DNA of 64,000 nucleotides from Rebecca billardiae RCC1528 (taxonomy: Eukaryota > Protista > Haptophyta): NCBI GenBank assembly GCA_965240325.2, contig OZ251225.1:3596001-3660000 (forward strand), read 5' to 3'. The position numbers and the translations under genes are program-made. Shown here one piece after another: positions 1 through 64,000 of this stretch (within the stretch, counting starts at the first letter, position 1; each line of letters starts with the position of its first letter). Under the pieces are notes generated by a model. It had not been told where the DNA came from. It was given only the letters and a program-made list of their open reading frames with translations, and searched no databases.

Positions 1-3000
1 GATCTTCCGCCCGTTCTTGATCGGGTCGACGTCTGGTGGCACGTCGTCCGCGGTGGCCGGCATGGCTGTCTCGGCCTTGGGTACGACTGCCTTGAATCCG
101 ACCGTGTTGTCGGGGCGCAAATGAACCCTCTTGGGGCCGATGCGGATGTATGGTCGTTCGTCGAACACCACAGCCATTCCGACCGCGGCGAACGCGTTGA
201 CTGAAAAGAGAGTAGTATCGAGATCTTCGACTCCGACAACGTTTTCCAGGCACACCGGCACGGTTGTGTCTGAGTCGGCGTCGAGTAAGTATACGTACAT
301 GTCGCCTGCCTTGGATGCGTGTAGCTCAATGTCGCGCTTGGCAACCTTGACAGACATGCTGATCGGGTGAGCATTGTGTAGCAGGCCGAGGTTGATATCG
401 ACAAATGATTGGGACGCGCCCGAGTCCAGATACGCGTATTGCGTCGGCTCGAGATCTGCGTCATCGGGTTCCGGGTCGATGTCCTCGTCTTGCACCATCT
501 GGGCCCGCGGCCTCCCCGCCCGCTTTTGGGGCGGAGGTACTTTGATGAACTTGCCGTCGCGCCCGCCGGGCTTGGCGGGCGGCTTGAAGTTGCCCTGCCT
601 TGGTGCACCGGGCGGCCTGGGTGGCCGCAAGTCTGGATGTAGCTTCCAGCACCGCTCTGCGGTGTGGTTGCGTAGCCCACAGTGCGAGCACGTGACGGCT
701 GGTTGTCGGCGGTCCGCCTCCTCAGTATTGAGAGCGTGCGCGGGACCACCCCGCTTGGGGTCACGTTGCGTTGCCTGTCGTCCCTTGGGCGACTGAGTCC
801 AACGCCTGTATGCGTCCTCGATCTGGGCGGTGAGCTGTTCGGTCTGGGCCACGCACTGCTGGGGCGACATTGAACCGTAAATAGAGATGACGGTCGAGTA
901 GACCTCTGGGTGCTCGTGCATCCCGTTGTACAACTTGAAAACGAGGAGTGTGGCGTCGTCTAGCTCTCGATAGCGTGATGCGCGTACCATCTCCACCGTT
1001 TGCTTGATCATCTCGGGGCCGCTCACCGGGGTCGGTCGGTCCGGGTAGAGCTTCTTGAACTCAGCTCGGAGCTCCGACATGGTCGATACGTTCAGCTCGT
1101 GCTCGAAGATCTCGAGCAGAGTGTGTAAATTCAGGAAATTCTCATTTGGATTCACGATGTGCCGTTTCGACTCGAGGTACGAAAAGAGACTCGGCAGCAT
1201 CATGTCCTTGATACGCTTGAAAAGTACATCCACCGATCGCTCGTAGACGATCGTCATCTGCATGATGGTGGTGTCCGCGTCCATGTTTGCGAATGCGGTT
1301 GCGTACGGTTCCCGAATAGCATTTTCGGCTGTCCACACGGCAGCCTCGGCCAGCGCGTATCCGGAGAGCCTGGCCTCGACGGGGGTGACCATGGACGACG
1401 TAGTGTCGGTCGCTCTTCCCTTGAAGGAAGCCTTGACCTCGGTGACTGCGTCCTTGATCGCTCCGTGGATAGCCATTTTCGATTTGATTGTGAAGAAATT
1501 CAGCTTGTAGCTTCCGACGCCAGGCTGGCTTGTCTGCACAGCCATCATTGCATGTGCGTCGGGCAAGTAGGTGATGCAAGCTTCGCCTCCATTTCTGCGC
1601 GTTCGTGGTGACGCGTCGAGCGAGCTTGTCTCAATGTGGTCCTCTGCTGTGGCATAGCTGCCCATGTCCGACGATGTAGAAGACTCGTCCCCATCGCTGC
1701 TCTGCTGTGCGCTGTTGTCGTCACCAGTCGTGGCAGGTGGGTAGTTTGTGACACCACCAGGTGGGCCGTCGTCAGCCGGCGAGTGTCCCTCGCTCGCTTC
1801 AGAAGTCAGCCCATAGAACTCTTTGTGCAGGAAGCATGCGACACCTGGCTGTAGGAGTGCGTCATTACAATGGAACATGAGATCGAACTTGCTTTGGTGA
1901 AGCTCGTCCCTCTCCCGCACATAGTCTCCAACTGTGTAGTTGTGACCTTGCCGCTCTGCGGCTGCTGCGATGAAGCCTCCCGAGTAGATAGTGCATCGTT
2001 TGGATGGCCGCCAAGGGCAAATATCATCGAGGCTGGCGCCTGCGTCGTTCACGACGCTCAGGCTGCGGCGATCAGCCGCTGCGACGGGTCCGTCCTGCCG
2101 GTGGAAGTGAATGCCATCATCATCAATGTCAATCCCGTCGTTCATCGCTGCAAACTGGATAATCTGCTCACATTCGAGCTGATGCTGAACTTGGATGGCG
2201 TCTGCGCATCGGTAGCTGCAGACTCTGCCCATCCCACAGATGATGCATTCGAGGGTGCAATGCATCGATGTGCACGACTGATTGTCGCATGGCTGGCGCG
2301 ACTTCGGATCATCGTCGTCAATCTCACTCCACTGGCTGCAGTAGATGCCGTTGCCCATGTTCTTGCGCGCCGGGATCTCCGGGATGATGCAATCGAAGGT
2401 CTCGCCTACACCATACCAACTGCTGACAGCCAGGAGGGGGTAAGTGCACAGGTATGAGGACATGCGATGCTTGTCGCGCGCAGCGTGTTCCCATGCTGCC
2501 TTGTTGCAGCACAAGATGGATTGGGGCCGGTCAGTCGAGTCGCTGCACATACCTCCAATGGTGAAGATGTCGTCTCCGATGTCCATCGGATCCTGGTAGA
2601 CGAGTCCGTTGATGTCGATGGCCGCATCCTTGAGCACGCTGAGGACATCATTGAGGCTCAGCGCGTCCAGCGGCGGGGTCGAGCCGCGCGCGAGATCGTC
2701 GAGCTGCGGCGCGAACTCCTCGAACGGCTCCGACCGCTGTTCGCCAGTGATCTGGCCCGGGTCGAAGGGGTAGTGGCTGTGCGGCTCCTTGAAGTTGGTC
2801 ACGACGCTGATGGTCGGGATGTCGCCCGCCATCGCGCCCGCCTCCGGCGCTGCGACGCTGCTGCCTCCATGCTGGTCGTGTCCAGTCGCAGTCGGCGACG
2901 CCGAGTCCGGGGATTCCGTCTGTGTCGTAGCGTCGCGATGCAGCGACTGCGACGACGGCGAGTCGTCCTTCTGCGAGGACGGGGGCACTCGCCATTGCTC

Positions 3001-3636
3001 AGGGAGCACGACGGGCTGCTTGTAGTCCCAGCCCAGCGTGCCGGAGGGCCGCGGGCCGTTTGGGTACTTGTCGTGCGCCGACGATCGCTCCTGCGCGCTG
3101 GGGATCGTCATGGGTTCAGTTGCGCGCGCGCCGGTGCGCGGCGCGGCGCGCTCGGCCTCGCTGTGATGCGAGGGATGGTATCGGTGGCCCCGCGAGTGGG
3201 GCGGGTGCCAGTGCGCATGCGCGGAGTTGGATGGCCTTGTGCTCTCCGCGAACCGCGTCCCGTCGTAGGGTACGAGGTTGTCGTCGCTCCGCCGGTGGTG
3301 CTTGTACTCGGTCGGTGCGTGATGCCGGCCGCCGCCGTTGCCTTGGCGACTGGGGCCTTGCTCGCCACGCGGGTAGTGTCCGTCGTGGCGGTCGCGGTTC
3401 TCGATGGAGCTGCGACGGTCCTCGTCGAAGGTACGCGGGCTCCCGCCCTGGTCGTACCGTCGCGAGGATGGGAACTCGATGTCTCCCTTGCGGCCGGTGT
3501 CGTTCCGTGCCGATCCGGCGTTGTCGCCGAAGTCAATGTCGAGGAGCATGGGGCTCCGCTTGTGGCGGAGCCGATCGATGCGGCTCCGCTTGTTGTAGTG
3601 CTCGTAAGTTCCGACGTCGTGCACCCGTGAGCTCAT
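1..3636 (-). CDS. Gag-Pol polyprotein (partial): long N-terminal extension, MYND-like Zn finger, Gag, CCHC knuckle, aspartic protease
   Basis: Hand translation: ATG at 3636 (upstream in-frame stop 3667-3669), no stop through the protease region, and absent from the ORF track as expected if the stop lies outside the window. CSHCGLRNHTAERC at 690-649; LDSG at 429-418; downstream LENV...LFSV...G..VVF pattern typical of copia protease. Confidence 0.88.
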   Translation of the reverse strand, partial: MSSRVHDVGTYEHYNKRSRIDRLRHKRSPMLLDIDFGDNAGSARNDTGRKGDIEFPSSRRYDQGGSPRTFDEDRRSSIENRDRHDGHYPRGEQGPSRQGNGGGRHHAPTEYKHHRRSDDNLVPYDGTRFAESTRPSNSAHAHWHPPHSRGHRYHPSHHSEAERAAPRTGARATEPMTIPSAQERSSAHDKYPNGPRPSGTLGWDYKQPVVLPEQWRVPPSSQKDDSPSSQSLHRDATTQTESPDSASPTATGHDQHGGSSVAAPEAGAMAGDIPTISVVTNFKEPHSHYPFDPGQITGEQRSEPFEEFAPQLDDLARGSTPPLDALSLNDVLSVLKDAAIDINGLVYQDPMDIGDDIFTIGGMCSDSTDRPQSILCCNKAAWEHAARDKHRMSSYLCTYPLLAVSSWYGVGETFDCIIPEIPARKNMGNGIYCSQWSEIDDDDPKSRQPCDNQSCTSMHCTLECIICGMGRVCSYRCADAIQVQHQLECEQIIQFAAMNDGIDIDDDGIHFHRQDGPVAAADRRSLSVVNDAGASLDDICPWRPSKRCTIYSGGFIAAAAERQGHNYTVGDYVRERDELHQSKFDLMFHCNDALLQPGVACFLHKEFYGLTSEASEGHSPADDGPPGGVTNYPPATTGDDNSAQQSSDGDESSTSSDMGSYATAEDHIETSSLDASPRTRRNGGEACITYLPDAHAMMAVQTSQPGVGSYKLNFFTIKSKMAIHGAIKDAVTEVKASFKGRATDTTSSMVTPVEARLSGYALAEAAVWTAENAIREPYATAFANMDADTTIMQMTIVYERSVDVLFKRIKDMMLPSLFSYLESKRHIVNPNENFLNLHTLLEIFEHELNVSTMSELRAEFKKLYPDRPTPVSGPEMIKQTVEMVRASRYRELDDATLLVFKLYNGMHEHPEVYSTVISIYGSMSPQQCVAQTEQLTAQIEDAYRRWTQSPKGRQATQRDPKRGGPAHALNTEEADRRQPAVTCSHCGLRNHTAERCWKLHPDLRPPRPPGAPRQGNFKPPAKPGGRDGKFIKVPPPQKRAGRPRAQMVQDEDIDPEPDDADLEPTQYAYLDSGASQSFVDINLGLLHNAHPISMSVKVAKRDIELHASKAGDMYVYLLDADSDTTVPVCLENVVGVEDLDTTLFSVNAFAAVGMAVVFDERPYIRIGPKRVHLRPDNTVGFKAVVPKAETAMPATADDVPPDVDPIKNGRKI

Positions 3637-3727
3637 GATTGGCGCTTCGCGCGTGTCGTGCGGTCCTTACTGTGTTTCGTGGGGCGAAGGGGCGTCCCCC
3701 TTGCTGGCGGTGGTTTCAGGTAACTGA

Positions 3728-4187
3728 TGTTTCAGTCTGGTGAAAGCTGATGGAAGTGGCATCGAAGATTTTGGAATCTTCGTGTGCCTGCTTCCCTCGG
3801 TCGGAATGCTCTCGGAATTCCGTTGATTGCCTTCGCGTCATTGCACGAAAGCTTCCTGTGATGATCGGGACGTCTCCTCGAAATGAAAAGAAAGTTCTGA
3901 TGACTGCATGGTAGTCTCTGGTCCAGTTCAGGGTACCTTCCCAAGTGGTGAAGAATCCCTGGACCCTTGGATGTGTAGTCCGAAGACCTCATGTGTGTGC
4001 CGATGCTCCTTATCTTTGGAGTAGTAACTTGCATGAACAATGGCTGCTGTTGGCCTTGCTCTTGAATGGTGAAACCGATTGAATTGCATGATGAAAGTCT
4101 GTAGCTTGGCGGCTGAAATTGCTCAGCGCCTTGGAATTAAAGTCTCGAGCTGGGGAATGGCGCCGATGGCTGCCTTGGACTTTGACA
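3728..4187 (-). repeat. Putative 5' LTR of the copia element
   Basis: Non-coding segment bounded by TGT...ACA on the minus strand. The partner LTR is not in the window and no clear PBS was seen, so the inner boundary is tentative. Confidence 0.4.
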
Positions 4188-4274
4188 TATATATATATAT
4201 GATCGGCTACGCCGATCTTCGGGTAGTGAACAACGAAGTTGGGGGCGCACGGCCCTAGTGGCTAGTGCTCAGAG

Positions 4275-5452
4275 TCACCGATCACGCAGCTTGTGAATGT
4301 GAGCAGCAGCCGCGGCTTGTGACGACACGGTCGGACGGTCGGACGGTGCCGGTGCGGCGGGGGCAGCGGCGGCGCGACGGCGTCGGCGGTGGCGCGCTCG
4401 CACAGCGTCCTGCAGCACGTAAGCGCAGCGTGACTGCGTGTGCAGCAGCGCGCCGCTCAGCTCCCGCCGCTCCACGCCGCCGCAGCGGCGCGCGCGGCGC
4501 GCGCCCGCTTCGGCCGCGGCCGCGCCCGCCACCGTCCGTCGCGCCGCCGCCAGCTGCTGCGCCGTCGGTGACGGCGGCGGGTCGAGTGCGGAGAGGAGGT
4601 GGATGAGCCAGTGCAGCCCGGACTGCGTGACGTCCACGTCCACCACCGCGTCCTCCTTCGCCACCGCCATCTCCTCCGCCCGCCCCGCCCCCCAGCGGCG
4701 GTCCCACCACCCAGGCGGCGACCGGCCCGGCGCGCGCTGCGGGCGCCCGCGCGCCGCCGCTGCCGTCGGCGGCGGCGATCGCGGCGGCGAGCGGCGATCG
4801 CGGCAGCCCGTCGGGCGGCGGCGGCGGCGCGCCGCCGCCCTCCGCTCCGCCCTCCGACGCCGCCCTCCGACGCCGCCCTCCGACGCCGCCCTCCGACGCC
4901 GCCCTCCGACGCCGCCCTCCGACGCCGCCGCCTCCGATCCGCCCCGCCGCCGCCGGGCGACTGCGCTCGGATGACGAACCGGCTGGGCGGCAGCGACCAG
5001 CCGCGTGGGCGGCGTGACGCGACGCGCTCTCCGCCGCTGACGGAGGAGTTGACGGAGGTCGTGCGCGCGAGGTCGGCGGCGGTGTGCGCGGCGGCGCTGG
5101 GCGAGTGCGCCAGCCTCTCGGGCAGCACATGCCCCGCCGCGCGCCCGCCGCCGCCCAGGCTCCCGCGCTCGGCCTCGCGCCGCACCGCCGCGCGGTCCGA
5201 GTGCAGACGCCTGTCGACCGGATAGGTCAGATTTGCGACGCAGCCTGCGGAGAGGGTGGCGCATGCGGCGGGCTCGGCGGGGTCGAGCGCGCAGTGCGCG
5301 ATCACCTCGAGCAGCAGCTGCGCCACCCCGTACGCGCGCAGCATCGGCGCGTCCGGTCGCATCACCCGTGCAGTCCGGTCGCCAGCAAGCCGCGGAGCCG
5401 CGGCGGCGGCGGCACGCGGGCGGCCGCCGCCGGCGAGGGTGAGGACGGACAT
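4275..5452 (-). pseudogene. Frameshifted hypothetical gene
   Basis: Protein-like segments (LRAYGVAQLLLEVIAHCAL; DAVVDVDVTQSGLHWLIHLLSALD) lie in different minus frames, separated by a 13-bp VNTR and a G-run. Confidence 0.35.
4847..4924. repeat. Minisatellite (CCGCCCTCCGACG)x6
   Basis: Six perfect 13-bp units read directly. Confidence 0.9.
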
Positions 5453-6475
5453 GCCATTCGGCGCACCTCCCTCGACTGCGCCGCCACCATCGCCCTCGCT
5501 CCCTTCAGCCGCCTCCCCCGACGCCTCCGCCTCCGCCTCCGCCGCACCGACGCCGCCGCACCCGCGGCACTTTGCCGTTGGATCGTCGTCACCGAGCCGT
5601 CACGCGCAACTTTTCGTGCCGATCATCATTATTGATCAGAGTCTGTCCAGGACAGCGTACACCCATTTGAATCAGAGAGCTCTTATTGATCGCAGATAGA
5701 GCACAAACGCGTCGATTCATACCCGCATTGGCTTTGAATCAGTTGGCAATACGGGGTGAGGAATCTTGAATCACAACCGTGATTATTGACCTTTCCGCTC
5801 AGGCTGTCCAGGACACACTCACCACACTATTCTAGCGCAGTTCTCTTAAGAGAAGAGGGATGCGTCTAATCTAAAACGCTGTTTTTCAGAAGCGCGTGAA
5901 TCAAAGCTGACGACCCAACCTATCGTTTCTATGGTTGGCGAGCTGTTTCAGGCTCTTACAATTCAGGCATCTTACTATGACGGAATGTTCTAACACACGG
6001 CTGGTGTTATGTGCTATTCCACCCTGCATTCCCCTAAGTGTTACTATCGTTAAAATTAGCATCTACTACAAACGCAATCATTGCGGCAGCGATATCCACT
6101 CATACGCGGTGGCCACCTACCGAAAAATCCCCAAAATCCTGCGCGCATCCTCTTTTTGATTTTGCGGAGCACGTGCGCCGCCCCCCCCCGGCTTTCGCTC
6201 ACGCTCAGACCTTTCGGGGGGGGGGGCGTGCGCCATGACCGCGTTCCGCGGTCCTTCCGTAGAACCAACGCAGTTAGGGGCCCGCGGTGCACCCTCCGTC
6301 GGCTGCTGTCAGTCTGACATGCGTAACAGTTCGCCTGAGCTGCCACCGCCAACTCAGTTGCCGCCCACCGGGCCGGCGGGCCGAGTCACTGTCGCCGACG
6401 CCGACGCGCCGCCCGGGCCGCGCGGGGAAGCGGCCGCCGTGGCGCGGGCCGGCGCGTGCGCGCGTGCGGGCGCAC

Positions 6476-7776
6476 CTGCTTGAGGTGCTCGCGCTGCGCC
6501 ATGCGCTCGACCACGGGCCGCTGGTCGCTCAGCCGGCTCGCCTCGTGCCGGCAGAGCGAGAGCGCGCGCCACGCGGCTGCCCCGGCCTGCCGCTGCGCAG
6601 CCGCGCACCGAGACCGAGGCCGAGCGGGAGCTCGGGGTGGAACGAGGCGAGCGGGGCGTCGCGCCTGCCGCCGCGCGTGCGCGCCTGCTCCACCGCGCCG
6701 CCGTGCTCGCCCGCCGCCTCCTCCGCCGCGTCGGCGGCCTCGAAGACGGCGGCGGCCAGCCAGCGGCAGGCTCGGAGCCCGTGCGCGCTCAACCGGCGCC
6801 GATCGCCTCGACGGCCGTCTACTCCACAGCTGGCTGCTCGAGCTGCTGCACGGGGCGTCGCGACGAGGGCGCCGCGCGCGCCCAGCGCGTCCGTCGCCGC
6901 GTCGCGCAGCGCGTCGAGCTCGGCGCCGCGCTTCGCCAGCTCGGCGCACAGCGCCTCCGCGCACACGTGCTGGCATGCAGCACGGCCTCTCTAGTCTCTG
7001 GCATCAGTGTCTGTGTGACGCCGCCCATCCGTGCGCGCGCAGCTCGGCTGCAGCTCGGCTGCAGCTCGATCGACGGCGGACTCGTCGCGGCTGGCGGCGA
7101 GGGTGCGCAACGCGTCGACGGACGAGGCCTGCAGCCCGGTGATCGCCGCGTCGACGCGCGCGGCGCATTCCCCTCGCAGCTCCTCGCGCTGGCCGCGCTC
7201 GCGTGGCAGCAGTGTCTCATGCGAGCGTTCGGCACTGGCCGTCCGCTGCTCGTCCTCACGCTGCTGCACCTCAGCGCCGCCGTCGACCGAGTTGAGGAGG
7301 AGCTCGCGCTCGGCGTCGAGGAGCGAGCTCGCGTGCTCGAGCTCGCCCTTCAGCTGCGCGAACTCCGGGCGCATCTGGCTCATCTCCGCTGCGTGGCTCC
7401 GGGCGCGCTCCGATCCTCAAGGCGTCGCCAGTGACGAGCTCGTGAGCGTGCTCCGGACTCGGCTCGCCCTTGCGCGCTCCTCCTCGAGCGACGAACGCGC
7501 CCGCGGGCAGGCTGTTGACCGCCGCCTCCGCCGCGATCTCGCCGCCCCCGCCGCGATCTCGTCGCGCATGCTTTGCAGCGGGGCGCTGTGTGCGCGCCGT
7601 CCGCACGGCCTGGCGAGACTCTGAGGCGAGACCGCGGACCGAGACGCGCGCGACGCCTCGGGGAGAGCCGTCGGAGCGGAGCGCGAGGGCGAGAGCAGAG
7701 CGCGAGGGGGAGACCAGCGGCCGGCCGGCTCCCGCCACCGCGCGCGCACCGCGGCGTACGCGGCGCCGACACGCAC
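6476..7776 (-). pseudogene. Decayed coiled-coil protein gene
   Basis: ORFs 7417-7776, 6991-7383 and 6529-6966 share one frame and are separated by single stops. The translation is Glu/Ala/Leu heptad-like. Confidence 0.45.
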
Positions 7777-8122
7777 GTCCCCGGCCAGGGCGCCGCAGCG
7801 ACGAACGCGAACGAGCGAGCGAGCAGCCGTGGGGACTCCCTCGCTACTCGAATAAATTACGGCGCCGCGCGCGCGCCTGGCGGCTCCGAGTATCCAACTT
7901 ATTCGCGTATCTAAAATCTGTTTAGTGAATTATATATAAGTAGCAAAACTTGATCACTTCCAAGTGCCCGTGTATGGCAGTATGTTTCCAGCACCAAGTG
8001 ATGCATCGGTAAATAACAGCGCGCCGCGCGCGCACGCAGTACGCCGACATGCAGTAGTTGAGGAGGACCCTGACCATGCACATCAACATGCACTTTCAAA
8101 AGGTTGCGCTTAGGCCCGGTTT

Positions 8123-8338
8123 GTAGGCGGGTAACTTGTTACGTTTTAACAAGCCGCCATAGGCGCCATTCAAAGAATCTCGTTTAACATTAGTGCACAG
8201 GCGGTTCATCCATCGAGGCAGGCGGGTAATGTGGTTGAACAAGCGCTATTCAAAAGAATCTCTTTTAATATTATAGGGCGGTTCATCCATCGAGACAGGC
8301 GGGTAGGTGTTTAAACAAAGCGCTATTCAGAAGCATCT
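8123..8338. repeat. Degenerate ~78-bp tandem repeat, ~3 copies
   Basis: Recurring GCGCYATTCA...GGCGGTTCATCCATCGAGRCAGGCGGGTA...AACAA blocks. Confidence 0.75.
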
Positions 8339-8992
8339 GGCCTCATAGCTGTTTTCGACCCAAAACAATCAAACGTCGCTCGGCAAACTCGTACTCCAGC
8401 ATACAAGAATGACAAAAATACTCACTTGTTTCACCCCCGGGGTATCTGATCCCACGTCCGTCCATCGACTTATGCGGAATGGCGTGGGCGCGCTTATTTC
8501 GTCAAGCGCGTAGTTGCTAATGCAGAGCACTATGGGCCAACGTACCCCTCGAAAAAGCGAAAACTCACCCTCCAACACCCCTCAAAATCGTCCCCCGTCC
8601 CCTTTTCTTTGATCAAAAGATCTTTTTGACAACGTAGTGAGGGCCCCCGGCGGGGCTCCACGCTACGCGCTCCGCCCTACACCGCGGGCCATCATAAAGC
8701 GAGCGCAGCCATCCTCAGCCGGCCTCGTCAGCGTCGCGCGCATCGTCGGCGCGCGTAGTTTCGCTCGCGAACGCCCTTGTTACATTCTAGATAGATCTGA
8801 TGATTCAGGCTTCAACGGGCACTCCCGACTCCGCGACGGGTAACTGATCGACCGCACTCACTCTGACTAGTCCACAGTCGGCCACAATGCGCTGAAGCGG
8901 CGGCGGGCGGCCACCGCAGAGCAGCGTGCATGGGATTTGGCCACCTAGCTCAGATTCGGATGGGTCCAACGATTCTTGTGCACACAAGTACA

Positions 8993-9955
8993 TCATATCT
9001 GGTCCATGATCCAACTCGAAATGAGACAGCCCTTGGCCCGGTCGTCGACCTCGAGATCAGCAGCCCGGTAGCACTTGTCCGGATCCCAAGGGCACCCATG
9101 AGCCCTCAGCCACTGCAGCGCTTCCAGTTGGCCACCACGCGCGGCACAATAGCACGCGTCGCTGTCCCATGGACAGCCGTTCGTCACGGCCCATTGGAGC
9201 ATGTCCAAGTGGCCGTGTTGAGCACAGAATGCCGGCGTGTCCTCATCCCATGGGCACCCCTTTGACCGCGCCCAGCGGAGGAGCTCGAAGTGGCCGCCAA
9301 CGGCCGCCATCTTCGCGGTCTCGCGCGCCCAGGGCGCTCCGAGCGCGCGGAGCCACTTCAGGCAGTCGAGCTGGCCTCCAGCAGCTGCTGCATGCACGGT
9401 GCTGGCTGACACGATCTTGCTCTTGTTGCGCTTGAGCATCCAATCCAAGATGCGCACGTGACCTCCTCGGGCGGCGGCGCGGCAGCTGCGGTCGGTGATG
9501 CACATCACGCCTGCATCTTCGAGGTGAGCAAGGACCTCGAGCTGGCCACACGAGGCGGCACCGTCGCAGACCTCGTCCCAGTCGACGCTAGGCTTGTACG
9601 CGCTCACTTGGCTCTTCGCATGCATGAACATCACGGTGGACAAAGCGCCTCCCTTCGCAGCCACGGTGCACAGCTTGGTCTCGACCGTAGGCGTCCATAT
9701 CTCATACATCGTGCGGGGTCGATCGAGTGGCTTGAACTGCTTGAAGCTGGTCATGGCCCACTCGGCGCGCGCGGGAGTCTCGACCAGTGCGCGCATCGAC
9801 GTCTTCAGCTTGAGGCCAGCCTTCCAGCGCTTCACTCGCGCGCCCTGCAGAAAGTCACGGCAAACAAGGGAGAAGCTGAGAACGTCGTCGTCGCGGAGCC
9901 GCGCGGCGATCTCAGCCAGGGCATCGATGGGGAATGCGGGCTCAAGCTGCCACAT
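8993..9955 (-). CDS. F-box-like plus ankyrin-repeat protein (GCPWD-type repeats)
   Basis: N-terminal FPIDALAEIAARL...FSLVCRDF is F-box-like. Repeats include AARGGHVRILDW, AAAGGQLDCLKWLRALGAPW and AARGGQLEALQWLRAHGCPWD. Start at 9955 is inferred. Confidence 0.85.
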   Translation of the reverse strand: MWQLEPAFPIDALAEIAARLRDDDVLSFSLVCRDFLQGARVKRWKAGLKLKTSMRALVETPARAEWAMTSFKQFKPLDRPRTMYEIWTPTVETKLCTVAAKGGALSTVMFMHAKSQVSAYKPSVDWDEVCDGAASCGQLEVLAHLEDAGVMCITDRSCRAAARGGHVRILDWMLKRNKSKIVSASTVHAAAAGGQLDCLKWLRALGAPWARETAKMAAVGGHFELLRWARSKGCPWDEDTPAFCAQHGHLDMLQWAVTNGCPWDSDACYCAARGGQLEALQWLRAHGCPWDPDKCYRAADLEVDDRAKGCLISSWIMDQI

Positions 9956-10127
9956 CGTCCGCTCGTTGCGCGCGGGGCGTCGCCCAAAGCTGCTCACGCC
10001 TTCGCCGGCGAGCGGGTGGCGCGGGTCTCGCATCCGGATTTCATTTCGAGTCCGGAAATTGCCACCGGCCGGCGGCCGCGCAAGCTCCGTCGCCGCGCGC
10101 TCCCTGGTCGCGCGCGGCCGAGCGCGC

Positions 10128-10766
10128 ATGGTCCCGGCCCTCGCCGTCGTTGGCGCGGCGCGTCCGCTGCTATTGGCCTGGGGCGGCGTGTCTTCTCTGG
10201 CTGCCCGCCACCCACTGGCATTTGGCTCGGCCGTGACCGGGATCAAGACCGCCGCTGCCGATGTGCTCTCCCAGCGCGTTTTTGAGGAGCGGCCATGGGT
10301 TGATGTCGACGTGCGCCGCATTTTCATCTTCCTCGCGTTCGGCGTGCTCTACCTCGGGATGGTGCAGTACGCCATCCACGTCGTGGCATTCAGCAGGATC
10401 TTCCCCACGGCGGGCGCGTTCGTCGCGCAGCCCCTCTCGCAGAAGCTGAGGGATCGCAGCGGCCAGCGAGCCGTGCTTGGTCAGGTGCTGCTTGATCAGG
10501 GCTTGCACTGGCCACTCGTCGCACTGCCGGCGTTCTACGTGGTCAAAGGGATCGGCGAGGGCAACCTGCGCGAGTCTCTCAGCCGCTGCGTCGCCAATTG
10601 GCCCCAGGACGTCCTCGACTGCTGGAAGTGGTGGCTCCCTGCGATGACCTTCAACTTCTCCTTCTGCCCGATGGAGATGCGCGTGCCCTTCAATGCGCTC
10701 GTGAGCTTTGCGTACATGGCTACGCTCTCGTTCCGCCGAGGCGGGGCCGAGCAGCCCTCGCACTGA
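10128..10766 (+). CDS. Mpv17/PMP22 family membrane protein
   Basis: HPL...KTAAADVLSQ, D.RR...F, QVLLDQ.LHWP, W.WWLPA..FNFSFCP..MRVPF...VSF match the four-TM Mpv17/PMP22 pattern. Confidence 0.9.
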   Translation: MVPALAVVGAARPLLLAWGGVSSLAARHPLAFGSAVTGIKTAAADVLSQRVFEERPWVDVDVRRIFIFLAFGVLYLGMVQYAIHVVAFSRIFPTAGAFVAQPLSQKLRDRSGQRAVLGQVLLDQGLHWPLVALPAFYVVKGIGEGNLRESLSRCVANWPQDVLDCWKWWLPAMTFNFSFCPMEMRVPFNALVSFAYMATLSFRRGGAEQPSH

Positions 10767-11075
10767 CAGCGAGCATCGGGCGTTGGTATCAAACATGATG
10801 TTGGCATCTTCATCAGAGTGCTGCTCCTCGCACTACGACGCGGTGCGGAAGCGGCTGCACTTCAATTCAGCATCACATCAATCTTGAATATCACATGGGC
10901 CGCGTGACGACTACTCATCAATGATCCAAAGGGCAAAGTCGATCCGCCATTCTGACCGTCAGGCCGCATGGCTCCCCGGCCCGTTATTAGTCGTTACCGT
11001 TCCCCGGTAGGCCATGGGGTCGCCGGCCAATTCCGCGGCTTGTGGGCAGCGCAGCACCACCCCCGCGCGACGGCG

Positions 11076-11942
11076 CTACAGCGACGGCGCCCACGACTCG
11101 GGGTCGACATCGAGCATCGCGTCGTCGGGCGTCTGGTTGTAGTAGCGCACAGGGTCGACCCAGAGCTCCTGCTTGATGATTTCAGCGATGAGCAGCGAGT
11201 CCTGGTCACTTGCGACGCCAGACGCCTCGTCCATCACGTCGAACCACGAGAAGAAGGACGCCTCGTCGCCGCGCCGCCGCTTCCCGCCCTGCGCATTATC
11301 CGGCTCCATGGTGAGGTTCTTGCCCTCGCGCCACTGGATCGGGCTCGACGTGACGCACAGCGAGTTGTCAGTGTAGTGGAAGTCCTTGTGCAGCGTGCTG
11401 TTGTGGAAGAACGGGTTCTCGGCGAAGTGCATCTCGATGCGGTAGCCGGATTTGAGGTCGTCCGCCTCGATCACCTCGATCTGCCTCAGGTACTTGAGCG
11501 CCTCGCGATCGCGCTCCGTCAGGATCGAGTGCAGCACCGGGTGGTGAGAGATCTGCGGCCGTGGTGCCCGCGCGATTCGGCAAGCGCGCGCACAGCGCGC
11601 GGGGCGCGGGGTGAGGCCTGCACCACGCGGGCGCGGATCACGCAGAGCACCACCGTAGCGCGAGCACGGACGCCCCACGCCGCAGCCGCGCACCGCCTGC
11701 AGCCAAAAGTCTGGGATGCGCCCAAGCACCTCTGCGCGCCTGTGGTAGAGCGGCTTTCGCCTCTGGTTGAACTCCGCCTCGATCTCGAGCACGCGGTCGG
11801 CTGCCTCCTCGTTGAGCACCTCAAGCTCCTCCTGTATCCGGCCCAGATCCTCGAATGTGTGCTCCGGCGTCGCCGCCCCTCTACTGGACTCGGCGGCAGC
11901 GTCCTCTTCGACGCGCCTCGCGCTCTTGCTCGCCGACGCCAT
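11076..11942 (-). CDS. NAP/SET-family histone chaperone; intron 11553-11693
   Basis: RKPLY..R..V...IPDFW, F.ENPFF.N..L.K.F, PIQW..GK, SFFSWF, IAEIIK.ELW.DP.RYY. 141-nt GTGCGC...GCAG intron. Confidence 0.93.
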   Translation of the reverse strand: MASASKSARRVEEDAAAESSRGAATPEHTFEDLGRIQEELEVLNEEAADRVLEIEAEFNQRRKPLYHRRAEVLGRIPDFWLQAVRGCGVGRPCSRYGGALRDPRPRGAGLTPRPARCARACRIARAPRPQISHHPVLHSILTERDREALKYLRQIEVIEADDLKSGYRIEMHFAENPFFHNSTLHKDFHYTDNSLCVTSSPIQWREGKNLTMEPDNAQGGKRRRGDEASFFSWFDVMDEASGVASDQDSLLIAEIIKQELWVDPVRYYNQTPDDAMLDVDPESWAPSL

Positions 11943-12089
11943 CGTGGGGTGAACTCGACGAAATCTGAAATCTCCGCCGGCGCAGATTGAGCTCGCAGCC
12001 GGGTAATCTTCCACACAGCGCGGGCCAACGCGGGCCGCCGGCGGCGGGCGAGAGGGGGCGTCATCGCACCGTCGCGTGACGGTTGCGTC

Positions 12090-15000
12090 ATGCGCGGCGG
12101 CAAGGTGAAGCAGGGGCGGCGGCAGTCGGGCGCCTCGCCCACCCCGCCCGCGCTGGACGTGCTGCACATCAGCCCGTGCGCCCCCCGCGACCGCTCTCAG
12201 AGCGAGCCGTCCGTCGCCGCCGTCACCGCGCCGGCGCGCGCCGGGCTGCCGCCGCCATTCCCGTCGCTCGGCAGCTCGGGCGGCAGCGAGGGCTCGGTGA
12301 CGAGCGGGCGCGGCGGGGCGGAGCGCGCGCAGACGAGCGGGTCGAGCCGCAACGGAGGCGCGCACGACCTCGGCCCGGGCAGGCCGCCCCCGTCGCGCGC
12401 ACCGCCCACGGCCGACGCGCAGCGGCACCGGCGCAGCAGCTCGACCGGCTCGGCGTCCGCGTCGGCCGCGGCGCTCGCGAGCGGCGTGGGCAGCACGGCC
12501 GAGCGGCTCGCGTTCCTGTACGCGGCCCCGCTCGTCAACCAGGTCCGCGGCGGCACCGTCGACCTGCTCGACTTCAAGACGGAGCGCGACACGCTGCTGG
12601 AGACGCTGCGGCGCGCGGGCAAGCGCGTCGACATCTCGTGCGAGGTCGCGACCACGCGCAACCTGCGCAACGTGCTGCTCGACGGGTGCCGCGTGCTGCA
12701 CTACTCGGGGCACGGGTTCACGAGCCTGCTCCCGGGCGGCGCGGCGCACTCCGTCCTCGCCTTCGAGGACGGCGCGGGCGGCACGCACGCCCTCGAGGTC
12801 TCGGCGATCGAGCAGCTCGTCTCTGCGGGCGCGGAGCGCGGCGGCCGGCGCGGCACGCTCGAGGTGGCGTTCGTCTCGGCGTGCCACTCGGTGGAGGGCG
12901 GCGAGGCGTTCGTGAAGGCGGGCGTGCCGCACGTCATCGCCGTCCGCCGCGACGCGCGCGTGCAGGACCGCGCCGCCTGCCTCTTCGCCGAGGCGTTCTA
13001 CTACGCGCTGCTGCGCGCGAACCGCACGGTGCGGCAGGCGTTCGAGGTCGGCGTGCAGGCGGTCGCGCACGGCACGGGGATCGTGGCGGCGGGGGACGAG
13101 TCGCAGAAGTTCTTGCTGCTGCCCGAGTCGGACCCCGCCGGCGGCGCCGACCGGCACGACCGCACCATCTTCGACGCGGCGCTCGACGGCGCGCTCGTCG
13201 ACCTCTCGCGGCCGCTGCGCGCGCACAACCTGCCTGCCTTCTTCCCGCTGCAGTTCCTCGGCAGGCACGCGCTCTGGCAGCAGGCGGTGGCGGGGGTGCA
13301 GCAGAAGCGCGCGGTGGTGCTCGTCGGCGCGTCGGGGATCGGCAAGACCTCGCTCGCCATCGCCGCCGCGCACTACCTCCTCGAGCGCGACGTCTTCGCC
13401 GGCGGTGCGCGCGCGCGCGCGCGTCACGCGCCGCGCGCGCGCCGCCGAGCGGGCGTGTCGCGCCGCGCGCGCGCGCGCGCGCGAGGCGCCGCACCACTGC
13501 GTCGCGCGGCCCGCCGCCGCCGCCGCGCAGCGCCGATTCGCCCCGCGCGCCCCCTCGCGCGCCGCCGCCGCCCGCAGGCGTGCTGATGATCTCGCTGCAC
13601 GGCGTGAGCTCGCACGCGGCGCTGGTGCGCGCGGTCGGCCACGCGCTGCACGAGGCGACCGGCGGCCCGCGCGTGCGCTCGGCGTACCGCGGGATGGGCG
13701 CGCCGACGGACGCGGACGCGGTGGCGGCGCTGCTGCTGCCCGCGCTGCGCGAGCGCGCGGAGGAGGGCCGCCTCTGCCTCATCCTCGACGGCTGCGACGG
13801 CCTCGGCCTCCCGCTGGCCGCGCTCGCGTCGATCATCGAGCGGCTGCTGCACAAACTGCCCGAGCTGTCGATGCTGTGCACCTCGACGGAGCCGCTGGTG
13901 CTGGCGGGCGTGGCGCAGCGGCAGCTCACGATCCCGCCGATCCCCGCGCTCGACGCCGCGCGCCTCTTCGTCATGCTCTCGCCGCGCGGCCTCACGCACG
14001 CCGAGATTGGCTCCGACAGGCCTGAGCGGCTCGCCGCGGAGATGGCGGCACTCGTGCGCTGCCTCAAGCCGAGCCTTCCGGAGATCGAGCGCTTCACGGT
14101 GCAGCAGGCGGCGGGCGGGGACGGCGGCGGCGCGGGTGGGATCCGCGTGTGCCGCTGGAAGCTCGCAGACGCGCGCTCCGCCGAGATGTTCGCCGCGCAC
14201 CTGCAGGCCGCGGCCGACGGCACCGCGACCGCACCCGGCGGCGCGGCCGTCGCCGCCGCCGCCGCCGCGGCCGCCAACGGAGCAGGGCGCGACGCGGGCG
14301 CGGGCGCGGGCGCGGCGGCCGCGGCGGCGCCGGGCGCCGACGGCGGCGCGGGCGGCGCGAGCGCGGGCCGCGCGGGCTGCGCGCTCGCCTTCGAGGTGCG
14401 CGGCACCAGCGTGATCGCGCGCCTCTCGCACCTGCGCCTGCTCGCCGCGCATCGCGTCGTGCGCGCACTCGGCGGCTCGCCGCGCGCGATCGCGCTGGCC
14501 GTGCACGGCCTCGTGCACGACGACGGCAAGCCGAGGGCGCTGGACGAGTTCGGCGCGCTGCTCGAGGGCGCAGGCGTGGGCCTGCCCGAGCCCGAGCTCG
14601 CGCCGGGCGGCCGAATCGGCGGCGCGGCCCTCGGCGCCCACCCCAGCTCGCCGCCGCCGCCGCCCGAGCGCGCGCCCTCTGAGCGCACTCAGGTGATGCT
14701 TGAGGGGCTGCGCTCCACGCTGCAGCTGCCGCTCGCGGAGGAGGCGGCGGCGGCGGGCGGCGGCGGCGGCGGCGGTGGTGGCGCGGGGCTGGGTGCTGGC
14801 GCCGCCGCCGCCGGCAGCTCGCTCTCGGGCGAGGAGCGCCAGGCGGCGGCGGCGTTTGCGACCGCGGGGCTCGGCGCACACGGCGCGCCCCCTGGCGTGG
14901 TGGCCGCGGCGCGCTCGCCCGCGCCGAGCGGCGGCGGCGGGCGGCGCGGCGAGGAGCTGCCGCCCTCGCTCGAGATCGACGGCTCCGAGGTCGAGCTCGA

Positions 15001-16085
15001 CGAGTGGCTCGGCGGCGGCACGTTCGGCGCCGTCTTCGCCGGCACGTACGCCGGCACGCGCGTCGCAGTGAAGCAGTTCTTCGCGCGCACCGGCTCGCAC
15101 AAAGCGTTTGCACGCGAGGCCAACGTGCTGTGTCACCTGCGGCACCCGAACGTGGTGCAGCTGCTCAAGGTGTGCCGCACGGGCGGGAAGGGGCTGCTCA
15201 TCGTCACCGAGTTCTTCCCGCGCTCGCTCTTCACCTACCTGCACGAGTCGACCGAGCCCGCCGACGGCGCGCGCGAGGGCGCGGCGCCTGAGCTGCTGCC
15301 GCGCGGCGCTGTGCTTCGGCTGTCGCGCGACATCGCGTGCGGCCTGCTGTACCTGCACACGTTCAAGCCGGCCGTGCTGCACCGCAACCTCAAGTCGCAG
15401 AACCTGATGCTCGACGACAGTAGGCGCGTGAAGGTCGCCGACTTCGGTGCGCGCTCGCTCTGCGCCGCGCGGCGCGCCGCGCGCGCGCGCGTGCGGCCGC
15501 GCGCCCGCCGCCGTGCGCGCCTGACTCGCACGACGCCGCCGCGCCTGACTCGCACGACGCCGCCGCGCCGCGCGCGCCGCCGCGCGCGCTCGGCGCCGCC
15601 GCGGCCGGGCAGGCTGGTCGCGCTTCAAGGACGGCAAGGGCGGCAGCGGCCCCGGCACGTTCTTCCACGGGTGGCAGTGGGTCGCCCCCGAGATCCTGTC
15701 CAGCCGGCCGTACACCGAGAAGGCCGACGTGTACTCCTTCGCCATGATCATGTGGGAGATCCAGACGCGCCGGCTGCCCTTCAAAGGGATGAACCCCGTG
15801 CAGATCGGGCTGGCGGTGCGCGAGCAGAAGCTCAGGCCGGACATCCCGGCGGACTGCTCGGCGAGGCACGCGCAGCTGATGCAGCAGTGCTGGCACGAGG
15901 AGCCCGACCACCGGCCAGACTTTGCCGCGATCCTCGCCGTGCTCAACGAGCTGCACGAGGAGGAGGCGGCCGCTGTGGCCGCGGGTGCTGGCGGCGGCAG
16001 CGGCGCCGGCCTGCGTGGCGCCCCGACGGGCGACAGCATCGATGGCGGCGAGGCGGCGGCGAGCGGAGATGCCGCCAGAAGGTGA
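12090..16085 (+). CDS. CHAT (caspase-like) protease + STAND/NB-ARC-like NTPase + TKL-type pseudokinase, 1218 aa; exons 12090-13404, 13578-15446, 15613-16085
   Basis: CHAT: LHYSGHG, LAFED, AFVSACHS, FAEAFYYAL. STAND: FLGR, GASGIGKT, CLILDGCD, LCTS, LGGSPRAI. Kinase: GGGTFG, VAVK, HRNLKSQN, DFG, WVAPE, DVYSF, CW...P..RP. Removing two GT-AG introns gives one 3657-nt frame. Confidence 0.9.
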
Positions 16086-16322
16086 CATCATCATATTTGG
16101 CAGTGATGCATGTGACCTCGCGTCCGGTCAGTTCTCGCGTCACGCGTTAGCCAGTACCGAGTACGGACTACGGACGTCAACAACTTGGCGGCGACGGCGA
16201 CATCAGTGCCCGCGGTAGTTAGCGCAGCCCAATTACGACCTAATACACCGTACTGTAAGCCAATACAGAAGCAGTTTTTAAAACACCGCAAACACGATCC
16301 GAAGTTGAGCACCTTGAGCAGC

Positions 16323-17735
16323 ATGGCCCCCGGCGATGCCCGTCTCCTCGACGGGCGCGGCATCGCCACGCCGATGCTCAGGCTTACGGGGGCGATCTCG
16401 GGCAACTATGTCGCGCACAGCCCCGCTTGGCGGTCCGCGCAGATCGTGTCGCGCACGCTGCTCTTCGCGCCGAGCGCGCTGATGCTCGTGCAATTTGCGC
16501 TCGATTCGTCCATGGGCGCCATCTTCTCGCCTCTGCTCATCGTGGTGGGTGCGGTGGTCTCGGCTACGAACGCCGCCGCAGTCATCGTCGCAAGTATGCG
16601 CGACCACGAGCCCGCGAGCACCGAGCTGCTGGGCCGCGCCGTCGAGGCGCACGGCGCGCGGCAGGTGTGGCTGCGCGACACGCCGGCCTTGCTCGTCCTG
16701 CTCGTCACGCTCGGGGTGCTCGTGTTCAACCTGGCCGCGCAGGTGGCCGAGCCCTCATCGCACGTGCCGTCCGGCGCCCGCGGATCCATGGCGCAGCGCG
16801 TCGTCCGCCACGTGAGCGGCTCGCTCCTCACGCTCGCCTTTGGCGTGCTCATCGCCGGCACCGTGAACGTGCTGCTGCGGCTCGGCTGGTGGATGGGCGC
16901 GTCCATCAAGGCGCTGCATGCGTTCGGCGAGGAGGTGCGCGAGGTCGCGGGCATGCGCGCGCACGCGGGTGCGCCGCCGCCGCCGCCGGCCGGCCGCGCC
17001 GCGCGGCACGGTGGCAGCGCGCGCACGGCGCCACGAGCCCCCGCGCCCGCTGACCCGGAGGCGGTCGCAGACGAGGCGAGCGAGCGGCTGCAGAGCGCAT
17101 ACGCGGCGGCGCGAGAGGTGACCGCGCGGATGAACGAGACGTTCGAGGGGCCCCTCTCCGCGCTGTTCCTCTGCAACGTCTTCTGGGTCCTCGTCTTCGC
17201 GCGTGGCCTGTGGAGCGACGACACGCGGCTGCGCTCCTGGGAGGCGGTCCTAGACTTCTCGAGCTCGGCCACGCTCGCCGTGCTCGCCCTCGTCTGGAGC
17301 GCGCGCGTGGGCGACGTGTGGACGGCGGTGCGGCACGAGGCGGCCGACCCCGAGTCCTCCCTCGCGCTGGTGCGCGTGCTCGGCGCGCACCGCTTCGACG
17401 CCTTCTCGCACGCGCTCGAGCACACGCACGTGGGCTTCCAGGTGTGCCACGTGACGATGACCTCGTTCGCAACCGCGCGCTTTCTGTTTGGGCTCACGCT
17501 CACGGTCGGGCTGGCGGCGCTGCACGCGTGGCACGAGCACCACCGCGAGCACACGCTCGCGCACGAGATCCTCAGCGGGCTCGACGAGGGCGGTATGCTC
17601 GTGGAGGACAGCAGCGGCGCCGGCGATACGGACGTGGCCACAGGCCACGGCAGTGCCCCGGGGGATCTCTCGTCGGCGCACCCACGGCATCCACATCATC
17701 AGCATGCGCGTCGGCTCATGGCGCTAATCGCCTAA
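16323..17735 (+). CDS. Multi-pass membrane protein, gustatory-receptor-like / 7TM ion channel candidate
   Basis: About seven hydrophobic segments and a long loop between TM4 and TM5. Y...REVTARMNETF leads into TM5, SARV ends TM6, and GFQV..VTMT precedes the last helix. Confidence 0.6.
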   Translation: MAPGDARLLDGRGIATPMLRLTGAISGNYVAHSPAWRSAQIVSRTLLFAPSALMLVQFALDSSMGAIFSPLLIVVGAVVSATNAAAVIVASMRDHEPASTELLGRAVEAHGARQVWLRDTPALLVLLVTLGVLVFNLAAQVAEPSSHVPSGARGSMAQRVVRHVSGSLLTLAFGVLIAGTVNVLLRLGWWMGASIKALHAFGEEVREVAGMRAHAGAPPPPPAGRAARHGGSARTAPRAPAPADPEAVADEASERLQSAYAAAREVTARMNETFEGPLSALFLCNVFWVLVFARGLWSDDTRLRSWEAVLDFSSSATLAVLALVWSARVGDVWTAVRHEAADPESSLALVRVLGAHRFDAFSHALEHTHVGFQVCHVTMTSFATARFLFGLTLTVGLAALHAWHEHHREHTLAHEILSGLDEGGMLVEDSSGAGDTDVATGHGSAPGDLSSAHPRHPHHQHARRLMALIA

Positions 17736-20127
17736 TGCAGCGGCCCGCCGGCACCATGATGCAGCAGGTTCTGAAGGCAAAGCGCGCAGCTGTGCCTGTG
17801 ATGAGCACCTGAGTAGCGACGATCGAAGGCCGAATGGCGGCGGCTTTGAAAAGGCGCACGCGGTACAGTATTCACTATTATTCGGTAATCAGACGACGAC
17901 TACGGACAGGTTGCACGGAGAAATGACCGCCCGCGACTGACAGATGTTACATTCACAGTGGACGCGACCTGTCCACCCGTCTTTCGGTACATCGCGCCCG
18001 TCCCATGGCGGCCGGCGCGTGGCGCGAGTGCTTGGAAACCACGGAGCACACGAATGCCGGTGGTTTCCGACCTTCGCCGCCACGGCCCGCCTCCCCGTTC
18101 GCCCGCAATCGGTACCGCAGTCTGGTGCCCAGTTCCTCTCACTCCCGCGTCGGCAGTGGCGCGAAGCCGAAGCGCATCGCGGGAAGAAGCACAACTGGGA
18201 CCTGGATACAGGTGGTAGATAGAGCCTTCAAGGAGGCTGCTCTCGCGCACGAGCAGGATGCGCCGGTTGCGGTATGTGCGTGCACCTTTGCACGAACGTG
18301 TGCTGGTCTCCTGCTGCACTGCTCATACCGTACGCACGAGCGCGCAACCGTGCGCACGCGCTCAGGTGGCTTGGACCACACACGCGAGTGCTTGTGGAGC
18401 TCGCCTCACGAGGCCTTCGTAGAAGAAGGCGGGCAACCGTATGCGCTAAGGAAGCAGAAGGAGATGCTTGCCAAACGCGTGCAGCGCGCGAGGGCGAAGC
18501 TTGCTACGGCGCGCGCGGCCTCTGCTGTTGCAGCTCGGGCCGCTGCTCCGGCCGTGCAGGCGTCTGGCGCGGGGTCCTCGGACAAGCAGGCGAACTCTGG
18601 GCAGTCTGCCTTTGCCGCCGGCAAGAAGTGTCGGAAACGCACACATTTGGTCGTGCGCGTGCCGCGCTCGCGCGCCGTGACGCAGCAAGCAGGCGATCCT
18701 TGACAAGCGCCTCGCTGACGCTCAGCAGGCCGAGGCGACGGCGCGGCGCTCGACCACGCCGACAGGCACGCCCTGAGCGAGGGGGAAGGCACTTTTCGAG
18801 ACAGCACTCAGGCGCTCGACGTTGAGTATGTCATTGATCGTGCGCGTGTGTGATCACGGCAGCAAGACTAAGTCGCGCGAGGTGGAGTAGGTGGTAGCGC
18901 GCCTCTTCGCCGCATCATCCGCAGCTGACTGGCGTGCGCCAGCTCGCTCACGTCGCGCGCGGCAGCGGTCGGCTTCCACCATGTTCGCACAGCGCGGCGC
19001 CGGCTGCACCGCCCGTTCCGCTGGACGCCGGCTCGCTCTTCGTTGACGGCTTCTTCTTCAACCCGGTCGCGCGGGCGCGGTGATGGTACACTCCGGCAGG
19101 CAGATGCGGCGCACTGTCTGATGCTCTATGCGTGCGTGTGCCTTTCCACGACGTCGACTCAGGCTGCTACGCGTGGCATCCAGCTCGACGCGGAGGTCGC
19201 CAGGGCTCGCCCAAGGTCGAGTCTGCCTTGCGTGTGCTAAGTCGCCGAGGTGCGGCCGCAGGGTGCTCGCTGGCTGACTCCTGACGACGACGAGGAGTTG
19301 CGCGCCGTCACAACCTCTCGCACGTATCGTGCCGACCGAGTCGAGTGGATGACGCTCGTGGCGGCTGCTCTTCAAATGACGCGGTCGGGCCCTTGGCGAG
19401 CTTGGGAGGAGGGCTCGGTCTGCTACATGCTCCAAGGGGCCGAAATGTAACACCCAGGTCAGTTTCCCGTGCAACCTGTCTACGAATAATAAATTATAAC
19501 GACGACGCGCGCTGATGACGATTCGACTCATGTCTCATGTGACGATGCGCATGCTATACTCATACGACTCACTATTCACTCAGATTGCGCTAGTGACCGG
19601 CGACAGTCACGACACGAGTCACGACTCGTGATCAATGTAGTGTAATAATGTCACTCAAGTGATCATCGAGCGAATTATAATGATCATCATCGATCTACTC
19701 GACGATCGATTAATTAATATATATATATATCTTAATATGACGATCGCGTCGACGCCAGACGGTGCGTCGACTTCGAGCTTCCGCTCCGGGGCTCGGCGAT
19801 GGAGTGATGGGCGACTACGAGGGGGGGGGGACGACCGACGGCGAGGAGCGCTGACTGCTGAGTCCTGGTGTTTGTCCGTTGTCGTCTCTCGGCTGCTCGA
19901 TCTGCTGCTACAGCCTACAGCTTGCTGACTCTGAGTACTCTGTCTCTGACGCCTGCCCGTTGCATACCACGTCGTACAATGATGAGGAAATGTGGCTGAG
20001 TCAGTTTAAATCAATGCTGATACTTCCGGGTCATCGCGTCCGAGTCGCCGCGTCACTAATATGGCGTCAATGGCAGCGGCGCTACCATCGGCGACGGCTT
20101 CATGGGCGGTGACAGTTGGCGGGCGTC

Positions 20128-20177
20128 AATCTCGCCTGCCTGAGCTGTGTGCGTCTCTTATTCTTAGTAAACTGTAA
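20128..20177 (-). repeat. Single inverted copy of the 48-bp unit found at 24576-24670
   Basis: Exact reverse complement of TACAGTTTACTAAGAATAAGAGACGCACACAGCTCAGGCAGGCGAGAT. Confidence 0.95.
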
Positions 20178-20234
20178 CGTGAAGCAGCAGACAGCAGACT
20201 GCCAGCAGACACACTACACAGCAGTTGACGGGTG

Positions 20235-23200
20235 TCACTCGGCGTGCGCGCCCCACAAGCTCGTCATGTCCTCGGGCTTGAGCGCCTTGCTGGCCTCTTG
20301 CTCGCTGGTGGCCGCCTGCTCGAGCCTGTCCAGCTTGGCGATTAGCACCTGCCAGGGACCGGCGCGGATGGGCGCGGGGCGAACACCCGTCAGGCCCATG
20401 CGCGCGCGAGCGAGGGCGAGCGCGAGCTGTCGCGCGTGCCGCGCGCACCTCGAGCGCGCGCTTCTTGCGCATCGCGAGCTCCTTGATGGCGACAGGGTAC
20501 GCGCTGTCGACGCTGCCCTCCGCCTGCGAGCGCGTGGCCTCGGTCCACATCTTGTCCTGCGAAGGGCGGGCGCGCAGCGCGGGCGTGTGCGCGGCGTCGG
20601 GCGCGCGGTGAGCGGCGACGATGCGCAGGGCCCGCCTCGGCCGCGCGCCCGTCGGGTACGGCGCCCGGGCGCGCGTTGCGCTGCGCTGCGCTGCGCTGCG
20701 CTGCGCTGCGCTGCGCTGCGCTGCGCTGCGCTGCGCTGCGCTGCGCTGCGCTGCGCTGCGCTGCGCTGCGCTGCGCTTGCTCACCTCCTGCGGAGCGAGC
20801 GCCTTGAAGAGGTCGAGCGCCTGGCGGTGCGCCGCCAGCACGCCGTCCTCCGCGCGCACGAGCCGGCTCGCCGCCTTGTGGAAGGACGCGGCCTGGCGCG
20901 AGAGGTGCAGCGACTGCTCGAGCATCTCCGAATCCCCCTCGTCGTCGTCCGAGTCGGAGGGCGCTGGGCCGGCGGCGGCGGCGGCGGCGGGCAGTGGCGG
21001 CTTGGCCGCGGCGCCGCCGCCCCGCGCTGCCGCGCCGAACTTCGCTCCACCACCGTCGCCGCCGTGGCGCGGCGTGGTCGGCGCGCTGCGCGCGGGCGGG
21101 CGATGCGCCGGCGGCTCGCCCGGCGGCGGCTGCGGCGCGCGCGCCGCCGGCTTGGGCGGCTGCGGCGCGAGCGGCGGCGGCGCGGGCGGCGCGGTGGGCT
21201 GCACGGCCGGCGGCTGCTTGTCCGCGCCGCCGCCGGACGAGGCGGCCATCTCCTTCACGCGCTGCGCGTAGCGCAGCGTGTTGAGCGTGTGCTCGCACGA
21301 GGTGTGCGTCGGCGCGAGGTTGGCGATCATCACGGTGCGCGACTGCGCGCCGATGAAGCCGTCCTTGAGCACCTGCGTCAGCTTAGAGCCTCGGAACGGG
21401 ATGTGCGCGCCGGCCGAGCCCGAGAGAGCGCGGATGCACTCCTTGAGGCAGAGCAGCGACTTGTTCACCTCGGCGCCGTCCATGCGGTTGGAGCGGTCGT
21501 CGGACTGCGCCTTCGCGGCCCACTCCGAGCCGGCGAGGTCGATCAGCGAGAGCTTCGCCGCGGGCGTGCCGTGCCGCCCCTCGCGCGCCGGGTGCAGGTG
21601 GATCTGCAGCACCGCGTGCGAGCGCGAGGACGTCTCGTTCTGAGCGGTCGCGCGCGTCGTGCGCTTCGCCGTGCGCACGAGGGCCATCAGCTCGTGCACC
21701 GAGCTGAGCGTGCGCATCTCGAGGCCGACCATGCACGCGTTGTCGTTCGCGTCCGCCATCACGTCGATCCGCCGCTTCGCCCCGCCCTCGCCAACGCCGA
21801 GCAGGTCGTACACCTTGCCCCTGTACAACTCAAAGAAGCCCACGCTCACCACAAACCCGCCGCCGGGCGCGCCGCTCGCGCGGCTGAGCTCGTCGACGCG
21901 GGCAAAGACGTGCGCGCCCGCGAGCTGGTACAGGCCGTGCTCGTTGGCCACGCCGCCGGCGCCGAGACCCATCATCGTCATCGTCTGCCGCGGCGGGCGC
22001 GGCGCCGTGCGGGGGAGGGGGGGGGCGCACGCTCGCGGGTGAGCGGCGGCGCGCCACTCGGGGGCGGCGCGGCGCGCGGCGCGCGCGGCGCGCGCGACGC
22101 GCGGTGCCTCGGCGTGGCGCACACCTTGCCCGAGCCCGTCTGGCCGTACGCAAAGCACATCGCGTGTCCGCCCTTCTGGAAGAGGCGCTCGACGAGCGGG
22201 TGCAGCGCGTCCGTGTACACCGCCTCGTTCGTCGCGCCCTCCCCGAACGCGCCGTCGAACCGAAACGCATGGTTCTCCATCACACGCGAGAGGTCGACCG
22301 TCACCTTGGGCTCGTGCAGCACGATCGAGCCGCGCGCGTCGCGCAGGTCGGCGGTGAGCACGTCGTACGCGCCGCTCTTGCGCTCGCCCGGCAGCAGCGG
22401 CCGCTTGCGCACGTACACCGAGATCTTCGGCGGCGCGCCCGTGCGCGCCACCGCGGCGCGCGGCTTGTCGGCCGCAGCGTCGCCGTGCGCGCCCTCGCCG
22501 GCGCGCTGCCGCCTGTAGCGCGCGATCACGGCCTGGAAGACGCCATCCTCGCCGGCAAGGCCGTGGCGCTCAGCCCAGTGGCGGTCGTCCAACTCCACGC
22601 GCATGCGCGAGATCTCCGCGCCGCATGGCACGCCCGCGCGCTTCTCGCGATCTGAGTCGACCGCGCCGCCGCGCACGCGCGCCGCCGCCTTGCGCAGCCG
22701 CTCGCCGGCCGCCACGTTGCGCTTCTTCGGCTTGAGCGGCGTCGGCGCGCCGTTGTCGGGCTGGGCGTGCGGGACCGGGCGGTTCAGATCGATCTCGACG
22801 GGCGGGGGCGGTGCGCGCGCGGCGGCGGGCGGCGCGCCGGCCGCCGCTTCGCTCGCGCGCCGCCGACCGCGCCGCGGCGGCGGCGCCGCGTGCGCGTCGG
22901 CGCGCGGCGCGACGGGTGGTGCGGAGTCGCGCGGGTCGCTGCCACCGCCGCCGTTGCGCGAGACACGACGAGGGTGCACTTGCTCCACGTACCCGTCGTC
23001 GTACTCCAGCCGGACGCTGCCGTCGGCCGCGTCGACGGCGAGCACCGTCGCGCGGTGCCAGAAGCCGAGGTCGCTCCAGTTGCCGAAAACGCGCTCGCCC
23101 GGCTGGTACGCGGGCGGCAGGGGCGGCGTCGCCACCGCTGCGGGTGCGAATCGGTCGGGCGATGCGGGCCGGTCGGGGATGCGGAACGACCCCACGAGCG

Positions 23201-23387
23201 CGGGCGCGGCCGGCTCGGCGCCGGCACGCACGCCGAGTGCGCGCAGCCGATCGGGCGCAACGCGCTCGTCGCGAAAGCCGTCGTCAAAGACGACGGCGAA
23301 GTGGCCGTCGCGGAACTCGGCGACCGACGCCGGTAGCCACTCGCCGTACGCCGTCGCCGCAAGCACGCGATCCCCCACACTGAACAT
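20235..23387 (-). CDS. Kinesin-13 (KIF2/MCAK/KIF24-like) with two N-terminal Tudor-like domains; introns 21985-22124, 20557-20784, 20349-20448
   Basis: Central motor: VYVRKRPL, HEPKVTVDL, CFAYGQTGSGKT, NETSSRSHA, IDLAGSE, NKSLLCLKECIRAL, HIPFRGSKLTQVLKD, EHTLNTLRYAQRVKE. The spliced frame ends at TGA 20237-20235. Confidence 0.93.
20681..20775. repeat. Microsatellite (CTGCG)x19 in a kinesin intron
   Basis: Perfect pentamer run. Confidence 0.95.
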
Positions 23388-24575
23388 CGTGGCGGTGTTG
23401 GCGGTCGCGCTCAGCTTGTCGCGCCGTTCGAACGGTTAGCGGACGCCCGCGTGTCGAGCGACTCAGGTGGACGAAGGCGTTTTTGTATCTTCGCGGCCAC
23501 CATTAATTGTGAGGAGCGTTCCGCCGCCAGGAGACTCTAGCGGAAGCTTCGCTGGGCTTCGCGCCTGACCGCGAGTCCGGGAATTCACCAGTGCCAAGCG
23601 AACTTCCCCCGCTTGTCGGGGGGGTGTCCGGGGCGCAGGTCCGCATCGCATAGTCCCCCTCGGGGCACGATGGCTGCCGGCAGTTGAGGCAAAAGCGTTG
23701 CCGCAAGGCTTTTGGTTCGTGATGACGACCCACTGCGTGCCAGTGCGGCACGACGCACAAGGGCCGAGGTATGGGAGGCATGAAAGGGCGGGCACGGCAG
23801 GGCGCGGGGCTTTGATGGTCGTAGATGACTCTTCTTCAGGCCTTGGCATCGCTGGGCGACTCGTATCCACCTCTCTCCAGCTCCTGTTGTCCCTGCTTCC
23901 GCATGGCCTGTGATCGACGTGCACGCCGACCGTGCACGGGGCAAAGACAAGTGCATAACGCCGGGGGAGGCCGGAGTTGTCGGTGGTGGATGTTTGCGCA
24001 TCGTTCATGGAATGCCGTCAGCGCTCGCAGCTCGCATGTAGTTTCGCTCGCCGCTCCAGGGCCAGCGTCTCCGCTCCTGTGGTAGTATACCAGGCATTAC
24101 GGTGATTGCTTTTTGAATTGGGATTTTTCTGCAGCTTCTGTCATGTATGGCTCTGGAGCTCTTCCTGGGGGTGTCTGCAAGGATCGGATGGGCTCGAGAG
24201 CTCGCGCACGCGCTGGCAGCCTCCCTCCGAAGGCTACGTGCACTGCTCGCGTTCACTCATCCAGGAGCGCAGGGTAAGAATCCGAGCAGGGCGCCCGCGC
24301 GGGCGGGCGTACGATCAAAGATCACAGCAGCGGTCGCTTGCACAAGCCAAGCGACAATGGAGATAGATTACAGGCGCCAATGTGCGTAGATACCTCAAGC
24401 ACGTACATGTCACACAACCCGCAACGCCACACGCGCCGTCGCGCCCGTGGTGTCCGCGTGGGCGCTCCCTCGTTGTGCGAGAGATGGCCCACGCTGGGAG
24501 CGATGGGCAGCCATCTCGCGAGCCGCGGCAACGCTTTTGAGCCGGACTGGCGCCCCGAGGGGGACTATTCGGCTG

Positions 24576-24670
24576 TACAGTTTACTAAGAATAAGAGACG
24601 CACACAGCTCAGGCAGGCGAGATTACAGTTTACTAAGAATAAGAGACGCACACAGCTCAGGCAGGCGAGA
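24576..24670 (+). repeat. Two tandem copies of a 48-bp unit
   Basis: 24576-24623 and 24624-24670 are identical over 47 nt. Confidence 0.95.
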
Positions 24671-27600
24671 CAGTACTTGCCTCGCGGGCCAGCACTTGTC
24701 TGTGCACACCGCCACACGGCCAGCCTCGCCCGCGTGCGCCATGCGAGGCGAGACACACACGGAGCATGCGCTTCCGCGCGGCGAGGCCTACGCTGTACGC
24801 ACTGCGCTACCTTGCGCCGCCGCGCATGAGCGCGGGTCCGAACAGCTGCGTTCAGGTGTGCTGATTGCATCATTCATGCGAGCCGATTGGTCGAACGAGC
24901 GCTCTGGCCCGACGATGACGTTGCAGCGCACGCCATGCTGATATGCGGTGACGCGGAGCATGTGCGCTCGCGCGGAGTGGCCACACACGTGACCGCTGTC
25001 CAGCTCTGCCCCGGCATTGAACTCCCTGACTCGTGCTCCGACGTCAATCTTGGCCCGAGCTAGTACGTGCATGCATGCGTGCTGATGCAGAATATACCTG
25101 AACGAGGCCCATGATGGCCTGCGTGTATGTGCCTCCTCGGATGACATGGCGCGTGTATGAATGTGTGTATACTACCTTGTCAAGCAGTAGCTCACGTCTG
25201 GACGTTCGTGTCGAACTTGACGGTGCGCATCGTGAACACACGGTCAGCCTTGATAGACGCACCCGTGCAGCCGGAAGGCAGCATCAGCCTGCCTAAGACG
25301 TGAGCATCCAGCCCCGACGCCGCTTCCGGTGCCTGAATGGCGCGCGCTCCTTTCACGCGGGAATGTACTCACTACATCACTATCCAGAAGGGCGCATGTC
25401 AGTGCTTTGCATGCTCACACGACCCTCGCCGTAGGTCGATGCCAACCGCTGCGTGATGCTCGATCATGCCTTTTGACGGCTGTGTGACCCGTGCAGATGC
25501 GTATGCCAGGCAGCGTACTGTGACGAGCGATGCCGCGTGCATAAACTACCTGGACATTGCCCAGTGCAACCAAGTGCCGGACGCCGACGCCGCTGCTCGC
25601 GGCACGCGTGCAGTCAGCCGAGGAATGCACACAACTTCCTTGTTGGTGCGGCGCACGCGATGGCCTGAGGCGCGGCGGATGCAGTGATTCCGAACGGCGA
25701 GCGGTGGAACGACGCAAATGGCTGCTCTTCAGCCGCGCTCAACCACGCGCACCGCCTTCGCGGGCACGCAACTACCGCAGGAGGGCGCGCAGTCGGCGCC
25801 CATCTCGCCCCTCCAGCGCCGCCCAGCGCGCTGTCAGCGCAGCCGCCAGCGGCAGAGGTTGGTGGTGCTCTGACGGCATCACCAACATATTCGGAAAAGA
25901 AAATCCCCACCCGAAATTCCTGCGCCCAGTGGTTACGCTGTTTCCGGGTGTGAGCGCGTGCCTAGGGGCCCGCGTTCATTTGGCGATAAAATCCCCGAAA
26001 GTGCTCCAGTGCGTTTGGACCAGGCTAGGTAAGGGTGTGTATCGGCCAGCGACAGACCGCCGACCCGCGAGGACCGTTCGCTTTCAGCTTGCTGCGGTGC
26101 CCGAAGCCGACAATGGATCAGTGGCCCTGGCCGCGACAACGGTCCAGAGTACACGGAATGGGACGCCAGCGCGGAGGTTAAGGGTTTGACCATCGACCTA
26201 AGTCTGGACCGCACGGGGCTATCATTGGGCGTTGGAGGCAGCCATAGAGGTTTGGAGGCCCTGTTCCCTGCGGGACTTGGGCGGGAAGGAGCCGCTGGAT
26301 TCATCGTATGGGGCGCATGCAGCGCCGAGATGGAGAGTGGCGGAGCTGTACGCCGAGGCAAACGGATGTACGCGCGTCATACAGGAGGGTGAGTGTAGGA
26401 AGGCCTCTATGGCTGCGATCATTGGACGCCTGCTCGCTTCTTCTGTCAAAAGACTGCCTTGTGGCACCCAGACATCGGAGTCAGCGGATGCCGCTGATCA
26501 GACTACATCAAAATGCACTGATTGCAGGGCATCGTAGCAGCGCAAGCAGCTGTCGCAGCAGCTTGGTGCAGTGATCTCTTGACTCTACCACGGCCGAGCA
26601 CCTGCGGTTCTAAACCTACCGTTTGACGTCATGGACGGGGGTCTAGATCTGTCCCTCCCCTGTACGTTGCATGTGTGTGTTTCTCGCTGCATTCGGCGCG
26701 GGTACCGTAACTCAATCATGTCTGCGGAGGCGAACGGTGCGTCTGACTACGGTGCAGGTCTTGAGCGCTCTGGCCAATCTAGACAACGTGCGATATGCCC
26801 GGTAGCTTGAGTCGAGTACAGTTCACACGAGGCTATCAGAGGGAGGCCTCCATCTCGCAAGAAGGGCTTGCGCGCTTGCACTGATGCACCCGCCGAGTCA
26901 ATTTACGACTCGGGCCCGGGCGGTGACGCAGCTGTGCACGCGAATGGCGCGGCAAGACATGCGCAGCGACACGACGGAGTGCGAGAATGTCACCGCGCTA
27001 CACCACACCCTTCCAAAGGCCGAGAGCAAACGTCTGGCCGTCAGGAGGGCGCGCAGGCCGTGCGTGAGCCGACGCCGTGGCCGCTGCGAAGTGCGAACAC
27101 CGGAAGCCGCCGGCCATTTTTTCTATCAGCACTTCAGCAGCAGAAGTCGTCACGACAATTCGACAAACGACCGCTTTTCCTCGGCTTCTCTCGAGTTATG
27201 AAGAGTCGTGCGCCGCTGCCGCTCCAACTGCGGATGCTCCACGGTACGGACGGTTTGGGTCAATAACGGCTTGGATGAACAGGCACGAATTTGACGAAAA
27301 GGAAAACCCAGACCTGCTGCGGAGCTTCTCCGATCCGTCCTGGACGTAAAATTCCTGCGCTGCCCGAAAAGATGCGGACGAGAAAAGCCGCCTGTCCAGC
27401 ACGTGCGCGTGGGCGCGCCTGAATCGTCGCGTTCGCCTTCGGAACGGGCAGGATATCTATTGATAGTTGATGAGGGCATCCCGACCGTCTAATCCATTGG
27501 GATTCCCATCCTATTTCGGGGCCAACTGCCGATTCGCGTACCGGCGCGGTATTCATCAGATGATATGGGCACTGCTTTTGACGTGCCGTCGGAACGGGAT

Positions 27601-27889
27601 CATGTATCGCTCGCGCGCACGAAGTGGCTGTGGCAGCCAATCAAAATGTTTGTCTCCGCATGATCGACGCGACACATCGCCCAATGTTGAGCGCAAACAT
27701 CATAGTTTTTATTTCCCCGCAACCGGGATTCGTCGGGCGTAAAGCAGCGCCGTCTTTGCCCAACCGGCAAGGGCATGTCGCGGCCCAAACAGTTGCGCCG
27801 CTGCGCTGGCGGCTTTTCGTGCAACACAGCGCTCACGAAGAGGCACCGCCCGCCGATCACCTCGTCCGCTCGTGCCTCCTCGCCCGCCG

Positions 27890-29182
27890 ATGCGTGCCAT
27901 GCGCGCGCTCGTGCTGCTCTTCGCGCTGGCGACGGTGGTCGAGTGCATCCGTATCGGTGGACCTCGCATTTCCGCCGCGCCCGGCTCCGCCTCGCGCCGC
28001 TTTCTCTCCACGCGCCGGCGAGGCGGCGTCGGCGGCGTCAGTTGCGGACGGGCAATCGCGCCCCGCCCCACGCGCGCAGCGCCGCTGTCCGGCGTGACGA
28101 CGGCGACGGTGGCGCACGTGAGGGAGATGGAGGCGCCATATTCCGTGGCGTCGAGCGCGTCGGACTCGCTCGCGCCGCCGCACACGGCCTTCGACCCGTT
28201 CACGGGCGTGGACACGCCCATGCCGACCCACGAGTCGCTCGCGACCTCCGGCCCGGTGCCCTTCGAGCTGGGCGACCTGCCGCAGATGCCGGGCATGGAG
28301 GAGGAGGAGGCGCTGGTGCAGATGGATGTGGTTGCGCCCGCGAGGCCGCGCCTCGCCGCCTGGGCGCTCCCCGCCGCGGCGGCCGCCGGCCTGACGGCAA
28401 CGCTCATGTGGGCAGGCGTGCTCGCATGCACACCCATGATGCTGCTCGGCGCGGACATGCTGAGCAGCTGCCTCGCCGCGTTCGGCGTGGCGCCGGCGGT
28501 CGCGCTCGTGGACTCGGCCATCGCGCGCGCCTCGTCCACCGCCTCGCCGCCCACGACCGAGCTCGCCCGCAGCGTGCGCGAGCTCGCGCTGCAGCCGCGC
28601 GCTTCGCTCAGCCGGCCCGACTTCAAGGCCGTGCACGGCGTCTACCTGGCCACCTTCCTCACCGCGAACGTGTGCGCGACGCTCGGCGTGGCGAGCCTGC
28701 TGAAGATGGCGCTGATCACGACCGTCAACATGTGGGCGGGCGTGAAGAAGGACGCGCTCATCGCCACCTCGAACGCGGGCGCGGCGGGCGGCGCCGCCCC
28801 GGCAAAGGTGCCGCGCTCCTCGGTTGCGCTCTTCTGCGCGCGCGACACGAACGCGATCGGCGCGTCGTTCGTCGTGCCGCGCGTGCTCGCGCCGCGGATG
28901 GCGATGCTGCTGCCGGGGCTCGGCGGCGCGGCGGACACGCTGTGCCAGCTCATCGTGCCGCCCATCTGCGAGCTGATCAACACGCCGATCCACCTGCTCG
29001 CCCTTGACATGTACAACCGACCGGGCTGTGGCAAGCGCGAGCGCGCGCGATCCATCAGCAAGCAGTACTCGCGCTCGCTCGCCGTCAGAATCGTGCGCGT
29101 GATGGCGGCCTTCTCGCTGGGTGGGATCGGCAACCGGGTGCTGCGGACAGCGATGCACGGCATGGTGCTCGCGGGCGCATGA
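27890..29182 (+). CDS. Conserved uncharacterised membrane protein (carrier-like orphan family) with N-terminal signal peptide
   Basis: Signal-like MRALVLLFALATVVEC. C-terminal motifs VY.ATF.TAN, KD, LF..RD, TPIHLLALDMYNRP and AFSLGGIGN recall a fungal/protist orphan family. Confidence 0.7.
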   Translation: MRAMRALVLLFALATVVECIRIGGPRISAAPGSASRRFLSTRRRGGVGGVSCGRAIAPRPTRAAPLSGVTTATVAHVREMEAPYSVASSASDSLAPPHTAFDPFTGVDTPMPTHESLATSGPVPFELGDLPQMPGMEEEEALVQMDVVAPARPRLAAWALPAAAAAGLTATLMWAGVLACTPMMLLGADMLSSCLAAFGVAPAVALVDSAIARASSTASPPTTELARSVRELALQPRASLSRPDFKAVHGVYLATFLTANVCATLGVASLLKMALITTVNMWAGVKKDALIATSNAGAAGGAAPAKVPRSSVALFCARDTNAIGASFVVPRVLAPRMAMLLPGLGGAADTLCQLIVPPICELINTPIHLLALDMYNRPGCGKRERARSISKQYSRSLAVRIVRVMAAFSLGGIGNRVLRTAMHGMVLAGA

Positions 29183-29940
29183 CAACCGCCCTCGCGTCTG
29201 CCGGACTCATTCGAATACATTCGATCGTAATTTGGTGGTCCTGACGATTCGCGGCTTCGTCGCCAGATCACTGAGTCTGATAGACTACATCATGGCATCA
29301 TGAATCATGATACGGACCTAAATCTTGCCTGGCAGTAGGCTTAGCCGCTCGGACTCTTGAGTAACCTACTAAGTAGTGCGGGCTAGTGCCCGAGTAGGCG
29401 GAGTAGTGCGGTCCACTTACTAAGTCGGGACTCGGGTAACCCGCGTAACCTTCATTCATTTGACATTTACCTTGGCCCGTACTGCACTAGTAAGCCCCGC
29501 GGAGCACTCCCGGTGTCGATCGAGCAGCCCGCTCAGCAGCAGTACGGCTAGTGGCTTAATAATGATTAATATATATATATATGAGTTTAAATTATAATAA
29601 CTTATAAGGTGGAGGTACAAGGCTCCGCGGTCCGGCAGCAGCACCAGCAGACGAGTCGGAGTACGCCGACCGCGCGCGCCGCGCGGGCCCGCGCGCCGGG
29701 CCCGGCGGCCGCGCCATCCGATCGCGGCCTCGCGGCGTCGCGGTCGCGCGGGCCCCCGGCCCCGGGGCCGGGGCCGCCCGGGCCGGCGGGCGCCGCCGGA
29801 CAGCGGCGGCAGACCGGATCCGACCTTGGCTGAGTGCACGGAGCATTTCCACTAGCTAGATGGTCACCACCTGCGTACCCTGGCCGCGCTGAGCTAGAAG
29901 TGTGCGCCTCGGCTCCGTCATTACGTCAGGCTGCACGTGT

Positions 29941-30516
29941 TCATAGCTCATCCTTCCCGCCAAGGTCGGCGAGCACTGCCTCGATGTCCGCGGCGATCAC
30001 GCTAGGTTCGACGGTGAAGTCGTACCGCCTTTTGGGCAGTCCCTTCACCACGAGGAACTTTGAGAAGTTCCACTGCACGTCGCGCTCCTCGCCTGGGCCC
30101 TTGGGGGCCCACGGGGCGGGCGCGACTGCATCGCCGTTTGTGCCCTCTTTGAGGAACGTGAAGAGAGGCGAGGCGCCTGCGCCGTTCACGTCCACCTTGG
30201 CGAAGACGGGGAAGGTGACGCCATAGTTGGTCTTGACAAAGTTTTGAATCTCCTCATTCGTCTCGAACTCCTGCGAGAAGAACTGCCCGCACGGGAACGC
30301 AAGCACCTGCAGCCCCTTTGGGCCGAAGCGCTCGTACAGCTCCTGCAGGCCCTTGTAATGCGGAGTGAAGCCACACTTGGAGGCAGTGTTCACCACGAGC
30401 GCCACGGGCGAGCGGTATTCGTCGAGCTGGACCTGGGAGCCATCTGCGCGCTCCACGGTGAAGTCGTAGATCGACGACTGCACCGCAAGCAGGTGCGCGA
30501 GCGCGTACGCCAACAT
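29941..30516 (-). CDS. GPX: Glutathione peroxidase (Cys-type, PHGPx-like)
   Basis: SIYDF, VVNTASKCGFT, LAFPCGQF..QE, TFPVFAKVDVNG, WNFSKFLV. Confidence 0.95.
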   Translation of the reverse strand: MLAYALAHLLAVQSSIYDFTVERADGSQVQLDEYRSPVALVVNTASKCGFTPHYKGLQELYERFGPKGLQVLAFPCGQFFSQEFETNEEIQNFVKTNYGVTFPVFAKVDVNGAGASPLFTFLKEGTNGDAVAPAPWAPKGPGEERDVQWNFSKFLVVKGLPKRRYDFTVEPSVIAADIEAVLADLGGKDEL

Positions 30517-30677
30517 GGCGTCGGTGTCGAGACTTACGTCCAAGTCGTCAGCCGCAGGTCCATCCGGATTTTTTGGCTTGCGACACAACGCGAGCCCGGA
30601 CCCTGCCTCTGCCTTGTTGCCGTGACGGCCACGCGTCGGAGTCGACTGTGCCCTGGGCTGCGCGCCGCGACGAGGGC

Positions 30678-33637
30678 ATGCGGCATGCGTACGCCTTCGC
30701 GAACCTGTGCGGTAACGTGTACCGGCAAGGGAACGTCGTCTTCACGCGCGATGGCAACACGCTGCTCAGCCCCGTGGGCAACCGCGTCTCGGCGTTCAAC
30801 CTCGTCGCGTCCCGCTCGATGACGTTCCCGTTCGAGGCGCGCAAGAACATCGCGCGGCTCGCGCTCTCTCCAGACGGCGGGCTGCTGCTCTGCATCGATG
30901 AGGACGGGTATGCGCTGCTGGTCAACGTGCCCAAGCGCACCGTCATCCACCACCTCAACCTCAAGGGCAAGGTCGGCGCCGCGCAGTTCAGCCCAGACGG
31001 GCGCTGGCTGCTCATCGCGGTCGGCAGGCGCGTGCAGGTGTGGGCGACGCCCGAGATCGAGCGCACGTTCACCCCGTTCAGCCTGCACCACACGCACAGC
31101 GGCCACATGGACGACATCACCACCCTCGCGTGGTCCGCAGACTCGCGCTACTTCGTCACGGGCTCCAAGGACCTGACGGCGCGCGTCTTCACCGTGAAGC
31201 GCACCGCCGGCTTCGTGCCGCCCACGCTCGGCGGCCATCGCAGCCCGCTGACGAGCGTCTTCTTCGACGCGGCGCGCAGGCGGCTGTACACGGCCACGCG
31301 CGACGGCGCGCTCCTCGTCTGGGAGCGCATCGCGCAGGAGGCCGGTGCCGTCGCGGCCGTGGCGCGCGGCAAGCGCAAGGCGGCTGCGCTCGAGCTGCTT
31401 GCCGCGCGCGGCGCTGAGGGCGACGCGGACGAGCGCACGCTCGAGCGGTGGGAGCTGCGCAAGCGGCACATCTTCGAGCGCTCGCACGGGCAGGTCAGCT
31501 CCGTCGCGCACTGCGACCGCTCCCCCGTCAGCGCCGCCGCCGCCGCCGCCGCCGCCGCCGACGGCGCGGGCGCGCGCGAGCCCGAGCCGCGCGCCGTGCT
31601 GCTGGCGGTCGGCTTCACGACTGGCGCGTTCGCCCTGTACGAGCTGGAGGCGGAGTCGTGCGTGCTGGTGCACTCGCTGTCGATCTCGGACCAGCACGTG
31701 AGCACGAGCGCGATCAGCCCGTCCGGCGAGTGGGTCGCCTTCGGCTGCGCCGCGCACGGCCAGCTCATCGTGTGGGAGTGGGCGTCCGAGACGTACGTGC
31801 TCAAGCAGCAGGGCCACCTCGAGGCAGAGGTGAACGCACTCGCCTACTCGGCGGGCGGCGCGGTGATCGCGACGGGCGGGAACGACGCGAAGGTGAAGCT
31901 GTGGGACGTGAGCTCGGGGTTCTGCTTCGTCACCTTCGCCGAGCACTCCGCGCCCGTCACGGACCTCAGCTTCGTGCCGCACGGCCGCGCGTTCGTGAGC
32001 GCGTCGCTCGACGGCACCGCGCGCGCGTTTGACCTCGTGCGGTACCGCAACTTTCAGACGTTTGTGACCCCCGCGCCCGCGCAGCTCACGTGCGTGGCGG
32101 TCGACGCGTCGGGCGAGCTGGTGACGGCGGGGAGCCTGGACACGCTGCGCGTGTACGTGTGGAGCATGCAGACCGCGCAGCTCGTCGAGAGCCTCAGCGG
32201 GCACGAGAAGCCCGCGGCCGCGCTCGCCTTCTCCGCGTCGGGCGCCGTGCTCGCGTCCGCCTCGTGGGACGGCACGGTGCGGCTGTGGGACGTCGTCAGC
32301 CACAAGGCGCGCTCGGACGTGCTCAAGCACTCGACGGACGTGCTCGCGCTCGCGTTCGCGCCGAGCGGCAACCTGCTGTGCACCAGCACGCTCGACGGCC
32401 AGCTCGCCCTCTGGGACGTCGAGCTCGCCGAGCAGGTGGGCTCGATCGACGGCCGGAAGGACGTGGCGGGCGGCCGCTCGGCCACGTCGCGCGTGAGTGC
32501 GATGAACAACGCGTCCGGCATGTGCTTCCGCTCGGTGAGCTTCTCGCCGGACGGCGAGCTGCTGCTCGCGGGCGGCAGCTCGAAGTACGTCTGCATGTAC
32601 GACGTGCGCCACCGCACGCTGCTCAAGCGGTACCAGCTCTCGCACAACCGCTCGCTCGACGGCGTGCTCGACTGGCTCGACAGCCGCCGCATGGTGGACG
32701 GGCGCGCGCTCGACCTGATCGACGACGACGACGAGGACGGCGAGCCGCGCGGCCGCGGCGACTGGGAGCTGCCGGGCGTGCGCTCGGGCGAGCACTCGAA
32801 GCGGCGCACGCCGCGCGCCGTGCGCGCCACGGCGGTCCAGTTCTCCCCCGACGGCCTCTCCTGGGCCGCCGCCTCCACCGAGGGGCTGCTCCTCTACTCG
32901 CTCGACGAGCTCAGCCTCTTTGACCCGACCGCGCTCGACGTCGACATCACGCCCGACGCGATCCGCGCGGCGCTGGGGCGGAAGGAGCACTCGCGCGCGC
33001 TGGTGATGGCGCTGCGGCTCAACGAGGCGGAGGTGCGCCGCCCGCTCCGCCCGCCACCCGCGCCCTCGCTGCGCGCGGCGCGCCCACCGCGCCGCCCCAC
33101 CTGCGCCGCTCGCGCCTGAGCGCAGGCGCGCGGGCGTGCGCGCGCCCCCGCGCCGCGCGAGCGCAGGTGCTGCGCTCGATCTTCGAGGCGATCCCGCTGG
33201 ACGAGATCGCGCTCGTCGCGCGCGCGCTGCCCGTGCTCCACCTGCCGCGGCTACTGCAGCACGTCGCCGCCGAGCTCGAGAGCAGCGTGCACCTCGCGTA
33301 CGCGCTCGAGTGGGGCCGCGCGCTCATGCGCGAGCACTCCTCCTTCATCCGGCAGAATCCGGGCGCGTGCCTCGCGCCGCTGCGCGCGCTGCAGAAGGGC
33401 GTGCAGGCGCACTACGAGGACCTCAGCGGGATGTGCGCCAACAACATGCACATGCTCGACTTTGTCACGGGGCTCGGGCCGCCCGGCGTGCGCCCCGCCG
33501 GACCAGGCGCCCAGAGCTACAGGCCCACGCGCACCGGCACTGGCGAGGCTGCGGCGGGAGCGGCTACCGGTCCGACGATCACGCTGACAAACGGCACTGC
33601 CGCGTCGCAGTCACCGTCAGAGTCCGAGGAGGGATGA
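30678..33637 (+). CDS. PWP2: Periodic tryptophan protein 2 (UTP1), SSU processome WD40 protein; intron 33033-33166
   Basis: FANLCGNVYRQGNVVF..DGNTLLSPVGNRVS, GQLIVWEW.SETYVLKQQGH, GFCFVTF.EH, RAFDL.RYRNF, FDP..LD.DITP, AL.MALRLNE, plus a Utp12-like C-terminal exon. Confidence 0.97.
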
Positions 33638-33978
33638 CGACGACGACGGTGCCGTCTCAGGGCACAGTCGTCAGCGCAGTGCTGACAATCTATGAAGAGG
33701 CTTTCAGGCCCGGTGGCTTGGCACCACCGTTGAGGCGATTGTCCGAATGTGTCACTGGACGCAAATGACGAACAGCTCGACGAGCGAAATCAGCACAACG
33801 GTAAGCTAGCATATATCAGGAAAAGACGCGTGACGATGAACTTGATGGTAATGAATATTCTCCGCGCGCCGCCATCGTTCCCAGCAGCCTCAGTGCGCGC
33901 TCACGACTGCTCGCCCGAGCGGCCCCGACGGCAACCTCCAACCGCCAACCTGGTTGTGCAGCTGCCGACCTGCGCGTC

Positions 33979-34554
33979 ATGGCGGAAGCGGCCGACGCGC
34001 GCTTCCTGGTGATGGCGAGCGGGCAGATCGAGTCCGCGCGCTTCGAAGGGGTCGAGAACCTCTACTGTCGGTACCAGATCCACCACGGCCCCGACTGGGA
34101 GGTGATTCATGGCCTCGAGCAGGGCATCTCGCAGATGTCGACATCGCGCAGCTCGCCATCTGAGGGCGCGGTCGTGGTGTGGAACTTCCCGCTCGACGTG
34201 ACACTGAAGAGTACGAATGTGTATGGCTGGCCACAAATCGTCATCACCGTGTACGGAGATGCCGCCCTCGGCCAGGCCGACCAGATTCAGGGCTACGGGT
34301 CTGTGCACCTTCCCGTCACGCCAGGGCGGCACACCGTTTACGTGCGCACCTTCCGGCCGATCACGTCCAAGTGGGTGGACCACATCATGTCCTTCTTCCA
34401 TGCGCTTCGACCTGAATACAAGGACCCGAGGTTGGTCGCCAAGGGCGAGGGGCGGGAGGTGACGCGTGTGCAGTCGAGTGGCGTCGTCAAAGTGGTTGTG
34501 AACATTGCACAGCAGGGAATGGCTGAGCTGGGCTATCACGTGCCCAGCCATTGA
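33979..34554 (+). CDS. B9D1: B9 domain-containing protein 1 (ciliary transition zone)
   Basis: GQIESA.F...NLYCRY...GPDW...GLEQGISQ, VWNFPLDVT.KSTN.YGWPQ, GYG..HLP..PGRH, RPEY.DP..VA.GEGREVTRV.S.G. Confidence 0.93.
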   Translation: MAEAADARFLVMASGQIESARFEGVENLYCRYQIHHGPDWEVIHGLEQGISQMSTSRSSPSEGAVVVWNFPLDVTLKSTNVYGWPQIVITVYGDAALGQADQIQGYGSVHLPVTPGRHTVYVRTFRPITSKWVDHIMSFFHALRPEYKDPRLVAKGEGREVTRVQSSGVVKVVVNIAQQGMAELGYHVPSH

Positions 34555-35429
34555 GCGTCCATTGCAAGCGGGCTCGAACGAGCTGCTGTCACCCCGAACA
34601 ACTCCTGCGCACTCCGCTCAACACCCAAACATGGCCTGCCGCCACCGCACATTTTTGAACGTGCCCGTGGTCCTGCCGGGGTCCGGGATGGCCGGCCGAC
34701 TTTCGGGGCGATTGGGCATTGGCCCGTCAATGCCGCCGATCTCGCCCGGGCGCTCCGCGCGCGGGCTCCCAAGTCCAGCCGACGACCGTCAGGCGGGCTG
34801 TTTGTACTGACGATCATCTGACCATTTAGGATTGAATGCACAGCGCGTCCGGGCACGGCTTATTTATACAGTTATAATTAGTAAGTGAAATATATATTAT
34901 ATATATAAGTCAGTTCTTCTGCAGTACTCAGTACTGATGACGATGAACACGGACAGTCACGGTGTAATTAATAACAGTACGTAGTTATATTATTCCGAAT
35001 AATGTCACTGGCACGCACTGTGGTCTCTCTTCGGTGAGACTGAGAGCGTGCGATGAAGGATGGCGCGGCAACTCCTGCCACCGTGAGCCTTACGCACGTT
35101 AAAACAAATATTAAACTGTAACACAGACACTGTAACACTCACTGCGGTAGTCGAGGCTCAGACTGCGCGTGCCGGGCCGACGGGTCACGGGCCGCGTCCG
35201 GCCGCGGGCCGTGCGCGGCCCGGGGCGCGCCGCGGGGCCTGCGCACTGAGTCACTGCTGGTAACACTCTCCGCAGGCTGCGGCGCAGTGAGGCTGATCCT
35301 GATGCGTGCCCGGCCCCGGATTCCGCCCGGGATTCTGGAAGCAGACGAATAGCAGAGCCACTAATCTGGCAGTTAATAGTTCTCAGACTCATCACTCTAC
35401 TTGTTGTGGTTTATTCATTTCTTCCTCTA

Positions 35430-36241
35430 TAGTACCCCTCAGGTTTAAGCGTTCGCTTCGCTGGCTACGTGATTGCACGCCCGCTCACGCCGTGACGAGC
35501 GCACCATGGCGGCTCTCTCGCTTGTGGCGCACGGTCGGGGAGCACCCGCGTCTGCGCAGACACACGGCTCGCCCGCAAGTGTGCTGTGTCGCGCACGCGC
35601 GCGCTCGCGCGGCCGGCCATCGCGCACAGACCTGACTGGTCTCACATGCACCAGCATGGTCGTGCACGCACAGCGCCGCTCCGCGCACGCAATAAATTCG
35701 AGCGTGGTGCGCATGCACGTACACTCTGTGTCCCTGGTCCACACACAGCGTGTGAGCTCGTGCTTTGACCACGTGCAGGCGCACCACAGACTTTCGCGCA
35801 GCTGCCGCGCCGGGCCGTGCCAGCGGCTCGACAGGCTCAGCTCGTGGGCAGCGCTCGCTCGATTGCATGCTCCTGCCGCGCAGGGTGCCCAGCTTGCTGC
35901 GCTCGGTGTGTACTGGCGCGCTCGGACGGCACCCCGCGTACGCCTCGGGCCACGCGTGGGAGCCTAGCTCCACGCACGGAGGACTCGCAGGCGCAGGCCG
36001 GCGGCTGCCTCACACGGCTTGGTCGGGAGGCCGCCGCGCGGCTACCGTCGAGCTCGCCGATCGGCTGCACCTACTTTCAGCGCACGCTACCGCCGCCTCG
36101 CGCACGACACGGCAAGGTTGAACACGTGACTGTGGGCGGGCATCAGCCCCAAGTACGCAGCCATCAGCACCACGGCCTTCACCTTCAGCGCCGACGATAG
36201 AGCCGCCGCTTGATTTTATCGCTTAAACTTGAGGGCCACTA
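35430..36241. repeat. Module A, 812-bp MITE-like unit (copies start at 35430, 39353, 43276, 47199, 51122, 55045, 58968)
   Basis: 22-bp imperfect TIRs, no credible ORF, seven direct copies. Confidence 0.88.
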
Positions 36242-36558
36242 AGTCGGAGGCTGCTGAAAACCCGCGTGAGACGTGAGCATCATCGTAGGAGGTGTCGACG
36301 AAGATTCACTCTGACGCGCGCAGTCCGTTTCGACTCTGGCTGGCGCGCGCGCTATATGGCTAGGACGGATCGTGCCGGAGCGCTCGGAGTAGCCGGCTTC
36401 TCCCCGTTGCACGAGACTGTGCTGCTCCATTGGCAACATGACTGGGTTGTCATTCGTAAGCGTCAGTCAGGGACGTGACATGTGATGACCATGGCCTAGG
36501 CCACTGAGACCGCAAGATCAAATCAGCCACAGGAGTTGTGACCTCGAGCGCGAGCGCG

Positions 36559-38590
36559 CGCGCTCGGCACGCCCCCCGCGCGTGTACCGCATGCCCGAGC
36601 CCGCCCTTCAGATGCGCACGGCGCGCGCGCCGACTCGGCGCTTCTCGCTGGCTCTAGCCGCAGCCGCACCTCTCCGTAGCCGTTGGTCGTGACACACCCA
36701 GCTCAGCTTGGTCAGATTCGAGCTCGAGCTCTCGCGCGCGCGACAGTAGAGGCGGGCCGCCGGTGCCATGTGTACGCTCATCGGGGCCGTACCTGGCGCT
36801 GCGCGCCGCGCCGGCGCGCGCGCGTGTGCGCACGCGCCGCAGCAGCCGTGTCGTTGCTTGAGCCGTGAGGCGCCGGCTGATCGGCAGGTCGGGAGGTCGT
36901 GAGATCTGAGCTGAGCCGAAACTCCGGCCGTGGCGGCGGCGCAGGATGAGCGCCGAGCGCGCGCGCGCGCCCTCGCGCTCGGCACGCCCCCCGCGCGTGT
37001 ACCGCGTGCCCGAGCCCGCCCTTCAGATGCGCATGGCGCGCGCGCCGACTCGGCGCTTCTCGCTGGCTCTACCCGCAGCTCTCCGTAGCCGTTGGCCGTG
37101 ACACACCCAGCTCAGCTTGGTCAGATTCGAGCTCGAGCTCTCGCGCGCACGACGGTAGAGGCGGGCCGCCGGTGCCATGTGTACGCTCACCGGGGCCGTA
37201 CCTGGCGCTGCGCGCCGCGCCGGCGCGCGCGCGTGTGCGCACGCGCCGCAGCAGCCGTGTCGTTGCTTGAGCCGTGAGGCGCCGGCTGATCGGCAGGTCG
37301 GGAGGTCGTGAGATCTGAGCTGAGCCGAAACTCCGGCCGTGGCGGCGGCGCAGGATGAGCGCCGAGCGCGCGCGCGCGCCCTCGCGCTCGGCACGCCCCC
37401 CGCGCGTGTACCGCGTGCCCGAGCCCGCCCTTCAGATGCGCATGGCGCGCGCGCCGACTCGGCGCTTCTCGCTGGCTCTACCCGCAGCTCTCCGTAGCCG
37501 TTGGCCGTGACACACCCAGCTCAGCTTGGTCAGATTCGAGCTCGAGCTCTCGCGCGCACGACGGTAGAGGCGGGCCGCCGGTGCCATGTGTACGCTCACC
37601 GGGGCCGTACCTGGCGCTGCGCGCCGCGCCGGCGCGCCAGCTTGCGCGCACGCGCCGCAGCAGCCGTGTTGTTGCCTGAGCCGTGAGGTGCCGGCTGATC
37701 GGCAGGTCGGGAGGTCGTGAGATCTGAGCTGAGCCGAAACTCCGGCCGTGGCGGCGGCGCAGGAGGAGCGCCGAGCGCGCGCGCGCGCCCTCGCGCTCGG
37801 CACGCCCCCCGCGCGTGTACCGCGTGCCCGAGCCCGCCCTTCAGATGCGCACGGCGCGCGCGCCGACTCGGCGCTTCTCGCTGGCTCTAGCCGCAGCCGC
37901 AGCTCTCCGTAGCCGTTGGCCGTGACACACCCAGCTCAGCTTGGTCAGATTCGAGCTCGAGCTCTCGCGCGCGCGACAGTAGAGGCGGGCCGCCGGTGCC
38001 ATGTATACGCTCACTGGGGCCGTACCTGGCACTGCGCGCCGCGCCGGCGCGCCAGCTTGCGCGCACGCGCCGCAGCAGCCGTGTTGTTGCCTGAGCCGTG
38101 AGGCGCCGGCTGATCGGCAGGTCGGGAGGTCGTGAGATCTGAGCTGAGCCGAAACTCCGGCCGTGGCGGCGGCGCAGGAGGAGCGCCGAGCGCGCGCGCG
38201 CGCCCTCGCGCTCGGCACGCCCCCCGCGCGTGTACCGCGTGCCCGAGCCCGCCCTTCAGATGCGCACGGCGCGCGCGCCGACTCGGCGCTTCTCGCTGGC
38301 TCTAGCCGCAGCCGCAGCTCTCCGTAGCCGTTGGCCGTGACACACCCAGCTCAGCTTGGTCAGATTCGAGCTCGAGCTCTCGCGCGCGCGACAGTAGAGG
38401 CGGGCCGCCGGTGCCATGTATACGCTCACTGGGGCCGTACCTGGCACTGCGCGCCGCGCCGGCGCGCCAGCTTGCGCGCACGCGCCGCAGCAGCCGTGTT
38501 GTTGCCTGAGCCGTGAGGCGCCGGCTGATCGGCAGGTCGTGAGGTCGTGTGAGCTGAGCTGAGCCAAACCTCTGGCCATGGTGGTGGCGC
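36559..38590. repeat. Inner satellite of module B: five monomers (415, 409, 409, 415 bp, then a diverged fifth), repeated in all six B modules
   Basis: Monomers start CGCGCTCGGCACGCCCCCC at 36559, 36974, 37383, 37792 and 38207. Confidence 0.93.
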
Positions 38591-41500
38591 GCGGGCAGCT
38601 GTGACCTCAAGTGCGGGCGTGCACGCGCGTCGCACAGCCCTGCATCGACGTTACCGGCATCTGGCTCGGTGAAGTCCGGCCCAAACATATGAGCCCCAGC
38701 ACCATCTCAATGGCTTGGCCGAGCCCGTCGTTCACGGAGAGGTCGTGGCGATCATAGGTCGCTGCCATCGCAGTCTTCGATACGCGCTGACCCTTCCTGT
38801 ATGCCACGGCTAAGCTCAAGTTGGCCATGATCGTCGGCGCCGCTGCTCGCTGTGCGCATGGTCGCACCGTGGGGCTCTCGGCCGCCGGCGGCGGTCGCCC
38901 TGCAGCCATGCACAAGCTGCTTGCCGATTGGTCGGTTACAAGAATCTACTTTTGAATCGCAGCCATCATCCGTCCAAGAGCTCCGGCGACGGCCGCGTGC
39001 GGCGCGGTGGCGGCCGCCTGGGCGACACAGCGCGCGCAGCACCCGGCGTTAGAGCGCAATCGACGCATACAACCTCGAAGAGACAGCGCTAGTGGGTCGT
39101 ACTATCGTGGTTTGCAGCCCTTCTCTCCATGCTCTGCGCATTGCCACCGCCGCGCGCCGCAACGCTTAAGCATCAGCGAGCTCTCGCAAATCACTACGCG
39201 CATGGTCTCCTCCTCGCCCACCAGGGCCGAATGATCGGAGGTCGCGCTGTGGTGGAATACCAACCTAAATATTGTCGTGCGCGTGGTGCAGCCCGGGCGC
39301 CTCAGCGCACCCCTGGCACCAGCGCACTATTTACCTCTCTTTTATTACCACTTAGTACCCCTCAGGTTTAAGCGTTCGCTTCGCTGGCTACGTGATTGCA
39401 CGCCCGCTCACGCCGTGACGAGCGCACCATGGCGGCTCTCTCGCTTGTGGCGCACGGTCGGGGAGCACCCGCGTCTGCGCAGACACACGGCTCGCCCGCA
39501 AGTGTGCTGTGTCGCGCACGCGCGCGCTCGCGCGGCCGGCCATCGCGCACAGACCTGACTGGTCTCACATGCACCAGCATGGTCGTGCACGCACAGCGCC
39601 GCTCCGCGCACGCAATAAATTCGAGCGTGGTGCGCATGCACGTACACTCTGTGTCCCTGGTCCACACACAGCGTGTGAGCTCGTGCTTTGACCACGTGCA
39701 GGCGCACCACAGACTTTCGCGCAGCTGCCGCGCCGGGCCGTGCCAGCGGCTCGACAGGCTCAGCTCGTGGGCAGCGCTCGCTCGATTGCATGCTCCTGCC
39801 GCGCAGGGTGCCCAGCTTGCTGCGCTCGGTGTGTACTGGCGCGCTCGGACGGCACCCCGCGTACGCCTCGGGCCACGCGTGGGAGCCTAGCTCCACGCAC
39901 GGAGGACTCGCAGGCGCAGGCCGGCGGCTGCCTCACACGGCTTGGTCGGGAGGCCGCCGCGCGGCTACCGTCGAGCTCGCCGATCGGCTGCACCTACTTT
40001 CAGCGCACGCTACCGCCGCCTCGCGCACGACACGGCAAGGTTGAACACGTGACTGTGGGCGGGCATCAGCCCCAAGTACGCAGCCATCAGCACCACGGCC
40101 TTCACCTTCAGCGCCGACGATAGAGCCGCCGCTTGATTTTATCGCTTAAACTTGAGGGCCACTAAGTCGGAGGCTGCTGAAAACCCGCGTGAGACGTGAG
40201 CATCATCGTAGGAGGTGTCGACGAAGATTCACTCTGACGCGTGCAGTCCGTTTCGACTCTGGCTGGCGCGCGCGCTATATGGCTAGGACGGATCGTGCCG
40301 GAGCGCTCGGAGTAGCCGGCTTCTCCCCGTTGCACGAGACTGTGCTGCTCCATTGGCAACATGACTGGGTTGTCATTCGTAAGCGTCAGTCAGGGACGTG
40401 ACATGTGATGACCATGGCCTAGGCCACTGAGACCGCAAGATCAAATCAGCCACAGGAGTTGTGACCTCGAGCGCGAGCGCGCGCGCTCGGCACGCCCCCC
40501 GCGCGTGTACCGCATGCCCGAGCCCGCCCTTCAGATGCGCACGGCGCGCGCGCCGACTCGGCGCTTCTCGCTGGCTCTAGCCGCAGCCGCACCTCTCCGT
40601 AGCCGTTGGTCGTGACACACCCAGCTCAGCTTGGTCAGATTCGAGCTCGAGCTCTCGCGCGCGCGACAGTAGAGGCGGGCCGCCGGTGCCATGTGTACGC
40701 TCATCGGGGCCGTACCTGGCGCTGCGCGCCGCGCCGGCGCGCGCGCGTGTGCGCACGCGCCGCAGCAGCCGTGTCGTTGCTTGAGCCGTGAGGCGCCGGC
40801 TGATCGGCAGGTCGGGAGGTCGTGAGATCTGAGCTGAGCCGAAACTCCGGCCGTGGCGGCGGCGCAGGATGAGCGCCGAGCGCGCGCGCGCGCCCTCGCG
40901 CTCGGCACGCCCCCCGCGCGTGTACCGCGTGCCCGAGCCCGCCCTTCAGATGCGCATGGCGCGCGCGCCGACTCGGCGCTTCTCGCTGGCTCTACCCGCA
41001 GCTCTCCGTAGCCGTTGGCCGTGACACACCCAGCTCAGCTTGGTCAGATTCGAGCTCGAGCTCTCGCGCGCACGACGGTAGAGGCGGGCCGCCGGTGCCA
41101 TGTGTACGCTCACCGGGGCCGTACCTGGCGCTGCGCGCCGCGCCGGCGCGCGCGCGTGTGCGCACGCGCCGCAGCAGCCGTGTCGTTGCTTGAGCCGTGA
41201 GGCGCCGGCTGATCGGCAGGTCGGGAGGTCGTGAGATCTGAGCTGAGCCGAAACTCCGGCCGTGGCGGCGGCGCAGGATGAGCGCCGAGCGCGCGCGCGC
41301 GCCCTCGCGCTCGGCACGCCCCCCGCGCGTGTACCGCGTGCCCGAGCCCGCCCTTCAGATGCGCATGGCGCGCGCGCCGACTCGGCGCTTCTCGCTGGCT
41401 CTACCCGCAGCTCTCCGTAGCCGTTGGCCGTGACACACCCAGCTCAGCTTGGTCAGATTCGAGCTCGAGCTCTCGCGCGCACGACGGTAGAGGCGGGCCG

Positions 41501-44500
41501 CCGGTGCCATGTGTACGCTCACCGGGGCCGTACCTGGCGCTGCGCGCCGCGCCGGCGCGCCAGCTTGCGCGCACGCGCCGCAGCAGCCGTGTTGTTGCCT
41601 GAGCCGTGAGGTGCCGGCTGATCGGCAGGTCGGGAGGTCGTGAGATCTGAGCTGAGCCGAAACTCCGGCCGTGGCGGCGGCGCAGGAGGAGCGCCGAGCG
41701 CGCGCGCGCGCCCTCGCGCTCGGCACGCCCCCCGCGCGTGTACCGCGTGCCCGAGCCCGCCCTTCAGATGCGCACGGCGCGCGCGCCGACTCGGCGCTTC
41801 TCGCTGGCTCTAGCCGCAGCCGCAGCTCTCCGTAGCCGTTGGCCGTGACACACCCAGCTCAGCTTGGTCAGATTCGAGCTCGAGCTCTCGCGCGCGCGAC
41901 AGTAGAGGCGGGCCGCCGGTGCCATGTATACGCTCACTGGGGCCGTACCTGGCACTGCGCGCCGCGCCGGCGCGCCAGCTTGCGCGCACGCGCCGCAGCA
42001 GCCGTGTTGTTGCCTGAGCCGTGAGGCGCCGGCTGATCGGCAGGTCGGGAGGTCGTGAGATCTGAGCTGAGCCGAAACTCCGGCCGTGGCGGCGGCGCAG
42101 GAGGAGCGCCGAGCGCGCGCGCGCGCCCTCGCGCTCGGCACGCCCCCCGCGCGTGTACCGCGTGCCCGAGCCCGCCCTTCAGATGCGCACGGCGCGCGCG
42201 CCGACTCGGCGCTTCTCGCTGGCTCTAGCCGCAGCCGCAGCTCTCCGTAGCCGTTGGCCGTGACACACCCAGCTCAGCTTGGTCAGATTCGAGCTCGAGC
42301 TCTCGCGCGCGCGACAGTAGAGGCGGGCCGCCGGTGCCATGTATACGCTCACTGGGGCCGTACCTGGCACTGCGCGCCGCGCCGGCGCGCCAGCTTGCGC
42401 GCACGCGCCGCAGCAGCCGTGTTGTTGCCTGAGCCGTGAGGCGCCGGCTGATCGGCAGGTCGTGAGGTCGTGTGAGCTGAGCTGAGCCAAACCTCTGGCC
42501 ATGGTGGTGGCGCGCGGGCAGCTGTGACCTCAAGTGCGGGCGTGCACGCGCGTCGCACAGCCCTGCATCGACGTTACCGGCATCTGGCTCGGTGAAGTCC
42601 GGCCCAAACATATGAGCCCCAGCACCATCTCAATGGCTTGGCCGAGCCCGTCGTTCACGGAGAGGTCGTGGCGATCATAGGTCGCTGCCATCGCAGTCTT
42701 CGATACGCGCTGACCCTTCCTGTATGCCACGGCTAAGCTCAAGTTGGCCATGATCGTCGGCGCCGCTGCTCGCTGTGCGCATGGTCGCACCGTGGGGCTC
42801 TCGGCCGCCGGCGGCGGTCGCCCTGCAGCCATGCACAAGCTGCTTGCCGATTGGTCGGTTACAAGAATCTACTTTTGAATCGCAGCCATCATCCGTCCAA
42901 GAGCTCCGGCGACGGCCGCGTGCGGCGCGGTGGCGGCCGCCTGGGCGACACAGCGCGCGCAGCACCCGGCGTTAGAGCGCAATCGACGCATACAACCTCG
43001 AAGAGACAGCGCTAGTGGGTCGTACTATCGTGGTTTGCAGCCCTTCTCTCCATGCTCTGCGCATTGCCACCGCCGCGCGCCGCAACGCTTAAGCATCAGC
43101 GAGCTCTCGCAAATCACTACGCGCATGGTCTCCTCCTCGCCCACCAGGGCCGAATGATCGGAGGTCGCGCTGTGGTGGAATACCAACCTAAATATTGTCG
43201 TGCGCGTGGTGCAGCCCGGGCGCCTCAGCGCACCCCTGGCACCAGCGCACTATTTACCTCTCTTTTATTACCACTTAGTACCCCTCAGGTTTAAGCGTTC
43301 GCTTCGCTGGCTACGTGATTGCACGCCCGCTCACGCCGTGACGAGCGCACCATGGCGGCTCTCTCGCTTGTGGCGCACGGTCGGGGAGCACCCGCGTCTG
43401 CGCAGACACACGGCTCGCCCGCAAGTGTGCTGTGTCGCGCACGCGCGCGCTCGCGCGGCCGGCCATCGCGCACAGACCTGACTGGTCTCACATGCACCAG
43501 CATGGTCGTGCACGCACAGCGCCGCTCCGCGCACGCAATAAATTCGAGCGTGGTGCGCATGCACGTACACTCTGTGTCCCTGGTCCACACACAGCGTGTG
43601 AGCTCGTGCTTTGACCACGTGCAGGCGCACCACAGACTTTCGCGCAGCTGCCGCGCCGGGCCGTGCCAGCGGCTCGACAGGCTCAGCTCGTGGGCAGCGC
43701 TCGCTCGATTGCATGCTCCTGCCGCGCAGGGTGCCCAGCTTGCTGCGCTCGGTGTGTACTGGCGCGCTCGGACGGCACCCCGCGTACGCCTCGGGCCACG
43801 CGTGGGAGCCTAGCTCCACGCACGGAGGACTCGCAGGCGCAGGCCGGCGGCTGCCTCACACGGCTTGGTCGGGAGGCCGCCGCGCGGCTACCGTCGAGCT
43901 CGCCGATCGGCTGCACCTACTTTCAGCGCACGCTACCGCCGCCTCGCGCACGACACGGCAAGGTTGAACACGTGACTGTGGGCGGGCATCAGCCCCAAGT
44001 ACGCAGCCATCAGCACCACGGCCTTCACCTTCAGCGCCGACGATAGAGCCGCCGCTTGATTTTATCGCTTAAACTTGAGGGCCACTAAGTCGGAGGCTGC
44101 TGAAAACCCGCGTGAGACGTGAGCATCATCGTAGGAGGTGTCGACGAAGATTCACTCTGACGCGTGCAGTCCGTTTCGACTCTGGCTGGCGCGCGCGCTA
44201 TATGGCTAGGACGGATCGTGCCGGAGCGCTCGGAGTAGCCGGCTTCTCCCCGTTGCACGAGACTGTGCTGCTCCATTGGCAACATGACTGGGTTGTCATT
44301 CGTAAGCGTCAGTCAGGGACGTGACATGTGATGACCATGGCCTAGGCCACTGAGACCGCAAGATCAAATCAGCCACAGGAGTTGTGACCTCGAGCGCGAG
44401 CGCGCGCGCTCGGCACGCCCCCCGCGCGTGTACCGCATGCCCGAGCCCGCCCTTCAGATGCGCACGGCGCGCGCGCCGACTCGGCGCTTCTCGCTGGCTC

Positions 44501-47500
44501 TAGCCGCAGCCGCACCTCTCCGTAGCCGTTGGTCGTGACACACCCAGCTCAGCTTGGTCAGATTCGAGCTCGAGCTCTCGCGCGCGCGACAGTAGAGGCG
44601 GGCCGCCGGTGCCATGTGTACGCTCATCGGGGCCGTACCTGGCGCTGCGCGCCGCGCCGGCGCGCGCGCGTGTGCGCACGCGCCGCAGCAGCCGTGTCGT
44701 TGCTTGAGCCGTGAGGCGCCGGCTGATCGGCAGGTCGGGAGGTCGTGAGATCTGAGCTGAGCCGAAACTCCGGCCGTGGCGGCGGCGCAGGATGAGCGCC
44801 GAGCGCGCGCGCGCGCCCTCGCGCTCGGCACGCCCCCCGCGCGTGTACCGCGTGCCCGAGCCCGCCCTTCAGATGCGCATGGCGCGCGCGCCGACTCGGC
44901 GCTTCTCGCTGGCTCTACCCGCAGCTCTCCGTAGCCGTTGGCCGTGACACACCCAGCTCAGCTTGGTCAGATTCGAGCTCGAGCTCTCGCGCGCACGACG
45001 GTAGAGGCGGGCCGCCGGTGCCATGTGTACGCTCACCGGGGCCGTACCTGGCGCTGCGCGCCGCGCCGGCGCGCGCGCGTGTGCGCACGCGCCGCAGCAG
45101 CCGTGTCGTTGCTTGAGCCGTGAGGCGCCGGCTGATCGGCAGGTCGGGAGGTCGTGAGATCTGAGCTGAGCCGAAACTCCGGCCGTGGCGGCGGCGCAGG
45201 ATGAGCGCCGAGCGCGCGCGCGCGCCCTCGCGCTCGGCACGCCCCCCGCGCGTGTACCGCGTGCCCGAGCCCGCCCTTCAGATGCGCATGGCGCGCGCGC
45301 CGACTCGGCGCTTCTCGCTGGCTCTACCCGCAGCTCTCCGTAGCCGTTGGCCGTGACACACCCAGCTCAGCTTGGTCAGATTCGAGCTCGAGCTCTCGCG
45401 CGCACGACGGTAGAGGCGGGCCGCCGGTGCCATGTGTACGCTCACCGGGGCCGTACCTGGCGCTGCGCGCCGCGCCGGCGCGCCAGCTTGCGCGCACGCG
45501 CCGCAGCAGCCGTGTTGTTGCCTGAGCCGTGAGGTGCCGGCTGATCGGCAGGTCGGGAGGTCGTGAGATCTGAGCTGAGCCGAAACTCCGGCCGTGGCGG
45601 CGGCGCAGGAGGAGCGCCGAGCGCGCGCGCGCGCCCTCGCGCTCGGCACGCCCCCCGCGCGTGTACCGCGTGCCCGAGCCCGCCCTTCAGATGCGCACGG
45701 CGCGCGCGCCGACTCGGCGCTTCTCGCTGGCTCTAGCCGCAGCCGCAGCTCTCCGTAGCCGTTGGCCGTGACACACCCAGCTCAGCTTGGTCAGATTCGA
45801 GCTCGAGCTCTCGCGCGCGCGACAGTAGAGGCGGGCCGCCGGTGCCATGTATACGCTCACTGGGGCCGTACCTGGCACTGCGCGCCGCGCCGGCGCGCCA
45901 GCTTGCGCGCACGCGCCGCAGCAGCCGTGTTGTTGCCTGAGCCGTGAGGCGCCGGCTGATCGGCAGGTCGGGAGGTCGTGAGATCTGAGCTGAGCCGAAA
46001 CTCCGGCCGTGGCGGCGGCGCAGGAGGAGCGCCGAGCGCGCGCGCGCGCCCTCGCGCTCGGCACGCCCCCCGCGCGTGTACCGCGTGCCCGAGCCCGCCC
46101 TTCAGATGCGCACGGCGCGCGCGCCGACTCGGCGCTTCTCGCTGGCTCTAGCCGCAGCCGCAGCTCTCCGTAGCCGTTGGCCGTGACACACCCAGCTCAG
46201 CTTGGTCAGATTCGAGCTCGAGCTCTCGCGCGCGCGACAGTAGAGGCGGGCCGCCGGTGCCATGTATACGCTCACTGGGGCCGTACCTGGCACTGCGCGC
46301 CGCGCCGGCGCGCCAGCTTGCGCGCACGCGCCGCAGCAGCCGTGTTGTTGCCTGAGCCGTGAGGCGCCGGCTGATCGGCAGGTCGTGAGGTCGTGTGAGC
46401 TGAGCTGAGCCAAACCTCTGGCCATGGTGGTGGCGCGCGGGCAGCTGTGACCTCAAGTGCGGGCGTGCACGCGCGTCGCACAGCCCTGCATCGACGTTAC
46501 CGGCATCTGGCTCGGTGAAGTCCGGCCCAAACATATGAGCCCCAGCACCATCTCAATGGCTTGGCCGAGCCCGTCGTTCACGGAGAGGTCGTGGCGATCA
46601 TAGGTCGCTGCCATCGCAGTCTTCGATACGCGCTGACCCTTCCTGTATGCCACGGCTAAGCTCAAGTTGGCCATGATCGTCGGCGCCGCTGCTCGCTGTG
46701 CGCATGGTCGCACCGTGGGGCTCTCGGCCGCCGGCGGCGGTCGCCCTGCAGCCATGCACAAGCTGCTTGCCGATTGGTCGGTTACAAGAATCTACTTTTG
46801 AATCGCAGCCATCATCCGTCCAAGAGCTCCGGCGACGGCCGCGTGCGGCGCGGTGGCGGCCGCCTGGGCGACACAGCGCGCGCAGCACCCGGCGTTAGAG
46901 CGCAATCGACGCATACAACCTCGAAGAGACAGCGCTAGTGGGTCGTACTATCGTGGTTTGCAGCCCTTCTCTCCATGCTCTGCGCATTGCCACCGCCGCG
47001 CGCCGCAACGCTTAAGCATCAGCGAGCTCTCGCAAATCACTACGCGCATGGTCTCCTCCTCGCCCACCAGGGCCGAATGATCGGAGGTCGCGCTGTGGTG
47101 GAATACCAACCTAAATATTGTCGTGCGCGTGGTGCAGCCCGGGCGCCTCAGCGCACCCCTGGCACCAGCGCACTATTTACCTCTCTTTTATTACCACTTA
47201 GTACCCCTCAGGTTTAAGCGTTCGCTTCGCTGGCTACGTGATTGCACGCCCGCTCACGCCGTGACGAGCGCACCATGGCGGCTCTCTCGCTTGTGGCGCA
47301 CGGTCGGGGAGCACCCGCGTCTGCGCAGACACACGGCTCGCCCGCAAGTGTGCTGTGTCGCGCACGCGCGCGCTCGCGCGGCCGGCCATCGCGCACAGAC
47401 CTGACTGGTCTCACATGCACCAGCATGGTCGTGCACGCACAGCGCCGCTCCGCGCACGCAATAAATTCGAGCGTGGTGCGCATGCACGTACACTCTGTGT

Positions 47501-50500
47501 CCCTGGTCCACACACAGCGTGTGAGCTCGTGCTTTGACCACGTGCAGGCGCACCACAGACTTTCGCGCAGCTGCCGCGCCGGGCCGTGCCAGCGGCTCGA
47601 CAGGCTCAGCTCGTGGGCAGCGCTCGCTCGATTGCATGCTCCTGCCGCGCAGGGTGCCCAGCTTGCTGCGCTCGGTGTGTACTGGCGCGCTCGGACGGCA
47701 CCCCGCGTACGCCTCGGGCCACGCGTGGGAGCCTAGCTCCACGCACGGAGGACTCGCAGGCGCAGGCCGGCGGCTGCCTCACACGGCTTGGTCGGGAGGC
47801 CGCCGCGCGGCTACCGTCGAGCTCGCCGATCGGCTGCACCTACTTTCAGCGCACGCTACCGCCGCCTCGCGCACGACACGGCAAGGTTGAACACGTGACT
47901 GTGGGCGGGCATCAGCCCCAAGTACGCAGCCATCAGCACCACGGCCTTCACCTTCAGCGCCGACGATAGAGCCGCCGCTTGATTTTATCGCTTAAACTTG
48001 AGGGCCACTAAGTCGGAGGCTGCTGAAAACCCGCGTGAGACGTGAGCATCATCGTAGGAGGTGTCGACGAAGATTCACTCTGACGCGTGCAGTCCGTTTC
48101 GACTCTGGCTGGCGCGCGCGCTATATGGCTAGGACGGATCGTGCCGGAGCGCTCGGAGTAGCCGGCTTCTCCCCGTTGCACGAGACTGTGCTGCTCCATT
48201 GGCAACATGACTGGGTTGTCATTCGTAAGCGTCAGTCAGGGACGTGACATGTGATGACCATGGCCTAGGCCACTGAGACCGCAAGATCAAATCAGCCACA
48301 GGAGTTGTGACCTCGAGCGCGAGCGCGCGCGCTCGGCACGCCCCCCGCGCGTGTACCGCATGCCCGAGCCCGCCCTTCAGATGCGCACGGCGCGCGCGCC
48401 GACTCGGCGCTTCTCGCTGGCTCTAGCCGCAGCCGCACCTCTCCGTAGCCGTTGGTCGTGACACACCCAGCTCAGCTTGGTCAGATTCGAGCTCGAGCTC
48501 TCGCGCGCGCGACAGTAGAGGCGGGCCGCCGGTGCCATGTGTACGCTCATCGGGGCCGTACCTGGCGCTGCGCGCCGCGCCGGCGCGCGCGCGTGTGCGC
48601 ACGCGCCGCAGCAGCCGTGTCGTTGCTTGAGCCGTGAGGCGCCGGCTGATCGGCAGGTCGGGAGGTCGTGAGATCTGAGCTGAGCCGAAACTCCGGCCGT
48701 GGCGGCGGCGCAGGATGAGCGCCGAGCGCGCGCGCGCGCCCTCGCGCTCGGCACGCCCCCCGCGCGTGTACCGCGTGCCCGAGCCCGCCCTTCAGATGCG
48801 CATGGCGCGCGCGCCGACTCGGCGCTTCTCGCTGGCTCTACCCGCAGCTCTCCGTAGCCGTTGGCCGTGACACACCCAGCTCAGCTTGGTCAGATTCGAG
48901 CTCGAGCTCTCGCGCGCACGACGGTAGAGGCGGGCCGCCGGTGCCATGTGTACGCTCACCGGGGCCGTACCTGGCGCTGCGCGCCGCGCCGGCGCGCGCG
49001 CGTGTGCGCACGCGCCGCAGCAGCCGTGTCGTTGCTTGAGCCGTGAGGCGCCGGCTGATCGGCAGGTCGGGAGGTCGTGAGATCTGAGCTGAGCCGAAAC
49101 TCCGGCCGTGGCGGCGGCGCAGGATGAGCGCCGAGCGCGCGCGCGCGCCCTCGCGCTCGGCACGCCCCCCGCGCGTGTACCGCGTGCCCGAGCCCGCCCT
49201 TCAGATGCGCATGGCGCGCGCGCCGACTCGGCGCTTCTCGCTGGCTCTACCCGCAGCTCTCCGTAGCCGTTGGCCGTGACACACCCAGCTCAGCTTGGTC
49301 AGATTCGAGCTCGAGCTCTCGCGCGCACGACGGTAGAGGCGGGCCGCCGGTGCCATGTGTACGCTCACCGGGGCCGTACCTGGCGCTGCGCGCCGCGCCG
49401 GCGCGCCAGCTTGCGCGCACGCGCCGCAGCAGCCGTGTTGTTGCCTGAGCCGTGAGGTGCCGGCTGATCGGCAGGTCGGGAGGTCGTGAGATCTGAGCTG
49501 AGCCGAAACTCCGGCCGTGGCGGCGGCGCAGGAGGAGCGCCGAGCGCGCGCGCGCGCCCTCGCGCTCGGCACGCCCCCCGCGCGTGTACCGCGTGCCCGA
49601 GCCCGCCCTTCAGATGCGCACGGCGCGCGCGCCGACTCGGCGCTTCTCGCTGGCTCTAGCCGCAGCCGCAGCTCTCCGTAGCCGTTGGCCGTGACACACC
49701 CAGCTCAGCTTGGTCAGATTCGAGCTCGAGCTCTCGCGCGCGCGACAGTAGAGGCGGGCCGCCGGTGCCATGTATACGCTCACTGGGGCCGTACCTGGCA
49801 CTGCGCGCCGCGCCGGCGCGCCAGCTTGCGCGCACGCGCCGCAGCAGCCGTGTTGTTGCCTGAGCCGTGAGGCGCCGGCTGATCGGCAGGTCGGGAGGTC
49901 GTGAGATCTGAGCTGAGCCGAAACTCCGGCCGTGGCGGCGGCGCAGGAGGAGCGCCGAGCGCGCGCGCGCGCCCTCGCGCTCGGCACGCCCCCCGCGCGT
50001 GTACCGCGTGCCCGAGCCCGCCCTTCAGATGCGCACGGCGCGCGCGCCGACTCGGCGCTTCTCGCTGGCTCTAGCCGCAGCCGCAGCTCTCCGTAGCCGT
50101 TGGCCGTGACACACCCAGCTCAGCTTGGTCAGATTCGAGCTCGAGCTCTCGCGCGCGCGACAGTAGAGGCGGGCCGCCGGTGCCATGTATACGCTCACTG
50201 GGGCCGTACCTGGCACTGCGCGCCGCGCCGGCGCGCCAGCTTGCGCGCACGCGCCGCAGCAGCCGTGTTGTTGCCTGAGCCGTGAGGCGCCGGCTGATCG
50301 GCAGGTCGTGAGGTCGTGTGAGCTGAGCTGAGCCAAACCTCTGGCCATGGTGGTGGCGCGCGGGCAGCTGTGACCTCAAGTGCGGGCGTGCACGCGCGTC
50401 GCACAGCCCTGCATCGACGTTACCGGCATCTGGCTCGGTGAAGTCCGGCCCAAACATATGAGCCCCAGCACCATCTCAATGGCTTGGCCGAGCCCGTCGT

Positions 50501-53500
50501 TCACGGAGAGGTCGTGGCGATCATAGGTCGCTGCCATCGCAGTCTTCGATACGCGCTGACCCTTCCTGTATGCCACGGCTAAGCTCAAGTTGGCCATGAT
50601 CGTCGGCGCCGCTGCTCGCTGTGCGCATGGTCGCACCGTGGGGCTCTCGGCCGCCGGCGGCGGTCGCCCTGCAGCCATGCACAAGCTGCTTGCCGATTGG
50701 TCGGTTACAAGAATCTACTTTTGAATCGCAGCCATCATCCGTCCAAGAGCTCCGGCGACGGCCGCGTGCGGCGCGGTGGCGGCCGCCTGGGCGACACAGC
50801 GCGCGCAGCACCCGGCGTTAGAGCGCAATCGACGCATACAACCTCGAAGAGACAGCGCTAGTGGGTCGTACTATCGTGGTTTGCAGCCCTTCTCTCCATG
50901 CTCTGCGCATTGCCACCGCCGCGCGCCGCAACGCTTAAGCATCAGCGAGCTCTCGCAAATCACTACGCGCATGGTCTCCTCCTCGCCCACCAGGGCCGAA
51001 TGATCGGAGGTCGCGCTGTGGTGGAATACCAACCTAAATATTGTCGTGCGCGTGGTGCAGCCCGGGCGCCTCAGCGCACCCCTGGCACCAGCGCACTATT
51101 TACCTCTCTTTTATTACCACTTAGTACCCCTCAGGTTTAAGCGTTCGCTTCGCTGGCTACGTGATTGCACGCCCGCTCACGCCGTGACGAGCGCACCATG
51201 GCGGCTCTCTCGCTTGTGGCGCACGGTCGGGGAGCACCCGCGTCTGCGCAGACACACGGCTCGCCCGCAAGTGTGCTGTGTCGCGCACGCGCGCGCTCGC
51301 GCGGCCGGCCATCGCGCACAGACCTGACTGGTCTCACATGCACCAGCATGGTCGTGCACGCACAGCGCCGCTCCGCGCACGCAATAAATTCGAGCGTGGT
51401 GCGCATGCACGTACACTCTGTGTCCCTGGTCCACACACAGCGTGTGAGCTCGTGCTTTGACCACGTGCAGGCGCACCACAGACTTTCGCGCAGCTGCCGC
51501 GCCGGGCCGTGCCAGCGGCTCGACAGGCTCAGCTCGTGGGCAGCGCTCGCTCGATTGCATGCTCCTGCCGCGCAGGGTGCCCAGCTTGCTGCGCTCGGTG
51601 TGTACTGGCGCGCTCGGACGGCACCCCGCGTACGCCTCGGGCCACGCGTGGGAGCCTAGCTCCACGCACGGAGGACTCGCAGGCGCAGGCCGGCGGCTGC
51701 CTCACACGGCTTGGTCGGGAGGCCGCCGCGCGGCTACCGTCGAGCTCGCCGATCGGCTGCACCTACTTTCAGCGCACGCTACCGCCGCCTCGCGCACGAC
51801 ACGGCAAGGTTGAACACGTGACTGTGGGCGGGCATCAGCCCCAAGTACGCAGCCATCAGCACCACGGCCTTCACCTTCAGCGCCGACGATAGAGCCGCCG
51901 CTTGATTTTATCGCTTAAACTTGAGGGCCACTAAGTCGGAGGCTGCTGAAAACCCGCGTGAGACGTGAGCATCATCGTAGGAGGTGTCGACGAAGATTCA
52001 CTCTGACGCGTGCAGTCCGTTTCGACTCTGGCTGGCGCGCGCGCTATATGGCTAGGACGGATCGTGCCGGAGCGCTCGGAGTAGCCGGCTTCTCCCCGTT
52101 GCACGAGACTGTGCTGCTCCATTGGCAACATGACTGGGTTGTCATTCGTAAGCGTCAGTCAGGGACGTGACATGTGATGACCATGGCCTAGGCCACTGAG
52201 ACCGCAAGATCAAATCAGCCACAGGAGTTGTGACCTCGAGCGCGAGCGCGCGCGCTCGGCACGCCCCCCGCGCGTGTACCGCATGCCCGAGCCCGCCCTT
52301 CAGATGCGCACGGCGCGCGCGCCGACTCGGCGCTTCTCGCTGGCTCTAGCCGCAGCCGCACCTCTCCGTAGCCGTTGGTCGTGACACACCCAGCTCAGCT
52401 TGGTCAGATTCGAGCTCGAGCTCTCGCGCGCGCGACAGTAGAGGCGGGCCGCCGGTGCCATGTGTACGCTCATCGGGGCCGTACCTGGCGCTGCGCGCCG
52501 CGCCGGCGCGCGCGCGTGTGCGCACGCGCCGCAGCAGCCGTGTCGTTGCTTGAGCCGTGAGGCGCCGGCTGATCGGCAGGTCGGGAGGTCGTGAGATCTG
52601 AGCTGAGCCGAAACTCCGGCCGTGGCGGCGGCGCAGGATGAGCGCCGAGCGCGCGCGCGCGCCCTCGCGCTCGGCACGCCCCCCGCGCGTGTACCGCGTG
52701 CCCGAGCCCGCCCTTCAGATGCGCATGGCGCGCGCGCCGACTCGGCGCTTCTCGCTGGCTCTACCCGCAGCTCTCCGTAGCCGTTGGCCGTGACACACCC
52801 AGCTCAGCTTGGTCAGATTCGAGCTCGAGCTCTCGCGCGCACGACGGTAGAGGCGGGCCGCCGGTGCCATGTGTACGCTCACCGGGGCCGTACCTGGCGC
52901 TGCGCGCCGCGCCGGCGCGCGCGCGTGTGCGCACGCGCCGCAGCAGCCGTGTCGTTGCTTGAGCCGTGAGGCGCCGGCTGATCGGCAGGTCGGGAGGTCG
53001 TGAGATCTGAGCTGAGCCGAAACTCCGGCCGTGGCGGCGGCGCAGGATGAGCGCCGAGCGCGCGCGCGCGCCCTCGCGCTCGGCACGCCCCCCGCGCGTG
53101 TACCGCGTGCCCGAGCCCGCCCTTCAGATGCGCATGGCGCGCGCGCCGACTCGGCGCTTCTCGCTGGCTCTACCCGCAGCTCTCCGTAGCCGTTGGCCGT
53201 GACACACCCAGCTCAGCTTGGTCAGATTCGAGCTCGAGCTCTCGCGCGCACGACGGTAGAGGCGGGCCGCCGGTGCCATGTGTACGCTCACCGGGGCCGT
53301 ACCTGGCGCTGCGCGCCGCGCCGGCGCGCCAGCTTGCGCGCACGCGCCGCAGCAGCCGTGTTGTTGCCTGAGCCGTGAGGTGCCGGCTGATCGGCAGGTC
53401 GGGAGGTCGTGAGATCTGAGCTGAGCCGAAACTCCGGCCGTGGCGGCGGCGCAGGAGGAGCGCCGAGCGCGCGCGCGCGCCCTCGCGCTCGGCACGCCCC

Positions 53501-56500
53501 CCGCGCGTGTACCGCGTGCCCGAGCCCGCCCTTCAGATGCGCACGGCGCGCGCGCCGACTCGGCGCTTCTCGCTGGCTCTAGCCGCAGCCGCAGCTCTCC
53601 GTAGCCGTTGGCCGTGACACACCCAGCTCAGCTTGGTCAGATTCGAGCTCGAGCTCTCGCGCGCGCGACAGTAGAGGCGGGCCGCCGGTGCCATGTATAC
53701 GCTCACTGGGGCCGTACCTGGCACTGCGCGCCGCGCCGGCGCGCCAGCTTGCGCGCACGCGCCGCAGCAGCCGTGTTGTTGCCTGAGCCGTGAGGCGCCG
53801 GCTGATCGGCAGGTCGGGAGGTCGTGAGATCTGAGCTGAGCCGAAACTCCGGCCGTGGCGGCGGCGCAGGAGGAGCGCCGAGCGCGCGCGCGCGCCCTCG
53901 CGCTCGGCACGCCCCCCGCGCGTGTACCGCGTGCCCGAGCCCGCCCTTCAGATGCGCACGGCGCGCGCGCCGACTCGGCGCTTCTCGCTGGCTCTAGCCG
54001 CAGCCGCAGCTCTCCGTAGCCGTTGGCCGTGACACACCCAGCTCAGCTTGGTCAGATTCGAGCTCGAGCTCTCGCGCGCGCGACAGTAGAGGCGGGCCGC
54101 CGGTGCCATGTATACGCTCACTGGGGCCGTACCTGGCACTGCGCGCCGCGCCGGCGCGCCAGCTTGCGCGCACGCGCCGCAGCAGCCGTGTTGTTGCCTG
54201 AGCCGTGAGGCGCCGGCTGATCGGCAGGTCGTGAGGTCGTGTGAGCTGAGCTGAGCCAAACCTCTGGCCATGGTGGTGGCGCGCGGGCAGCTGTGACCTC
54301 AAGTGCGGGCGTGCACGCGCGTCGCACAGCCCTGCATCGACGTTACCGGCATCTGGCTCGGTGAAGTCCGGCCCAAACATATGAGCCCCAGCACCATCTC
54401 AATGGCTTGGCCGAGCCCGTCGTTCACGGAGAGGTCGTGGCGATCATAGGTCGCTGCCATCGCAGTCTTCGATACGCGCTGACCCTTCCTGTATGCCACG
54501 GCTAAGCTCAAGTTGGCCATGATCGTCGGCGCCGCTGCTCGCTGTGCGCATGGTCGCACCGTGGGGCTCTCGGCCGCCGGCGGCGGTCGCCCTGCAGCCA
54601 TGCACAAGCTGCTTGCCGATTGGTCGGTTACAAGAATCTACTTTTGAATCGCAGCCATCATCCGTCCAAGAGCTCCGGCGACGGCCGCGTGCGGCGCGGT
54701 GGCGGCCGCCTGGGCGACACAGCGCGCGCAGCACCCGGCGTTAGAGCGCAATCGACGCATACAACCTCGAAGAGACAGCGCTAGTGGGTCGTACTATCGT
54801 GGTTTGCAGCCCTTCTCTCCATGCTCTGCGCATTGCCACCGCCGCGCGCCGCAACGCTTAAGCATCAGCGAGCTCTCGCAAATCACTACGCGCATGGTCT
54901 CCTCCTCGCCCACCAGGGCCGAATGATCGGAGGTCGCGCTGTGGTGGAATACCAACCTAAATATTGTCGTGCGCGTGGTGCAGCCCGGGCGCCTCAGCGC
55001 ACCCCTGGCACCAGCGCACTATTTACCTCTCTTTTATTACCACTTAGTACCCCTCAGGTTTAAGCGTTCGCTTCGCTGGCTACGTGATTGCACGCCCGCT
55101 CACGCCGTGACGAGCGCACCATGGCGGCTCTCTCGCTTGTGGCGCACGGTCGGGGAGCACCCGCGTCTGCGCAGACACACGGCTCGCCCGCAAGTGTGCT
55201 GTGTCGCGCACGCGCGCGCTCGCGCGGCCGGCCATCGCGCACAGACCTGACTGGTCTCACATGCACCAGCATGGTCGTGCACGCACAGCGCCGCTCCGCG
55301 CACGCAATAAATTCGAGCGTGGTGCGCATGCACGTACACTCTGTGTCCCTGGTCCACACACAGCGTGTGAGCTCGTGCTTTGACCACGTGCAGGCGCACC
55401 ACAGACTTTCGCGCAGCTGCCGCGCCGGGCCGTGCCAGCGGCTCGACAGGCTCAGCTCGTGGGCAGCGCTCGCTCGATTGCATGCTCCTGCCGCGCAGGG
55501 TGCCCAGCTTGCTGCGCTCGGTGTGTACTGGCGCGCTCGGACGGCACCCCGCGTACGCCTCGGGCCACGCGTGGGAGCCTAGCTCCACGCACGGAGGACT
55601 CGCAGGCGCAGGCCGGCGGCTGCCTCACACGGCTTGGTCGGGAGGCCGCCGCGCGGCTACCGTCGAGCTCGCCGATCGGCTGCACCTACTTTCAGCGCAC
55701 GCTACCGCCGCCTCGCGCACGACACGGCAAGGTTGAACACGTGACTGTGGGCGGGCATCAGCCCCAAGTACGCAGCCATCAGCACCACGGCCTTCACCTT
55801 CAGCGCCGACGATAGAGCCGCCGCTTGATTTTATCGCTTAAACTTGAGGGCCACTAAGTCGGAGGCTGCTGAAAACCCGCGTGAGACGTGAGCATCATCG
55901 TAGGAGGTGTCGACGAAGATTCACTCTGACGCGCGCAGTCCGTTTCGACTCTGGCTGGCGCGCGCGCTATATGGCTAGGACGGATCGTGCCGGAGCGCTC
56001 GGAGTAGCCGGCTTCTCCCCGTTGCACGAGACTGTGCTGCTCCATTGGCAACATGACTGGGTTGTCATTCGTAAGCGTCAGTCAGGGACGTGACATGTGA
56101 TGACCATGGCCTAGGCCACTGAGACCGCAAGATCAAATCAGCCACAGGAGTTGTGACCTCGAGCGCGAGCGCGCGCGCTCGGCACGCCCCCCGCGCGTGT
56201 ACCGCATGCCCGAGCCCGCCCTTCAGATGCGCACGGCGCGCGCGCCGACTCGGCGCTTCTCGCTGGCTCTAGCCGCAGCCGCACCTCTCCGTAGCCGTTG
56301 GTCGTGACACACCCAGCTCAGCTTGGTCAGATTCGAGCTCGAGCTCTCGCGCGCGCGACAGTAGAGGCGGGCCGCCGGTGCCATGTGTACGCTCATCGGG
56401 GCCGTACCTGGCGCTGCGCGCCGCGCCGGCGCGCGCGCGTGTGCGCACGCGCCGCAGCAGCCGTGTCGTTGCTTGAGCCGTGAGGCGCCGGCTGATCGGC

Positions 56501-59500
56501 AGGTCGGGAGGTCGTGAGATCTGAGCTGAGCCGAAACTCCGGCCGTGGCGGCGGCGCAGGATGAGCGCCGAGCGCGCGCGCGCGCCCTCGCGCTCGGCAC
56601 GCCCCCCGCGCGTGTACCGCGTGCCCGAGCCCGCCCTTCAGATGCGCATGGCGCGCGCGCCGACTCGGCGCTTCTCGCTGGCTCTACCCGCAGCTCTCCG
56701 TAGCCGTTGGCCGTGACACACCCAGCTCAGCTTGGTCAGATTCGAGCTCGAGCTCTCGCGCGCACGACGGTAGAGGCGGGCCGCCGGTGCCATGTGTACG
56801 CTCACCGGGGCCGTACCTGGCGCTGCGCGCCGCGCCGGCGCGCGCGCGTGTGCGCACGCGCCGCAGCAGCCGTGTCGTTGCTTGAGCCGTGAGGCGCCGG
56901 CTGATCGGCAGGTCGGGAGGTCGTGAGATCTGAGCTGAGCCGAAACTCCGGCCGTGGCGGCGGCGCAGGATGAGCGCCGAGCGCGCGCGCGCGCCCTCGC
57001 GCTCGGCACGCCCCCCGCGCGTGTACCGCGTGCCCGAGCCCGCCCTTCAGATGCGCATGGCGCGCGCGCCGACTCGGCGCTTCTCGCTGGCTCTACCCGC
57101 AGCTCTCCGTAGCCGTTGGCCGTGACACACCCAGCCCAGCTTGGTCAGATTCGAGCTCGAGCTCTCGCGCGCACGACGGTAGAGGCGGGCCGCCGGTGCC
57201 ATGTGTACGCTCACCGGGGCCGTACCTGGCGCTGCGCGCCGCGCCGGCGCGCCAGCTTGCGCGCACGCGCCGCAGCAGCCGTGTTGTTGCCTGAGCCGTG
57301 AGGTGCCGGCTGATCGGCAGGTCGGGAGGTCGTGAGATCTGAGCTGAGCCGAAACTCCGGCCGTGGCGGCGGCGCAGGAGGAGCGCCGAGCGCGCGCGCG
57401 CGCCCTCGCGCTCGGCACGCCCCCCGCGCGTGTACCGCGTGCCCGAGCCCGCCCTTCAGATGCGCACGGCGCGCGCGCCGACTCGGCGCTTCTCGCTGGC
57501 TCTAGCCGCAGCCGCAGCTCTCCGTAGCCGTTGGCCGTGACACACCCAGCTCAGCTTGGTCAGATTCGAGCTCGAGCTCTCGCGCGCGCGACAGTAGAGG
57601 CGGGCCGCCGGTGCCATGTATACGCTCACTGGGGCCGTACCTGGCACTGCGCGCCGCGCCGGCGCGCCAGCTTGCGCGCACGCGCCGCAGCAGCCGTGTT
57701 GTTGCCTGAGCCGTGAGGCGCCGGCTGATCGGCAGGTCGGGAGGTCGTGAGATCTGAGCTGAGCCGAAACTCCGGCCGTGGCGGCGGCGCAGGAGGAGCG
57801 CCGAGCGCGCGCGCGCGCCCTCGCGCTCGGCACGCCCCCCGCGCGTGTACCGCGTGCCCGAGCCCGCCCTTCAGATGCGCACGGCGCGCGCGCCGACTCG
57901 GCGCTTCTCGCTGGCTCTAGCCGCAGCCGCAGCTCTCCGTAGCCGTTGGCCGTGACACACCCAGCTCAGCTTGGTCAGATTCGAGCTCGAGCTCTCGCGC
58001 GCGCGACAGTAGAGGCGGGCCGCCGGTGCCATGTATACGCTCACTGGGGCCGTACCTGGCACTGCGCGCCGCGCCGGCGCGCCAGCTTGCGCGCACGCGC
58101 CGCAGCAGCCGTGTTGTTGCCTGAGCCGTGAGGCGCCGGCTGATCGGCAGGTCGTGAGGTCGTGTGAGCTGAGCTGAGCCAAACCTCTGGCCATGGTGGT
58201 GGCGCGCGGGCAGCTGTGACCTCAAGTGCGGGCGTGCACGCGCGTCGCACAGCCCTGCATCGACGTTACCGGCATCTGGCTCGGTGAAGTCCGGCCCAAA
58301 CATATGAGCCCCAGCACCATCTCAATGGCTTGGCCGAGCCCGTCGTTCACGGAGAGGTCGTGGCGATCATAGGTCGCTGCCATCGCAGTCTTCGATACGC
58401 GCTGACCCTTCCTGTATGCCACGGCTAAGCTCAAGTTGGCCATGATCGTCGGCGCCGCTGCTCGCTGTGCGCATGGTCGCACCGTGGGGCTCTCGGCCGC
58501 CGGCGGCGGTCGCCCTGCAGCCATGCACAAGCTGCTTGCCGATTGGTCGGTTACAAGAATCTACTTTTGAATCGCAGCCATCATCCGTCCAAGAGCTCCG
58601 GCGACGGCCGCGTGCGGCGCGGTGGCGGCCGCCTGGGCGACACAGCGCGCGCAGCACCCGGCGTTAGAGCGCAATCGACGCATACAACCTCGAAGAGACA
58701 GCGCTAGTGGGTCGTACTATCGTGGTTTGCAGCCCTTCTCTCCATGCTCTGCGCATTGCCACCGCCGCGCGCCGCAACGCTTAAGCATCAGCGAGCTCTC
58801 GCAAATCACTACGCGCATGGTCTCCTCCTCGCCCACCAGGGCCGAATGATCGGAGGTCGCGCTGTGGTGGAATACCAACCTAAATATTGTCGTGCGCGTG
58901 GTGCAGCCCGGGCGCCTCAGCGCACCCCTGGCACCAGCGCACTATTTACCTCTCTTTTATTACCACTTAGTACCCCTCAGGTTTAAGCGTTCGCTTCGCT
59001 GGCTACGTGATTGCACGCCCGCTCACGCCGTGACGAGCGCACCATGGCGGCTCTCTCGCTTGTGGCGCACGGTCGGGGAGCACCCGCGTCTGCGCAGACA
59101 CACGGCTCGCCCGCAAGTGTGCTGTGTCGCGCACGCGCGCGCTCGCGCGGCCGGCCATCGCGCACAGACCTGACTGGTCTCACATGCACCAGCATGGTCG
59201 TGCACGCACAGCGCCGCTCCGCGCACGCAATAAATTCGAGCGTGGTGCGCATGCACGTACACTCTGTGTCCCTGGTCCACACACAGCGTGTGAGCTCGTG
59301 CTTTGACCACGTGCAGGCGCACCACAGACTTTCGCGCAGCTGCCGCGCCGGGCCGTGCCAGCGGCTCGACAGGCTCAGCTCGTGGGCAGCGCTCGCTCGA
59401 TTGCATGCTCCTGCCGCGCAGGGTGCCCAGCTTGCTGCGCTCGGTGTGTACTGGCGCGCTCGGACGGCACCCCGCGTACGCCTCGGGCCACGCGTGGGAG

Positions 59501-59781
59501 CCTAGCTCCACGCACGGAGGACTCGCAGGCGCAGGCCGGCGGCTGCCTCACACGGCTTGGTCGGGAGGCCGCCGCGCGGCTACCGTCGAGCTCGCCGATC
59601 GGCTGCACCTACTTTCAGCGCACGCTACCGCCGCCTCGCGCACGACACGGCAAGGTTGAACACGTGACTGTGGGCGGGCATCAGCCCCAAGTACGCAGCC
59701 ATCAGCACCACGGCCTTCACCTTCAGCGCCGACGATAGAGCCGCCGCTTGATTTTATCGCTTAAACTTGAGGGCCACTATA

Positions 59782-60143
59782 CGACCAGATTTTCTATTTC
59801 TCGACTTTCTTCACTCGGTCCTGATTCAGACCGGACTGACGTGATCAGACCGGACCGCTGTGCAGTCCAGACGCGCGGAACCGATATCGCTCTAGACATG
59901 ACACGCTAAACTAGCTCACGCCCTCGTGCGCTCGCACGTGCTACGCCCGTCGCCGCTGCGGCCGCTGCCGGTACTGCATCGACCGTGCTGTCGTTGAGTG
60001 CTCGTGTATACGCCTACGTCTCTCGCCTCTCACCCTCGACCGTGCCGATCGCCCGTCACCAGTCCGCTCCCACAGGCGCGGGACCGGACGAGCCCGTGCG
60101 AAACGCCCGCGTCACCAACAACCATCACAACCTCTTCACAATA
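59782..60143 (+). repeat. Right part of the interrupted 5' LTR
   Basis: Matches 62401-62762 with no differences seen by eye. Confidence 0.92.
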
Positions 60144-62361
60144 CAAACAACTACTCGTGGCAGGCTATACGCGACGCTGAAGGACATCCTGGTGATGCTG
60201 AAGATCCTCCTCTACGACGTCATCGAGCACGCCTCCTACATCTCGCACACGGACATCTGCATCTCGCCCGTCCATCTACATTGTGCACGCTCACATCATG
60301 ATGATGACGTACACGGTCTTCCAGCAGCTGGAGGTGGGACCTGTCGATATCGAGGTGACCGATCTCTTCCTAAACGGCATCCTCAACCTCTACGGCATGG
60401 CCGACTCGCTCGACTACTACCTACTCACTACGAAGTCGGACGGACGACCAGCCGTACTACACGCACGACCCCATCAAGCAGCGACGACAACCTGAGAGAG
60501 CACAACTACAAGGGCAACCCGCTCTATTTCTTCTCGTCGACTACTATACTGCCTCTACTTCCGAACGGCATCTAACCGCTCACGCCGCCTAACATCATCT
60601 GCGGCAACTATTCTCCGCGACGGGACTTCTCTCGTGTCATCTACTATCTGCTACTACCAAGGCCCTCTAATCCCACGGCCACATCTACGACGACTTGCTG
60701 TCCGGCCTCTACTTTCTCTACTACCTCCCCGCCCGGCCGACACGTACTAGCACATGCGACCTATCTCCATCCGCATCTATCATCGGCGACTACGAGCAGA
60801 CCGCTCTCTTACGCCGACAACCTGACCGGCCCGACGATCCAGCGTCGACTCTCGAGTCCTTCTCGACTACGGTCTCCTATACGACTACCTATTCTCGGAC
60901 ATTCGTGTTCATTGATGCATTCGACCACGAGGCGTACGGCACCGAGTTGCCGATTCCTTTGCCTCACGCTGCCGAACCATCGCTGTCGGCGACCGATCCA
61001 GCGGACGCATCCAACGACGACGATGACGACGACGACAATTGCAACGACAATTGACCCACTACTACACGCAGCGGTGCTAACGGCGAAGCCGCTCGTTCTG
61101 TACACGTTCTCTACACGCTCGTGTTCTACCCGCTCTATCTACCCTCGACGCTATCCCCGAGCACGATGAGCCTCCTACCGCGCTGACCGCCGATCCGCCG
61201 GCGATGCGCCAACTGCTCAACTAATCGTCCCAGCTCAGCCGGTGACCGACTGCAGGGCCTCTACCAGAACTTGCTCTGCCCGCCGCCGCGCTGCCAACCT
61301 GGACGAGTTCTTATCGTGCACCTCTATCGCTGCTGCTGCTTCCGCTGCCGATGCTACCGCTGCCGCCTCTACTCCGACGTGCCTGATCACCGCTGAGGAC
61401 CACTACGGCATCACTGCGGCTACCGCAACGGACGACGCACCAGCAACTACTTCTCATCGGATCTAGCTACACCCACTCGAACTACATCCACTCTAACTAC
61501 ATCCGCACGAATTACATCTGATCTGCTGCCCTAAGTACGGTCTCTACTGTCTCTATCGGCGTCGCAGCTCCCGGCGCCAACTACCTCTACCTGGTCACTC
61601 ATCTTCACTCGGCCCCGGACACGATCTCATTCGATGCTCCACTCTATTTGCCGATTCTACCACACGCCTGACGACCGCATCTACTTCGACCACGCGATCA
61701 TCCTGGCGGCGACGATATCATGGCGCTCATGCTGCCATCGCGTACTCGTACCAGGCGTCTATTCGTCCGTGTACGTGCTGCAGACGGCAACGATGAGAGT
61801 CAATCTCATCGGCACGAAGGCGATCATGGACAACCATCTCAAGGCGCCGCTGTGTGATCTCTAATCGTGATCTGTGCTCATCTTCTCGCTCGAACCTCAC
61901 CTACTAGCTCCACTTACGGCGAACACTTGATCCACGACTACATCACGCACTACTGCTGCCTCTATGCACCGCACTAATGGGGGCGAGAACTGCTGCCTAT
62001 TGGAACGGTGGATGCACTCGTTTTGGAACGGGCAAGGCCTGGCTGATCGAGGAGCCTCAAGGCACCATGAGCAAGCTCTTTGTCGAGAGGCGTTCACAAG
62101 AGTTGTTTGTCGTTCCGTATACTCGATCATGCTCACGAGCTTTGACGTCAACCAGAAGTTTCAGCATTCTACGTGCTGATCTCCCTCGCGGTGAACACTA
62201 CACCTCTGCCTCACCCGCTCTATTCTCTAGTTCCTCTCTATCCTCTAATTCCTCAACCACATTATCTATGGGACATGTGAACCCGCATCTATTGGGTACC
62301 CCGCTAATGGCCGTCATCATCTGACTGCGAGCTCTATCTACTATCTCATACCCGGCTTCAC
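60144..62361 (+). pseudogene. Heavily decayed gag/pol remnants
   Basis: No long ORF. Fragments such as FVFIDAF (integrase-like) and SRHHEQALCRE / ALTSTRSFSILRADL (copia RNase H C-terminus-like) lie in the expected order before the PPT. Confidence 0.45.
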
Positions 62362-62372
62362 ATGGGGGGGAG
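62362..62372 (+). other. Polypurine tract
   Basis: ATGGGGGGGAG directly precedes TGTTG of the 3' LTR. Confidence 0.85.
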
Positions 62373-62762
62373 TGTTGTGGTTTATTCATTTCTTCCTCTA
62401 CGACCAGATTTTCTATTTCTCGACTTTCTTCACTCGGTCCTGATTCAGACCGGACTGACGTGATCAGACCGGACCGCTGTGCAGTCCAGACGCGCGGAAC
62501 CGATATCGCTCTAGACATGACACGCTAAACTAGCTCACGCCCTCGTGCGCTCGCACGTGCTACGCCCGTCGCCGCTGCGGCCGCTGCCGGTACTGCATCG
62601 ACCGTGCTGTCGTTGAGTGCTCGTGTATACGCCTACGTCTCTCGCCTCTCACCCTCGACCGTGCCGATCGCCCGTCACCAGTCCGCTCCCACAGGCGCGG
62701 GACCGGACGAGCCCGTGCGAAACGCCCGCGTCACCAACAACCATCACAACCTCTTCACAATA
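62373..62762 (+). repeat. 3' LTR, 390 bp
   Basis: TGTTGTG...CACAATA, followed by TSD CTACT. Confidence 0.92.
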
Positions 62763-63055
62763 CTACTCACTTCTCAGACGCTCATCAGGAGAATGCCGAT
62801 TGCCGATGTATCATCGACTACTCCGGTATTGAATGAAGACGCGAACTTTACGTACTCACTTTATAATTAGGGCCGAGCGCATCCGCGAGTTCTGGCATCG
62901 CGAATCAGCATCAGTCCTCGGATTATTATTGCATGACACTCGACATGTTCATGACCGTTCGGCGCCGCGCCCCGGCGCCCGTTGCATCGTCAGTCTCAGA
63001 CTTGCGCCACGTACAATTTGCGGCCTGAAACGCACATAGCGACTGTCAAGGCGCT

Positions 63056-64000
63056 TTAAGCCAGCGCAAGCATCTGTGGCGCCGGTGCGGGTGCGGCTGG
63101 TGGAGCAGCGGCTGACGGCGCCCCAGGCGCGGCGGCAGCAGTGGCGACGGGGGGCTCGCGCCCACCGAGTGGCTCGCTGCCTTGCAGGAGCGTGAGGATC
63201 TTGGTGATCTGCAGCGGCACAGTCGGGTCTTCGCCCTCCGGCACGTCGCCCGCCGCAAGGCGAGCGGCCAGCCGTGCTGCGAGTGCAGTGAGCTCATCGA
63301 CCGCACCGGCAGCGAGCCACCATTCACGGCATGCCTCGCGCTCGGCGGCGTCCACCGCTTCGCCCTGCATCGTCGCCAGGACGCACGCAAGCGCGTGGTT
63401 TTGCACCTCCGCGTCGTCCATGCGCGAGCTTTCGAGGAGCGTGCGGGCGCCGTCTGGCACCGCGCGCAGAGCGCCCGCCACACCGGCCGCCTCGTGCATG
63501 AGTGCCGACAGGAGGAAGAGGGTGCGCCTGCGCGTGCGCGCGTCCTCCGCGCTGGCGAGGCCGACGAGCTGCGCGATACCGCCCGCGTCGAGCAGCACGC
63601 GTGCGGACGCCTCGTGGCCGCGCACGCACGCCGAGAGAACGTACAGCAGGCGCGGGATGAGAGCGCGCGCCTGCGGGCGCGTGTGGGCGCGGCAGTGGTG
63701 GCGGTGAGCATGGGGCGCGCGCGCCGGCAGGGTGCGCGCTCGCGCGCGGCATCGGGGGCTGGCGTGGCGGCACACCTGCGACGCGCCATCGACACACCCG
63801 CGCACGAGCTCAAGCAGCGTCGTCACCAGGCCGACCGCGAGCGCCGCGTCCTGCGCCTTGGGGTTGTTCTGCACGCACGTCGCGAGCACGCCCGCTGCCG
63901 CGCCCGCCACGCCGTCAGCCGTCGAGCGGAGGCACGCGATGACGGGGCGCAGCCCGCCGATCTGCAGCAAGTCATTTGCGTTGTCGATCGACTCGACGAG
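63056..64000 (-). CDS. HSPBP1: Hsp70 nucleotide exchange factor HSPBP1/Fes1 (5' end outside window); intron 63671-63775
   Basis: LVESIDNANDL..IGG, A..VLATCVQNNPKAQ, LLYVLSACVRGH, RRRTLFLLSAL ARM-like motifs. Confidence 0.9.
   Translation of the reverse strand, partial: LVESIDNANDLLQIGGLRPVIACLRSTADGVAGAAAGVLATCVQNNPKAQDAALAVGLVTTLLELVRGCVDGASQVCRHASPRCRARARTLPARAPHAHRHHCRAHTRPQARALIPRLLYVLSACVRGHEASARVLLDAGGIAQLVGLASAEDARTRRRTLFLLSALMHEAAGVAGALRAVPDGARTLLESSRMDDAEVQNHALACVLATMQGEAVDAAEREACREWWLAAGAVDELTALAARLAARLAAGDVPEGEDPTVPLQITKILTLLQGSEPLGGREPPVATAAAAPGAPSAAAPPAAPAPAPQMLALA

Follow-up and report, generated by a model that had tools for sequence, protein, structure and literature searches.

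A three-exon gene of Rebecca billardiae RCC1528 predicted to join a CHAT protease, a STAND-derived NTPase and a pseudokinase in one chain

Gene structure and domain order

The window, by which we mean the whole 64-kb stretch of DNA analysed, carries a gene on its forward strand whose open reading frame, spliced from the sequence, comprises three exons and two GT-AG introns and yields a product of 1,218 aa. A NAP histone-chaperone gene lies 147 bp away in head-to-head orientation. The window holds no paralogue of the three-exon gene, no Rfam family was found there, and no gasdermin-like or other substrate gene is evident nearby. The features are as follows.

12090..13404, +, exon 1: aa 1-438 and the first base of G439, with the disordered N-terminus, CHAT, FLGR and Walker A
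12090..12464, +, N-terminal extension: about 125 aa of low complexity, rich in Ser, Gly, Pro and Arg
12501..13121, +, predicted CHAT caspase-like protease: aa ~138-344 (Pfam PF12770, AF2, Foldseek)
12711..12713, +, predicted catalytic His208 in HYSGHG (column H88 of alignment A1)
12882..12884, +, predicted catalytic Cys265 in SACHS (column C145 of alignment A1)
13245..13404, +, start of the NTPase: FLGR (G391, R392) and Walker A GASGIGKT at 13326-13349 (A1 columns, partial Pfam matches)
13405..13577, +, intron 1: 173 nt, GT-AG, 90% GC, phase 1
13578..15446, +, exon 2: aa 439-1062, a single open frame with the remaining NTPase, the linker and the kinase N-lobe as far as DFG
13578..14572, +, core of the NTPase with its helical lid: aa 439-770 (AF2 pLDDT 80.5, VIA-align, alignment)
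13787-13789, +, Walker B LILDGCD: D509 (also D512), in the NTPase core
13886-13888, +, sensor-1 position: T542 in TST, without the canonical Arg
14096..14425, +, α/β insert in the lid: aa ~612-721, broken by a disordered loop rich in Ala and Gly
14474-14482, +, GxP motif GSP: G738-P740, in the helical lid
14573..14974, +, linker: aa ~771-904, low-complexity sequence, chiefly Ala/Gly/Pro, plus a single conserved helix (SERTQ..LEGLRSTLQL)
14975..15446, +, kinase N-lobe plus catalytic loop (PF07714, motifs)
15071-15073, +, K937: β3 Lys of VAVK, following the Gly loop GGGTFG
15386-15388, +, N1042 of HRN, which replaces HRD
15440-15442, +, D1060 of DFG, at the end of exon 2
15447..15612, +, intron 2: 166 nt, GT-AG, 89% GC, phase 1, immediately after DFG
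15613..16085, +, exon 3: C-lobe of the kinase (as far as ~15953), then a tail rich in Ala and Gly, and the stop at 16083-16085

No in-frame start other than the ATG at 12090 precedes the CHAT domain. Exon 1 runs from this ATG as an open frame to a GT donor at 13405, and its open frame also occurs in a Logan assembly of run ERR14847148. Third-position GC is 96% in the coding sequence overall. Between 12060 and 13379, which covers nearly all of exon 1 and with it the N-terminal extension, its value in the coding phase does not fall below 0.93; it keeps one phase from 13620 to 15419 in exon 2, and shifts phase exactly at both introns. The extension is not conserved in orthologues, the alignment to L001 and L002 beginning only at aa ~139. 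Removal of intron 1 joins ERDVFAGG to VLMISL in an alignment free of indels with bacterial and transcript-derived protist homologues, and removal of intron 2 joins DFG to WSRFK...FFHGWQWVAPEIL, which matches P0181, a relative intronless at that site.

A preliminary description of this locus had proposed a single CHAT-STAND-kinase gene, and the features that it listed were all found at the positions it gave. The gene model that emerges from the sequence is indeed one three-exon gene with the order CHAT, NTPase, kinase, and the encoded protein is soluble. A CHAT-NTPase gene wrongly merged with an adjoining separate kinase gene is a highly improbable explanation, even though long open frames commonly arise by chance at 75-80% GC, because the NTPase, linker and kinase N-lobe lie in one exon with a continuous codon-phase signal, homologues intronless at the respective sites align seamlessly across the junctions, P0181/L011 and L012 have all three domains in a single reading frame, and the domain order is kept in at least six lineages. 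Pfam and AlphaFold were applied exon by exon, with the clade-mate P0181 serving as a stand-in for the three domains in one frame.

A CHAT protease domain with an intact dyad

The N-terminal domain matches PF12770 at 50.3 bits (cutoff 24, E 2.9e-13, exon 1). Its AF2 model has a pLDDT of 90.7, and the top Foldseek match is the SAVED-CHAT structure 8tl0 (E 7e-10), followed by caspase-9, MALT1 and Csx29; matches to CED-3 and gingipain also place the model in the caspase/hemoglobinase α/β fold. The family profile likewise finds the CHAT domain of 8tl0 in the PDB (E 1.2e-15). The columns of His208 and Cys265 are invariant across the 45 relatives of alignment A1. The domain is thus a predicted cysteine protease of clan CD with its His/Cys dyad intact, as had been proposed.

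A STAND-derived NTPase with a clade-specific lid insert

The NTPase is split by intron 1, and it is for this reason that nSTAND1 falls just short of its cutoff in exon 1 (26.2 against 27.1 bits, for the P-loop fragment alone); nSTAND3 and AAA_16 also match this fragment partially, while the part in exon 2 has no Pfam match. In P0181, where the NTPase lies in one frame, three families exceed their cutoffs: NACHT (28.9 > 26.7), nSTAND1 (30.4 > 27.1) and AAA_16 (33.5 > 32.6). Alignment columns F269/G271/R272 and G296/G298/K299 are invariant or almost so. An hhGR-type motif upstream of the P-loop is typical of STAND proteins and was reportedly described as a feature of the class by Leipe et al. 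in 2004. In the lid, GSPRAI lines up with the GHP/GNP of relatives, and its helix is modelled confidently.

VIA-align of the NTPase model gave the best scores to MalT (Z 9.2), the STAND-TPR protein PH0952 (Z 8.6) and Paby2304 (Z 8.0), with Avs3 (7.0), Apaf-1 (6.3), ZAR1 (6.3) and CED-4 (6.2) below them; these values are only moderate because the P-loop strand, encoded by the other exon, is absent from the model. Foldseek returned weak matches only, and the structure-atlas clusters were NACHT, NB-ARC and HTH_77-TPR families. As modelled, the fold of the nucleotide-binding domain and lid is closest to STAND/Orc-Cdc6 AAA+ proteins.

The locus had been described as carrying a STAND module. Walker A, Walker B, the GxP motif and the STAND-nearest fold bear this out, whereas two other elements are missing. 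The sensor-1 motif had been placed at the correct position (LCTS), but it reads TST instead of the canonical TSR: in the alignment, the Arg of TSR/TTR is present in bacterial and TPR-bearing relatives and is replaced by Thr or Ser in all members of the kinase-bearing clade. Furthermore, the AF2 model and the alignment show no winged-helix domain (WHD) after the lid, where the low-complexity linker and its single helix are found instead; bacterial relatives pass from the lid into a WHD ('LLGLLPAG') and then into TPR. Given that the sensor-1 Arg is Thr and that the WHD is lacking, the NTPase is predicted to be STAND-derived but not a full canonical STAND module.

The α/β insert in the lid did not figure in the preliminary description and belongs to the corrected domain picture. 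It is modelled as β-β-α-α...β-β with high pLDDT, and its fold matches are weak (Z 5-6 to HAD cap domains in VIA-align). According to the alignment, it is present in the kinase clade and in the Prymnesium protein P0012 and absent from bacterial TPR relatives, and is thus clade-specific.

Linker and pseudokinase

The Ala/Gly-rich linker and the C-terminal kinase fold of TKL type, both previously noted, were recovered: PF07714 (PK_Tyr_Ser-Thr) matches the N-lobe piece in exon 2 (E 1.6e-24) and the C-lobe piece in exon 3 (E 1.5e-22), and the PDB sequences nearest to the domain are those of TNNI3K and CTR1. All ATP-binding residues are kept and conserved (GGGTFG, VAVK, the αC Glu in REA, the catalytic-loop Asn in KSQN and the DFG Asp), and an APE motif is present. 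The catalytic Asp of HRD is absent: the window and all clade members that were examined have Asn there. A catalytic motif without Asp defines a pseudokinase in bioinformatic terms (PMC4718504), and by this sequence definition the label of pseudokinase holds. No LRR or other repeat domain was found by Pfam in the window gene, where the kinase domain stands instead, so that strictly speaking the protein does not qualify as an NLR.

Since a GC3 of 96% compresses dS, dN/dS can be read here only in relative terms; it is as low in the kinase domain (0.19-0.32) as in CHAT, and approaches neutrality in the linker (0.64-0.95). The pseudokinase appears to be as conserved as the protease and does not look like a fast-evolving sensor.

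Relatives and the C-terminal slot

A large family, with 1,981 matches in protists and bacteria, shares the CHAT-NTPase core; no relative of the CHAT-P-loop module was found in viral contigs. Among named organisms, Prymnesium parvum supplies the nearest relatives of the CHAT-NTPase module, at most a hint of haptophyte affinity. PADLOC matched generic kinase models only and no CHAT-STAND defence model. The full domain order recurs in distinct metagenomic lineages of marine and environmental eukaryotes: L001, L002, P0170, P0181/L011, P0182, L008/L009 and L012 share it and also keep the dyad, Walker A, GxP, HRN, DFG and APE. The presence of HRN in all these lineages is partly circular for the metagenome loci, given that one search pattern was HRNLK[ST]QN, while L001, L002, P0170 and P0181 were found through other regions and are independent in this respect. 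The kinase-bearing members fall within one clade with strong support (100/99), in which a cNMP-binding form from Prymnesium branches first.

In the CHAT-NTPase relatives, Pfam usually places TPR in the C-terminal slot (CHAT-NACHT/NB-ARC-TPR proteins of bacteria and protists), and elsewhere SH2 or cNMP-binding domains. Because relatives carry these domains there, the kinase is placed by comparison in the sensor position of the family, in agreement with the earlier suggestion that it replaces the usual C-terminal sensor. The kinase fusion derives from a large CHAT-NTPase family with a usually TPR-bearing C-terminus.

Proposed mode of action and alternatives

With moderate confidence, we propose that the protein is an NLR-like, signal-activated protease that has a pseudokinase in the sensor or regulatory position and a stress, defence or death output. 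A nucleotide-binding pseudokinase at the sensor position would keep the NTPase off until a partner kinase, a pathogen effector, phosphorylation or nucleotide occupancy altered its conformation. This change would allow ATP-dependent self-association of the NTPase modules, which would juxtapose the CHAT domains and lead to cleavage of downstream substrates, comparable with SAVED-CHAT and with caspase-9 on Apaf-1. The output would most likely be a stress, defence or cell-death programme. Ligand-driven oligomerisation and a part in immunity or cell death are both inferences. It is the sensor-1 Arg and the WHD that normally lock a STAND protein in its ADP state; given that the NTPase lacks both, the on/off logic of NLRs may not apply here as written.

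A narrower form of this proposal, which we hold to be rather improbable, is that the TKL domain, conserved and ATP-binding but dead as a catalyst, may be an integrated bait that mimics a host kinase hit by giant-virus or bacterial effectors. Modification of the bait would free the stripped-down NOD, without WHD or sensor-1 Arg, to polymerise, and the fused protease would fire; the protein would stand within a large, undescribed protist repertoire of CHAT-NOD proteins that read phospho-signals via kinase, SH2, FHA and cNMP domains.

The kinase domain might instead serve as an output or scaffold, weakly active or allosteric. It would recruit or activate a partner TKL kinase in the way HER3 acts on EGFR/HER2, sensing would fall to a different region such as the lid insert or the disordered N-terminus, and the protein would be a dual-output hub of protease and kinase. 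We consider this unlikely. The conservation of every ATP-binding residue and the strong constraint on the domain are consistent with it, as is the behaviour of HER3, which has the same Asp-to-Asn replacement, retains weak activity and acts allosterically (PMC4718504), and the lid insert is conserved, confidently folded and common to the cNMP-binding Prymnesium relative. However, the C-terminal slot of the wider family is occupied by ligand and peptide binders, which points to an input role, and a search among proteins of 745-2,371 aa gave no candidate partner paralogue, the nearest kinases outside the clade being only 35-37% identical.

It is likewise doubtful that the protein, rather than being an immune or death receptor, serves normal physiology (the cell cycle, a life-cycle transition or nutrient stress) as a conserved regulatory protease in which the NTPase and pseudokinase would be regulatory domains of an ordinary kind. 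Orthologues from several lineages are 50-76% identical per domain with low dN/dS in CHAT and kinase, the neighbouring gene encodes a histone chaperone, and eukaryotic genomes provide no defence-island context. The strong conservation of the pseudokinase, together with its occurrence once per contig, argues against the receptor reading, as rapidly diversifying immune sensors would be expected to behave differently. That neither a substrate gene nearby nor a viral homologue was found also counts against it. Against a physiological role, the parent family has the hallmarks of conflict systems: its spread over bacteria and unrelated protists is patchy, with identities of 41-48%, and its domains are much shuffled. 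Those bacterial and fungal CHAT- or caspase-STAND relatives that have been characterised function in defence or cell death (PMC13581612, PMC12881547).

Significance

The signal-activated protease that we favour brings a sensor position, an ATP switch and a caspase-fold executioner together in one chain, with Cys265, Lys419 and Asn1042 as residues that can be mutated. Marine phytoplankton have long been seen to show caspase-like activity and cell death triggered by viruses, which lack a molecular explanation; this gene and its family are concrete candidates. If the bait reading is true, the protein would be a single-chain 'guard-apoptosome' for infection-triggered cell death in marine phytoplankton. 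More broadly, discussion of CHAT-NOD proteins has hitherto centred on bacteria and fungi, yet diverse protists also have a large family of them, with 41-48% identity to bacterial members, in which phospho-signalling modules can take the place of the repeat sensor. The combination of a conserved HRN pseudokinase in that position with loss of the WHD lock amounts to a natural experiment on the control of NOD switches.

Comparison with known systems

The closest parallels are bacterial and fungal CHAT- or caspase-STAND proteins, in which an N-terminal caspase-clan protease is likewise fused directly to a P-loop NOD and TPR or WD40 repeats form the C-terminus. Bacterial orthologues of Apaf-1 with a caspase-like effector are STAND proteins (PMC13581612), and fungal CHAT-NLRs control gasdermins (PMC12881547). 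Over the CHAT and P-loop region, the bacterial CHAT-NB-ARC-TPR proteins P0021 (Cloacimonetes) and P0034/P0179 (Thermoanaerobaculia) share 42-46% identity with the window protein. Compared with these systems, the window protein has a predicted pseudokinase in place of repeats, lacks the WHD and sensor-1 Arg, carries the lid insert and shows no linked gasdermin-like gene.

The SAVED-CHAT protein of Haliangium (8tl0, type III-B CRISPR/CBASS) is the top match of the protease domain in both structure and sequence, but its identity is only ~22%, a SAVED domain binding cA3 serves as its sensor, and it has neither NTPase nor kinase. It is activated through filament formation, so that ligand-driven oligomerisation can switch on a CHAT protease (10.1101/2023.06.23.546230). 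The apoptosomes of Apaf-1 and CED-4 with caspase-9 and CED-3 also combine an NTP-dependent, oligomerising NOD with a caspase-fold protease activated by proximity, and the NTPase model matches both NODs; unlike in the apoptosome, the protease of the window protein is in the same chain rather than recruited through CARD, and there is no WD40 sensor and no WHD/HD2.

In plants, ZAR1 is paired with the pseudokinases RKS1 and ZED1, and barley Rpg5 is an NB-LRR-kinase protein. Such kinase- and pseudokinase-NLRs also couple a kinase fold to a NOD switch, with the pseudokinase as a sensing or decoy element, but they keep the LRR and the full NB-ARC and have CC or TIR effectors rather than a protease. 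Kinase-NLR fusions are known from plants, and in those of P. patens the kinase is N-terminal (PMC7145615); we find no evidence of common descent with the plant proteins. HER3 and the JAK JH2 domain have Asn at the catalytic Asp position, bind ATP and act allosterically (PMC4718504). They share HRN and the retained ATP-binding residues with the window domain but belong to other kinase families; the window domain is TKL-type and, unlike HER3, keeps the αC Glu.

No paper describing the CHAT-NTPase-kinase layout was found in our literature search, in line with the earlier remark that no characterised eukaryotic protein was known to have it. Given that STAND proteins armed with CHAT or a caspase are known from bacteria and fungi, and kinase-NLR fusions from plants, the fusion combines known elements in a new way rather than introducing a new principle.

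Gene model and genomic context

The window gene has its domains distributed over three frames, in a region where overlapping chance ORFs are numerous because GC reaches 72–82%. Reading of the DNA predicted three exons separated by two GT-AG introns:

12090–13404, forward strand: exon 1
13405–13577, forward strand: intron 1 (173 nt)
13578–15446, forward strand: exon 2
15447–15612, forward strand: intron 2 (166 nt)
15613–16085, forward strand: exon 3

The predicted spliced coding sequence comprises 3,657 nt (1,218 codons plus stop). Three independent checks on the sequence, the GC3 phase and both spliced junctions, support this model. GC is 96% at third positions vs 57% at second positions, and the high-GC phase runs 2, 1, 2, changing exactly at the introns; it is already seen from 12090, the only in-frame ATG 5' of the CHAT domain. 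The first junction (...LLERDVFAGG/VLMISLHG...) aligns without gaps with transcript-derived protist proteins (P0024 from MMETSP, P0033 and P0061 from EukProt) and with intronless bacterial proteins, and the second (DFG/WSRFK...FFHGWQWVAPEIL) matches P0181, a TARA scaffold protein intronless at the same site.

Both introns are ~90% GC, (CG)n-rich and ~73% identical to one another, and resemble low-complexity GC stretches elsewhere in the window (e.g. ~21.1–22.9 kb); they may represent a recurrent intron type of the R. billardiae genome. GC at 12000–16000 (76–78%) is markedly above the window average (~67%), and the protein contains 17% Ala and 13% Gly. BLAST with intron 2 returned paired identical 55-nt matches every ~3.92 kb (36796/37205, 40719/41128, 44642/45051, 48565/48974, 52488 ...), thus indicating a tandem array of ~3.9-kb units at ~36.8–52.5 kb.

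Facing the CHAT gene head-to-head is a two-exon gene for a NAP/SET-type nucleosome assembly protein (11076–11942, reverse strand; Pfam NAP, E 5e-22); since its ATG at 11942 is only 147 bp from that at 12090, a shared bidirectional promoter is suggested. Also nearby are an ankyrin-repeat ORF (8993–10327, reverse strand; Ank_4, E 2.5e-16; weak F-box match, E 5.5e-3), an exon of an Mpv17/PMP22 family membrane protein (10200–10766, forward strand; Pfam E 5e-10) and, directly 3' of the CHAT gene, a 516-aa ORF without a Pfam match (16185–17735, forward strand).

Protease, NTPase and pseudokinase domains

The preliminary description had proposed a CHAT protease with an intact His/Cys dyad, and this was borne out: PF12770 matched at E 2.9e-13 (50.3 bits, cutoff 24), and H208 (12711–12713) and C265 (12882–12884) are invariant in a 45-sequence alignment. 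The AlphaFold2 model of residues 121–438 (mean pLDDT 90.7) has as its top PDB match the activated SAVED-CHAT filament 8tl0 (E 7e-10), also recovered by the family sequence profile (E 1.2e-15), followed by caspase-9, MALT1, Csx29, CED-3 and gingipain.

The proposed STAND module stands as to motifs and fold, and departs from the canonical form in three respects, two of them STAND hallmarks. Intron 1 splits the domain, so that the exon-1 P-loop part reached 26.2 bits for nSTAND1 (cutoff 27.1), plus nSTAND3 and AAA_16, and the exon-2 part by itself matched no Pfam NTPase model; membership therefore rests on relatives, motifs, the AlphaFold2 model and structure matches. In phmmer searches relatives, which themselves exceed NACHT, NB-ARC or nSTAND1 thresholds, align along the entire domain. 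FLGR precedes Walker A (GASGIGKT), followed by Walker B (LILDGCD) and the GxP helix (GSPRAI). Against the whole PDB, the model of residues 440–846 (pLDDT 80.5) best matched MalT (Z 9.2), the STAND-TPR protein PH0952 (8.6) and Paby2304 (8.0), then Cdc6/Orc, Avs3 (7.0), Apaf-1 (6.3), ZAR1 (6.3) and CED-4 (6.2), and it also matched ESM Atlas clusters with NACHT, NB-ARC or HTH_77-TPR families. Sensor-1 is Thr in the window gene and Thr/Ser across the kinase-bearing clade, in place of the Arg (TSR) of bacterial and TPR relatives. Bacterial relatives continue from the GxP helix into a winged-helix domain (WHD) and TPR repeats; 3' of this helix the window gene has no WHD, its place being taken by a low-complexity linker that includes a single conserved helix. 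The lid contains an ~80–110-aa insert (residues ~612–721), common only to the kinase clade and one Prymnesium relative; by prediction it is a small α/β unit with a disordered Ala/Gly loop in its middle.

The C-terminal domain is, as described earlier, a TKL pseudokinase. PF07714 matched its N-lobe in exon 2 (E 1.6e-24) and C-lobe in exon 3 (E 1.5e-22), and the closest solved kinases, TNNI3K and CTR1, both belong to the TKL group. GGGTFG, VAVK, the αC Glu, the KSQN Asn, DFG and APE are kept, and the catalytic loop reads HRN (N1042, 15386–15388). Judged by its motifs, the fold is catalytically disabled, yet competent to bind ATP. In having Asn for the catalytic Asp it is like HER3 and the JAK JH2 domains, which bind ATP and signal allosterically (PMC4718504).

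Conservation of the fusion and its family

Exon 2 holds the NTPase, the linker and the kinase N-lobe, and P0181 is a single 1,002-aa ORF with CHAT (14–188), NTPase (242–447) and kinase (744–986); the order reported for a single gene is thus upheld, and by sequence comparison the fusion is real and conserved. The orthologous metagenome contigs L001 (JGI 3300036591) and L002 (JGI 3300038657) share domain order and both introns with the window gene, and a fourth, partial orthologue is P0170 (Logan). L011 is identical in content to P0181, and further full-length members are L008/L009 and L012. In L008, a short intron with in-frame stops (2640–2720) falls within the stretch that encodes the catalytic motif HYSGHG, so this contig is also eukaryotic. 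The dyad, Walker A, GxP, HRN, DFG and APE are kept in all fusion members; for HRN, independent evidence comes from L001, L002, P0170 and P0181, because other members were partly retrieved with an HRN pattern. L001 and L002 carry an extra intron in the kinase C-lobe after ...WVAPEIL (3022–3435 and 4895–5384), absent from the window gene and therefore gained or lost within the clade.

Against these two closest orthologues, Nei-Gojobori dN/dS, to be read as relative only since 96% GC3 makes the absolute values unreliable, indicated the strongest constraint on the kinase (0.19–0.32) and CHAT (0.21–0.37), weaker constraint on the NTPase (0.42–0.61) and near neutrality of the linker (0.64–0.95).

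Exhaustive phmmer with the CHAT and P-loop query returned 1,981 cluster representatives at E ≤ 1e-3 (172 at ≤ 1e-30). In ~110 of the best 150, a homologous NTPase comes after CHAT, and the sole kinase found in this set was in P0001, the protein called on L001. Named members come from Prymnesium parvum, Amorphochlora amoebiformis and Platysulcus tardus, while the CHAT proteins of Albugo and Aphanomyces are related more distantly. Bacterial MAG members (Cloacimonetes, Thermoanaerobaculia) occur too, and bacterial proteins are 42–46% identical to the window protein over the CHAT and P-loop region. The maximum-likelihood tree of this region placed the kinase-bearing sequences in one clade (support 100/99), with the Prymnesium cNMP-binding protein as its earliest branch; no kinase was detectable in clade members L003 and L004. 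The nearest kinases outside the clade, among proteins of 745–2,371 aa, reach only 35–37% identity.

The suggestion that a kinase replaces the usual sensor agrees with Pfam annotation of the C-terminal slot across the family: mostly TPR, otherwise SH2, a pair of cNMP-binding domains or no domain that could be recognised. LRR or FHA domains are present in other relatives, and P0190 has SPRY and SAM N-terminal of CHAT. Among the relatives P0018, P0187, P0188, P0192 and P0083, SH2 ends several protist CHAT-NACHT proteins, oomycete CHAT proteins have FHA and one haptophyte protein has cNMP-binding domains; modules reading phosphorylation or second messengers thus recur in the family.

Possible mode of action and comparison with known systems

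Given that ligand or peptide binders occupy the C-terminal slot in the family, the most economical reading is that the pseudokinase is an input or regulatory domain. We lean towards an NLR-like, signal-activated protease with the pseudokinase as sensor or regulator, its output most likely in stress, defence or cell death. Partner binding, phosphorylation, effector modification or nucleotide occupancy could change the state of the pseudokinase, and this change would permit the NTPase to self-associate in an ATP-dependent manner. In Apaf-1 and plant NLRs, autoinhibition usually takes the form of an ADP-locked state, which cannot operate here in the same way since both the WHD and the sensor-1 Arg are missing; this role may have passed to the pseudokinase or the lid insert, or the NTPase module may be closer in behaviour to a plain AAA+ assembly unit. 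Once clustered, the NTPase would turn on the CHAT protease. Clustering in the apoptosome activates caspase-9. SAVED-CHAT is a protease switched on by filament formation (10.1101/2023.06.23.546230).

It seems rather unlikely that the kinase domain serves instead as a scaffold or allosteric output while another part of the protein does the sensing; such a role is at variance with the binders found in the same slot of relatives. A non-immune regulatory role, plausible in view of the strong conservation, is likewise improbable in our estimation. That the fusion is an annotation artefact is now very unlikely, given the conserved order and the reach of exon 2 into the kinase.

Bacteria are known to have STAND NTPases with caspase-like or CHAT effectors (PMC13581612), fungal NLRs with such effectors control gasdermins (PMC12881547) and plants combine kinases with NLRs (PMC7145615). 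Neither a CHAT-NOD-pseudokinase protein nor the protist CHAT-NOD family in its own right was found described in open-access papers and preprints. NLRs in the strict sense have repeats and canonical STAND proteins a WHD and a sensor-1 Arg; the window protein has none of these and, being without repeats, falls outside the NLRs so defined. In its working, the window gene would nevertheless resemble an NLR-type activated protease.

Follow-up and report, generated by a model that had tools for sequence, protein, structure and literature searches.

The LTDR-INT-LTDR build, in which an internal region (INT) lies between two long direct repeats (LTDRs) that each carry their own short TIRs, has so far been published only for KolobokP of animals, which is unrelated to the algal family described here. 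The KolobokP paper (Mob DNA 2022, PMC9587614) deemed this build unlike that of any other DNA transposon, attributed the frequent multimers to a co-encoded homing nuclease, inferred that LTDRs are excised and proposed unequal crossover or circles as the origin of the multimers.

Other described systems share parts of this picture. Classical Tc1/mariner/IS630 transposons and their MITEs (Tc1, Sleeping Beauty, ISY100 and Stowaway) resemble the algal family in their TA duplication, in their short TIRs, in a DDE transposase whose N-terminal part binds DNA and in derivatives made non-autonomous by deletion. Excision in this superfamily leaves 2–3 nucleotides of the element ends, and its chemistry predicts a 2-nt remnant (PMC2170065). 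The algal family differs from them in having both inverted ends inside each of two long direct repeats, in element ends that are themselves TA, in a second D-to-E spacing of 41 residues and in the frequency of its tandem multimers. The Drosophila arrays of Bari1, hobo, P and R1 are likewise head-to-tail series of whole elements with expansion by unequal exchange (PMC5932611), and the idea has been raised that intact TIRs within an array may invite breaks (McGurk and Barbash 2018, PMC5932611). In the algal array, by contrast, neighbouring units share one LTDR and are not separated by a target duplication; double insertion is unnecessary to explain it, because the direct repeats supply the homology. 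Arrays of TRIMs and LTR retrotransposons also alternate repeat and internal region, share repeats between units and leave solo repeats, whereas the algal family is without reverse transcription and has a 2-bp TA duplication, 22-bp TIRs and a DDE transposase partner.

The window, by which we mean the whole stretch of DNA analysed, comprises 64,000 nt of the GC-rich haptophyte alga Rebecca billardiae RCC1528 (contig OZ251225.1, positions 3,596,001–3,660,000). Self-comparison of the window, offset by 3923 positions, reveals a periodic block at 35430–59779 (6 × 3923 + 812 = 24350 bp) with the layout A(BA)6, which confirms the preliminary description of seven direct copies of an 812-bp module A alternating with six copies of a 3111-bp module B. 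Only three differences between units occur within the array, at 36319, 52011 and 53213. We consider it likely that the block represents a single insertion by a non-autonomous element belonging to a Tc1/IS630-type family of DNA transposons with the LTDR-INT-LTDR build. The features of the window are as follows.

35402–62762, + strand: host small LTR element, 3.0 kb without the array, with 390-bp TG...TA LTRs
35397–35401 and 62763–62767: 5-bp duplication CTACT of the host element
35402–35429 plus 59782–60143: host 5′ LTR, split by the array
62373–62762: host 3′ LTR (sister LTR)
35428–35429, no strand: left TA target-site duplication, from the empty site in the sister LTR and 6/6 other LTR copies
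35430–36241, + strand: A1, 812-bp LTDR with 22-bp TIRs (19/22)
39353–40164, 43276–44087 and 47199–48010: A2–A4, identical to A1
51122–51933 and 55045–55856: A5–A6, identical to A1
58968–59779, + strand: A7, last LTDR, identical to A1; its right TIR is the right end of the whole insertion
36242–39352, + strand: B1, 3111-bp internally deleted INT, from the period of 3923 and the constant ends
40165–43275, 44088–47198 and 48011–51121: B2–B4
51934–55044 and 55857–58967: B5–B6
36548–38590, no strand: satellite block of B1, five monomers of 409–415 bp, recurring in each B at +3923
38685–38858, − strand: decayed remnant of a transposase N terminus (residues 4–61, 64% identical, without a start codon)
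42608–42781, 46531–46704, 50454–50627, 54377–54550 and 58300–58473: further remnants in B2–B6
59780–59781, no strand: right TA target-site duplication, from the empty sites in LTR copies

The insertion entered a TA within the host 5′ LTR and duplicated that TA. The empty site, CTCTACGACC, is present with a single TA in the sister LTR at 62373 and in 6/6 intact genomic copies of the host LTR site; this identifies the TA as a genuine target duplication of 2 bp, and TAGT...ACTA as the termini of the mobile unit. At the two edges of the array, CTCTA precedes TAGT...ACTA and TACGACC follows it, whereas the inner A copies are bordered by ...CCACT and AGTCGG..., that is, by CT and AG. A duplication restricted to the outermost ends, as originally reported, therefore holds, and so does the account of the inner flanks. 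The 22-bp imperfect TIRs attributed to A were recovered as well: the first 22 bases of A and the reverse complement of its last 22 agree at 19 positions (chance, about 1e-8), and every A carries this pair, including the outer ends of A1 and A7. A is therefore a direct repeat of 812 bp that holds both inverted ends. B lacks inverted ends of its own, and its resemblance to A is limited to GC-rich low complexity. Comparison with Pfam gave no match for any ORF of A or B, in line with the earlier statement that the array encodes no transposase.

Genome-wide there are about 44 copies of A, distributed over 11 multi-A loci and about 8 solo sites, and a search of the genome with the TIR at up to 2 mismatches found A as the only such element. 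The preliminary description had proposed listing solo A copies and arrays with their target duplications: TA lies on both flanks of 11/11 multi-A loci and of 5 solo A copies, in flanks that are otherwise unrelated (chance, about 4e-4 per locus), which bears out its view of A-B-A as a non-autonomous, TA-duplicating TIR unit of Tc1/mariner type. Four of the 11 multi-A loci are multimers, which contain 7, 6, 4 and 3 copies of A. The ends of B, AGTCGG...CCACT, are constant at all loci, including the copy that bears a transposase. In a 28-kb array on contig 15, every joint between two B copies reads CCACT-TA-AGTCGG. These joints match a 2-nt excision stagger and are consistent with excision of A; a microhomology deletion yields an identical joint. 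On contig 11, a 12.95-kb spacing of A copies was considered as an autonomous element and rejected, because the spacing reflects a segment duplicated in tandem, which includes a kinase gene as well as a solo A within a (TA)n tract.

A single full-length copy with the same LTDRs (L041) lies on contig 11 at 81400–88276 and is the predicted autonomous element with the same ends that the preliminary description had proposed to look for; its A is 98.8–98.9% identical to the A of the window. Between its two A copies is an ORF of 438 aa (L041:2300–3616; contig 11, 82699–84012) that we predict to be a Tc1/IS630-type transposase. It matches NCBIfam IS630 (E 9e-8) and Pfam DDE_3 (E 3.5e-4), both under the curated cut-off, shares the motif WPS.SPDL..IE..W with Sleeping Beauty and has Tc1-like clusters as its nearest Atlas clusters. 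D207, D324 and E366, the last two of which give the spacing of 41 residues, are invariant in a 38%-identical paralogue. A profile of the two transposase sequences compared with the PDB recovered the Sleeping Beauty motif and added nothing else, and an AlphaFold single-sequence model (pLDDT 36) was unusable and set aside. Scans of the genome with Pfam DDE_3, DDE_1, mariner and Tc3 HTH returned only an IS630-like gene on contig 31 and a pogo-like frame on contig 26; both were rejected as partners, being without A-like or B-like DNA or matching ends. Metagenome scans with the TIR and with the transposase profile gave no matches.

The internal region of L041 consists of 7.3 satellite monomers and the one Tc1/IS630-type ORF, with no second standalone ORF of at least 130 aa and no His-Me finger nuclease. 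B of the window aligns to it save for a 1.2-kb gap, and is made up of 303 bp, five satellite monomers of about 410 bp and a decayed start of the transposase gene of 58 codons. B is therefore not cargo, as had been proposed, but the INT of the family, with the transposase gene cut to its 58 decayed first codons and five satellite monomers retained. Nor is A an independent insertion sequence; it is the LTDR of the family, in a layout already named for KolobokP. In the 762-bp segment adjoining the gene start, L041 differs by 13% from all non-autonomous copies and so is not their direct parent. The family is a young Tc1/IS630-type DNA transposon family, and the near-identity of its copies suggests recent activity; together with the intact-looking transposase gene, it indicates that the system may still be active.

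KolobokP and the algal family are alike in the LTDR-INT-LTDR build with short TIRs on each LTDR, in solo LTDRs, in multimers of the form (LTDR-INT)n-LTDR under one target duplication and in LTDR-(INT)n-LTDR forms with abutted internal regions. They differ in host (animals as opposed to an alga) and in transposase superfamily, which is Kolobok in the former and Tc1/IS630-type in the latter. The target duplication is 3–5 bp in KolobokP and TA in the alga, the termini are RR...YY as opposed to TAGT...ACTA, and the LTDR is about 450 or 660 bp as opposed to 812 bp. INT–INT joints lose 3–4 bp in KolobokP, whereas exactly TA is kept in the algal family. KolobokP has a His-Me finger nuclease; L041 has neither this nor any second gene. 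The build and the same forms (monomer, solo, multimer and abutted INT) are thus now found in another superfamily, in an alga and without the nuclease, from which the architecture seems to have arisen more than once. Direct repeats alone, perhaps together with transposase cuts, may be enough for multimerisation.

We propose that the 438-aa transposase, or a closely related variant that has since been lost, would move A-B-A and solo A in trans by cutting at the outermost TIRs. The (A-B)6-A array would then have arisen through unequal homologous exchange between the 812-bp repeats or between whole units, with growth taking place at least partly at the window site. Cuts at inner TIRs by the transposase may supply extra breaks that feed unequal exchange, and plain rejoining of such a break would lose A and leave B-TA-B. 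At unit position 890, the two edge units have the ancestral C and the four adjacent inner units a derived T, a pattern suggesting that the array grew at this site, with unequal exchange as the simplest route; the earlier suggestion of expansion by recombination thus survives, with homologous exchange between direct repeats as its simplest form. Because position 890 lies in a CpG, and because the contig-5 monomer has the derived T too, the pattern could also reflect parallel mutation or transfer from one locus to another. Sequence does not distinguish among unequal exchange, break-induced repair and circle re-integration.

An unlikely alternative, which bears solely on the place of growth, is that the multimer was made elsewhere, by rolling-circle copying of a circular A+B or from a multimeric donor, and was inserted ready-made through its outermost TIRs. 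The whole array does lie under one TA duplication, any left TIR could in principle pair with a right TIR downstream of it for transposition, circle models have been discussed for KolobokP (PMC9587614), and the position-890 T common to the contig-5 monomer implies inter-locus exchange or common descent. However, ancestral edges around four derived inner units are what local duplication of inner units is expected to produce, and monomers have multimers as sister loci (C22 with C7a, and C5 with the window), which indicates that unit number changes faster than sequence. Somewhat less probable still is that the six units are an assembly artefact and that the real number is lower or higher. Units 2–5 are identical across 3923 bp, so the count rests on read length and depth; the three distinguishable unit types nevertheless occur in a fixed order, the assembly has only 41 contigs for 72 Mb, and other multimers with 2, 3 and 9 internal regions and differing unit lengths were assembled elsewhere.

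The remaining alternatives concern the nature of the element. For a true composite transposon, with two independent A elements flanking unrelated host DNA as cargo, one could cite the solo A copies with TA duplications and the excision-like loss of A between B copies. We regard it as very improbable: B has identical ends wherever it occurs, L041 included, B carries a remnant of the family transposase, the inner A/B joints lack the TA duplication expected from insertion of A, and no ORF of A has a family match, so A is no complete insertion sequence. Most improbable of all is a non-autonomous LTR or tyrosine-recombinase retroelement with TRIM-like tandem LTR–internal arrays, even though long direct terminal repeats, solo repeats and repeat-sharing arrays look LTR-like. 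The empty sites define a duplication of 2 bp (TA) rather than 4–6 bp, the 22-bp TIRs end in TAGT...ACTA rather than TG...CA, neither a primer-binding site nor a polypurine tract adjoins A, and L041 encodes a DDE transposase alone. Duplications of 4–6 bp and an LTR-type partner, which the preliminary description had named as contrary observations, were looked for, and what we found were TA duplications and a Tc1/IS630-type partner.

Under our preferred reading of the block as one Tc1/IS630-type insertion, the multimers represent an early stage in the conversion of a transposon into a tandem satellite, and the predicted excision scar should be unusually clean and easily scored because the element ends in TA. 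More tentatively, and as a possibility that we would not yet favour, the LTDR build could have evolved convergently as a means by which a cut-and-paste element of Tc1 type multiplies in situ. The element's own transposase would cut inner TIRs and out-of-register sister-chromatid repair would add units, whereas simple rejoining would give INT-TA-INT; contrary to the KolobokP model, a dedicated nuclease would be unnecessary. If so, the arrays would be a direct, transposase-driven path from DNA transposon to macrosatellite and would store mobilisable monomers.

The satellites of the algal family and its paralogue show about 60% identity in GC-rich DNA, a level at which similarity need not mean homology. 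Paralogue arrays lie on contig 7 (near 2.673–2.686 Mb), contig 30 and contig 1; in one paralogue array (L057), units are separated by a single TA, the signature of double insertion.

Aligning the window to itself with an offset of 3923 bp gives a near-perfect match over 35430–55856; the repeated block therefore spans 35430–59779, which corresponds to 6 × 3923 bp plus 812 bp, with 3 differences in total among the units. We conclude that the block is genuine, has clear boundaries and is a multimer of a non-autonomous element of Tc1 type whose end-repeats are long and direct. Its layout is A(BA)6, in which A is an 812-bp long terminal direct repeat (LTDR) and B is a 3111-bp internal region (INT) that contains 5 tandem-repeat monomers of 409–415 bp each. 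A begins and ends in 22-bp inverted repeats that agree at 19 of 22 positions (chance expectation, ~1e-8). The outermost ends of the array read CTCTA/TAGT... on the left and ...ACTA/TACGACC on the right; inner copies of A lie between ...CCACT on the 5′ side and AGTCGG... on the 3′ side. A preliminary description made from the sequence alone had given this module layout with 22-bp imperfect inverted ends, a TA duplication at the outermost ends only and inner A copies between CT and AG. It was right in each detail that could be tested, and its overall interpretation is supported, with B now read as a deleted internal region and A as the end-repeat of a family. The features concerned are as follows.

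Window, 35430–36241: first copy of A, 812 bp, starts TAGTACCCCTCAGG... and terminates ...CTTGAGGGCCACTA
Window, 35402–62762: host LTR element with 390-bp LTRs, ends TG...TA, 5-bp duplication CTACT
Window, 38685–38858 and then each +3923 bp (6 copies), minus strand: transposase remnant, from a genome search with the 438-aa protein
Contig 11, 81400–88276, element on the minus strand: full-length copy (in locus L041, 80400–89400), two A copies and a 5253-bp internal region
Contig 15: 28.3-kb insertion with a single TA duplication, order A B A B A BBB A BB A BB A
Contig 7, 2676000–2682500: part of a paralogue array (L057), perfect 3999-bp tandem of internal regions, units identical over 2500 bp

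The array is inserted 28 bp into the 5′ LTR of the host element, and the 3′ LTR holds the empty site, CTCTACGACC. The same sequence is present in all 6 further intact genomic copies of this LTR site (contigs 5, 7, 17 and 19). A single TA was thus the target, duplicated on insertion as the preliminary description had proposed from the sister LTR, and the termini of the mobile unit itself are TAGT...ACTA. Without the array, the host element is 3.0 kb in length (window 35397–35429 and 59782–62767, duplications included); its LTRs are 99.5% identical to each other and end in TG...TA, not TG...CA.

The transposon family that has A as its end-repeat is dispersed and young. The 72-Mb assembly (41 contigs; the window is on contig 7) holds around 44 copies of A at 98.8–100% identity, and a search for solo A, A-B-A and other arrays recovered all of these forms. 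At 11 loci, two or more A copies occur in direct orientation (2, 3, 7, 2, 2, 4, 2, 2, 6, 2 and 2 copies); the outermost copies have TA on both sides at all 11, the flanks being otherwise unrelated. As TA makes up only 1.9% of window dinucleotides, this is not chance. Solo A occurs at around 8 sites; 5 solo copies have TA on both flanks and 2 others have one flank altered; 2 older, decayed copies (~95% identical to A) likewise have TA at the right end. The termini of B are identical at every locus, and its length varies chiefly in the number of satellite monomers.

Several A insertions are in or beside (TA)n tracts (contig 11, 1122824; contig 14, 2166751; contig 3, 3891132 and 175819). Speculatively, excision of a TA-ended element from TA would leave TATATA, and repeated visits could lengthen such tracts. 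A 12.95-kb segment of contig 11 (L031 and L036; 1120824–1138588) is present in tandem at least 3 times, with a solo A within a (TA)n tract in each (1122824, 1135774 and 1148724) and a protein kinase domain gene (L031:7127–8515; Pfam E 7e-39). We rejected this repeat as an autonomous element; it is a segmental duplication with a solo A and the kinase gene.

None of the ORFs in the window array matched a protein family, in line with the earlier statement that no transposase is encoded. A candidate autonomous element with the same ends, the search for which had been proposed, is found in L041. Its A copies are 98.8–98.9% identical to the window A. The 5253-bp internal region carries a single gene, a 438-aa ORF that runs antisense to A, together with 7.3 copies of a 415-bp satellite monomer. 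The encoded protein matches the NCBIfam IS630 transposase in its N-terminal half (E 9e-8) and Pfam DDE_3 in its C-terminal part (E 3.5e-4), both under the curated cut-offs. Its nearest protein-atlas clusters are Tc1-like transposases, and the motif around its third catalytic residue also occurs in Sleeping Beauty. The motifs FFTDSKYF, FQQD.ASPH and DLSLIEH.W (D207, D324 and E366) are invariant between this protein and a 38%-identical paralogue. Modelling of its structure from the single sequence failed (pLDDT 36). Between the second D and the E there are 41 residues (L041:2300–3616), compared with 34 in Tc1 and Sleeping Beauty. By these resemblances, the protein is the probable partner transposase of the family, of Tc1/IS630 type.

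The full transposase gene occurs once in the genome. Residues 4–61 are present in every B of the family (64% identity, without a start codon), and B lacks ~1.2 kb relative to L041, the missing part being the remainder of the gene. From both observations, B is the element's own internal region after deletion, and we rejected the view of B as captured cargo, which the preliminary description had favoured. Divergence between L041 and the window element is mosaic: identity is 98.7–98.9% in A and the first 303 bp of B and only 87% in a 762-bp segment beside the transposase start (window 38591–39352), in which all non-autonomous copies agree at 96.5–100%. This suggests recombination between lineages or homogenization of the end-repeats.

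Seven sites vary within the 3923-bp subfamily (the window array and loci C7a, C22 and C5). At unit position 890, at which outgroup copies indicate that C is ancestral, both edge units of the window array retain C and the 4 adjacent inner units carry T; a further change is confined to unit 6. Three or more kinds of unit can be told apart in the array, which speaks against its being purely an artefact of assembly. Such a C/T pattern would be expected if an inner unit had been duplicated locally more than once; parallel mutation, or movement of units between loci, may instead be the source of the T, which lies at a CpG site and is also present in the contig-5 monomer. C7a and C22 share two derived bases yet differ in the number of B units (2 and 1, respectively), and thus unit number evolves faster than sequence. 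For local duplication, unequal homologous exchange between 812-bp repeats or whole units would be the simplest mechanism, with solo A as the reciprocal product, as proposed for solo repeats of KolobokP, animal DNA transposons of LTDR–INT–LTDR build (PMC9587614). The earlier proposal of a non-autonomous A-B-A unit that expanded by unequal recombination or circle re-integration is supported, the position-890 pattern fitting local duplication.

Units can also lose A. The B–B joints of the contig-15 array all read CCACT-TA-AGTCGG. Had A inserted into such a TA, two TAs would stand on each side; this signature is absent from all A/B joints, and the direction is therefore loss of A, not gain. Excision of A, whose termini are TA, would leave 2-nt overhangs on the flanks that pair with each other and, once ligated, yield exactly one TA. 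The joints are consistent with excision by the transposase, although they would look no different after a deletion at 2-bp microhomology. A single event, later copied, may account for the last two A-BB units.

KolobokP shows the LTDR layout, solo repeats, (LTDR-INT)n-LTDR under one duplication and LTDR-(INT)n-LTDR, a build described as unlike any other DNA transposon, with unequal crossover proposed to be induced by a co-encoded His-Me nuclease (PMC9587614). The window family has the same layout, solo repeats, multimers and abutted-INT forms but differs in transposase type, nuclease and duplication length, and has all of the Tc1/mariner features that could be tested; it works like KolobokP and is not a member. 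Full-text literature searches found no paper on Tc1/mariner elements with long direct end-repeats. In Drosophila, tandem transposons expand through unequal exchange, and intact inverted repeats within arrays were suggested to invite breaks (PMC5932611); neighbours in the window array, unlike those arrays, share one repeat without a duplication between units. For transposon biology, the main interest lies in an independent second instance of the LTDR build and in evidence for multimer formation without a dedicated nuclease.

Paralogous ORFs were also recovered by the search with the 438-aa protein: at least 23 intact ones, 37% identical, and 2 more, 29% identical. Scans of metagenomes for the inverted ends and for the transposase profile gave no relatives. 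Many are in tandem: 4 on contig 7 (3999-bp spacing), 3 on contig 30 (4832 bp) and 6 on contig 1 (8.5–11.5 kb). In the part of the contig-7 array that was read (L057), each unit encodes an intact transposase of 433 aa and carries 5 satellite monomers of 417 bp, leaving no space for an end-repeat; the unit junction, CTGCTCACT-TA-AGTGAGCAG, is a 9-bp inverted repeat about one TA. Satellite periods are alike in the two families (409–415 bp at window 36548–38590; 417–419 bp at L057:2832–4927), with sequence likeness of at most ~60% and transposases only 38% identical. Two single-copy genes, an IS630-like gene on contig 31 (L037; 418619–422056; 460 aa, DDE_3 E 3e-18 and HTH_32) and a pogo-type DDE_1 match within a 783-aa open frame on contig 26 (L038; 646973–650323), have no recognizable inverted ends and no DNA similarity to A or B; each may be a domesticated gene or a transposase gene on its own.
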